A stretch of 64,000 nt of DNA, from assembly GCA_964016885.1 (NCBI GenBank), contig OZ024740.1, positions 430,962,001 to 431,026,000 of the forward strand. The letters are read 5' to 3'. Below the pieces are notes generated by a model. It was not told the origin of the DNA. It saw only the letters and a program-made list of their open reading frames with translations, and searched no databases. The translations under genes were made by a program, and so were the position numbers. Numbering within the stretch: the stretch's first letter is position 1; each line of letters begins with the position of its first letter. This DNA is from Eledone cirrhosa (taxonomy: Eukaryota). Positions 1 through 64,000 of this stretch are shown here, piece after piece.

Positions 1-3000
1 GCAGATGATATAGTGTTACTTAACTTAGCAGATGATATAGTCTTACTTAACCAGCAGATAATATAGTGTTACTTAACTGAGCAGATGATATAGTGTTACT
101 TAACTGAGCAGATGATATAGTGTTACTTAACTGAGCAGATGATATAGTGTTACTTAACTTAGCAGATGATATAGTGTTACTTAACTTAGCAGATGATATA
201 GTGTTACTTAACTTAGCAGAAGATATAATGTTACTTAACTTAGCAGATGATATAGTGTACTTAACTTAGCAGATGATATAGTGTTACTTAACTGAGCAGA
301 TGATATAATGTTACTTAACTGAGCAGATGATATAGTGTTACTTAACTTAGCAGATGATATAGTGTTACTTAACTGAGCAGATGATATAATGTTACTTAAC
401 TTAGCAGAAGATATAGTGTTACTTATCTTAGCAGATGATATAGTGTTTCTTAACTTAGCAGATAATATAGTGTTACTTAACTTAGCAGATGATATAATGT
501 TACTTAACTTAGCAGATGATATAGTGTTACTTAACTTAGCAGATGATATAGTGTTACTTAACTTAGCAGATGATATAGTGTTACTTAACTGAGCAGATGA
601 TATAATGTTACTTAACTTAGCAGAAGATATAGTGTTACTTAACTTAGCAGATGATATAGTGTTACTTAACTTAGCAGATGATATAGTGTTACTTAACTGA
701 GCAGATGATATAATGTTACTTAACTTAGCAGAGGATATAGTGTTACTTAACTTAGCAGAAGATATAATGTTTCTTAACTTAGCAGATGATATAGTGTTAC
801 TTAACTTAGCAGATGATATACTGTTACTTAACTGAGCAGATGATATAATGTTACTTAACTGAGCAGATGATATAATGTTACTTAACTTAGCAGAGGATAT
901 AGTGTTACTTAACTTAGCAGAAGATATAATGTTACTTAACTTAGCAGATGATATAGTGTTACTTAACTTAGCAGATGATATACTGTTACTTAACTGAGCA
1001 GATGATATAGTGTTACTTAACTGAGCAGATGATATAATGTTACTTAACTGAGCAGATGATATAGTGTTACTTAACTGAGCAGATGATATAATGTTACTTA
1101 ACTGAGCAGATGATATAGTGTTACTTAGCTTAGCAGATGATATACTGTTACTTAACTTAGCAGATGATATAATGTTACTTAACTGAGCAGATGATATAGT
1201 GTTACTTAACTTAGCAGATGATATAGAGTTACTTAACTGAGCAGATGATATAATGTTACTTAACTTAGCAGATGATATAGTGTTACTTAACTTAGCAGAT
1301 GATATAGTGTTACTTAACTTAGAAGATGATATAGTGTTACTTAACTCAGCAGAAAATATGGTGTTACTTAACTTAGCAGATAATATAGTGTTACTTAACT
1401 GAGCAGATGATATAATGTTACTTAACTTAGCAGATGATATAGTGTAACTTAACTTAGCAGATGATATAGTGTTACTTAACTGAGCAGATGTTATAGTGTT
1501 ACTTAACTGAGCAGATGATATAATGTTACTTAACTTAGCAGATGATATGGTGTTACTTAACTTAGCAGATGATATAATGTTACTTAACTTAGCAGATGAT
1601 ATAGTGTTACTTAACTCAGCAGATGATATAGTGTTACTTAACTGAGCAGATGTTATAGTGTTATTTAACTTAGCAGACGATATAATGTTACTTAACTGAC
1701 GAGATGTTATAGTGTTACTTAACTTAGCAGATGATATAGTGTTACTTAACTTAGCAGATGATATAGTGTTACTTAACTTAGCAGAAGATATAATGTTACT
1801 TAACTTAGCAGATGATATAGTGTACTTAACTTAGCAGATGATATATCTTACTTAACTCAGCAGATGATATATTGTTACTTAACTTAGCAGATGATATAGT
1901 GTTACTTAACTTAGCAGATGATATAGTGTTACTTAACTGAGCAGATGTTATAGTGTTACTTAACTTAGCAGATGATTAGTGTTACTTAACTGAGGAGATG
2001 ATATAGTGTTACTCAACTTAGCAGATGATATAGTGTTACTTAAACTTAGCAGATGATATATGTTACTTAACTCAGCAGATGATATATTGTTACTTAACTG
2101 AGGAGATGATATAGTGTTACTTAACTGAGCAGATGATATAGTGTTACTTATCTGAGCAGATGATATAGTGTTACTTAACTTGGCAGATGATATGGTGTTA
2201 CTTAACTTAGCAGATGATATAATGTTACTTAACTCAGCAGAAGATATGGTGTTACTTAACTCAGCAGATGATATAATGTTACTTAACTGAGCAGATGATA
2301 TAATGTTACTTAACTTAGCAGATGATATAGTGTTACTTAACTGAGCAGATAATATAGTGTTACTTAACTTAGCAGAAAATATAATGTTACTTAACTTAGC
2401 AGATGATATAGTGTTACTTAACTTAGCAGATGATATACTGTTACTTAACTGAGCAGATGATATAGTGTTACTTAACTGAGCAGATGATATAATGTTACTT
2501 AACTGAGCAGATGATATAATGTTACTTAACTTAGCAGAGGATATAGTGTTACTTAACTTAGCAGAAGATATAATGTTACTTAACTTAGCAGATGATATAG
2601 TGTTACTTAACTTAGCAGATGATATACTGTTACTTAACTGAGCAGATGATATAGTGTTACTTAACTGAGCAGATGATTTAATGTTACTTAACTGAGCAGA
2701 TGATATAGAGTTACTTAACTGAGCAGATGATATAATGTTACTTAACTTAGCAGATGATATAGTGTTACTTAACTTAGCAGATGATATAGTGTTACTTAAC
2801 TGAGCAGATGTTATAGTGTTACTTAACTGAGCAGATGATATAATGTTACTTAACTTAGCAGATGATATGGTGTTACTTAACTTAGCAGATGATATAATGT
2901 TACTTAACTTAGCAGATGATATAGTGTTACTTAACTCAGCAGATGATATAGTGTTACTTAACTTAGCAGATGATATAGTTGTACTTAACTGAGCAGATGA

Positions 3001-6000
3001 TATAATGTTACTTAACTTAGCAGATGATATAGTGTTACTTAACTTAGCAGATGATATAGTGTTACTTAACTGAGCAGATGTTATAGTGTTATTTAACTTA
3101 GCAGATGATATAATGTTACTTAACTGACGAGATGTTATAGTGTTACTTAACTTAGCAGATGATATAGTGTTACTTAACTTAGCAGATGATATAGTGTTAC
3201 TTAACTTAGCAGAAGATATAATGTTACTTAACTTAGCAGATGATATAGTGTACTTAACTTAGCAGATGATATATGTTTCTTAACTCAGCAGATGATATAT
3301 TGTTACTTAACTTAGCAGATGATATAGTGTTACTTAACTTAGCAGATGATATAGTGTTACTTAACTGAGCAGATGTTATAGTGTTACTTAACTTAGCAGA
3401 TGATATAGTGTTACTTAACTGAGGAGATGATATAGTGTTACTTAACTTAGCAGATGATATAGTGTTACTTAAACCTAGCAGATGATATATGTTAATTAAC
3501 TCTGCAGATGATATATTGTTACTTAACTGAGGAGATGATATAGTGTTACTTAACTGAGCAGATGATATAGTGTTACTTAACTGAGCAGATGATATAGTGT
3601 TACTTAACTTGGCAGATGATATGGTGTTACTTAACTTAGCAGATGATATAATGTTACTTAACTCAGCAGAAGATATGGTGTTACTTAACTCAGCAGATGA
3701 TATAATGTTACTTAACTGAGCAGATGATATAATGTTACTTAACTTAGCAGATGATATAGTGTTACTTAACTTAGCAGATGATATAGTGTTACTTAATTTA
3801 GCAGATGATATAGTGTTACTTAACCAGCAGATGATATAGTGTTACTTAACTTAGCAGATGATATAGTGTTACTTAACTGAGCAGATAATATAGTGTTACT
3901 TAACTTAGCAGAAAATATAATGTTACTTAACTTAGCAGATGATATAGTGTTACTTAACTTAGCAGATGATATAGTGTTACTTAACTTAGCAGATGATATA
4001 GTGTTACTTAACTCAGCAGATGGTATAGTGTTACTTATCTTAGCAGATGATATAGTGTTACTTAACTTAGCAGATGATATAATGTTACTTAACTGAGCAG
4101 ATGATATAATGTTACTTAACTTAGCAGATGATATAGTGTTACTTAATTAAGTAGATGATATAGCGTTACTTAACCAGCAGATGATATAGTGTTACTTAAC
4201 TTAGCAGATAATATAGTGTTACTAAACTGAGCAGATAATATAGTGTTACTTAACTTAGCAGAAGATATAATGTTACTTAACTTAGCAGATGATATAGTGT
4301 TACTTAACTTAGCAGATAATATAGTGTTACTTAACCAGCAGATGATATAGTGTTACTTAACTTAGCAGATGATATAATGTTACTTAACTTAGCAGATGAT
4401 ATAGTGTTACTTAACTCAGCAGATGATATAGTGTTACTTAACTTAGCAGATGATATAGTGTTACTTAACTTAGCAGATGATATAGTGTTACTTAACTTAG
4501 CAGATGATATGGTGTTACTTAACTTAGCAGATGATATAGTGTTACTTAACTTAGCAGATGATATAGTGTTACTTAATCAGCAGATGATATAGTGTCACTT
4601 AACTTAGCAGATGATATAATGTTACTTAACTTAGCAGATGATATAGTGTTACTTAACTCAGCAGATGATATAGTGTTACTTAACTTAGCTGATGGTATAG
4701 TGTTACTTAACTTAGAAGATCATATAGTGTTACTTAACTTAGCAGAAGATATAATATTATTTAACTTAGCAGATGATATAGTGTTACTTAACTTAGCAGA
4801 AGATATAATGTTACTTAACTTAGCAGATGATATAGTGTTACTTAACTTAGCAGATGATATAGTGTTACTTAACTTAGCAGATGATATAGTGTTACTTAAC
4901 TCAGCAGATGGTAGAGTGTTACTTAACTTAGCAGATGATATAGTGTTACTTAACTTAGCAGATGATATAATGTTACTTAACTCAGCAGATGATATAGTGT
5001 TACGTAACTGAGCAGATGATATAGTGTTACTTAACTTAGCAGATGATATAGTGTTACTTAACTCAGCAGATGATATAGTGTTACTTAACTTAGCAGATGA
5101 TATAGTGTTACTTAACTTAGCAGATGATATAGTCTTACTTAACCAGCAGATAATATAGTGTTACTTAACTGAGCAGCTGATATAGTGTTACTTAACTGAG
5201 CAGATGATATAGTGTTACTTAACTGAGCAGATGATATAGTGTTACTTAACTTAGCAGATGATATAGTGTTACTTAACTTAGCAGATGATATAGTGTTAAT
5301 TAACTTAGCAGAAGATATAACGTTACTTAACTTAGCAGATGATATAGTGTACTTAACTTAGCAGATGATATATGTTACTTAACTCAGCAGATGATATATT
5401 GTTACTTAACTTAGCAGAAGATATAGTGTTACTTAACTTAGCAGATGATATAGTGTTACTTAACCAGCAGATGATATAGTGTTACTTAACTTAGCAGATG
5501 ATGTAATGTTACTTAACTGAGCAGATGATCTAGTGTTACTTAACTCAGCAGATGATATATGTTACTTAACTCAGCAGATGATATATTGTTACTTAACTTA
5601 GCAGATGATATAGTGTTACTTAACTTAGCAGATGGTATAGTGTTACTTAACTTAGCAGATGATATAGTCTTACTTAACCAGCAGATAATATAGTGTTACT
5701 TAACTGAGGAGATGATATAGTGTTACTTAACTAAGCAGATGATATAGTGTTACTTAACTGAGCAGATGATATAATGTTACTTAACTGAGCAGATGATATA
5801 ATGTTACTTAACTGAGCAGATGATATAGTGTTACTTAACTTAGCAGATGATATAGTGTTACTTAACTGAGGAGATGATATAGTGTTACTTAACTTAGCAG
5901 ATGATATAGTGTTACTAAAACTTAGCAGATGATATATGTTACTTAACTCAGCAGATGATATATTGTTACTTAACTTAGCAGATGGTATAGTGTTACTTAA

Positions 6001-9000
6001 CTTAGCAGATGATATAGTCTTACTTAACCAGCAGATAATATAGTGTTACTTAACTGAGGAGATGATATAGCGTTACTTAACTGAGCAGATGATATAGTGT
6101 TACTTAACTGAGCAGATGATATAATGTTACTTAACTTAGCAGATGATATAGTGTTACTTAACTTAGCAGATGATATAGTGTTACTTAACTCAGCAGATGG
6201 TATAGTGTTACTTAACTTAGCAGATGATATAATGTTACTTAACTTAGCAGATGATATAATGTTACTTAACTGAGCAGATGATATAATGTTACTTAACTTA
6301 GCAGATGATATAGTGTTACTTAATTTAGTAGATGATATAGTGTTACTTAACCAGCAGATGATATAGTGTTACTTAACTTAGCAGATAATATAGTGTTACT
6401 TAACTGAGCAGGTAATATAGTGTTACTTAACTTAGCAGAAGATATAATGTTACTTAACTTAGCAGATGATATAGTGTTACTTAACTTAGCAGATGACATA
6501 GTGTTACTTAACCAGCAGATGATATAGTGTTACTTAACTTAGCAGATGATATAATGTTACTTAACTGAGCAGATGATCTAGTGTTACTTAACTCAGCAGA
6601 TGATATAGTGTTACTTAACTTAGCAGATGATATAGTGTTACTTAACTTAGAAGATGATATAGTGTTACTTAACTTAGCAGATGATATAGTGTTACTTAAC
6701 TTAGCAGATGATATGGTGTTACTTAACTTAGCAGATGATATAGTGTTACTTAACTTAGCAGATGATATAGTGTTACTTAACTTAGCAGAAAATATAATGT
6801 TACTTAACTTAGCAGATGATATAGTGTTACTTAACTTAGCAGATGATATACTGTTACTTAACTGAGCAGATGATATAGTGTTACTTAACTGAGCAGATAA
6901 TATAGTGTTACTTAACTTAGCAAAAAATATAATGTTACTTAACTTAGCAGATGATATAGTGTTACTTAACTTAGCAGATGATATACTGTTACTTAACTGA
7001 GCAGATGATATAGTGTTACTTAACTGAGCAGATGATATAATGTTACTTAACTGAGCAGATGATATAATGTTACTTAACTTAGCAGAGGATATAGTGTTAC
7101 TTAACTTAGCAGAAGATATAATGTTACTTAACTTAGCAGATGATATAGTGTTACTTAACTTAGCAGATGATATACTGTTACTTAACTGAGCAGATGATAT
7201 AGTGTTACTTAACTGAGCAGATGATTTAATGTTACTTAACTGAGCAGATGATATAGAGTTACTTAACTGAGCAGATGATATAATGTTACTTAACTTAGCA
7301 GATGATATAGTGTTACTTAACTTAGCAGATGATATAGTGTTACTTAACTGAGCAGATGTTATAGTGTTACTTAACTGAGCAGATGATATAATGTTACTTA
7401 ACTTAGCAGATGATATGGTGTTACTTAACTTAGCAGATGATATAATGTTACTTAACTTAGCAGATGATATAGTGTTACTTAACTCAGCAGATGATATAGT
7501 GTTACTTAACTTAGCAGATGATATAGTTGTACTTAACTGAGCAGATGATATAATGTTACTTAACTTAGCAGATGATATAGTGTTACTTAACTTAGCAGAT
7601 GATATAGTGTTACTTAACTGAGCAGATGTTATAGTGTTATTTAACTTAGCAGATGATATAATGTTACTTAACTGACGAGATGTTATAGTGTTACTTAACT
7701 TAGCAGATGATATAGTGTTACTTAACTTAGCAGATGATATAGTGTTACTTAACTTAGCAGAAGATATAATGTTACTTAACTTAGCAGATGATATAGTGTA
7801 CTTAACTTAGCAGATGATATATGTTTCTTAACTCAGCAGATGATATATTGTTACTTAACTTAGCAGATGATATAGTGTTACTTAACTTAGCAGATGATAT
7901 AGTGTTACTTAACTGAGCAGATGTTATAGTGTTACTTAACTTAGCAGATGATATAGTGTTACTTAACTGAGGAGATGATATAGTGTTACTTAACTTAGCA
8001 GATGATATAGTGTTACTTAAACCTAGCAGATGATATATGTTAATTAACTCTGCAGATGATATATTGTTACTTAACTGAGGAGATGATATAGTGTTACTTA
8101 ACTGAGCAGATGATATAGTGTTACTTAACTGAGCAGATGATATAGTGTTACTTAACTTGGCAGATGATATGGTGTTACTTAACTTAGCAGATGATATAAT
8201 GTTACTTAACTCAGCAGAAGATATGGTGTTACTTAACTCAGCAGATGATATAATGTTACTTAACTGAGCAGATGATATAATGTTACTTAACTTAGCAGAT
8301 GATATAGTGTTACTTAACTTAGCAGATGATATAGTGTTACTTAATTTAGCAGATGATATAGTGTTACTTAACCAGCAGATGATATAGTGTTACTTAACTT
8401 AGCAGATGATATAGTGTTACTTAACTGAGCAGATAATATAGTGTTACTTAACTTAGCAGAAAATATAATGTTACTTAACTTAGCAGATGATATAGTGTTA
8501 CTTAACTTAGCAGATGATATAGTGTTACTTAACTTAGCAGATGATATAGTGTTACTTAACTCAGCAGATGGTATAGTGTTACTTATCTTAGCAGATGATA
8601 TAGTGTTACTTAACTTAGCAGATGATATAATGTTACTTAACTGAGCAGATGATATAATGTTACTTAACTTAGCAGATGATATAGTGTTACTTAATTAAGT
8701 AGATGATATAGCGTTACTTAACCAGCAGATGATATAGTGTTACTTAACTTAGCAGATAATATAGTGTTACTAAACTGAGCAGATAATATAGTGTTACTTA
8801 ACTTAGCAGAAGATATAATGTTACTTAACTTAGCAGATGATATAGTGTTACTTAACTTAGCAGATAATATAGTGTTACTTAACCAGCAGATGATATAGTG
8901 TTACTTAACTTAGCAGATGATATAATGTTACTTAACTTAGCAGATGATATAGTGTTACTTAACTCAGCAGATGATATAGTGTTACTAAAACTTAGCAGAT

Positions 9001-12000
9001 GATATAGTGTTACTTAACTTAGCAGATGATATAGTGTTACTTAACTTAGCAGATGATATGGTGTTACTTAACTTAGCAGATGATATAGTGTTACTTAACT
9101 TAGCAGATGATATAGTGTTACTTAATCAGCAGATGATATAGTGTCACTTAACTTAGCAGATGATATAATGTTACTTAACTTAGCAGATGATATAGTGTTA
9201 CTTAACTCAGCAGATGATATAGTGTTACTTAACTTAGCTGATGATATAGTGTTACTTAACTTAGAAGATCATATAGTGTTACTTAACTTAGCAGAAGATA
9301 TAATATTATTTAACTTAGCAGATGATATAGTGTTACTTAACTTAGCAGAAGATATAATGTTACTTAACTTAGCAGATGATATAGTGTTACTTAACTTAGC
9401 AGATGATATAGTGTTACTTAACTTAGCAGATGATATAGTGTTACTTAACTCAGCAGATGGTAGAGTGTTACTTAACTTAGCAGATGATATAGTGTTACTT
9501 AACTTAGCAGATGATATAATGTTACTTAACTCAGCAGATGATATAGTGTTACGTAACTGAGCAGATGATATAGTGTTACTTAACTTAGCAGATGATATAG
9601 TGTTACTTAACTCAGCAGATGATATAGTGTTACTTAACTTAGCAGATGATATAGTGTTACTTAACTTAGCAGATGATATAGTCTTACTTAACCAGCAGAT
9701 AATATAGTGTTACTTAACTGAGCAGCTGATATAGTGTTACTTAACTGAGCAGACTATATAGTGTTACTTAACTGAGCAGATGATATAGTGTTACTTAACT
9801 TAGCAGATGATATAGTGTTACTTAACTTAGCAGATGATATAGTGTTACTTAACTTAGCAGAAGATATAACGTTACTTAACTTAGCAGATGATATAGTGTA
9901 CTTAACTTAGCAGATGATATATGTTACTTAACTCAGCAGATGATATATTGTTACTTAACTTAGCAGAAGATATAGTGTTACTTAACTTAGCAGATGATAT
10001 AGTGTTACTTAACCAGCAGATGATATAGTGTTACTTAACTTAGCAGATGATATAATGTTACTTAACTGAGCAGATGATCTAGTGTTACTTAACTCAGCAG
10101 ATGATATATGTTACTTAACTCAGCAGATGATATATTGTTACTTAACTTAGCAGATGATATAGTGTTACTTAACTTAGCAGATGGTATAGTGTTACTTAAC
10201 TTAGCAGATGATATAGTCTTACTTAACCAGCAGATAATATAGTGTTACTTAACTGAGGAGATGATATAGTGTTACTTAACTAAGCAGATGATATAGTGTT
10301 ACTTAACTGAGCAGATGATATAATGTTACTTAACTGAGCAGATGATATAATGTTACTTAACTGAGCAGATGATATAGTGTTACTTAACTTAGCAGATGAT
10401 ATAGTGTTACTTAACTGAGGAGATGATATAGTGTTACTTAACTTAGCAGATGATATAGTGTTACTAAAACTTAGCAGATGATATATGTTACTTAACTCAG
10501 CAGATGATATATTGTTACTTAACTTAGCAGATGGTATAGTGTTACTTAACTTAGCAGATGATATAGTCTTACTTAACCAGCAGATAATATAGTGTTACTT
10601 AACTGAGGAGATGATATAGCGTTACTTAACTGAGCAGATGATATAGTGTTACTTAACTGAGCAGATGATATAATGTTACTTAACTTAGCAGATGATATAG
10701 TGTTACTTAACTTAGCAGATGATATAGTGTTACTTAACTCAGCAGATGGTATAGTGTTACTTAACTTAGCAGATGATATAATGTTACTTAACTTAGCAGA
10801 TGATATAATGTTACTTAACTGAGCAGATGATATAATGTTACTTAACTTAGCAGATGATATAGTGTTACTTAATTTAGTAGATGATATAGTGTTACTTAAC
10901 CAGCAGATGATATAGTGTTACTTAACTTAGCAGATAATATAGTGTTACTTAACTGAGCAGGTAATATAGTGTTACTTAACTTAGCAGAAGATATAATGTT
11001 ACTTAACTTAGCAGATGATATAGTGTTACTTAACTTAGCAGATGAGATAGTGTTACTTAACCAGCAGATGATATAGTGTTACTTAACTTAGCAGATGATA
11101 TAATGTTACTTAACTGAGCAGATGATCTAGTGTTACTTAACTCAGCAGATGATATAGTGTTACTTAACTTAGCAGATGATATAGTGTTACTTAACTTAGA
11201 AGATGATATAGTGTTACTTAACTTAGCAGATGATATAGTGTTACTTAACTTAGCAGATGATATGGTGTTACTTAACTTAGCAGATGATATAGTGTTACTT
11301 AACTTAGCAGATGATATAGTGTTACTTAATCAGCAGATGATATAGTGTTACTTAACTTAGCAGATGATATAATGTTACTTAACTTAGCAGATGATATAGT
11401 GTTACTTAACTCAGCAGATGATATAGTGTTACTTAACTTAGCAGATGATATAGTGTTACTTAACTTAGAAGATCATATAGTGTTACTTAACTTAGCAGAA
11501 GATATAATATTATTTAACTTAGTAGATGATATAGTGTTACTTAACTTAGCAGAAGATATAATGTTACTTAACTTAGCAGATGATATAGTGTTACTTAACT
11601 TAGCAGATGATATAGTGTTACTTAACTTAGCAGATGATATAGTGTTACTTAACTCAGCAGATAGTAGAGTGTTACTTAACTTAGCAGATGATATAGTGTT
11701 ACTTAACTTAGCAGATGATATAATGTTACTTAACTCAGCAGATGATATAGTGTTACTTAACTGAGCAGATGATATAGTGTTACTTAACTTAGCAGATGAT
11801 ATAGTGTTACTTAAATCAGCAGATGATATAGTGTTACTTAACTTAGCAGATGATATAGTGTTACTTAACTTAGCAGATGATATAGTCTTACTTAACCAGC
11901 AGATAATATAGTGTTACTTAACTGAGCAGATGATATAGTGTTACTTAACTGAGCAGATGATATAGTGTTAATTAACTGAGCAGATGATATAGTGTTACTT

Positions 12001-15000
12001 AACTTAGCAGATGATATAGTGTTACTTAACTTAGCAGATGATATAGTGTTACTTAACTTAGCAGAAGATATAATGTTACTTAACTTAGCAGATGATATAG
12101 TGTACTTAACTTAGCAGATGATATAGTGTTACTTAACTGAGCAGATGATATAATGTTACTTACCTGAGCAGATGATATAGTGTTACTTAACTTAGCAGAT
12201 GATATAGTGTTACTTAACTGAGCAGATGATATAATGTTACTTAACTTAGCAGAAGATATAGTGTTACTTATCTTAGCAGATGATATAGTGTTTCTTAACT
12301 TAGCAGATAATATAGTGTTACTTAACTTAGCAGATGATATAATGTTACTTAACTTAGCAGATGATATAGTGTTACTTAACTTAGCAGATGATATAGTGTT
12401 ACTTAACTTAGCAGATGATATAGTGTTACTTAACTGAGCAGATGATATAATGTTACTTAACTTAGCAGAAGATATAGTGTTACTTAACTTAGCAGATGAT
12501 ATAGTGTTACTTAACTTAGCAGATGATATAGTGTTACTTAACTGAGCAGATGATATAATGTTACTTAACTTAGCAGAGGATATAGTGTTACTTAACTTAG
12601 CAGAAGATATAATGTTTCTTAACTTAGCAGATGATATAGTGTTACTTAACTTAGCAGATGATATACTGTTACTTAACTGAGCAGATGATATAGTGTTACT
12701 TAACTGAGCAGATGATATAATGTTACTTAACTGAGCAGATGATATAATGTTACTTAACTTAGCAGAGGATATAGTGTTACTTAACTTAGCAGAAGATATA
12801 ATGTTACTTAACTTAGCAGATGATATAGTGTTACTTAACTTAGCAGATGATATACTGTTACTTAACTGAGCAGATGATATAGTGTTACTTAACTGAGCAG
12901 ATGATATAATGTTACTTAACTGAGCAGATGATATAGTGTTACTTAACTGAGCAGATGATATAATGTTACTTAACTGAGCAGATGATATAGTGTTACTTAG
13001 CTTAGCAGATGATATACTGTTACTTAACTTAGCAGATGATATAATGTTACTTAACTGAGCAGATGATATAGTGTTACTTAACTTAGCAGATGATATAGAG
13101 TTACTTAACTGAGCAGATGATATAATGTTACTTAACTTAGCAGATGATATAGTGTTACTTAACTTAGCAGATGATATAGTGTTACTTAACTTAGAAGATG
13201 ATATAGTGTTACTTAACTCAGCAGAAGATATGGTGTTACTTAACTTAGCAGATAATATAGTGTTACTTAACTGAGCAGATGATATAATGTTACTTAACTT
13301 AGCAGATGATATAGTGTAACTTAACTTAGCAGATGATATAGTGTTACTTAACTGAGCAGATGTTATAGTGTTACTTAACTGAGCAGATGATATAATGTTA
13401 CTTAACTTAGCAGATGATATGGTGTTACTTAACTTAGCAGATGATATAATGTTACTTAACTTAGCAGATGATATAGTGTTACTTAACTCAGCAGATGATA
13501 TAGTGTTACTTAACTTAGCAGAGGATATAGTTGTACTTAACTGAGCAGATGATATAATGTTACTTAACTTAGCAGATGATATAGTGTTACTTAACTTAGC
13601 AGATGATATAGTGTTACTTAACTGAGCAGATGTTATAGTGTTATTTAACTTAGCAGATGATATAATGTTACTTAACTGACGAGATGTTATAGTGTTACTT
13701 AACTTAGCAGATGATATAGTGTTACTTAACTTAGCAGATGATATAGTGTTACTTAACTTAGCAGAAGATATAATGTTACTTAACTTAGCAGATGATATAG
13801 TGTACTTAACTTAGCAGATGATATATGTTACTTAACTCAGCAGATGATATATTGTTACTTAACTTAGCAGATGATATAGTGTTACTTAACTTAGCAGATG
13901 ATATAGTGTTACTTAACTGAGCAGATGTTATAGTGTTACTTAACTTAGCAGATGATTAGTGTTACTTAACTGAGGAGATGATATAGTGTTACTCAACTTA
14001 GCAGATGATATAGTGTTACTTAAACTTAGCAGATGATATATGTTACTTAACTCAGCAGATGATATATTGTTACTTAACTGAGGAGATGATATAGTGTTAC
14101 TTAACTGAGCAGATGATATAGTGTTACTTAACTGAGCAGATGATATAGTGTTACTTAACTTGGCAGATGATATGGTGTTACTTAACTTAGCAGATGATAT
14201 AATGTTACTTAACTCAGCAGAAGATATGGTGTTACTTAACTCAGCAGATGATATAATGTTACTTAACTGAGCAGATGATATAATGTTACTTAACTTAGCA
14301 GATGATATAGTGTTACTTAACTGAGCAGATAATATAGTGTTACTTAACTTAGCAGAAAATATAATGTTACTTAACTTAGCAGATGATATAGTGTTACTTA
14401 ACTTAGCAGATGATATACTGTTACTTAACTGAGCAGATGATATAGTGTTACTTAACTGAGCAGATGATATAATGTTACTTAACTGAGCAGATGATATAAT
14501 GTTACTTAACTTAGCAGAGGATATAGTGTTACTTAACTTAGCAGAAGATATAATGTTACTTAACTTAGCAGATGATATAGTGTTACTTAACTTAGCAGAT
14601 GATATACTGTTACTTAACTGAGCAGATGATATAGTGTTACTTAACTGAGCAGATGATTTAATGTTACTTAACTGAGCAGATGATATAGTGTTACTTAACT
14701 GAGCAGATGATATAATGTTACTTAACTGAGCAGATGATATAGTGTTACTTAGCTTAGCAGATGATATACTGTTACTTAACTTAGCAGATGATATAATGTT
14801 ACTTAACTGAGCAGATGATATAGTGTTACTTAACTTAGCAGATGATATAATGTTACTTAACTTAGCAGATGATATAGTGTTACTTAACTTAGCAGATGAT
14901 ATAGTGTTACTTAACTGAGCAGATGTTATAGTGTTACTTAACTGAGCAGATGATATAATGTTACTTAACTTAGCAGATGATATGGTGTTACTTAACTTAG

Positions 15001-18000
15001 CAGATGATATAATGTTACTTAACTTAGCAGATGATATAGTGTTACTTAACTCAGCAGATGATATAGTGTTACTTAACTTAGCAGATGATATAGTTGTACT
15101 TAACTGAGCAGATGATATAATGTTACTTAACTTAGCAGATGATATAGTGTTACTTAACTTAGCAGATGATATAGTGTTACTTAACTGAGCAGAAGATATA
15201 ATGTTACTTAACTTAGCAGATGATATAGTGTACTTAACTTAGCAGATGATATATGTTACTTAACTCAGCAGATGATATATTGTTACTTAACTTAGCAGAT
15301 GATATAGTGTTACTTAACTTAGCAGATGATATAGTGTTACTTAACTGAGCAGATGTTATAGTGTTACTTAACTTAGCAGATGATATAGTGTTACTTAACT
15401 GAGGAGATGATATAGTGTTACTTAACTTAGCAGATGATATAGTGTTACTTAAACCTAGCAGATGATATATGTTACTTAACTCTGCAGATGATATATTGTT
15501 ACTTAACTGAGGAGATGATATAGTGTTACTTAACTGAGCAGATGATATAGTGTTACTTAACTGAGCAGATGATATAGTGTTACTTAACTTGGCAGATGAT
15601 ATGGTGTTACTTAACTTAGCAGATGATATAATGTTACTTAACTCAGCAGAAGATATGGTGTTACTTAACTCAGCAGATGATATAATGTTACTTAACTGAG
15701 CAGATGATATAATGTTACTTAACTTAGCAGATGATATAGTGTTACTTAACTTAGCAGATGATATAGTGTTACTTAATTTAGCAGATGATATAGTGTTACT
15801 TAACCAGCAGATGATATAGTGTTACTTAACTTAGCAGATGATATAGTGTTACTTCACTGAGCAGATAATATAGTGTTACTTAACTTAGCAGAAAATATAA
15901 TGTTACTTAACTTAGCAGATGATATAGTGTTACTTAACTTAGCAGATGATATAGTGTTACTTAACTCAGCAGATGGTATAGTGTTACTTATCTTAGCAGA
16001 TGATATAGTGTTACTTAACTTAGTAGATGATATAATGTTACTTAACTGAGCAGATGATATAATGTTACTTAACTTAGCAGATGATATAGTGTTACTTAAT
16101 TAAGTAGATGATATAGTGTTACTTAACCAGCAGATGATATAGTGTTACTTAACTTAGCAGATAATATAGTGTTACTAAACTGAGCAGATAATATAGTGTT
16201 ACTTTACTTAGCAGAAGATATAATGTTACTTAACTTAGCAGATGATATAGTGTTACTTAACTTAGCAGATAATATAGTGTTACTTAACCAGCAGATGATA
16301 TAGTGTTACTTAACTTAGCAGATGATATAATGTTACTTAACTTAGCAGATGATATAGTGTTACTTAACTCAGCAGATGATATAGTGTTACTTAACTTAGC
16401 AGATGATATAGTGTTACTTAACTTAGCAGATGATATAGTGTTACTTAACTTAGCAGATGATATGGTGTTACTTAACTTAGCAGATCATATAGTGTTACTT
16501 AACTTAGCAGATGATATAGTGTTACTTAATCAGCAGATGATATAGTGTCACTTAACTTAGCAGATGATATAATGTTACTTAACTTAGCAGATGATATAGT
16601 GTTACTTAACTCAGCAGATGATATAGTGTTACTTAACTTAGCTGATGATATAGTGTTACTTAACTTAGAAGATCATATAGTGTTACTTAACTTAGCAGAA
16701 GATATAATATTATTTAACTTAGCAGATGATATAGTGTTACTTAACTTAGCAGAAGATATAATGTTACTTAACTTAGCAGATGATATAGTGTTACTTAACT
16801 TAGCAGATGATATAGTGTTACTTAACTTAGCAGATGATATAGTGTTACTTAACTCAGCAGATGGTAGAGTGTTACTTAACTTAGCAGATGATATAGTGTT
16901 ACTTAACTTAGCAGATGATATAGTGTTACTTAATCAGCAGATGATATAGTGTTACTTAACTTAGCAGATGACATAGTATTACTTAACCAGCAGATGATAT
17001 AGTGTTACTTAACTCAGCAGATGGTAGAGTGTTACTTAACTTAGCAGATGATATAGTGTTACTTAACTTAGCAGATGATATAATGTTACTTAACTCAGCT
17101 GATGATATAGTGTTACTTAACTGAGCAGATGATATAGTGTTACTTAACTTAGCAGATGATATAGTGTTACTTAACTCAGCAGATGATATAGTGTTACTTA
17201 ACTTAGCAGATGATATAGTGTTACTTAACTTAGCAGATGATATAGTGTTACTTAACCAGCAGATAATATAGTGTTACTTAACTGAGCAGATGATATAGTG
17301 TTACTTAACTTAGCAGATAATATAGTGTTACTTAACTTAGCAGATGATATAGTGTGACTTAACTTAGCAGAAGAAATAATGTTACTTAGCTTAGCAGATG
17401 ATATAATGTTACTTAACTCAGCAGATGATATACTGTTACTTAACTTAGCAGATGATATAGTCTTACTTAACCAGCAGATAATATAGTGTTACTTAACTGA
17501 GCAGATGATATAGTGTTACTTAACTGAGCAGATGATATAGTGTTACTTAACTGAGCAGATGATATAATGTTACTTAACTTAGCAGATGATATAGTCTTAC
17601 TTAACCAGCAGATGATGTAATGTTACATAACTGAGCAGATGATATAGTCTTATTTAACCAGCAGATAATATAGTGTTACTTAACTGAGCAGGTGATATAG
17701 TGTTACTTAACTGAGCAGATGATATAGTGTTACTTAACTGAGCAGATGATATAGTGTTACTTAACTTAGCAGAAGAAATAATGTTACTTAACATAGCAGA
17801 TGATATAATGTTACTTAACTCAGCAGATGATATACTGTTACTTAACTTAGCAGATGATATAGTCTTACTTAACCAGCAGATAATATAGTGTTACTTAACT
17901 GAGCAGATGATATAGTGTTACTTAACTGAGCAGATGATATAGTGTTACTTAACTGAGCAGATGATATAATGTTACTTAACTTAGCAGATGATATAGTCTT

Positions 18001-21000
18001 ACTTAACCAGCAGATGATATAATGTTACTTAACTGAGCAGATGATATAGTCTTACTTAACCAGCAGATAATATAGTGTTACTTAACTGAGCAGGTGATAT
18101 AGTGTTACCTAACTGAGCAGATGATATAGTGTTACTTAACTTGGCAGCTAATATGGTGTTACTTAACTTAGCAGATGATATAATTTTTCTTAACTCAGCA
18201 GAAGATATGGTGTTACTTAACTTAGCAGATGATATAGTGTACTTAACTTAGCAGATGATATATGTTACTTAACTCAGCAGATGATATATTGTTACTTAAC
18301 TTAGCAGATGATATAGTGTTACTTAACTTAGCAGATGATATAGTGTTACTTAACTGAGCAGATGTTATAGTGTTACTTAACTTAGCAGATGATTAGTGTT
18401 GCTTAACTGAGGAGATGATATAGTGTTACTCAACTTAGCAGATGATATAGTGTTACTTAAACTTAGCAGATGATATATGTTACTTAACTCAGCAGATGAT
18501 ATATTGTTACTTAACTGAGGAGATGATATAGTGTTACTTAACTGAGCAGATGATATAGTGTTACTTAACTGAGCAGATGATATAGTGTTACTTAACTTGG
18601 CAGATGATATGGTGTTACTTAACTTAGCAGATGATATAATGTTACTTAACTCAGCAGAAGATATGGTGTTACTTAACTCAGCAGATGATATAATGTTACT
18701 TAACTGAGCAGATGATATAATGTTACTTAACTTAGCAGATGATATAGTGTTACTTAACTGAGCAGATAATATAGTGTTACTTAACTTAGCAGAAAATATA
18801 ATGTTACTTAACTTAGCAGATGATATAGTGTTACTTAACTTAGCAGATGATATACTGTTACTTAACTGAGCAGATGATATAGTGTTACTTAACTGAGCAG
18901 ATGATATAATGTTACTTAACTGAGCAGATGATATAATGTTACTTAACTTAGCAGAGGATATAGTGTTACTTAACTTAGCAGAAGATATAATGTTACTTAA
19001 CTTAGCAGATGATATAGTGTTACTTAACTTAGCAGATGATATACTGTTACTTAACTGAGCAGATGATATAGTGTTACTTAACTGAGCAGATGATTTAATG
19101 TTACTTAACTGAGCAGATGATATAGTGTTACTTAACTGAGCAGATGATATAATGTTACTTAACTGAGCAGATGATATAGTGTTACTTAGCTTAGCAGATG
19201 ATATACTGTTACTTAACTTAGCAGATGATATAATGTTACTTAACTGAGCAGATGATATAGTGTTACTTAACTTAGCAGATGATATAGAGTTACTTAACTG
19301 AGCAGATGATATAATGTTACTTAACTTAGCAGATGATATAGTGTTACTTAACTTAGCAGATGATATAGTGTTACTTAACTGAGCAGATGTTATAGTGTTA
19401 CTTAACTGAGCAGATGATATAATGTTACTTAACTTAGCAGATGATATGGTGTTACTTAACTTAGCAGATGATATAATGTTACTTAACTTAGCAGATGATA
19501 TAGTGTTACTTAACTCAGCAGATGATATAGTGTTACTTAACTTAGCAGATGATATAGTTGTACTTAACTGAGCAGATGATATAATGTTACTTAACTTAGC
19601 AGATGATATAGTGTTACTTAACTTAGCAGATGATATAGTGTTACTTAACTGAGCAGAAGATATAATGTTACTTAACTTAGCAGATGATATATTGTACTTA
19701 ACTTAGCAGATGATATATGTTACTTAACTCAGCAGATGATATATTGTTACTTAACTTAGCAGATGATATAGTGTTACTTAACTTAGCAGATGATATAGTG
19801 TTACTTAACTGAGCAGATGTTATAGTGTTACTTAACTTAGCAGATGATATAGTGTTACTTAACTGAGGAGATGATATAGTGTTACTTAACTTAGCAGATG
19901 ATATAGTGTTACTTAAACCTAGCAGATGATATATGTTACTTAACTCTGCAGATGATATATTGTTACTTAACTGAGGAGATGATATAGTGTTACTTAACTG
20001 AGCAGATGATATAGTGTTACTTAACTGAGCAGATGATATAGTGTTACTTAACTTGGCAGATGATATGGTGTTACTTAACTTAGCAGATGATATAATGTTA
20101 CTTAACTCAGCAGAAGATATGGTGTTACTTAACTCAGCAGATGATATAATGTTACTTAACTGAGCAGATGATATAATGTTACTTAACTTAGCAGATGATA
20201 TAGTGTTACTTAACTTAGCAGATGATATAGTGTTACTTAATTTAGCAGATGATATAGTGTTACTTAACCAGCAGATGATATAGTGTTACTTAACTTAGCA
20301 GATGATATAGTGTTACTTCACTGAGCAGATAATATAGTGTTACTTAACTTAGCAGAAAATATAATGTTACTTAACTTAGCAGATGATATAGTGTTACTTA
20401 ACTTAGCAGATGATATAGTGTTACTTAACTCAGCAGATGGTATAGTGTTACTTATCTTAGCAGATGATATAGTGTTACTTAACTTAGTAGATGATATAAT
20501 GTTACTTAACTGAGCAGATGATATAATGTTACTTAACTTAGCAGATGATATAGTGTTACTTAATTAAGTAGATGATATAGTGTTACTTAACCAGCAGATG
20601 ATATAGTGTTACTTAACTTAGCAGATAATATAGTGTTACTAAACTGAGCAGATAATATAGTGTTACTTTACTTAGCAGAAGATATAATGTTACTTAACTT
20701 AGCAGATGATATAGTGTTACTTAACTTAGCAGATAATATAGTGTTACTTAACCAGCAGATGATATAGTGTTACTTAACTTAGCAGATGATATAATGTTAC
20801 TTAACTTAGCAGATGATATAGTGTTTCTTAACTCAGCAGATGATATAGTGTTACTTACCTTAGCAGATGATATAGTGTTACTTAACTTAGCAGATGATAT
20901 AGTGTTACTTAACTTAGCAGATGATATGGTGTTACTTAACTTAGCAGATGATATAGTGTTACTTAACTTAGCAGATGATATAGTGTTACTTAATCAGCAG

Positions 21001-24000
21001 ATGATATAGTGTCACTTAACTTAGCAGATGATATAATGTTACTTAACTTAGCAGATGATATAGTGTTACTTAACTCAGCAGATGATATAGTGTTACTTAA
21101 CTTAGCTGATGATATAGTGTTACTTAACTTAGAAGATCATATAGTGTTACTTAACTTAGCAGAAGATATAATATTATTTAACTTAGCAGATGATATAGTG
21201 TTACTTAACTTAGCAGAAGATATAATGTTACTTAACTTAGCAGATGATATAGTGTTACTTAACTTAGCAGATGATATAGTGTTACTTAACTTAGCAGATG
21301 ATATAGTGTTACTTAACTCAGCAGATGGTAGAGTGTTACTTAACTTAGCAGATGATATAGTGTTACTTAACTTAGCAGATGATATAGTGTTACTTAATCA
21401 GCAGATGATATAGTGTTACTTAACTTAGCAGATGACATAGTATTACTTAACCAGCAGATGATATAGTGTTACTTAACTCAGCAGATGGTAGAGTGTTACT
21501 TAACTTAGCAGATGATATAGTGTTACTTAACTTAGCAGATGATATAATGTTACTTAACTCAGCTGATGATATAGTGTTACTTAACTGAGCAGATGATATA
21601 GTGTTACTTAACTTAGCAGATGATATAGTGTTACTTAACTCAGCAGATGATATAGTGTTACTTAACTTAGCAGATGATATAGTGTTACTTAACTTAGCAG
21701 ATGATATAGTGTTACTTAACCAGCAGATAATATAGTGTTACTTAACTGAGCAGATGATATAGTGTTACTTAACTTAGCAGATAATATAGTGTTACTTAAC
21801 TTAGCAGATGATATAGTGTGACTTAACTTAGCAGAAGAAATAATGTTACTTAGCTTAGCAGATGATATAATGTTACTTAACTCAGCAGATGATATACTGT
21901 TACTTAACTTAGCAGATGATATAGTCTTACTTAACCAGCAGATAATATAGTGTTACTTAACTGAGCAGATGATATAGTGTTACTTAACTGAGCAGATGAT
22001 ATAGTGTTACTTAACTGAGCAGATGATATAATGTTACTTAACTTAGCAGATGATATAGTCTTACTTAACCAGCAGATGATGTAATGTTACTTAACTGAGC
22101 AGATGATATAGTCTTATTTAACCAGCAGATAATATAGTGTTACTTAACTGAGCAGGTGATATAGTGTTACTTAACTGAGCAGATGATATAGTGTTACTTA
22201 ACTGAGCAGATGATATAGTGTTACTTAACTTAGCAGAAGAAATAATGTTACTTAACAAAGCAGATGATATAATGTTACTTAACTCAGCAGATGATATACT
22301 GTTACTTAACTTAGCAGATGATATAGTCTTACTTAACCAGCAGATAAAATAGTGTTACTTAACTGAGCAGATGATATAGTGTTACTTAACTGAGCAGATG
22401 ATATAGTGTTACTTAACTAAGCAGATGATATAATGTTACTTAACTTAGCAGATGATATAGTCTTACTTAACCAGCAGATGATATAATGTTACTTAACTGA
22501 GCAGATGATATAGTCTTACTTAACCAGCAGATAATATAGTGTTACTTAACTGAGCAGGTGATATAGTGTTACCTAACTGAGCAGATGATATAGTGTTACT
22601 TAACTTGGCAGCTAATATGGTATTACTTAACTTAGCAGATGATATAATTTTTCTTAACTCAGCAGAAGATATGGTGTTACTTAACTTAGCAGATGATATA
22701 GTGTACTTAACTTAGCAGATGATATATGTTACTTAACTCAGCAGATGATATATTGTTACTTAACTTAGCAGATGATATAGTGTTACTTAACTTAGCAGAT
22801 GATATAGTGTTACTTAACTGAGCAGATGTTATAGTGTTACTTAACTTAGCAGATGATTAGTGTTACTTAACTGAGGAGATGATATAGTGTTACTCAACTT
22901 AGCAGATGATATAGTGTTACTTAAACTTAGCAGATGATATATGTTACTTAACTCAGCAGATGATATATTGTTACTTAACTGAGGAGATGATATAGTGTTA
23001 CTTAACTGAGCAGATGATATAGTGTTACTTAACTGAGCAGATGATATAGTGTTACTTAACTTGGCAGATGATATGGTGTTACTTAACTTAGCAGATGATA
23101 TAATGTTACTTAACTCAGCAGAAGATATGGTGTTACTTAACTCAGCAGATGATATAATGTTACTTAACTGAGCAGATGATATAATGTTACTTAACTTAGC
23201 GGATAATATAGTGTTACTTAACTTAGCAGATGATATAATGTTACTTAACTGAGCAGATGATATATGTTACTTAACTTAGCAGATGGTATAGTGTTACTTA
23301 ACTTAGCAGATGATATAGTGTTACTTAATTTAGCAGATGATATTGTGTTACTTAACCAGCAGATGATATAGTGTTACTTAACTTAGCAGATGATATAGTG
23401 TTACTTAACTGAGCAGATAATATAGTGTTACTTAACTTAGCAGAAGATATAAAGTTACTTAACTTAGCATATGATATAGTGTTACTTAACTTAGAAGACG
23501 ATATAGTGTTATTTAACTTAGCAGATGATATAGTGTTACTTAACTTAGCAGATGATATAGTGTTACTTAACTGAGCAGATGATATAGTGTTACTTAACTT
23601 AGCAGATGATATAGTGTTACTTAACTCAGCAGATGGTATAGTGTTACTTAACTGGGCAGATGATATAATGTTACTTAACTTAGCAGATGATATAATGTTT
23701 CTTAACTGAGCAGATAATATAATGTTACTTAACTTAGCAGATGATATTGTGTTACTTAATTTAGTAGATGATATAGTGTTACTTAACCAGCAGATGATAT
23801 AGTGTTACTTAACTTAGCAGATAATATAGTGTTACTTAACTTAGCAGAAGATATAATGTTACTTAACTTAACAGATGATATAGTGTTACTTAACTTTGCA
23901 GATGATATAGTGTTACTTAACCAGCAGATGATATAGTGTTACTTAACTTAGCAGATGATATAATGTTACTTAACTTAGCAGATGATCTAGTGTTACTTAA

Positions 24001-27000
24001 CTCAGCAGATGATATAGTGTTACTTAACTTAGCAGATGATATAGTGTTACTTAACTTAGCAGATGATATAGTGTTACTTAACTTAGCAGATGATATGGTG
24101 TTACTTAACTTAGCAGATGATATAGTGTTACTTAACTTAGCAGATGATATAATGTTACTTAACTCAGCAGATGATATAGTGTTACGTAACTGAGCAGATG
24201 ATATAGTGTTACTTAACTTAGCAGATGATATAGTGTTACTTAACTCAGCAGATGATATAGTGTTACTTAACTTAGCAGATGATATAGTGTTACTTAACTT
24301 AGCAGATGATATAGTCTTACTTAACCAGCAGATAATATAGTGTTACTTAACTGAGCAGCTGATATAGTGTTACTTAACTGAGCAGATGATATAGTGTTAC
24401 TTAACTGAGCAGATGATATAGTGTTACTTAACTTAGCAGATGATATAGTGTTACTTAACTTAGCAGATGATATAGTGTTACTTAACTTAGCAGAAGATAT
24501 AACGTTACTTAACTTAGCAGATGATATAGTGTACTTAACTTAGCAGATGATATATGTTACTTAACTCAGCAGATGATATATTGTTACTTAACTTAGCAGA
24601 AGATATAGTGTTACTTAACTTAGCAGATGATATAGTGTTACTTAACTGAGCAGATGTTATAGTGTTACTTAACTTAGCAGATGATATAGTGTTACTTAAC
24701 TGAGGAGATGATATAGTGTTACTTAACTTAGCAGATGATATAGTGTTACTAAAACTTAGCAGATGATATATGTTACTTAACTCAGCAGATGATATATTGT
24801 TACTTAACTTAGCAGATGATATAGTGTTACTTAACTTAGCAGATGGTATAGTGTTACTTAACTTAGCAGATGATATAGTCTTACTTAACCAGCAGATAAT
24901 ATAGTGTTACTTAACTGAGGAGATGATATAGTGTTACTTAACTAAGCAGATGATATAGTGTTACTTAACTGAGAAAATGATATAATGTTACTTAACTGAG
25001 CAGATGATATAATGTTACTTAACTTAGCAGATGATATAGTGTTACTTAACTTAGCAGATGATATAGTGTTACTTAACTCAGCAGATGGTATAGTGTTACT
25101 TAACTTAGCAGATGATATAATGTTACTTAACTTAGCAGATGATATAATGTTACTTAACTGAGCAGATGATATAATGTTACTTAACTTAGCAGATGATATA
25201 GTGTTACTTAATTTAGTAGATGATATAGTGTTACTTAACCAGCAGATGATATAGTGTTACTTAACTTAGCAGATAATATAGTGTTACTTAACTGAGCAGA
25301 TAATATAGTGTTACTTAACTTAGCAGAAGATATAATGTTACTTAACTTAGCAGATGATATAGTGTTACTTAACTTAGCAGATGACATAGTATTACTTAAC
25401 CAGCAGATGATATAGTGTTACTTAACTTAGCAGATGATATAATGTTACTTAACTTAGCAGATGATCTAGTGTTACTTAACTCAGCAGATGATATAGTGTT
25501 ACTTAACATAGCAGATGATATAGTGTTACTTAACTTAGCAGATGATATAGTGTTACTTAACTTAGCAGATGATATAGTGTTACTTAACTTAGCAGATGAT
25601 ATGGTGTTACTTAACTTAGCAGATGATATAGTGTTACTTAACTTAGCAGATGATATAGTGTTACTTAATCAGCAGATGATATAGTGTTACTTAACTTAGC
25701 AGATGACATAGTATTACTTAACCAGCAGATGATATAGTGTTACTTAACTCAGCAGATGGTAGAGTGTTACTTAACTTAGCAGATGATATAGTGTTACTTA
25801 ACGTAGCAGATGATATAATGTTACTTAACTCAGCTGATGATATAGTGTTACTTAACTGAGCAGATGATATAGTGTTACTTAACTTAGCAGATGATATAGT
25901 GTTACTTAACTCAGCAGATGATATAGTGTTACTTAACTTAGCAGATGATATAGTGTTACTTAACTTAGCAGATGATATAGTGTTACTTAACCAGCAGATA
26001 ATATAGTGTTACTTAACTGAGCAGATGATATAGTGTTACTTAACTTAGCAGATAATATAGTGTTACTTAACTTAGCAGATGATATAGTGTGACTTAACTT
26101 AGCAGAAGAAATAATGTTACTTAGCTTAGCAGATGATATAATGTTACTTAACTCAGCAGATGATATACTGTTACTTAACTTAGCAGATGATATAGTCTTA
26201 CTTAACCAGCAGATAATATAGTATTACTTAACTGAGCAGATGATATAGTGTTACTTAACTGAGCAGATGATATAGTGTTACTTAACTGAGCAGATGATAT
26301 AATGTTACTTAACTTAGCAGATGATATAGTCTTACTTAACCAGCAGATGATGTAATGTTACTTAACTGAGCAGATGATATAGTCTTATTTAACCTGCAGA
26401 TAATATAGTGTTACTTAACTGAGCAGGTGATATAGTGTTACTTAACTGAGCAGATGATATAGTGTTACTTAACTGAGCAGATGATATAGTGTTACTTAAC
26501 TTAGCAGAAGAAATAATGTTACTTAACATAGCAGATGATATAATGTTACTTAACTCAGCAGATGATATACTGTTACTTAACTTAGCAGATGATATAGTCT
26601 TACTTAACCAGCAGATAATATAGTGTTACTTAACTGAGCAGATGATATAGTGTTACTTAACTGAGCAGATGATATAGTGTTACTTAACTGAGCAGATGAT
26701 ATAATGTTACTTAACTTAACAGATGATATAGTCTTACTTAACCAGCAGATGATATAATGTTACTTAACTGAGCAGATGAGATAGTCTTACTTAACCAGCA
26801 GATAATATAGTGTTACTTAACTGAGCAGGTGATATAGTGTTACCTAACTGAGCAGATGATATAGTGTTACTTAACTTGGCAGCTAATATGGTGTTACTTA
26901 ACTTAGCAGATGATATAATTTTTCTTAACTCAGCAGAAGATATGGTGTTACTTATCTCAGCAGATGATATAATGTTACTTAACTGAGCAGATGATATAAT

Positions 27001-30000
27001 GTTACTTAACTTAGCGGATAATATAGTGTTACTTAACTTAGCAGATGATATAATGTTACTTAACGGAGCAGATGATATATGTTACTTAACTTAGCAGATG
27101 GTATAGTGTTACTTAACTTAGCAGATGATATAGTGTTACTTAATTTAGCAGATGATATAGTGTTACTTAACCAGCAGATGATATAGTGTTACTTAACTTA
27201 GCAGATGATATAGTGTTACTTAACTGAGCAGATAATATAGTGTTACTTAACTTAGCAGAAGATATAAAGTTACTTAACTTAGCATATGATATAGTGTTAC
27301 TTAACTTAGAAGACGATATAGTGTTATTTAACTTAGCAGATGATATAGTGTTACTTAACTTAGCAGATGATATAGTGTTACTTAACTGAGCAGATGATAT
27401 AGTGTTACTTAACTTAGCAGATGATATAGTGTTACTTAACTCAGCAGATGGTATAGTGTTACTTAACTGGGCAGATGATATAATGTTACTTAACTTAGCA
27501 GATGATATAATGTTTCTTAACTGAGCAGATAATATAATGTTACTTAACTTAGCAGATGATATTGTGTTACTTAATTTAGTAGATGATATAGTGTTACTTA
27601 ACCAGCAGATGATATAGTGTTACTTAACTTAGCAGATAATATAGTGTTACTTAACTTAGCAGAAGATATAATGTTACTTAACTTAACAGATGATATAGTG
27701 TTACTTAACTTTGCAGATGATATAGTGTTACTTAACCAGCAGATGATATAGTGTTACTTAACTTAGCAGATGATATAATGTTACTTAACTTAGCAGATGA
27801 TCTAGTGTTACTTAACTCAGCAGATGATATAGTGTTACTTAACTTAGCAGATGATATAGTGTTACTTAACTTAGCAGATGATATAGTGTTACTTAACTTA
27901 GCAGATGATATGGTGTTACTTAACTTAGCAGATGATATAGTGTTACTTAACTTAGCAGATGATATAGTGTTACTTAACTTAGAAGATCATATAGTGTTAC
28001 TTAACTTAGCAGAAGATATAATATTATTTAACTTAGTAGATGATATAGTGTTACTTAACTTAGCAGAAGATATAATTTTACTTAACTTAGCAGATGATAT
28101 AGTGTTATTTAACTTAGCAGATGATATAGTGTTACTTAACTTAGCAGATGATATAGTGTTACTTAACTCAGCAGACGGTAGAGTGTTACTTAACTTAGCA
28201 GATGATATAGTGTTACTTAAATTAGCAGATGATATAATGTTACTTAACTCAGCAGATGATATAGTGTTACTTAACTGAGCAGATGATATAGTGTTACTTA
28301 ACTTAGCAGATGATATAGTGTTACTTAACTCAGCAGATGATATAGTGTTACTTAACTTAGCAGATGATATAGTGTTACTTAATTTAGCAGATGATATAGT
28401 CTTACTTAACCAGCAGATAATATAGTGTTACTTAACTGAGCAGATGATATAGTGTTACTTAACTGAGCAGATGATATAGTGTTACTGAACTGAGCAGATG
28501 ATATAGTGTTACTTAACTTAGCAGATAGTATAGTGTTACTTAACTTAGCAGATGATATAGTGTTACTTAACTTAGCAGAAGAAATAATGTTACTTAGCTT
28601 AGCAGATGATATAATGTTACTTAACTTAGCAGATGATATAGTGTTACTTAACTTAGCAGATGATATAGTGTTACTTAACTTAGCAGATGATATAGTGTTA
28701 CGTAACTTAGCAGATGATATAGTGTTACTTAACTGAGCAGATAATATAGTGTTACTTAACTTAGCAGAAGATATAATGTTACTAAACTCAGCAGATGATA
28801 TAGTGTTATTTAACTTAGCAGATGATATAGTGTTACTTAACTTAGCAGAAGATATAATGTTACTTAACTTAGCAGATGATATAGTGTTACTTAACTTAGC
28901 AGAAGATATAATGTTACTTAACTCAGCAGATGATATAGTGTTACTTAACTCAGCAGATGGTATAGTGTTACTTAACTTAGCAGATGATATAGTGTTAGTT
29001 AACTGAGCAGATGATATAGTATTATTTAACTTAGCAGATGATATAGTGTTACTTAACTTAGCAGATGATATAGTGTTACTTAACGGAGCAGATGATATAG
29101 TGTTACTTAAGTTAGCAGAAGATATAACGTTACTTAACTCAGCAGATGATATAGTTTTACTTAACTCAGCAGATGGTATAGTGTTACTTAACTTAGCAGA
29201 TGATATAGTGTTACTTAACTGAGCAGATGATATAGTGTTATTTAACTTGGCAGATTATATAGTGTTACTTAACTTAGCAGATGATATAGTGTTACTTAAC
29301 TTAGCAGATGATATAGTGTTATTTAACTGAGCAGATGATATATTGCTACTTAACTCAGCAGATGATATACTGTTACTTAACTTAGCCGATGATATACTGT
29401 TACTTAACTCAGCAGAAGATATGGTGTTACTTAACTTAGCAGATGATATAGTGTTACTTAACTTACCAGATGATATAGTGTTACTTAACTGAGCAGATGA
29501 TATAATGTTAATTAACTCAGCATATGATATAGTGTTCCTTAACTCAGCAGAAGACATGGTGTTACTTAACTAAGATGATATAATGTTACTTAACTCAGAG
29601 GAAGATATGGTGTTACTTAACTTAGATGATATGGTGTTACTTAACTTGGCAGATGATATAGTGTTGCTTAACTTAGCAGAAGATATAGTGTTACTTAACT
29701 TATCAGATGATACAGTGTTACTTAACTTAGCAGATGATATAGTGTTACTTAACTCAGCAGATGGTATAGTGTTACTTAACTTAGCAGATGATATAATGTT
29801 ACTTAACTTAGCAGATGATATAATGTTACTTAACTCAGCAGATGATATAGTGTTACTTAACTGAGCAGATGATATAGTGTTACTTAACTTAGCAGATGAT
29901 ATAGTGTTACTTAACTCAGCAGATGATATAGTGTTACTTAACTTAGCAGATGATATAGTGTTACTTAACTTAGCAGATGATATAGTCTTACTTAACCAGC

Positions 30001-33000
30001 AGATAATATAGTGTTACTTAACTGAGCAGATGATATAGTGTTACTTAACTGCGCAGATGATATAGTGTTACTTAACTGAGCAGATGATATAGTGTTACTT
30101 AACTTAGCAGATAATATAGTGTTACTTAACTTAGCAGATGATATAGTGTTACTTAACTTAGCAGAAGAAATAATGTTACTTAGCTTAGCAGATGATATAA
30201 TGTTACTTAACTTAGCAGATGATATAATGTTACTTAACTTAGCAGATGATATAGTGTTACTTAACTTAGCAGATGATATAGTGTTACTTAACTTAGCAGA
30301 TGATATAGTGTTACTTAACTGAGCAGATAATATAGTGTTACTTAACTTAGCAGAAGATATAATGTTACTAAACTCAGCAGATGATATAGTGTTACATAAC
30401 TGAGCAGATGATATGGTGTTATTTAACTTAGCAGATGATATAGTTTTACTTAACTCAGCAGATGGTATAGTGTTACTTAACTTAGCAGATGATATAGTGT
30501 TACTTAACTTAGCAGATGATATAATGCTACTTAACTGAGCAGATGATATAATGTTACTTAACTTAGCAGATGATATAGTGTTACTTAATTTAGTAGATGA
30601 TATAGTGTTACTTAACCAGCAGATGATATAGTGTTACTTAACTTAGCAGATAATATAGTCTAACTTAACTTAGCCGATGATATACTGTTACTTAACTCAG
30701 CAGAAGATATGGTGTTACTTAACTTAGCAGATGATATAATGTTACTTAACTTAGCAGATGATATAGTGTTACTTAACTGAGCAGATGATATAATAATAAT
30801 TAACTCAGCAGATTATATAGTGTTATTTAACTGAGCAGATGATATATTGCTACTTAACTTAGCAGATGATATAATGTTACTTAACTAAGCAGATGATATA
30901 GTGTTAATTAACTCAGCAGAAGATATAGTGTTACTTAACTGAGCAGATGATATAGTGTTACTTAAATTAGCAGAAGATATGGTGTTACTTAACTCAACAG
31001 ATGATATAGTGTTACTTAACTTATCAGATGATATAATGTTACTTAACTTAGCAGATTATATAGTGTTACTTAACTTAGCAGATGATATAGTGTTACTTAA
31101 CTTAGCAGATGATATAGTGTTACTTAACTTAGCAGATGATATAATGTTTCTTAACTTAGCAGAAGATATAATGTTACTTAACTTAGCAGATGGTATAGTG
31201 TTACTTAACTTAGCAGATGATATAATGTTACTTAACTGAGCAGATGATGTAGTGTTACTTAACTTAGCAGATGATATAGTGTTACTTAACTCAGCAGATG
31301 ATATACTGTTACTTAACTTAGCAGATGATATAGTGTTACTTAACTGAGCAGATGATATAGTGTTACTTAACTTAGCAGATGATATAGTGTTACTTAACTT
31401 AGCAGATGATATAGTCTTACTTAACCAGCAGATAATATAGTGTTACTTAACTGAGCAGATGATATAGTGTTACTTAACTGAGCAGATGATATAGTGTTAC
31501 TTAACTGAGCAAATGATATAGTGTTACTTAACTTAGCAGATAATATAGTGTTACTTAACTTAGCAGATGATATAGTGTTACTTAACTTAGCAGAAGAAAT
31601 AATGTTACTTAGCTTAGCAGATGATATAATGTTACTTAACTTAGCAGATGATATAATGTTACTTAACTTAGCAGATGATATAGTCTTACTTAACCAGCAG
31701 ATAATATAGTGTTACTTAACTGAGCAGATGATATAGTGTTACTTAACTGAGCAGATGATATAGTGTTATTTAACTTAGCAGATGATATAGTGTTACTTAA
31801 CTCAGCAGATGGTATAGTGTTACTTAACTTAGCAGATGATATAATGTTACTTAACTTAGCAGATGATATAATGTTACTTAACTGAGCAGATGATATAATG
31901 TTACTTAACTTAGCAGATGATATAGTGTTACTTAATTTAGTAGATGATATAGTGTTACTTAACCAGCAGATGATATAGTGTTACTTAACTTAGCAGATAA
32001 TATAGTGTTACTTAACTTAGCCTATGATATACTGTTACTTAACTCAGCAGAAGATATGGTGTTACTTAACTTAGCAGATGATATAGTGTTACTTAACTTA
32101 GCAGATGATATAGTGTTACTTAACTGAGCAGATGATATAATGTTAATTAACTCAGCAGATTATATAGTGTTATTTAACTGAGCAGATGATATATTGCTAC
32201 TTAACTTAGCAGATGATATAATGTTACTTAACTAAGCAGATGATATAGTGTTAATTAACTCAGCAGAAGATATAGTGTTACTTAACTTAGCAGATGATAT
32301 AGTGTTACTTAAATTAGCAGAAGATATGGTGTTACTTAACTCAACAGATGATATAGTGTTACTTAACTTATCAGATGATATAATGTTACTTAACTTAGCA
32401 GATTATATAGTGTTACTTAACTTAGCAGATAATATAGTGTTACTTAACTTAGCAGATGATATAGTGTTACTTAACTTAGCAGATGATATAATGTTACTTA
32501 ACTTAGCAGAAGATATAATGTTACTTAACTTAGCAGATGGTATAGTGTTACTTAACTTAGCAGATGATATAATGTTACTTAACTGAGCAGATGATGTAGT
32601 GTTACTTACCTTAGCAGATGATATAGTGTTACTTAACTCAGCAGATGATATACTGTTACTTAACTTAGCCGATGATATACTGTTACTTAACTCAGCAGAA
32701 GATATGGTGTTACTTAACTTAGCAGATGATATAGTGTTACTTAACTTACCAGATGATATAGTGTTACTTAACTGAGCAGATGATATAATGTTAATTAACT
32801 CAGCATATGATATAGTGTTCCTTAACTCAGCGGAAGACATGGTGTTACTTAACTAAGATGATATAATGTTACTTAACTCAGAGGAAGATATGGTGTTACT
32901 TAACTTAGATGATATGGTGTTACTTAACTTGGCAGATGATATAGTGTTGCTTAACTTAGCAGAAGATATAGTGTTACTTAACTTATCAGATGATACAGTG

Positions 33001-36000
33001 TTACTTAACTTAGCAGATGATATAGTGTTACTTAACTCAGCAGATGGTATAGTGTTACTTAACTTAGCAGATGATATAATGTTACTTAACTTAGCAGGTG
33101 ATATAATGTTACTTAACTCAGCAGATGATATAGTGTTACTTAACTGAGCAGATGATATAGTGTTACTTAACTTAGCAGATGATATAGTGTTACTTAACTC
33201 AGCAGATGATATAGTGTTACTTAACTTAGCATATGATATAGTGTTACTTAACTTAGCAGATGATATAGTCTTACTTAACCAGCAGATAATATAGTGTTAC
33301 TTAACTGAGCAGATGATATAGTGTTACTTAACTGAGCAGATGATATAGTGTTACTTAACTGAGCAGATGATATAGTGTTACTTAACTTAGCAGATAATAT
33401 AGTGTTACTTAACTTAGCAGATGATATAGTGTTACTTAACTTAGCAGAAGAAATAATGTTACTTAGCTTAGCAGATGATATAATGTTACTTAACTTAGCA
33501 GATGATATAATGTTACTTAACTTAGCAGATGATATAGTGTTACTTAACTTAGCAGATGATATAGTGTTACTTAACTTAGCAGATGATATAGTGTTACTTA
33601 ACTGAGCAGATGATATAGTGTTACTTAAATTAGCAGAAGATATGGTGTTACTTAACTCAACAGATGATATAGTGTTACTTAACTTATCAGATGATATAAT
33701 GTTACTTAACTTAGCAGATTATATAGTGTTACTTAACTTAGCAGATGATATAGTGTTACTTAACTTAGCAGATGATATAGTGTTACTTAACTTAGCAGAT
33801 GATATAATGTTTCTTAACTTAGCAGAAGATATAATGTTACTTAACTTAGCAGATGGTATAGTGTTACTTAACTTAGCAGATGATATAATGTTACTTAACT
33901 GAGCAGATGATGTAGTGTTACTTAACTTAGCAGATGATATAGTGTTACTTAACTCAGCAGATGATATACTGTTACTTAACTTAGCAGATGATATAGTGTT
34001 ACTTAACTGAGCAGATGATATAGTGTTACTTAACTTAGCAGATGATATAGTGTTACTTAACTTAGCAGATGATATAGTCTTACTTAACCAGCAGATAATA
34101 TAGTGTTACTTAACTGAGCAGATGATATAGTGTTACTTAACTGAGCAGATGATATAGTGTTACTTAACTGAGCAAATGATATAGTGTTACTTAACTTAGC
34201 AGATAATATAGTGTTACTTAACTTAGCAGATGATATAGTGTTACTTAACTTAGCAGAAGAAATAATGTTACTTAGCTTAGCAGATGATATAATGTTACTT
34301 AACTTAGCAGATGATATAATGTTACTTAACTTAGCAGATGATATAGTCTTACTTAACCAGCAGATAATATAGTGTTACTTAACTGAGCAGATGATATAGT
34401 GTTACTTAACTGAGCAGATGATATAGTGTTATTTAACTTAGCAGATGATATAGTGTTACTTAACTCAGCAGATGGTATAGTGTTACTTAACTTAGCAGAT
34501 GATATAATGTTACTTAACTTAGCAGATGATATAATGTTACTTAACTGAGCAGATGATATAATGTTACTTAACTTAGCAGATGATATAGTGTTACTTAATT
34601 TAGTAGATGATATAGTGTTACTTAACCAGCAGATGATATAGTGTTACTTAACTTAGCAGATAATATAGTGTTACTTAACTTAGCCTATGATATACTGTTA
34701 CTTAACTCAGCAGAAGATATGGTGTTACTTAACTTAGCAGATGATATAGTGTTACTTAACTTAGCAGATGATATAGTGTTACTTAACTTAGCAGATGATA
34801 TAGTGTTATTTAACTGAGCAGATGATATATTGCTACTTAACTCAGCAGATGATATACTGTTACTTAACTTAGCCGATGATATACTGTTACTTAACTCAGC
34901 AGAAGATATGGTGTTACTTAACTTAGCAGATGATATAGTGTTACTTAACTTACCAGATGATATAGTGTTACTTAACTGAGCAGATGATATAATGTTAATT
35001 AACTCAGCATATGATATAGTGTTCCTTAACTCAGCAGAAGACATGGTGTTACTTAACTAAGATGATATAATGTTACTTAACTCAGAGGAAGATATGGTGT
35101 TACTTAACTTAGATGATATGGTGTTACTTAACTTGGCAGATGATATAGTGTTGCTTAACTTAGCAGAAGATATAGTGTTACTTAACTTATCAGATGATAC
35201 AGTGTTACTTAACTTAGCAGATGATATAGTGTTACTTAACTCAGCAGATGGTATAGTGTTACTTAACTTAGCAGATGATATAATGTTACTTAACTTAGCA
35301 GATGATATAATGTTACTTAACTCAGCAGATGATATAGTGTTACTTAACTGAGCAGATGATATAGTGTTACTTAACTTAGCAGATGATATAGTGTTACTTA
35401 ACTCAGCAGATGATATAGTGTTACTTAACTTAGCAGATGATATAGTGTTACTTAACTTAGCAGATGATATAGTCTTACTTAACCAGCAGATAATATAGTG
35501 TTACTTAACTGAGCAGATGATATAGTGTTACTTAACTGCGCAGATGATATAGTGTTACTTAACTGAGCAGATGATATAGTGTTACTTAACTTAGCAGATA
35601 ATATAGTGTTACTTAACTTAGCAGATGATATAGTGTTACTTAACTTAGCAGAAGAAATAATGTTACTTAGCTTAGCAGATGATATAATGTTACTTAACTT
35701 AGCAGATGATATAATGTTACTTAACTTAGCAGATGATATAGTGTTACTTAACTTAGCAGATGATATAGTGTTACTTAACTTAGCAGATGATATAGTGTTA
35801 CTTAACTGAGCAGATAATATAGTGTTACTTAACTTAGCAGAAGATATAATGTTACTAAACTCAGCAGATGATATAGTGTTACATAACTGAGCAGATGATA
35901 TGGTGTTATTTAACTTAGCAGATGATATAGTTTTACTTAACTCAGCAGATGGTATAGTGTTACTTAACTTAGCAGATGATATAGTGTTACTTAACTTAGC

Positions 36001-39000
36001 AGATGATATAATGCTACTTAACTGAGCAGATGATATAATGTTACTTAACTTAGCAGATGATATAGTGTTACTTAATTTAGTAGATGATATAGTGTTACTT
36101 AACCAGCAGATGATATAGTGTTACTTAACTTAGCAGATAATATAGTCTAACTTAACTTAGCCGATGATATACTGTTACTTAACTCAGCAGAAGATATGGT
36201 GTTACTTAACTTAGCAGATGATATAATGTTACTTAACTTAGCAGATGATATAGTGTTACTTAACTGAGCAGATGATATAATAATAATTAACTCAGCAGAT
36301 TATATAGTGTTATTTAACTGAGCAGATGATATATTGCTACTTAACTTAGCAGATGATATAATGTTACTTAACTAAGCAGATGATATAGTGTTAATTAACT
36401 CAGCAGAAGATATAGTGTTACTTAACTGAGCAGATGATATAGTGTTACTTAAATTAGCAGAAGATATGGTGTTACTTAACTCAACAGATGATATAGTGTT
36501 ACTTAACTTATCAGATGATATAATGTTACTTAACTTAGCAGATTATATAGTGTTACTTAACTTAGCAGATGATATAGTGTTACTTAACTTAGCAGATGAT
36601 ATAGTGTTACTTAACTTAGCAGATGATATAATGTTTCTTAACTTAGCAGAAGATATAATGTTACTTAACTTAGCAGATGGTATAGTGTTACTTAACTTAG
36701 CAGATGATATAATGTTACTTAACTGAGCAGATGATGTAGTGTTACTTAACTTAGCAGATGATATAGTGTTACTTAACTCAGCAGATGATATACTGTTACT
36801 TAACTTAGCAGATGATATAGTGTTACTTAACTGAGCAGATGATATAGTGTTACTTAACTTAGCAGATGATATAGTGTTACTTAACTTAGCAGATGATATA
36901 GTCTTACTTAACCAGCAGATAATATAGTGTTACTTAACTGAGCAGATGATATAGTGTTACTTAACTGAGCAGATGATATAGTGTTACTTAACTGAGCAAA
37001 TGATATAGTGTTACTTAACTTAGCAGATAATATAGTGTTACTTAACTTAGCAGATGATATAGTGTTACTTAACTTAGCAGAAGAAATAATGTTACTTAGC
37101 TTAGCAGATGATATAATGTTACTTAACTTAGCAGATGATATAATGTTACTTAACTTAGCAGATGATATAGTCTTACTTAACCAGCAGATAATATAGTGTT
37201 ACTTAACTGAGCAGATGATATAGTGTTACTTAACTGAGCAGATGATATAGTGTTATTTAACTTAGCAGATGATATAGTGTTACTTAACTCAGCAGATGGT
37301 ATAGTGTTACTTAACTTAGCAGATGATATAATGTTACTTAACTTAGCAGATGATATAATGTTACTTAACTGAGCAGATGATATAATGTTACTTAACTTAG
37401 CAGATGATATAGTGTTACTTAATTTAGTAGATGATATAGTGTTACTTAACCAGCAGATGATATAGTGTTACTTAACTTAGCAGATAATATAGTGTTACTT
37501 AACTTAGCCTATGATATACTGTTACTTAACTCAGCAGAAGATATGGTGTTACTTAACTTAGCAGATGATATAGTGTTACTTAACTTAGCAGATGATATAG
37601 TGTTACTTAACTGAGCAGATGATATAATGTTAATTAACTCAGCAGATTATATAGTGTTATTTAACTGAGCAGATGATATATTGCTACTTAACTTAGCAGA
37701 TGATATAATGTTACTTAACTAAGCAGATGATATAGTGTTAATTAACTCAGCAGAAGATATAGTGTTACTTAACTTAGCAGATGATATAGTGTTACTTAAA
37801 TTAGCAGAAGATATGGTGTTACTTAACTCAACAGATGATATAGTGTTACTTAACTTATCAGATGATATAATGTTACTTAACTTAGCAGATTATATAGTGT
37901 TACTTAACTTAGCAGATAATATAGTGTTACTTAACTTAGCAGATGATATAGTGTTACTTAACTTAGCAGATGATATAATGTTACTTAACTTAGCAGAAGA
38001 TATAATGTTACTTAACTTAGCAGATGGTATAGTGTTACTTAACTTAGCAGATGATATAATGTTACTTAACTGAGCAGATGATGTAGTGTTACTTACCTTA
38101 GCAGATGATATAGTGTTACTTAACTCAGCAGATGATATACTGTTACTTAACTTAGCCGATGATATACTGTTACTTAACTCAGCAGAAGATATGGTGTTAC
38201 TTAACTTAGCAGATGATATAGTGTTACTTAACTTACCAGATGATATAGTGTTACTTAACTGAGCAGATGATATAATGTTAATTAACTCAGCATATGATAT
38301 AGTGTTCCTTAACTCAGCGGAAGACATGGTGTTACTTAACTAAGATGATATAATGTTACTTAACTCAGAGGAAGATATGGTGTTACTTAACTTAGATGAT
38401 ATGGTGTTACTTAACTTGGCAGATGATATAGTGTTGCTTAACTTAGCAGAAGATATAGTGTTACTTAACTTATCAGATGATACAGTGTTACTTAACTTAG
38501 CAGATGATATAGTGTTACTTAACTCAGCAGATGGTATAGTGTTACTTAACTTAGCAGATGATATAATGTTACTTAACTTAGCAGGTGATATAATGTTACT
38601 TAACTCAGCAGATGATATAGTGTTACTTAACTGAGCAGATGATATAGTGTTACTTAACTTAGCAGATGATATAGTGTTACTTAACTCAGCAGATGATATA
38701 GTGTTACTTAACTTAGCATATGATATAGTGTTACTTAACTTAGCAGATGATATAGTCTTACTTAACCAGCAGATAATATAGTGTTACTTAACTGAGCAGA
38801 TGATATAGTGTTACTTAACTGAGCAGATGATATAGTGTTACTTAACTGAGCAGATGATATAGTGTTACTTAACTTAGCAGATAATATAGTGTTACTTAAC
38901 TTAGCAGATGATATAGTGTTACTTAACTTAGCAGAAGAAATAATGTTACTTAGCTTAGCAGATGATATAATGTTACTTAACTTAGCAGATGATATAATGT

Positions 39001-42000
39001 TACTTAACTTAGCAGATGATATAGTGTTACTTAACTTAGCAGATGATATAGTGTTACTTAACTTAGCAGATGATATAGTGTTACTTAACTGAGCAGATAA
39101 TATAGTGTTACTTAACTTAGCAGAAGATATAATGTTACTAAACTCAGCAGATGATATAGTGTTACTTAACTGAGCAGATGATATAGTGTTATTTAACTTA
39201 GCAGATGATATAGTTTTACTTAACTCAGCAGATGGTATAGTGTTACTTAACTTAGCAGATGATATAGTGTTACTTAACTTAGCAGATGATATAATGCTAC
39301 TTAACTGAGCAGATGATATAATGTTACTTAACTTAGCAGATGATATAGTGTTACTTAATTTAGTAGATGATATAGTGTTACTTAACCAGCAGATGATATA
39401 GTGTTACTTAACTTAGCAGATAATATAGTGTTACTTAACTTAGCCGATGATATACTGTTACTTAACTCAGCAGAAGATATGGTGTTACTTAACTTAGCAG
39501 ATGATATAATGTTACTTAACTTAGCAGATGATATAGTGTTACTTAACTGAGCCGATGATATAATGTTAATTAACTCAGCAGATTATATAGTGTTATTTAA
39601 CTGAGCAGATGATATATTGCTACTTAACTTAGCAGATGATATAATGTTACTTAACTAAGCAGATGATATAGTGTTAATTAACTCAGCAGAAGATATAGTG
39701 TTACTTAACTGAGCAGATGATATAGTGTTACTTAAATTAGCAGAAGATATGGTGTTACTTAACTCAACAGATGATATAGTGTTACTTAACTTATCAGATG
39801 ATATAATGTTACTTAACTTAGCAGATTATATAGTGTTACTTAACTTAGCAGATGATATAGTGTTACTTAACTTAGCAGATGATATAGTGTTACTTAACTT
39901 AGCAGATGATATAATGTTTCTTAACTTAGCAGAAGATATAATGTTACTTAACTTAGCAGATGGTATAGTGTTACTTAACTTAGCAGATGATATAATGTTA
40001 CTTAACTGAGCAGATGATGTAGTGTTACTTAACTTAGCAGATGATATAGTGTTACTTAACTCAGCAGATGATATACTGTTACTTAACTTAGCAGATGATA
40101 TAGTGTTACTTAACTGAGCAGATGATATAGTGTTACTTAACTTAGCAGATGATATAGTGTTACTTAACTCAGCAGATGATATACTGTTACTTAACTTAGC
40201 CGATGATATACTGTTACTTAACTCAGCAGAAGATATGGTGTTACTTAACTTAGCAGATGATATAGTGTTACTTAACTTACTAGATGATATAGTGTTACTT
40301 AACTGAGCAGATGATGTAATGTTAATTGAACTCAGCATATGATATAGTGTTCCTTAACTCAGCGGAAGACATGGTGTTACTTAACTAAGATGATATAATG
40401 TTACTTAACTCAGAGGAAGATATGGTGTTACTTAACTTAGATGATATGGTGTTACTTAACTTGGCAGATGATATAGTGTTGCTTAACTTAGCAGAAGATA
40501 TAGTATTACTTAACTTATCAGATGATACAGTGTTACTTAACTTAGCAGATGATATAGTGTTACTTAACTCAGCAGATGGTATAGTGTTACTTAACTTAGC
40601 AGATGATATAATGTTACTTAACTTAGCAGATGATATAATGTTACTTAACTCAGCAGATGATATAGTGTTACTTAACTGAGCAGATGATATAGTGTTACTT
40701 AACTTAGCAGATGATATAGTGTTACTTAACTTAGCAGATGATATAGTGTTACTTAACTTAGCAGATGATATAGTGTTACTTAACTTAGCAGATGATATAG
40801 TCTTACTTAACCAGCAGATAATATAGTGTTACTTAACTTAGCAGAAGAAATAATGTTACTTAGCTTAGCAGATGATATAATGTTACTTAACTTAGCAGAT
40901 GATATAGTGTTACTTAACTTAGCAGATGATATAGTGTTACTTAACTTAGCAGATGATATAGTGTTACTTAACTTAGCAGATGATATAGTGTTACTTAACT
41001 GAGCAGACAATATAGTGTTACTTAACTTAGCAGAAGATATAATGTTACTAAACTCAGCAGATGATATAGTGTTACTTAACTGAGCAGATGATATAGTGTT
41101 ATTTAACTTAGCAGATGATATAGTGTTACTTAACTCAGCAGATGGTATAGTGTTACTTAACTTAGCAGATGATATAATGTTACTTAACTTAGCAGATGAT
41201 ATAATGTTACTTAACTGAGCAGATGATATAGTGTTACTTAACTTAGCAGATGATATAGTGTTACTTAACCAGCAGATGATATAGTGTTACTTAACTTAGC
41301 AGATAATATAGTGTTACTTAACTGAGCAAATAATATAGTGTTACTTAACTTAGCAGAAGATATAATGTTACTTAACTTAGCAGATGATATAGTGTTACTT
41401 AACTTAGCAGATGATATAGTGTTACTTAACCAGCAGATGATATAGTGTTACTCAACTTAGCAGATGATATAATGTTACTTAACTTAGCAGATGATCTAGT
41501 GTTACTTAACTCAGCAGATGATATAGTGTTACTTAACTTAGCAGATGATATAGTGTTACTTAACTTAGCAGATGATATAGTGTTACTTAACTTAGCAGAT
41601 GATATAGTGTTACTTAACTTAGCAGATGATATGGTGTTACTTAACTTAGCAGATGATATAGTGTTACTTAACTTAGCAGATGATATAGTGTTACTTAATC
41701 AGCAGATGATATAGTGTTACTTAACTTAGCAGATGATATAATGTTACTTAACTTAGCAGATGATATAGTGTTACTTAACTCAGCAGATGATATAGTGTTA
41801 CTTAACTTAGCAGATGATATAGTGTTACTTAACTTAGAAGATCATATAGTGTTACTTAACTTAGCAGAAGATATAATATTATTTAACTTAGTAGATGATA
41901 TAGTGTTACTTAACTTAGCAGAAGATATAATTTTACTTAACTTAGCAGATGATATAGTGTTATTTAACTTAGCAGATGATATAGTGTTACTTAACTTAGC

Positions 42001-44232
42001 AGATGATATAGTGTTACTTAACTCAGCAGATGGTAGAGTGTTACTTAACTTAGCAGATGATATAGTGTTACTTAACTTAGCAGATGATATAATGTTACTT
42101 AACTCAGCAGATGATATAGTGTTAGTTAACTGAGCAGATGATATAGTGTTACTTAACTTAGCAGATGATATAGTGTTACTTAACTCAGCAGATCATATAG
42201 TGTTACTTAACTTAGCAGATGATATAGTGTTACTTAACTTAGCAGATGATATAGTCTTACTTAACCAGCAGATAATATAGTGTTACTTAACTGAGCAGAT
42301 GATATAGTGTTACTTAACTGAGCAGATGATATAGTGTTACTTAACTGAGCAGATGATATAGTGTTACTTAACTTAGCAGATAGTATAGTGTTACTTAACT
42401 TAGCAGATGATATAGTGTTACTTAACTTAGCAGAAGAAATAATGTTACTTAGCTTAGCAGATGATATAATGTTACTTAACTTAGCAGATGATATAATGTT
42501 ACTTAACTTAGCAGATGATATAGTGTTACTTAACTTAGCAGATGATATAGTGTTACTTAACTTAGCAGATGATATAGTGTTACTTAACTGAGCAGATAAT
42601 ATAGTGTTACTTAACTTAGCAGAAGATATAATGTTACTAAACTCAGCAGATGATATAGTGTTACTTAACTTAGCAGAAGATATAATGTTACTTAACTTAG
42701 CAGATGATATAGTGTTACTTAACTTAGCAGAAGATATAATTTTACTTAACTCAGCAGATGATGTAGTGTTACTTAACTCAGCAGATGGTATAGTGTTACT
42801 TAACTTAGCAGATGATATAGTGTTAGTTAACTGAGCAGATGATATAGTGTTATTTAACTTAGCAGATGATATAGTGTTACTTAACTTAGCAGATGATATA
42901 GTGTTACTTAACTGAGCAGATGATATAGTGTTACTTAACTTAGCAGAAGATATAACGTTACTTAACTCAGCAGATGATATAGTTTTACTTAACTTAGCAG
43001 ATGGTATAGTGTTACTTAACTTAGCAGATGATATAGTGTTACTTAACTGAGCAGATGATATAGTGTTATTTAACTTAGCAGATTATATAGTGTTACTTAA
43101 CTTAGCAGATGATATAGTGTTACTTTACTTAGCAGATGATATAGTGTTATTTAACTGAGCAGATGATATATTGCTACTTAACTTAGCAGATGATATAGTG
43201 TTACTTAACTCAGCAGAAGATATAGTGTTACTTAACTAAGCAGATGATATAGTGTTACTTAAATTAGCAGAAGATATGGTGTCACTTAACTCAGCAGATG
43301 ATATAGTGTTACTTAACTTATCAGATGATATAATGTTACTTAACTTAGCAGATTATATAGTGTTACTTAACTTAGCAGATGATATAGTGTTACTTAACTT
43401 AGCAGATGATATAATGTTACTTAACTTAGCAGAAGATATAATGTTACTTAACTTAGCAGATGGTATAGTGTTACTTAACTTAGCAGATGATATAATGTTA
43501 CTTAACTGAGCAGATGATATAGTGTTACTTAACTTAGCAGATGATATAGTGTTACTTAACTCAGCAGATGATATACTGTTACTTAACTTAGCAGATGATA
43601 TAGTGTTACTTAACTGAGCAGATGATATAGTGTTACTTAACTTAGCAGATGATATAGTGTTACTTAACTCAGCAGATGTTATACTGTTACTTAACTTAGC
43701 CGATGATATACTGTTACTTAACTCAGCAGAAGATATGGTGTTACTTAACTTAGCAGATGATATAGTGTTACTTAACTTACCAGATGATATAGTGTTACTT
43801 AACTGAGCAGATGATATAATGTTAATTAACTCAGCATATGATATAGTGTTCCTTAACTCAGCGGAAGACATGGTGTTACTTAACTAAGATGATATAATGT
43901 TACTTAACTCAGAGGAAGATATGGTGTTACTTAACTTAGATGATATAATGTTACTTTACTCAGAGGAAGACATGGTGTTACTTAACTAAGATGATATAAT
44001 GTTACTTAACTCAGAGGAAGATATGGTGTTACTTAACTAAGATGATATAATGTTACTTAACTCAGAGGAAGACATGGTGTTACTTAACTAAGATGATATA
44101 ATGTTACTTAACTCAGAGGAAGATATGGTGTTACTTAACTTGGCAGATGATATAGTGTTGCTTAACTTAGCAGAAGATATAGTGTTACTTAACTTATCAG
44201 ATGATATAGTTTTACTTAACTTAGCAGATGAT
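1..44232 (+). repeat. 27-bp satellite array (consensus GCAGATGATATAGTGTTACTTAACTTA, ~1,640 copies, open at left window edge)
   Basis: Continuous 27-bp periodicity. Common variants are AACTTA/AACTGA/AACTCA and ATAGTG/ATAATG, plus 26-bp (aaccagcag, gatatatgtt), 28-bp (cttaaactta) and 24-bp units. The last unit ends ...ttagcagatgat at 44232. Confidence 0.99.
43870..44125 (+). repeat. 51-bp dimeric (24+27) sub-array at the end of the satellite, ~5 copies
   Basis: Repeats of atggtgttacttaactaagatgat-ataatgttacttaactcagaggaaga(t/c). Confidence 0.85.
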
Positions 44233-44940
44233 GAGTTTGATAGGTTTACTGCTGAGTGCTGCAGGGCAAGAAAGAAAATCAGTACTGTGAAAACTGAGAC
44301 ATTCATCCTCTCAAGGAAGCCTGTGCAGTTCACTATAAATGTAAACTGTGTTCCACTGAAGCAGGTGAAGAAGTTCAAGTATCTCAGGGCCATATCCATG
44401 AGTGATGGAAGGCAGGAGGCTGAATTAAGTACAATAATTGCAGGAGCTGGTGCAGTAATGTGCCAGCTTCAGCATTCAGTAATTAGAAAAAGGGAAGTAG
44501 GTGTAAAAGCCAAACTTGCTATTTTCAATTCGATATTCATGCCAACCCTTACCTATGGTCATGAATCTTGGGTAATGACCAGAAAAATATGATCATGAAT
44601 ACAAGCGGCTGGGAGGGGATTCCTCTGAAGGGTCTTTGGAGTAACATTACTCAATAGAGTGCATAACTCTGAGATCTGATAGTCACTCCAGGTAGAACCC
44701 CTACTTCTCTGAATTGAGAGATCACAGCTTCAATATGTGGTCAGAATGTCTCAGTGGACATGTGGTTAGAATCTCTCAGGAAAGAATCACTGAATAGATT
44801 TTATGGGCAATACCAACTGGTAGGAGACCCAGGGGTAGGCCTCGAGCAAGATGGTGTGATAACATCCATGAGCTTGGCTGGTCTCGCTAACAGAAGACGG
44901 GAATAAGTGGGCGAAGAAGAAGAAGAAAAAGAAGATGAAG
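44233..44940 (+). mobile_element. Decayed 3' half of an RTE-clade (Expander/Rex3-like) non-LTR retrotransposon: RT C-terminal region, 3' UTR and (GAA)n tail
   Basis: Translation FDRFTAEC...ISTVKTE...VKKFKYLR...KAKLAIFNSIFMPTLTYGHESWVMT, then past stops IQAAGRGFL*RV...VEPLLL*IERSQL...GRRPRGRPRARW. These match RTE RT motifs (FKYLG, PTLTYGHE.W, IQAAEM.FLRR, RPRGRPR.RW). Ends ataagtgggc-gaagaagaagaa. Several in-frame stops. Confidence 0.92.
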
Positions 44941-46590
44941 GTACAACTCCAACAAATTGGGTGGAGGGGAAAATCGATTAAATTGACCTCAATACGTTAC
45001 TAATACTTTATTTTATCAACCCTGTAAGGATGAAAGGCAAAGTTAACCTCGGTGGGATTTGAACTCAGAGAGCAGAGATTAGAACTAAATACCAAAAAGC
45101 ATTCTATCTGACGTTCTAGCAACTCTACCATTCTATCTTACGTTCTAACAACTCTGATATTCTATCAGATATTCTAACATCTCTACCATTCTATCTGACG
45201 TTCTAGCAACTCTACCATTCTATATGACGTTCTAAGCACTCTACCATTCTATCTGACGTTCTAGTAACTCTGACATTCTATCTGACGTTCTAGCAACTCT
45301 ACCATTCTATGTGACGTTCTAACATCTCTACCATTCTATCTGACGTTCTAACATCTCTACCATTCTATCCGACGTTCTAGCAACTCTGCCATTCTATATG
45401 ACGTTCTAGCAACTCTACCATTCTATATGACGTTCTAGCAACTCTACCATTCTATCTGACGTTCTAACATCTCTACCATTCTATCTAATGTTCTAGCAAC
45501 TCTACCATTCTATCTGATGTTCTAACAACTCTACCATTCTATCTGACGTTCTAGCAACTCTACCATTCTATATGACGTTCTAGCAACTCTACCATTCTAT
45601 ATGACGTTCTAACAACTCTACCATTCTATATGACGTTCTAGCAACTCTACCATTCTATATGACGTTCTAGCAACTCTACCATTCTATATGACGTTCTAGC
45701 AACTCTACCATTCTATATGACGTTCTAGCAACTCTACCATTCTATATGACGTTCTAGCAACTCTACCATTCTATATGACGTTCTAACAACTCTACCATTC
45801 TATCTGACGTTCTAGCAACTCTACCATTCTATATGACGTTCTAGCAACTCTACCATTCTATATGACGTTCTAGCAACTCTACCATTCTATATGACGTTCT
45901 AGCAACTCTACCATTCTATATGACGTTCTAGCAACTCTACCATTCTATATGACGTTCTAGCAACTCTACCATTCTATATGACGTTCTAACAACTCTACCA
46001 TTCTATCTGACGTTCTAGCAACTCTACCATTCTATATGACGTTCTAGCAACTCTACCATTCTATATGACGTTCTAGCAACTCTACCATTCTATATGACGT
46101 TCTAGCAACTCTACCATTCTATATAATGTTCTAGCAACTCCACCATTCTATCTGACGTTCTAACATCTCTACCATTCTATCTGACGTTCTAGCAACTCTA
46201 CCATTCTATCTGACGTTCTAACAACTCTACCATTCTATCTGACGTTCTAGCAACTCTACCATTCTATATGACGTTCTAGCAACTCTACCATTCTATCTGA
46301 CGTTCTAACATCTCTACCATTCTATATGACGTTCTAGCAACTCTACCATTCTATATGACGTTCTAGCAACTCTACCATTCTATATGACGTTCTAGCAACT
46401 CTACCATTCTATATGACGTTCTAACAACTCTACCATTCTATCTGATGCTCTAACATCTCTACCATTCTATATGACGTTCTAGCAACTCTACCATTCTATC
46501 TGACGTTCTAGCAACTCTACCATTCTATCTGACGTTCTAACATCTCTACTATTCTATATGACGTTCTAGCAACTCTAAGAGTTCACCACA
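44939..46590 (-). mobile_element. tRNA-derived SINE with an internally expanded head (contains the 29-bp array)
   Basis: Core ttttatcaaccctgtaaggatgaaaggcaaagttaacctcggtgggatttgaactcaga is shared with other in-window copies. The minus strand carries a B-box-like GAGTTCAAATC. After aagcat the head segment is tandemly repeated, then closes with agttcaccac, similar to the head end of the other copies. Confidence 0.8.
45100..46577 (+). repeat. 29-bp minisatellite (CATTCTATATGACGTTCTAGCAACTCTAC), ~51 copies
   Basis: Direct 29-bp periodicity. Variants tatct/tatat and ctagcaac/ctaacatc/ctaacaac. Confidence 0.98.
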
Positions 46591-46596
46591 TCTAAC

Positions 46597-46763
46597 AATA
46601 ATTGTTTCTACTTTTGGCACAAGGCCAGCAATTGCCCAGTGCATTACTGGTACTTTATTTTATCGACCTCGTAAGGATGAAAGGCAAAGTTAACCTCGGT
46701 GGGATTTGAACTCAGAATGGAAAGGGCCGTAACTCTATGCATCAAAGCATGGCGTCCGACCCT
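46597..46763 (-). mobile_element. tRNA-derived SINE (5'-clipped, internally shorter subfamily)
   Basis: aataattgtttctacttttggcacaaggccagc...aaggatgaaaggcaaagttaacctcggtgggatttgaactcagaa...aagcatggcgtccgaccct. Nearly the same as the copies at 48771 and 48974. Confidence 0.85.
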
Positions 46764-46799
46764 TGTTTCACATCCGCTTTTCCTGCTAGTAAAGGTTGG

Positions 46800-46932
46800 A
46801 CAATAATAATAATAATAAAGATATGAACCTATATTCTTCAAGAAATCTATATGGGATGAACATCACCACCACTATCACCATCATCACAATCACCACCATA
46901 ACCATCATCACCACAATCATCATCATCATTGT
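46800..46932. repeat. (AAT)n and degenerate (CAT/CAC)n microsatellites
   Basis: caataataataataataa; catcaccaccactatcaccatcatcacaatcaccacc...catcatcatcatt. Confidence 0.85.
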
Positions 46933-47477
46933 TGTCTATTTTCCACACTATATTACCCCCTCAGTCATTACCAACATATTATTCCCAACACCAATACAAA
47001 GTCCTCTTTATATTCCACTAACCTACCTTCCTCTTGTCACATTTTCTACTTCGACATGTGACTAACATTCACCTTCTATATTTATTGACTCTAAATAATT
47101 TCCCACAGTCAATTGTGATTACATCAGAGCCACAACAATAAACCCTGATCTTGATTTTTGTTTTCTAGTTTTCTTAACAAAGACATCAGAGTCGGATATT
47201 TTAAAGTCATTTAACATTGACACGTGAGCTTTGAAATACACATCCTACACACATAGCTACAGACAGTACATACACTACTAAACTACAGTCATTACCCACA
47301 ATCGAGTATGACTTGGTAGTATATACCATGTTTTACTATACACATCCTACACACATAGCTACACTCATGACACACACATATTCACATAAGAATGAATAGC
47401 TTTTTACATATATAAAAATATATCAACAAATAATTATGCCTGAATATATACACATTTCACATACATTGTATATATGG

Positions 47478-48250
47478 TAAATTCCCGAGATCGATGGACG
47501 AGTTCTCTCCAGCGGTCTCTGTCCTGCATCATCGCTGCTATGTCCTGCCTCTCCCAGAGACCAGTGCCTGTCCTTAGGGTATCAATATATGTCAACCTTG
47601 GTCTCCCTGTTCTAGTGTCTAGTGTGTCCGTGTAGGGGCTCCTACAGGAGCACTGAGTGCAGTGTCAACTCTGGATGTCGGTGAGCATGTCCAGCTAACC
47701 TCAGTCTCCTCTGTGTTACTTTCGAGCTGACATTTGGGAGGCTCCCGTACAGCTCTGAGTTCTTCATCCTCAGTGTATACTGATTAATTTTCAGAGCCAT
47801 CCTCGGCATTCTCGTATAGCACCCATCCACCATCTGAGTGAGTTTCTTGGTCAGTGTCCAAGTCTCAGACCCGTACAGCAACACAGACTCCACTACAGCA
47901 ATGAAGAGACGGATCTTCAGGTCTTTACAAAAGTCCGACTTCCACACCGATCTCAAGCTGCGGCACACTGCCAGGCTTTGGTCTTCCTCTCCATTACATC
48001 ATCCTCTGTGTTCCCAATCTTTGCTCCCAGATACAGGGAGTCCTCAACCAACTCTAGCGGCTTCCCACCTACTTTCATAATCTTCTCTGGCATCTTAATA
48101 TTCTCTACCAGATACTTTGTCTTAATCTCATTCATTCTCAACCCCACACTCATCGACACAGTCTCCACCTCCTGCATCAAATCTTCTGCCTCCTTCACAG
48201 TGTTTGTCACCAGAACTATGTTGTCAGGAAATTCAGCATCTGATATCTTT
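47478..48250 (-). mobile_element. Decayed RTE-like non-LTR retrotransposon fragment (second family), from the RT catalytic motif to the C-terminus
   Basis: Minus-strand translation KISDAEFPDNIVLVTNTVKEAEDLMQEVE...GLRMNEIKTKY...VEDSLYLGAKI / frameshift / KIRLFIAVVESVLLYGSETWTLTKK...DGCYTRM...RRLRLAGH...MQDRDRWRELV. Confidence 0.9.
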
Positions 48251-48483
48251 TATATATATATCTGATATATATGTAAGCTTATTAGCTATCATCAGCATCG
48301 TATACCTTCCTGTCAGATGATTGAACGTCTGAAAGTATATACTTTCCTTATGCATATTAACAGCTGAGCAGCCTAATTTGCATATCGAGTGAGTTAGTTG
48401 GCCGGGGTACCGAAAACGATAAATGGAAAAGAATGAAATGAAATTTCATTTCTCAGTCTTAGTACGGCTGATACTTAAATATA

Positions 48484-48576
48484 AGTATGTATACATACAT
48501 ACATATATGTATACAGGCGTACAGTAGTATGTATATATATATATACATACATGCACACATATATATATGTACGTAT
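48484..48576. repeat. (TA)/(TACA) low-complexity microsatellite
   Basis: gtatgtatacatacatacatatatgtatac...tatatatatatatacatacatgcacacatatatatatg. Confidence 0.8.
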
Positions 48577-48634
48577 GGGTTTACCGAACATTTATTATAA
48601 TGTTCGGTTTGTTTGTAAACAAACAGCCCGAATT

Positions 48635-48756
48635 AAGCCGTACAGTGTTCGGCAACCATCGTTGCCCTAATAGCTAAGAAGCTTGAAACTATTTCAACGT
48701 TCCTTTGTCAGTGTTGAACAAAAAGGCGACGATTGTTGCCGAACACTGTACGGCTT
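48635..48756. mobile_element. MITE-like element with 32-bp inverted repeats
   Basis: aagccgtacagtgttcggcaaccatcgttgcc (48635-48666) matches the reverse complement of ggcgacgattgttgccgaacactgtacggctt (48725-48756) at 30/32. Internal TA-CAGTG resembles a Tc1/mariner end. Confidence 0.65.
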
Positions 48757-48770
48757 CATGACTTTACTTA

Positions 48771-48963
48771 AATAATTGTTTCTACTTTTGGCACAAGGCC
48801 AGCAATTACCCAGTGCATTACTGGTACTTTATTTTATCGATCCCGTAAGGATGAAAGGCAAAGTTAACCTCGGCGGTATTTGAACTCAGAATGGCAAGGG
48901 CCATAACTCTATGCTGCAAAGCATGGCGTCCGACCCTCTAGCGATACTGCCAATACCCCGCCC
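48771..48963 (-). mobile_element. tRNA-derived SINE, first of a tandem pair
   Basis: Same core and B-box-like motif. Head ends ...ccgaccctctagcgatactgccaataccccgccc. Confidence 0.87.
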
Positions 48964-48973
48964 TTCGTCGAAG

Positions 48974-49164
48974 TAATAATTGTTTCTACTTTAGGCACAA
49001 GGCCAGCAATTACCCAGTGCATTACTGGTACTTTATTTTATCGATCCCGTAAGGATGAAAGGCAAAGTTAACCTCGGCGGTATTTGAACTCAGAATGGCA
49101 AGGGCCATAACTCTATGCTGCAAAGCATGGCGTCCGACCCTCTACCGATACTGCCAATCCACCA
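48974..49164 (-). mobile_element. tRNA-derived SINE, second of a tandem pair (204-bp offset)
   Basis: Near-identical to 48771-48963 (tctact at 48781 vs 48985). Confidence 0.87.
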
Positions 49165-49329
49165 AGTAATAATGGTGAGTAGGTAGATGTATAAAATACT
49201 AATGACAGTAATGATAATAACATGAAAAGAAATATGATATACAATATATGATATGTGAAATGTTGGTCTCTTGTAGATTGGTGAGTTGAGGCCGTGCTAA
49301 TATAGTGGATTGAATTCATGAATTGGCGA

Positions 49330-49570
49330 AATAAAAGTGATAAAAAATAATAAAGGATTAAAATAAAAAGTAAAAGAAAAAATAAAGAATAAGGATTCTA
49401 AGATAAAACATAAAAGATAGGAATGAAAATCAGAGAAGAGTAAATAGATAAATAGGGAATAAAAAGTAAAAGGGACAGTGATGATATGTAGGTGATTCAG
49501 GTAGGAGTAGATTGACTGTTTTATCTTAATAGAGGTGATAAGACTATAGAGAGAAAAGGAAAGAAAGGTT
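49330..49570. other. Purine/A-rich low-complexity tract, possibly the 3' region of the Penelope-like fragment
   Basis: ataaaagtgataaaaaataataaaggattaaaataaaaagtaaaagaaaaaataaag... Confidence 0.5.
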
Positions 49571-49699
49571 AAGGGATTCCTGAGGTTGATTTAATGACCA
49601 GTTGGTCAGTTGACAGCTAATAACAGTGGAGCGGTGTAAAGTTGGTACATTTTAATCCGGGTGGTTTCGACTGAATACTGACATCGCTGGATCAAATTA

Positions 49700-50140
49700 T
49701 GCCGGTCACAGTTTGAAGTTGCAAAATTTGGTGGCTGCTTTGTGTCAGTTTGCTCTATCTTGTTATTAAGCAATATTTTATGTAAATGCTAAAGGGTTCT
49801 TTTATAAGTCTGTCAGTAACATTTGGGGTTCATATACGAAATACAGAATTTAAGGATTCTTTGAAAGATAATAGTTTCTTACCAGTTCCATACACTGAAC
49901 ACTGCAGTTCCTGGGCCTTTGGATCACCCCACAATTCTGAAAAAATTGAAATCTTTATGGAGCAGCTCCATATTGCATAGTCTGCAGTGGGACATTCCCT
50001 TTCTGTAGGCCCTTACGTTCGATAACTTCGACCAGCTAATCTCATATTCCTGATTGATGTCCTTAAGCTGCCAGATTTTATTGGCCTGCGTCGTTGTATT
50101 CCCAAGTTTACGGTTTTTTATGGAGTGTCTGAAGCATATA
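49700..50140 (-). mobile_element. Penelope-like element fragment (C-terminal part of GIY-YIG endonuclease), decayed
   Basis: Minus strand FRHSIKNRKLGNTTTQANKIWQLKDINQEYEISWSKLSNVRAYRKGMSHCRLCNME fits the recalled PLE pattern T.LS..IW.LK......I.W......Y......C.LC..E. A LLNNKIE...SHQ remnant near 49730-49780 resembles LN.R.E....C.H. Confidence 0.7.
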
Positions 50141-50149
50141 GACAATATG

Positions 50150-50437
50150 CCCCCACACCCTTCCACTGTAAAGTGGTCGTGGAGGTGCCACGGCAAAAAA
50201 GCATCCAGCCCACACTGTAAAGTGGATGTGTAGGTGCCACGGAAAAAAAGCAACCACCACTCACTGTAAATGAGGTTGGTGTTAGGAAGGGCATCCACCT
50301 GTAGAAATCAAACCAGAATCAGTTCCCGTATGAGCAAGACAGGGTCAGCCGACCGGACACTACCTACAACAGGACAACCCGTCTAACCCATGCTAGCATG
50401 GAAGAAGGGACGTAAAACGATGATGATGATGATGATG
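50150..50437 (+). mobile_element. 3' portion of a second SINE family ending in (GAT)n
   Basis: ggtgccacgg-aaaaaagc, ggttggtgttaggaagggcatcca, ccgtctaacccatgctagcatggaa...gacgtaaaacgatgatgatgatgatgatg. Resembles octopus SINE 3' ends from recall. Confidence 0.7.
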
Positions 50438-50580
50438 TTTAAACTTTTAAGATACTTCTGAATTTATATTTTATTTTTGCATTTGTCTATTTTCTATGAT
50501 GACTGTGTCTATGCACATACCATCTTTTTTTTAAATCGCCAGCCTTAGAACCAATGTAGTGGCATGCTAGGTTGCCAGAT

Positions 50581-50621
50581 TTGATAGTGCACAGGTATAC
50601 TATGTACCTGTGCACTATCAA
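50581..50621. other. Perfect 17-bp inverted repeat with 7-nt spacer
   Basis: ttgatagtgcacaggta-tactatg-tacctgtgcactatcaa. Confidence 0.9.
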
Positions 50622-50640
50622 GGGCCGAAAGACTTCTCTG

Positions 50641-50842
50641 AAGACCTTCTTGCTCGAAGCCTACTCCTGGGCCTACAGGCAGTTGATTTTACCTGTAAAT
50701 CTGTTCAGCAATTCTTTCTTGAGACATTTTAACTAAATACCTGTAATATCAGAGGTGTGTACTCTCAATTCAGAGAGGTAGCGGCTCTACATGAAGTGAG
50801 TTTGCCCTTCAGAAGAAACCCATTTCAACTGCTTATATTTAC
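50641..50842 (-). mobile_element. RTE fragment of the same family as 44233-44940, inverted and internally deleted
   Basis: Reverse complement aligns to ~44600-44855: tcacttcatgtagagccgctacctctctgaattgagag vs tcactccaggtagaacccctacttctctgaattgagag, and cccaggagtaggcttcgagcaagaaggt vs cccaggggtaggcctcgagcaagatggt. Translation I*AVEMGFF*R. Confidence 0.85.
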
Positions 50843-51059
50843 AAGGGCCTGTTACCATGTGGGAACACAGGAAGGACCCCACTATTTTTCAATGGTCTAC
50901 CCATAAATTTAGAGGTTATGATTATAGTCTTATTCTGAAACTGTGCCTTAGAATTATCATGGATAAGAGTGTCCACCTGGAATGTTCTGAAGCTGTTATC
51001 GAGCTCCAAATCCTTGTGATGGGCCTGGGGTGTTCTTGATCAGGTTTGTCTGGGTTCTG

Positions 51060-54000
51060 TGTTGTCAGGTCTAACTGGGGTCTGTTTCTCAGGTCTACCT
51101 GGGGTCTGTTTCTCAGGTTTACCTGGGGTCTGTTTGTCAGTCCAACTTGGGGTCTGTCTGTCAGTCCTACCTGGGGTCTGTTTGTCAGGTCTACCTGGGG
51201 TCTGTTTCTCAGGTCTACCTGTGGTTTGTCTGTCAGGTCTACCTGGGGTCTGTTTGTCAGGTCTACCTGGGGTCTGACTGTCAGTCCTACCTGGGGTCTG
51301 TTTGTCAGTCCTACCTGGGGTCGCTTTGTCAAGTCTAGCTGCGGTCTGTTTCTCAGTTCTACTTGGGGTCTGTCTGTCAGTCCTACCTGGGGTCTCTTTG
51401 TCAGTCCTACCTGGGTTCTCTTTGTCAGTTCTACCTGGGATCTTCTTGATCAGGTTTGTCTAAGGTCTGTTCCTCAGGTCTACCTGGGGTCTGTTTGTCA
51501 GTCCTACCTGGGGTCTGTTTGTCAGTCCTACCTAGGGTCTGTTTGTCAGTCCTACCTGGGGTCTGTCTGTCAGTCCTACCTGGGGTCTGTTTGTCAGTCC
51601 TACCTGGGGTCTGTTTGTCAGTCCTACCTGGGGTCTGTCTGTCAGGTCTACCTGGGGTCTGTCTGTCAGGTCTACCTGCGGTCTGTTTGTCAGGTCTACC
51701 TGGGGTCTGTTTTTCAGGTCTACCTGGGGTCTGTTTGTCAGTCCTACCTGGGGTCTGTCTGTCAGTCCTACCTGGGGTCTGTCTGTCAGTCCTACCTCGG
51801 GTCTGTTTCTAAGGTCTACCTGGGGTCTGTTTCTCAGGTCTACCTTGGTTCTGTTTGTCAGTCCTACCTGGGGTTTGTTTGTCAGTCCTACCTGGGGTCT
51901 GTCTGTCAGGTCTACCTGGGGTTTGTTTGTCAGGTCTACCTGGGGTCTGTTTGTCAGGTCTACCTGGGGTCTGTCTGTCAGTCCTATCTGGGGTCTGTCT
52001 GTCAGTTCTACCTGGGGTCTGTTTGTCAGTCCTACCTGGGGTCTGTTTGTCAGGTCTACCTGGGGTCTGTCTGTCAGTCCTACCTGGGGTCTGTTTGTCA
52101 GTCCTACCAGGGGTCTGTTTGTCAGGTCTACCTGGGGTCTGTCTGTCAGTCCTACCTGGGGTCTGTTTGTCAGGTCTACCTGGGGTCTGTCTGTCAGTCC
52201 TATCTGGGGTCTGTCTGTCAGTCCTACCTGGGGTCTGTTTGTCAGTCCTACCAGGGGTCTGTTTGTCAGGTCTACCTGGGGTCTGTCTGTCAGTCCTACC
52301 TGGGGTCTGTCTGTCAGTCATACCTGGGGTCTGTTTGTCAGTCCTACCTGGGGTCTGTCTGTTAGTCCTACCTGGGGTCTGTTTCTCAGCTCTAACTGGG
52401 GTCTGTTTGTCAGTCCTACCTGGGATCTGTTTGTCAGTCCTACCTGGGGTCTGTCTGTCAGTCCTTCCTCGGGTCTGTTTCTCATGTCTACCTGGGGTCT
52501 GTTTCTCAGCTCTACCTGGGGTCTGTCTGTCAGTCCTACCTGGCGTTTGTTTGTCAGTCCTACATGGGGTCTGTCTGTCAGTCCTTCCTCGGGTCTGTTT
52601 CTCATGTTTACCTGGGGTCTGTTTCTCAGCTCTACCTGGGGTCTGTCTGTCAGTCTTACCTGGGGTCTGTTTGTCAGTCATACCTGGGGTCTGTTTGTCA
52701 GTCCTACCTGGGGTCTGTCTGTCAGTCCTACCTGGGTTCTGTCTGTCAGTCCTACCTGGGGTCTGTTTGTAAGTCCTACCTGGGGTCTGTTTCTCAGGTC
52801 TACCTGGGGTCTGTCTATCAGTCCTACCTGGGGTCTGTCTGTCAGATCTACCTGGGGTCTGTTTGTCAGTCCTATCTGGGGTCTGTTTGTCAGTCCTACC
52901 TGGGGTCTGTCTGTTAGTCCTACCTGGGGTCTGTTTGTCAGGTCTACCTGGGGTCTGTCTGTCAGATCTACCTGGGGTCTGTCTGTCAGTCCTACCTGGG
53001 GTCTGTTTGTCAGTCCTACCTGGGGTCTGTTTCTCAGGTCTACCTGGGGTCTGTTTGTCAGTCCTACCTGTGGTCTGTCTGTCAGGTCAACCTGGGGTCT
53101 TTTTGTCTGGTCTATCTGGGGTCTGTTTGTCAGGTCTACCTGGGGTCTGTTTGTCAGGTCTACCTGGGGTCTGTCTGTCATTCCTATCTGGGGTCTGTCT
53201 GTCAGTCCTACTTGGGGTCTGCTTGTCAGTCCTACCTGGGGTCTGTTTCTCATGTCTACCTGGGGTCTGTTTCTCAGCTCTACCTGGGGTCTGTCTGTCA
53301 GTCCTACCTGGGGTCTGTTTGTCAGTCATACCTGGGGTCTGTTTCTCAGGTCTACCTGGGATCTGTTTGTCAGTCCTACCTGGGGTCTGTTCGTCAGTCC
53401 TACCTGGGGTCTGTTTGTCAGGTCTACCTGGGGACTGTCTGTCAGTCCTACCTGCGGTCTACATGTCAGTCCTACCTGGGGTCGGTTTGTCAGTCCTACC
53501 TGGGGACTGTCCTTCAGTCCTACCTGGCGTCTGTCTGTTAGTCCTACCTGGGGTCTGTTTCTCAGGTCTACCTGGGGTCTGTTTGTCAGTCCTACCTGGG
53601 GTCTGTTTGTCAGTCTTACCTGGGATCTGTTTGTCAGTCCTACCTGGGGTCTGTCAGTCCTACCTGGGGTCTGTCTGTCAGTCCTACCTGGGGTCTGTTT
53701 GTCAGTCCTACCTGGGGTCTGTTTCTCATGTCTACCTGGTGTCTGTCTGTCAGTCCTACCTGGGGTCTGTTTGTCAGTCCTACCTGGGGGCTGTTTCTAA
53801 CGTCTACCTGTGGTCTGTCTGTGAGTCCTACCTGGGGTCTGTTTCTCAGATCTACCTGGGGTCTGTTTGTCAGGTCTACCTGGGGTCTGTTTGTCAGGTC
53901 TACCTGGGGTCTGTTTGTCAGTCCTACCTGGGGTCTGTTTGTCAGTCCTATCAGGGATCTGTTTGTCAGTCCTACCTGGGGTCTGTTTGTCAGGTCTACT

Positions 54001-56548
54001 GGTGTCTGTTTGTCATGTCTACCTGGGGTCTGTTTTTCAGTCCTACCTGGGGTCTGTTTGTCAGGTCTATCTGGGGTCTGTTTGTCAGTCCTACCTGGGG
54101 TCTGTTTGTCAGTCCTACCTGGGGTGTGTTTGTCAGGTCTACCTGGGGTCTGTTTGTCAGGTCTACTGGAGTCTGTTTGTCAGGTCTACTGGGGTCTGTT
54201 TGTCAGGTCTACCTGGGGTCTGTTTGTCAGTCCTACCTGGGGTATGTTTGTCAGTCCTACCTGGGATCTGTTTGTCAGGTCTACTGGGGTCTCTTTGTCA
54301 GGTCTACTGGGGTCTGTTTGTCAGGTCTACTGGGGTCTGTTTGTCAGGTCTACCTGGGGTCTGTTTGTCAGTCCTACCTGGGGTCTGTTTGTCAGGTCTA
54401 CTGGGGTCTGTTTGTAAGATCTACCTGGGGTCTGTTTCTCAGGTCTACCTGGGGTCTCTTTGTCAGGTCTACATGGGGCCTGTCTGTCAGTCCTACCTGG
54501 GGTCTGTTTGTCAGTCCTACCTGGGGTCTGTTTGTCAGGTCAACCTGGGGTCTGTCTGTCAGGTCTACCTGGGGTCTGTTTGTCAGATCTACCTGGGGTC
54601 TGTTTGTCAGTCCTACCTGGGGTCTGTTTGTAAGGTCTACCTGGGGTCTGTTTGTCAGGTCGCCCTGGGGTCTGTCTGTCAGTCCTACCTGGGGTCTGTT
54701 TGTCAGGTCTACCTGGGGTCTGTTTGTCAGTCCTACCTGGGGTCTGTTTGTCAGGTCTATCTGGGGTCTGTCTGTCAGTCCTACCTGGGGTCTGTTTGTC
54801 AGGTCTACTGGGGTCTGTTTGTCAGGTCTACCTGGGGTCTGTTTCTCAGGTCTACCTGGGGTCTGTTTGTCAGGTCTACCTGGGGTCTGTCTGTCAGTCC
54901 TACCTGGGGTCTGTTTGTCAGTTCGACCTGGGGTCTGTTTGTCAGGTCTTCCTGGGGTCTGTTTGTCAGTCCTACCTGGGGTCTGTTTGTCAGTCCTACC
55001 TGGGGTCTGTTTGTCAGGTCTACCTGGGGTCTGTTTGTCAGTCCTACCTGGGGTCTGTTTGTCAGGTCTACCTGGGATCTGTTTGTCAGTCCCAACTGCG
55101 GTCTGTCTGTCAGTCCTACCTGTGGTCTGTCTGTCAGTCCTACCTGGGGTCTGTCTGTCAGTCCTACCTGGCGTCTGTTTGTCAGGTCTACCTGGGGTCT
55201 GTTTGTCAGGTCTACCTGGGGTCTGTTTGTCAGGTCTACCTGGGGTCTGTTTGTCAGGTCTACCTGGGGTCGGTTTGTCAGTCTTACCTGTGGTCTCTTT
55301 GTCAGGTCTACCTGGGGTCTGTTTCTCAGGTCTACCTGGGGTCTGTTTGTCAGTCCTACCTGGGGTCTGTTTGTCAGTCCTACCTGGGGTCTGTTTGTCA
55401 GTCCTACCTGGGGTCTGTCTGTCAGTCCTACCTGTGGTCTGTTTGTCAGTCCTACCTGAGGTCTGTCTGTCAGGTCAACCTGGGGTCTTTTTGTCAGGTC
55501 TACCTGGGGTCTGTTTGTCAGGTCTACCTGGGGTCTGTCTGTCAGTCCTACCTGGGGTCTGTCTGTCAGTCCTACCTGGGGTCTGTTTGTCAGTCCTACC
55601 TGGGGTCTGTTTCTCAGGTCTACCTGGGGTCTGTCTATCAGTCCTACCTAGGGTCTGTCTGTCAGATCTACCTGGGGTCTGTTTGTCAGTCCTATCTGGG
55701 GTCTGTTTGTCAGTCCTACCTGGGGTCTGTTTGTCAGGTCTACCTGGGGTCTGTTTGTCAGTCCTACCTGGGGTCTGTTTGTCAGGTCTACCTGGGGTCT
55801 GTTTGTCAGTCCTACCTGGGGTCTGTTTGTCAGGTCTACCTGGGGTCTGTTTATCAGTCCTACCTGGGGTCTGTTTGTCAGGTCTACCTGGGGTCTGTTT
55901 GTCAGGTCTACCTGGGGTCTGTCTGTCAGGTCACCTGGGGTCTGTCTGTCAGTCCTACCTGGCGTCTGTTTGTCAGTCGTACCTGGGGTCTGTTTGTCAG
56001 GTCTACCTGGGGTCTGTCTGTCAGGTCACCTGGGGTCTGTCTGTCAGTCCTACCTGGCGTCTGTCTGTCAGTCCTACCTGGGGTCTGTTTGTCAGTCCTA
56101 CCTGGGGTCTGTTTCTCAGGTCTAACTGGGATCTGTTTGTCAGTCCTACCTGGGGTCTGTTTGTCAGTCCTACCTGGGGTCTGTTTGTCAGGTCTAACTG
56201 GGATCTGTTTGTCAGTCCTACCTGGGGTCTGTTTGTCAGTCCTACCTGGGGTCTGTTTGTCAAGTCTAACTGGGATCTGTTTGTCAGTCCTACCTGGGGT
56301 CTGTTTGTCAGTCCTACCTGGGGTCTGTTTGTCAGTCCTACTTGGGGTTTGTTTCTCAGCTCTACCTGGGGTCTGTTTCTCAGCTCTACCTGGGGTCTGT
56401 TTGTCAGTCCTACTTGGGGTTTGTTTCTCAGCTCTACCTGGGGTCTGTTTGTCAGTCCTACCTGGGGTCTGTTTGTCAGTCCTACCTGGGGTCTGTTTGT
56501 CAGTCCTACCTGGGGACTGTCTGTCAGTCCTACCTTGCGTCTGTCTGT
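51060..56548 (+). repeat. 24-bp minisatellite (GTCAG[TC/GT]CTACCTGGGGTCTGT[T/C]T), ~230 copies
   Basis: Direct 24-bp periodicity. Two dominant variants, cagtcctacc and caggtctacc, with occasional 20-, 22- and 23-bp units. Confidence 0.98.
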
Positions 56549-56772
56549 TATGACGTTCTAGCAACTCTACCATTCTATATGACGTTCTAGCAACTCTACC
56601 ATTCTATATGACGTTCTAACAACTCTACCATTCTATCTGATGCTCTAACATCTCTACCATTCTATATGACGTTCTAGCAACTCTACCATTCTATCTGACG
56701 TTCTAGCAACTCTACCATTCTATCTGACGTTCTAACATCTCTACTATTCTATATGACGTTCTAGCAACTCTA
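56549..56772 (+). repeat. 29-bp minisatellite remnant (~7.5 copies), duplicate
   Basis: Copy of 46354-46577. Confidence 0.95.
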
Positions 56773-56791
56773 AGAGTTCACCACATCTAAC

Positions 56792-56958
56792 AATAATTGT
56801 TTCTACTTTTGGCACAAGGCCAGCAATTGCCCAGTGCATTACTGGTACTTTATTTTATCGACCTCGTAAGGATGAAAGGCAAAGTTAACCTCGGTGGGAT
56901 TTGAACTCAGAATGGAAAGGGCCGTAACTCTATGCATCAAAGCATGGCGTCCGACCCT
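56792..56958 (-). mobile_element. tRNA-derived SINE, duplicate
   Basis: Copy of 46597-46763. Confidence 0.85.
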
Positions 56959-57672
56959 TGTTTCACATCCGCTTTTCCTGCTAGTAAAGGTTGGACAATA
57001 ATAATAATAATAAAGATATGAACCTATATTCTTCAAGAAATCTATATGGGATGAACATCACCACCACTATCACCATCATCACAATCACCACCATAACCAT
57101 CATCACCACAATCATCATCATCATTGTTGTCTATTTTCCACACTATATTACCCCCTCAGTCATTACCAACATATTATTCCCAACACCAATACAAAGTCCT
57201 CTTTATATTCCACTAACCTACCTTCCTCTTGTCACATTTTCTACTTCGACATGTGACTAACATTCACCTTCTATATTTATTGACTCTAAATAATTTCCCA
57301 CAGTCAATTGTGATTACATCAGAGCCACAACAATAAACCCTGATCTTGATTTTTGTTTTCTAGTTTTCTTAACAAAGACATCAGAGTCGGATATTTTAAA
57401 GTCATTTAACATTGACACGTGAGCTTTGAAATACACATCCTACACACATAGCTACAGACAGTACATACACTACTAAACTACAGTCATTACCCACAATCGA
57501 GTATGACTTGGTAGTATATACCATGTTTTACTATACACATCCTACACACATAGCTACACTCATGACACACACATATTCACATAAGAATGAATAGCTTTTT
57601 ACATATATAAAAATATATCAACAAATAATTATGCCTGAATATATACACATTTCACATACATTGTATATATGG

Positions 57673-58445
57673 TAAATTCCCGAGATCGATGGACGAGTTC
57701 TCTCCAGCGGTCTCTGTCCTGCATCATCGCTGCTATGTCCTGCCTCTCCCAGAGACCAGTGCCTGTCCTTAGGGTATCAATATATGTCAACCTTGGTCTC
57801 CCTGTTCTAGTGTCTAGTGTGTCCGTGTAGGGGCTCCTACAGGAGCACTGAGTGCAGTGTCAACTCTGGATGTCGGTGAGCATGTCCAGCTAACCTCAGT
57901 CTCCTCTGTGTTACTTTCGAGCTGACATTTGGGAGGCTCCCGTACAGCTCTGAGTTCTTCATCCTCAGTGTATACTGATTAATTTTCAGAGCCATCCTCG
58001 GCATTCTCGTATAGCACCCATCCACCATCTGAGTGAGTTTCTTGGTCAGTGTCCAAGTCTCAGACCCGTACAGCAACACAGACTCCACTACAGCAATGAA
58101 GAGACGGATCTTCAGGTCTTTACAAAAGTCCGACTTCCACACCGATCTCAAGCTGCGGCACACTGCCAGGCTTTGGTCTTCCTCTCCATTACATCATCCT
58201 CTGTGTTCCCAATCTTTGCTCCCAGATACAGGGAGTCCTCAACCAACTCTAGCGGCTTCCCACCTACTTTCATAATCTTCTCTGGCATCTTAATATTCTC
58301 TACCAGATACTTTGTCTTAATCTCATTCATTCTCAACCCCACACTCATCGACACAGTCTCCACCTCCTGCATCAAATCTTCTGCCTCCTTCACAGTGTTT
58401 GTCACCAGAACTATGTTGTCAGGAAATTCAGCATCTGATATCTTT
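57673..58445 (-). mobile_element. Decayed RTE-like LINE fragment, duplicate
   Basis: Copy of 47478-48250. ORFs 57837-58163 and 58148-58405. Confidence 0.9.
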
Positions 58446-58829
58446 TATATATATATCTGATATATATGTAAGCTTATTAGCTATCATCAGCATCGTATAC
58501 CTTCCTGTCAGATGATTGAACGTCTGAAAGTATATACTTTCCTTATGCATATTAACAGCTGAGCAGCCTAATTTGCATATCGAGTGAGTTAGTTGGCCGG
58601 GGTACCGAAAACGATAAATGGAAAAGAATGAAATGAAATTTCATTTCTCAGTCTTAGTACGGCTGATACTTAAATATAAGTATGTATACATACATACATA
58701 TATGTATACAGGCGTACAGTAGTATGTATATATATATATACATACATGCACACATATATATATGTACGTATGGGTTTACCGAACATTTATTATAATGTTC
58801 GGTTTGTTTGTAAACAAACAGCCCGAATT

Positions 58830-58951
58830 AAGCCGTACAGTGTTCGGCAACCATCGTTGCCCTAATAGCTAAGAAGCTTGAAACTATTTCAACGTTCCTT
58901 TGTCAGTGTTGAACAAAAAGGCGACGATTGTTGCCGAACACTGTACGGCTT
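58830..58951. mobile_element. MITE-like inverted-repeat element, duplicate
   Basis: Copy of 48635-48756. Confidence 0.65.
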
Positions 58952-58965
58952 CATGACTTTACTTA

Positions 58966-59359
58966 AATAATTGTTTCTACTTTTGGCACAAGGCCAGCAA
59001 TTACCCAGTGCATTACTGGTACTTTATTTTATCGATCCCGTAAGGATGAAAGGCAAAGTTAACCTCGGCGGTATTTGAACTCAGAATGGCAAGGGCCATA
59101 ACTCTATGCTGCAAAGCATGGCGTCCGACCCTCTAGCGATACTGCCAATACCCCGCCCTTCGTCGAAGTAATAATTGTTTCTACTTTAGGCACAAGGCCA
59201 GCAATTACCCAGTGCATTACTGGTACTTTATTTTATCGATCCCGTAAGGATGAAAGGCAAAGTTAACCTCGGCGGTATTTGAACTCAGAATGGCAAGGGC
59301 CATAACTCTATGCTGCAAAGCATGGCGTCCGACCCTCTACCGATACTGCCAATCCACCA
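58966..59359 (-). mobile_element. Tandem SINE pair, duplicate
   Basis: Copy of 48771-49164. Confidence 0.87.
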
Positions 59360-59894
59360 AGTAATAATGGTGAGTAGGTAGATGTATAAAATACTAATGA
59401 CAGTAATGATAATAACATGAAAAGAAATATGATATACAATATATGATATGTGAAATGTTGGTCTCTTGTAGATTGGTGAGTTGAGGCCGTGCTAATATAG
59501 TGGATTGAATTCATGAATTGGCGAAATAAAAGTGATAAAAAATAATAAAGGATTAAAATAAAAAGTAAAAGAAAAAATAAAGAATAAGGATTCTAAGATA
59601 AAACATAAAAGATAGGAATGAAAATCAGAGAAGAGTAAATAGATAAATAGGGAATAAAAAGTAAAAGGGACAGTGATGATATGTAGGTGATTCAGGTAGG
59701 AGTAGATTGACTGTTTTATCTTAATAGAGGTGATAAGACTATAGAGAGAAAAGGAAAGAAAGGTTAAGGGATTCCTGAGGTTGATTTAATGACCAGTTGG
59801 TCAGTTGACAGCTAATAACAGTGGAGCGGTGTAAAGTTGGTACATTTTAATCCGGGTGGTTTCGACTGAATACTGACATCGCTGGATCAAATTA

Positions 59895-60335
59895 TGCCGG
59901 TCACAGTTTGAAGTTGCAAAATTTGGTGGCTGCTTTGTGTCAGTTTGCTCTATCTTGTTATTAAGCAATATTTTATGTAAATGCTAAAGGGTTCTTTTAT
60001 AAGTCTGTCAGTAACATTTGGGGTTCATATACGAAATACAGAATTTAAGGATTCTTTGAAAGATAATAGTTTCTTACCAGTTCCATACACTGAACACTGC
60101 AGTTCCTGGGCCTTTGGATCACCCCACAATTCTGAAAAAATTGAAATCTTTATGGAGCAGCTCCATATTGCATAGTCTGCAGTGGGACATTCCCTTTCTG
60201 TAGGCCCTTACGTTCGATAACTTCGACCAGCTAATCTCATATTCCTGATTGATGTCCTTAAGCTGCCAGATTTTATTGGCCTGCGTCGTTGTATTCCCAA
60301 GTTTACGGTTTTTTATGGAGTGTCTGAAGCATATA
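59895..60335 (-). mobile_element. Penelope-like GIY-YIG fragment, duplicate
   Basis: Copy of 49700-50140. Confidence 0.7.
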
Positions 60336-60344
60336 GACAATATG

Positions 60345-60632
60345 CCCCCACACCCTTCCACTGTAAAGTGGTCGTGGAGGTGCCACGGCAAAAAAGCATC
60401 CAGCCCACACTGTAAAGTGGATGTGTAGGTGCCACGGAAAAAAAGCAACCACCACTCACTGTAAATGAGGTTGGTGTTAGGAAGGGCATCCACCTGTAGA
60501 AATCAAACCAGAATCAGTTCCCGTATGAGCAAGACAGGGTCAGCCGACCGGACACTACCTACAACAGGACAACCCGTCTAACCCATGCTAGCATGGAAGA
60601 AGGGACGTAAAACGATGATGATGATGATGATG
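60345..60632 (+). mobile_element. SINE 3' portion with (GAT)n tail, duplicate
   Basis: Copy of 50150-50437. Confidence 0.7.
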
Positions 60633-60775
60633 TTTAAACTTTTAAGATACTTCTGAATTTATATTTTATTTTTGCATTTGTCTATTTTCTATGATGACTG
60701 TGTCTATGCACATACCATCTTTTTTTTAAATCGCCAGCCTTAGAACCAATGTAGTGGCATGCTAGGTTGCCAGAT

Positions 60776-60816
60776 TTGATAGTGCACAGGTATACTATGT
60801 ACCTGTGCACTATCAA
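60776..60816. other. 17-bp inverted repeat, duplicate
   Basis: Copy of 50581-50621. Confidence 0.9.
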
Positions 60817-60835
60817 GGGCCGAAAGACTTCTCTG

Positions 60836-61037
60836 AAGACCTTCTTGCTCGAAGCCTACTCCTGGGCCTACAGGCAGTTGATTTTACCTGTAAATCTGTT
60901 CAGCAATTCTTTCTTGAGACATTTTAACTAAATACCTGTAATATCAGAGGTGTGTACTCTCAATTCAGAGAGGTAGCGGCTCTACATGAAGTGAGTTTGC
61001 CCTTCAGAAGAAACCCATTTCAACTGCTTATATTTAC
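60836..61037 (-). mobile_element. RTE fragment, duplicate
   Basis: Copy of 50641-50842. Confidence 0.85.
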
Positions 61038-61254
61038 AAGGGCCTGTTACCATGTGGGAACACAGGAAGGACCCCACTATTTTTCAATGGTCTACCCATA
61101 AATTTAGAGGTTATGATTATAGTCTTATTCTGAAACTGTGCCTTAGAATTATCATGGATAAGAGTGTCCACCTGGAATGTTCTGAAGCTGTTATCGAGCT
61201 CCAAATCCTTGTGATGGGCCTGGGGTGTTCTTGATCAGGTTTGTCTGGGTTCTG

Positions 61255-64000
61255 TGTTGTCAGGTCTAACTGGGGTCTGTTTCTCAGGTCTACCTGGGGT
61301 CTGTTTCTCAGGTTTACCTGGGGTCTGTTTGTCAGTCCAACTTGGGGTCTGTCTGTCAGTCCTACCTGGGGTCTGTTTGTCAGGTCTACCTGGGGTCTGT
61401 TTCTCAGGTCTACCTGTGGTTTGTCTGTCAGGTCTACCTGGGGTCTGTTTGTCAGGTCTACCTGGGGTCTGACTGTCAGTCCTACCTGGGGTCTGTTTGT
61501 CAGTCCTACCTGGGGTCGCTTTGTCAAGTCTAGCTGCGGTCTGTTTCTCAGTTCTACTTGGGGTCTGTCTGTCAGTCCTACCTGGGGTCTCTTTGTCAGT
61601 CCTACCTGGGTTCTCTTTGTCAGTTCTACCTGGGATCTTCTTGATCAGGTTTGTCTAAGGTCTGTTCCTCAGGTCTACCTGGGGTCTGTTTGTCAGTCCT
61701 ACCTGGGGTCTGTTTGTCAGTCCTACCTAGGGTCTGTTTGTCAGTCCTACCTGGGGTCTGTCTGTCAGTCCTACCTGGGGTCTGTTTGTCAGTCCTACCT
61801 GGGGTCTGTTTGTCAGTCCTACCTGGGGTCTGTCTGTCAGGTCTACCTGGGGTCTGTCTGTCAGGTCTACCTGCGGTCTGTTTGTCAGGTCTACCTGGGG
61901 TCTGTTTTTCAGGTCTACCTGGGGTCTGTTTGTCAGTCCTACCTGGGGTCTGTCTGTCAGTCCTACCTGGGGTCTGTCTGTCAGTCCTACCTCGGGTCTG
62001 TTTCTAAGGTCTACCTGGGGTCTGTTTCTCAGGTCTACCTTGGTTCTGTTTGTCAGTCCTACCTGGGGTTTGTTTGTCAGTCCTACCTGGGGTCTGTCTG
62101 TCAGGTCTACCTGGGGTTTGTTTGTCAGGTCTACCTGGGGTCTGTTTGTCAGGTCTACCTGGGGTCTGTCTGTCAGTCCTATCTGGGGTCTGTCTGTCAG
62201 TTCTACCTGGGGTCTGTTTGTCAGTCCTACCTGGGGTCTGTTTGTCAGGTCTACCTGGGGTCTGTCTGTCAGTCCTACCTGGGGTCTGTTTGTCAGTCCT
62301 ACCAGGGGTCTGTTTGTCAGGTCTACCTGGGGTCTGTCTGTCAGTCCTACCTGGGGTCTGTTTGTCAGGTCTACCTGGGGTCTGTCTGTCAGTCCTATCT
62401 GGGGTCTGTCTGTCAGTCCTACCTGGGGTCTGTTTGTCAGTCCTACCAGGGGTCTGTTTGTCAGGTCTACCTGGGGTCTGTCTGTCAGTCCTACCTGGGG
62501 TCTGTCTGTCAGTCATACCTGGGGTCTGTTTGTCAGTCCTACCTGGGGTCTGTCTGTTAGTCCTACCTGGGGTCTGTTTCTCAGCTCTAACTGGGGTCTG
62601 TTTGTCAGTCCTACCTGGGATCTGTTTGTCAGTCCTACCTGGGGTCTGTCTGTCAGTCCTTCCTCGGGTCTGTTTCTCATGTCTACCTGGGGTCTGTTTC
62701 TCAGCTCTACCTGGGGTCTGTCTGTCAGTCCTACCTGGCGTTTGTTTGTCAGTCCTACATGGGGTCTGTCTGTCAGTCCTTCCTCGGGTCTGTTTCTCAT
62801 GTTTACCTGGGGTCTGTTTCTCAGCTCTACCTGGGGTCTGTCTGTCAGTCTTACCTGGGGTCTGTTTGTCAGTCATACCTGGGGTCTGTTTGTCAGTCCT
62901 ACCTGGGGTCTGTCTGTCAGTCCTACCTGGGTTCTGTCTGTCAGTCCTACCTGGGGTCTGTTTGTAAGTCCTACCTGGGGTCTGTTTCTCAGGTCTACCT
63001 GGGGTCTGTCTATCAGTCCTACCTGGGGTCTGTCTGTCAGATCTACCTGGGGTCTGTTTGTCAGTCCTATCTGGGGTCTGTTTGTCAGTCCTACCTGGGG
63101 TCTGTCTGTTAGTCCTACCTGGGGTCTGTTTGTCAGGTCTACCTGGGGTCTGTCTGTCAGATCTACCTGGGGTCTGTCTGTCAGTCCTACCTGGGGTCTG
63201 TTTGTCAGTCCTACCTGGGGTCTGTTTCTCAGGTCTACCTGGGGTCTGTTTGTCAGTCCTACCTGTGGTCTGTCTGTCAGGTCAACCTGGGGTCTTTTTG
63301 TCTGGTCTATCTGGGGTCTGTTTGTCAGGTCTACCTGGGGTCTGTTTGTCAGGTCTACCTGGGGTCTGTCTGTCATTCCTATCTGGGGTCTGTCTGTCAG
63401 TCCTACTTGGGGTCTGCTTGTCAGTCCTACCTGGGGTCTGTTTCTCATGTCTACCTGGGGTCTGTTTCTCAGCTCTACCTGGGGTCTGTCTGTCAGTCCT
63501 ACCTGGGGTCTGTTTGTCAGTCATACCTGGGGTCTGTTTCTCAGGTCTACCTGGGATCTGTTTGTCAGTCCTACCTGGGGTCTGTTCGTCAGTCCTACCT
63601 GGGGTCTGTTTGTCAGGTCTACCTGGGGACTGTCTGTCAGTCCTACCTGCGGTCTACATGTCAGTCCTACCTGGGGTCGGTTTGTCAGTCCTACCTGGGG
63701 ACTGTCCTTCAGTCCTACCTGGCGTCTGTCTGTTAGTCCTACCTGGGGTCTGTTTCTCAGGTCTACCTGGGGTCTGTTTGTCAGTCCTACCTGGGGTCTG
63801 TTTGTCAGTCTTACCTGGGATCTGTTTGTCAGTCCTACCTGGGGTCTGTCAGTCCTACCTGGGGTCTGTCTGTCAGTCCTACCTGGGGTCTGTTTGTCAG
63901 TCCTACCTGGGGTCTGTTTCTCATGTCTACCTGGTGTCTGTCTGTCAGTCCTACCTGGGGTCTGTTTGTCAGTCCTACCTGGGGGCTGTTTCTAACGTCT
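61255..64000 (+). repeat. 24-bp minisatellite, duplicate (open at right window edge)
   Basis: Copy of 51060-53805 including rare variants. Confidence 0.98.

What the first reader, a model, noticed from the sequence alone, without database searches (positions are those of the whole stretch)
1..64000. Recurrent pattern: tandem arrays seeded inside retroelements at all stages (a satellite 'nursery')
Seen within ~12 kb: a 25-bp 2-copy duplication in the RTE (44735-44779), a 49-bp ~2.3-copy repeat in a SINE (50164-50275), a ~51-copy 29-bp repeat from a SINE head, a ~230-copy 24-bp array ~220 bp from the 5' side of an RTE fragment, and the ~1,640-copy 27-bp RT-motif array. The three large arrays have similar unit sizes (24-29 bp), and each lies at or toward the 5' side of the associated element, where cDNA synthesis finishes. 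Inference: one process may generate them. Candidates are reiterative, telomerase-like template slippage during target-primed reverse transcription, or a lineage-specific slippage/repair process acting after insertion.
Basis: partly seen in the sequence, partly recalled or inferred. Interest (0 to 1): 0.8.

Follow-up and report, generated by a model that had tools for sequence, protein, structure and literature searches.

The report
Genome-wide minisatellite nursery, SINE-head hotspots
This animal genome turns short stretches of almost any DNA into long tandem arrays, which fill about a sixth of the sampled sequence, and the start of one small mobile element (a SINE) is repeated in this way at hundreds of separate places; the arrays likely grow by DNA repair and recombination after insertion rather than by reverse-transcriptase slippage.

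Summary
The arrays are real, but the retroelement-only, RT-slippage reading fails for most. The 27-bp array (162 kb, ~6,000 units, one locus) lies inside a decayed RTE copy with RT sequence on both sides and carries fixed copy-specific changes, so it grew after insertion. The 24-mer is single-locus DNA beside a non-RTE repeat. The 49-mer is built into its SINE family. The 25-bp 'duplication' is a templated insertion. In 99 evenly spaced 10-kb regions, minisatellites cover 17% of bases; 10 of 40 testable arrays match a dispersed repeat, against 195 of 400 random points, and some sit in DNA-transposon-like elements. One part holds: the 5′ head of one SINE is duplicated in two fixed registers, 29 bp (86 loci) and 45 bp (275 matches), almost only on small chromosomes and distal arms. 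Growth there is DNA-level (units 3.7% vs SINE bodies 12.8% diverged). How the first extra unit arose (RT jump, dimeric master, or ectopic conversion) is open. Verdict: a strong new variant of TE-derived minisatellites.

The parts
1..44232 (+). 3′ part of a 27-bp array (whole array 162,425 bp, about 6,016 units, single locus); the monomer is the codons of the RT 'ADD(I/M)VLLN(S/L)' stretch of an RTE-type LINE, and the array lies inside that LINE copy
44233..44890 (+). 3′ part of the decayed host RTE-type LINE (8.6% from the majority of 11 other copies); about 310 bp of its RT region lie upstream of the array, outside the window
44735..44779 (+). about 20-bp templated insertion replacing about 4 bp (period 25, two differences between copies), absent from 11 of 11 other copies
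44935..45099 (-). body of a tRNA-like SINE (my label SINE-A, minor head type)
45100..46577 (-). 29-bp x51 array made from the A-box arm of the SINE-A head; a diverged SINE 5′ terminus follows at about 46578-46590; same register at 86 loci genome-wide
46354..56548 (+). first copy of a 10,195-bp exact tandem duplication with breakpoints inside the 29-bp and 24-bp arrays
56549..64000 (+). second copy of the 10,195-bp duplication (0 mismatches over 7,452 bp); all repeats of 46354-53805 recur here
48771..49158 (-). two head-to-tail SINE-A copies (204-bp period, main head type, single heads)
50129..50430 (+). 5′-truncated SINE-like element with a (GAT)n tail (my label SINE-B); its 49-bp internal repeat (50164-50270) is a family feature
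50644..50844 (-). RTE 3′ fragment; homology stops at 50844
50844..51029 (.). old 150-190-bp dispersed repeat, not RTE, with weak inverted ends (7-9 of 13); class unproven, DNA-transposon-like by recall
51030..56548 (+). 24-bp array seeded in DNA next to that repeat's end; far flank is found only at this locus; no significant match to RTE

Best explanation
The arrays are minisatellites drawn from retroelements, DNA-transposon-like elements and unique DNA alike, and they likely grow after insertion by DNA-level copying (slippage, templated repair, unequal exchange), most often in distal arms and small chromosomes. Step 1, seed: any short direct repeat will do. It may be a repair-made duplication or templated insertion (inferred for the 27-mer, the 24-mer and 44735-44779), a repeat built into the element (shown for SINE-B), or a duplicated SINE-A head whose origin is open. 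Step 2, growth: units are copied in blocks long after insertion (shown by fixed private changes, multi-site haplotypes recurring in non-adjacent units, and exact kb-scale repeats). Step 3: arrays act as breakpoints for larger local duplications (shown for the 10,195-bp copy and an older 3.5-kb copy). The link to recombination rate is inferred from position only.
For: 27-mer: RT sequence on both sides of the array; position 9 is T in 99.2% of 5,265 units but C in 7 of 7 family copies, position 12 is A in 96.2% but G in 6 of 7; exact 400-mers recur at lags of 1.8-8 kb, and likewise in the 24-, 69- and 58-bp arrays. 29-mer: units 3.7% from their own majority vs SINE bodies 12.8%, in 18 of 18 usable loci of 27. 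45-mer: non-CpG variants shared between units in 9 of 14 arrays of 6 or more units. Class: 10 of 40 arrays vs 195 of 400 control points match a dispersed repeat (region-matched 50 of 118, Fisher p=0.06); distal sample 10 of 20 vs 150 of 300. Of the 20 matched arrays, by inspection 12 are retro (9 SINE-B built-in, 2 SINE-A head, 1 possible LINE), 5 DNA-transposon-like and 3 unclassified; L273 has 10 of 13 inverted ends and an exact 8-bp target duplication. Of 8 arrays in the 100 kb downstream, 2 start at TTAACCCTT ends and none of the 8 matched an RT element. Only 1 of 13 region-filling monomers beats the reversed control. Position: 47 of 73 arrayed 29-mer loci lie within 10 Mb of an end (15% expected; 8 of 37 other head copies) and 1 of 73 in the interior of the four large chromosomes; 7 of the first 100 45-mer matches are interior, against 46% of the genome.
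Against: In the unbiased regions, all 4 SINE-A-derived arrays of 2.8 or more copies include the 5′ head, as an RT model predicts. In 9 of 24 fetched 45-mer loci the outermost unit is cut short while inner units are complete, so the first extra unit was not copied from the local head (by eye). Target-site duplications of 12 bp or more enclose SINE plus array in 9 of 23 loci (no chance control, AT-rich). 45-mer units (about 1-6%) are about as diverged as their bodies (mean 4.3%). 15 of 27 29-mer arrays share one derived monomer absent from 24 of 24 single heads, which independent local seeding does not explain. Giant arrays are not distal: 7 of 13 region-filling arrays are interior. The dispersed-repeat library was only 0.99 Mb, so rarer TEs are missed. 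No recombination map was available.
Confidence: 0.7

Rival explanations
1. Ectopic gene conversion seeds the SINE-head arrays: a broken single-head SINE in a recombining region is repaired from an arrayed paralogue and gains its inner units while keeping its own body, outermost unit and target duplication. This complements the best explanation at step 1.
For: Same derived monomer on many chromosomes (15 of 27) with no body clade (identity arrayed-arrayed 0.74, arrayed-single 0.77, single-single 0.80); last unit often family-like; the same 45-bp junction on bodies of two head subfamilies (L305, L282); distal bias even for 2-unit loci; 0 29-bp arrays among 34 heads in a 200-kb distal grid, where 3.5-6 are expected if monomers had diverged like bodies (P=0.03-0.002 under my simple model).
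Against: Indirect. Pattern searches favour monomers close to the query. Body comparison used about 95 columns and included truncated copies. No conversion tract was mapped.
Confidence: 0.35
2. The partner LINE's reverse transcriptase makes the first extra head unit(s): at or near the RNA 5′ end it jumps back 29 or 45 nt, or a master SINE with a doubled head is retrotransposed. Later growth is DNA-level.
For: Fixed registers at the 5′ head at 86 loci and 275 matches; target duplications around SINE plus array; complete inner units beside truncated outer units; young bodies; AA and AG junctions mixed within 5 of 24 arrays.
Against: Retrotransposed seeds should follow single heads into chromosome interiors: single heads of the same subfamily occur 11 times in 53 interior regions vs 16 in 46 others, yet only 7 of 100 listed 45-mer loci are interior. 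The 29-bp register is common in the rarer head type and scarce in the commoner one (20 of 20 further single hits fetched were not duplications), so it depends on sequence.
Confidence: 0.3
3. One telomerase-like RT slippage during target-primed reverse transcription makes all the long arrays at the 5′ side of retroelements.
For: Two of the three large arrays in the window have retroelement monomers.
Against: The 27-mer is internal, 162 kb long and carries fixed copy-specific changes; the 24-mer has no significant RTE match (p=0.30-0.34, far flank p=0.07); 40 of 60 testable arrays match no dispersed repeat; arrays occur in DNA-transposon-like elements.
Confidence: 0.04
4. Part of the picture is assembly artefact: the exact 10,195-bp copy and some kb-scale exact repeats inside arrays may be falsely duplicated.
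For: Zero mismatches over 7,452 bp; no listed public contig bridges the 56548/56549 junction by 31 bp on each side.
Against: The junction is a novel join of two arrays, an older 97.8%-identical copy with similar array breakpoints lies nearby, and unit diversity, distinct flanks and dozens of unrelated monomers cannot come from misassembly. This affects array lengths, not their existence or origin.
Confidence: 0.15

Closest known systems
TE-derived minisatellites of the human genome (Ahmed and Liang 2012, PMC3389668; parts 1-3 of 4 read)
   Same: Monomers collinear with a TE; about 23% of minisatellites TE-derived there, 25% (10 of 40) here; growth by local duplication after insertion; built-in repeats (LTR12, L1PA) carried by transposition like SINE-B; hot regions within a SINE (AluS); the authors also suspect retrotransposition helps initiate repeats.
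   Different: There most have 2-3 units and total about 0.32% of the genome, with no genomic hotspot seen; here arrays reach 162 kb, cover 17% of sampled bases, and the SINE-head registers recur at hundreds of distal loci.
Satellites from the tRNA-related region of SINEs (Hy/Pol III, Xenopus satellite 1), from LINE-1 ORF2 (PROsat, Pvc20) and from MITEs (Xstir, miDNA4), as tabulated in Zattera and Bruschi 2022 (PMC9659126; passages, table rows and section 4 read)
   Same: Same source regions: SINE tRNA-like head, LINE ORF2, MITE ends; DSB repair and unequal exchange proposed as mechanism.
   Different: Those are listed as single satellite families per species; here many unrelated monomers each form a locus-specific array, and SINE-head arrays stay inside separate insertions with their own flanks.
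Subtelomeric VNTR enrichment in human (Linthorst et al. 2020, PMC7608644; passages read)
   Same: Arrays with units over 15 bp are enriched near chromosome ends, attributed to recombination.
   Different: Human enrichment is for GC-rich VNTRs; here the distal bias is shown for SINE-head arrays of moderate GC, while the giant arrays are also interior.
Multimeric tRNA-derived SINEs and tandem 5′ promoter monomers of rodent L1 (recalled, not checked)
   Same: Repeated promoter-bearing units at the 5′ end of a retroelement.
   Different: Here unit number varies from 2 to more than 53 between loci and most copies of the family have one head.

Membership tests
TE-derived minisatellite/satellite | Monomer is 70% or more like the collinear part of a TE, or the array overlaps a TE | tested here: met
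   27-mer and 29-mer; 49-mer
TE-derived minisatellite/satellite | Same test for the 24-mer | tested here: not met
   best 17 of 24 vs reversed control 18 of 24; collinear test p=0.30-0.34; far flank single-locus
TE-derived minisatellite/satellite | Growth by local duplication after insertion | tested here: met
RT-slippage (TPRT) product | Array at the 5′ truncation point of the element | tested here: not met
   27-mer internal; met only for the SINE-A head
RT-slippage (TPRT) product | Units equal the source element and are as old as the insertion | tested here: not met
   27-mer fixed private changes; 29-mer units younger in 18 of 18; 45-mer inconclusive
RT-slippage (TPRT) product | Restricted to or enriched in retroelements | tested here: not met
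RT-slippage (TPRT) product | Present already in new insertions or made by the RT in vitro | not testable with these tools
   no orthologues or relatives held for this genome
Non-LTR (RTE-type) retrotransposon as host of the 27-mer | Reverse transcriptase domain | tested here: met
   Pfam RVT_1 in a family copy, E=1.8e-8 above cut-off, and E=2.2e-4 over the ADD region; none for the window's own fragments
Non-LTR (RTE-type) retrotransposon as host of the 27-mer | RTE clade placement | not tested
   label rests on recalled motif likeness; no tree built
tRNA-derived SINE (SINE-A) | Short, high copy, target-site duplications | tested here: met
   215 profile hits in 0.99 Mb; target duplications
tRNA-derived SINE (SINE-A) | tRNA-like head with A and B boxes | tested here: inconclusive
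   box-like motifs by eye (sequences); ARAGORN 0 genes; no Rfam tRNA match
hAT-like MITE left of the 24-mer | Terminal inverted repeats and 8-bp target duplication | tested here: inconclusive
   6-9 of 13 inverted match, flanks 1-4 of 8

The most novel reading that the evidence does not exclude
SINE heads in this genome carry an 'infectious' minisatellite: a 29-bp or 45-bp promoter-arm repeat, the latter with one telomere hexamer at most junctions, spreads among existing SINE copies on recombining chromosome ends by ectopic conversion, or is first written by an RT that re-copies the RNA 5′ end, within a genome where about a sixth of the DNA is locus-specific satellite.
Probability: 0.35. Interest if true: 0.75.

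Novelty: new variant of a known kind. Interest (0 to 1): 0.52.

Why it matters
How minisatellites start is a long-standing open question: the human survey could explain only 6% of TE-derived cases (PMC3389668). This genome offers hundreds of replicate births of the same array in one SINE position, at every size from 2 units up, inside dated insertions with target duplications, plus internal controls (a second head type, DNA-transposon and unique seeds). That makes seed timing and the role of recombination directly testable. It also suggests tandem DNA is a major, probably under-assembled part of this genome type. I found no paper on it in searches (open-access library only; subscription literature not searched).

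Tried and rejected
24-mer as the RTE's continuation past the inserted repeat: a tempting gapped likeness, not above shuffles. A 29-bp register in the main SINE-A head: 337 motif matches, but 20 of 20 further single hits and 6 of 8 first loci were single heads followed by a chance or target-site CATGG; only a handful of true arrays were seen in the 100 rows listed. A simple higher-order period in the 27-mer: none. Rfam and ARAGORN: only AT-repeat microRNA matches below gathering score, no tRNA. Pfam on the window's own RT fragments: no family for the host copy; Atlas gave unnamed clusters and a 14% RVT_1 lead. A second distal grid on other small chromosomes was not obtained, so the distal unbiased sample is one 4-Mb region. 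Earlier findings: none. Paper searches returned nothing. PMC6962438 (passages) reports about 0.89% satellites, simple and low-complexity repeats in a squid draft, which is not comparable in method. Supplements of the cited papers were not read.
Full report
Observation. TRF finds every array at the stated place: 27 bp x1644 (1-44232), 29 bp x51 (45100-46577), 49 bp x2.2 (50164-50270), 24 bp x230 (51050-56548). The window lies 12 Mb from the end of a 443-Mb contig in a 3.0-Gb genome. The SINEs recall octopod elements; that is memory, untested, and was used only to aim paper searches. SINE-A and SINE-B are my labels.

The 27-mer. It matches the ADD-motif codons of an RT family at 20-24 of 27 bases in 6 of the 7 copies that hold the stretch, out of 11 fetched; a family copy has Pfam RVT_1. 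The array extends 162,425 bp. Of 617 pattern matches, all on one strand, 100 are listed in its upstream part and 513 lie in the stretch I held, so it is one locus. Upstream of it lie about 310 bp of the same RT, from FVDLEK to ESADD, with deletions. The array is therefore inside the element, not at a 5′ truncation. Two positions are fixed for copy-specific bases (T in 99.2% of 5,265 units vs C in 7 of 7 family copies; A in 96.2% vs G in 6 of 7), in line with the host's 8.6% divergence, and exact 400-mers recur at 1.8-8 kb. Growth came after insertion, in blocks.

The small cases. The 25-bp feature is a 20-bp copy of downstream sequence replacing about 4 bp, absent in 11 of 11 copies; this resembles templated insertions of end-joining repair (my knowledge; one search found no paper), and its age cannot be told from the insertion's. 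The 49-mer is in 38 of 38 other scored SINE-B copies (chosen by likeness to the window copy), so it is inherited; it is also the commonest single source of arrays in my samples, 9 of 60.

The 24-mer. The RTE fragment ends at 50844. A different old repeat with weak inverted ends fills 50844-51029, and the array starts at its end. The far flank occurs only at this locus, 7 local copies. The monomer matches RTE no better than controls.

Background. In 99 evenly spaced 10-kb regions, minisatellites of 4 or more copies cover 17% of bases and fill 13 regions entirely. For the 40 arrays with an edge in view, 10 had unit plus flank matching a dispersed repeat elsewhere, against 195 of 400 random points and 50 of 118 region-matched points. 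In a distal grid the figures were 10 of 20 and 150 of 300. Of the 20 matched arrays, 12 are retro, 5 DNA-transposon-like and 3 unclassified by inspection; one has inverted ends and an exact 8-bp target duplication. The library was small, so rare TEs are missed, equally for arrays and controls.

What survives: the SINE-A head. The 29-mer is the A-box arm, 21-28 of 29 identical in 17 of 19 copies. The start of such an array is found 95 times (control 0), 86 loci after dropping 9 rows internal to listed arrays. In 30 fetched loci unit numbers run from 2 to more than 53, flanks differ except in one pair, and about 20 of the 22 whose far end was reached keep the SINE terminus. A second, 45-bp register gives 275 matches. 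Both avoid chromosome interiors: 1 of 73 loci on contigs of known length, and 7 of the first 100 rows; loci cluster, so p-values overstate (44 clusters, 1 interior). Growth is again DNA-level: units are 3.7% from their own majority vs 12.8% for bodies in 18 of 18 usable loci (9 of 27 dropped for short arrays or truncated bodies), and multi-site haplotypes recur in non-adjacent units.

The seed is open. Inner 45-bp units are complete where 9 of 24 outermost units are cut short, and target duplications enclose SINE plus array in 9 of 23. Fifteen of 27 29-mer arrays share a derived monomer seen in 0 of 24 single heads, yet their bodies show no sign of a clade. An RT jump or doubled-head master explains the first points but not the distal bias. 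Ectopic conversion from arrayed paralogues explains all of them but is untested. The queries favour similar monomers; the distal grid, with 0 29-bp arrays among 34 heads, limits but does not remove this bias.

Comparison. TE-derived minisatellites, hot regions in a SINE, built-in repeats and gradual local growth are described for human (PMC3389668). Satellites from SINE tRNA regions, LINE ORF2 and MITEs are tabulated in PMC9659126, and subtelomeric VNTR enrichment in PMC7608644. This case works like those and meets their definition for the 27-, 29- and 49-mers. It differs in scale and in the replicate, fixed-register head arrays. Searches found no description for cephalopods in the open library.

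Verdict. Observation partly confirmed, interpretation partly supported. New variant of a known kind, interest 0.52; the conversion or RT-jump seeding of SINE heads would merit 0.75 at a probability of about 0.35.

Noticed in passing
window 46354-56548 and 56549-64000+: Exact 10,195-bp tandem duplication with both breakpoints in arrays; an older 3.5-kb, 97.8%-identical copy with array breakpoints lies at window+101311-104799.
   Followed up: partly
L283-L306; 275 matches genome-wide: A second SINE-A head register of 45 bp; most listed junctions read as one exact telomere hexamer (one base from the templated form), and TTAGGG arrays cap 4 of 20 contig ends checked. Chance is not excluded.
   Followed up: partly
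L104, L114, L116, L117, L121, L124, L142, L160, L193, L195, L229, L230, L232: 13 of 99 evenly spaced 10-kb regions are wholly one array, each with a different monomer of 19-227 bp.
   Followed up: partly
window+61245-97905 (L013-L016): The 24-mer array is interrupted by five identical blocks of a short unique piece plus a CAC repeat, copied with it at kb scale.
   Followed up: no
window+129041-164000 (L019-L022): A 69-bp array (252 units) abuts a 58-bp array (311+ units) with 2 bp between; neither matches a dispersed repeat in the sample.
   Followed up: partly
window 47444-48251: Second decayed RT fragment on the minus strand, a different family from the host of the 27-mer.
   Followed up: partly
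L239, L241-L243, L246: SINE-A often inserts at the tail of another SINE-A, which explains the 204-bp pair at 48771-49158.
   Followed up: partly
L226, L264, L277, window+109651: A 70-72-bp stretch next to a TTAACCCTT end is arrayed at four independent places, a DNA-transposon-like counterpart of the SINE hotspot.
   Followed up: partly
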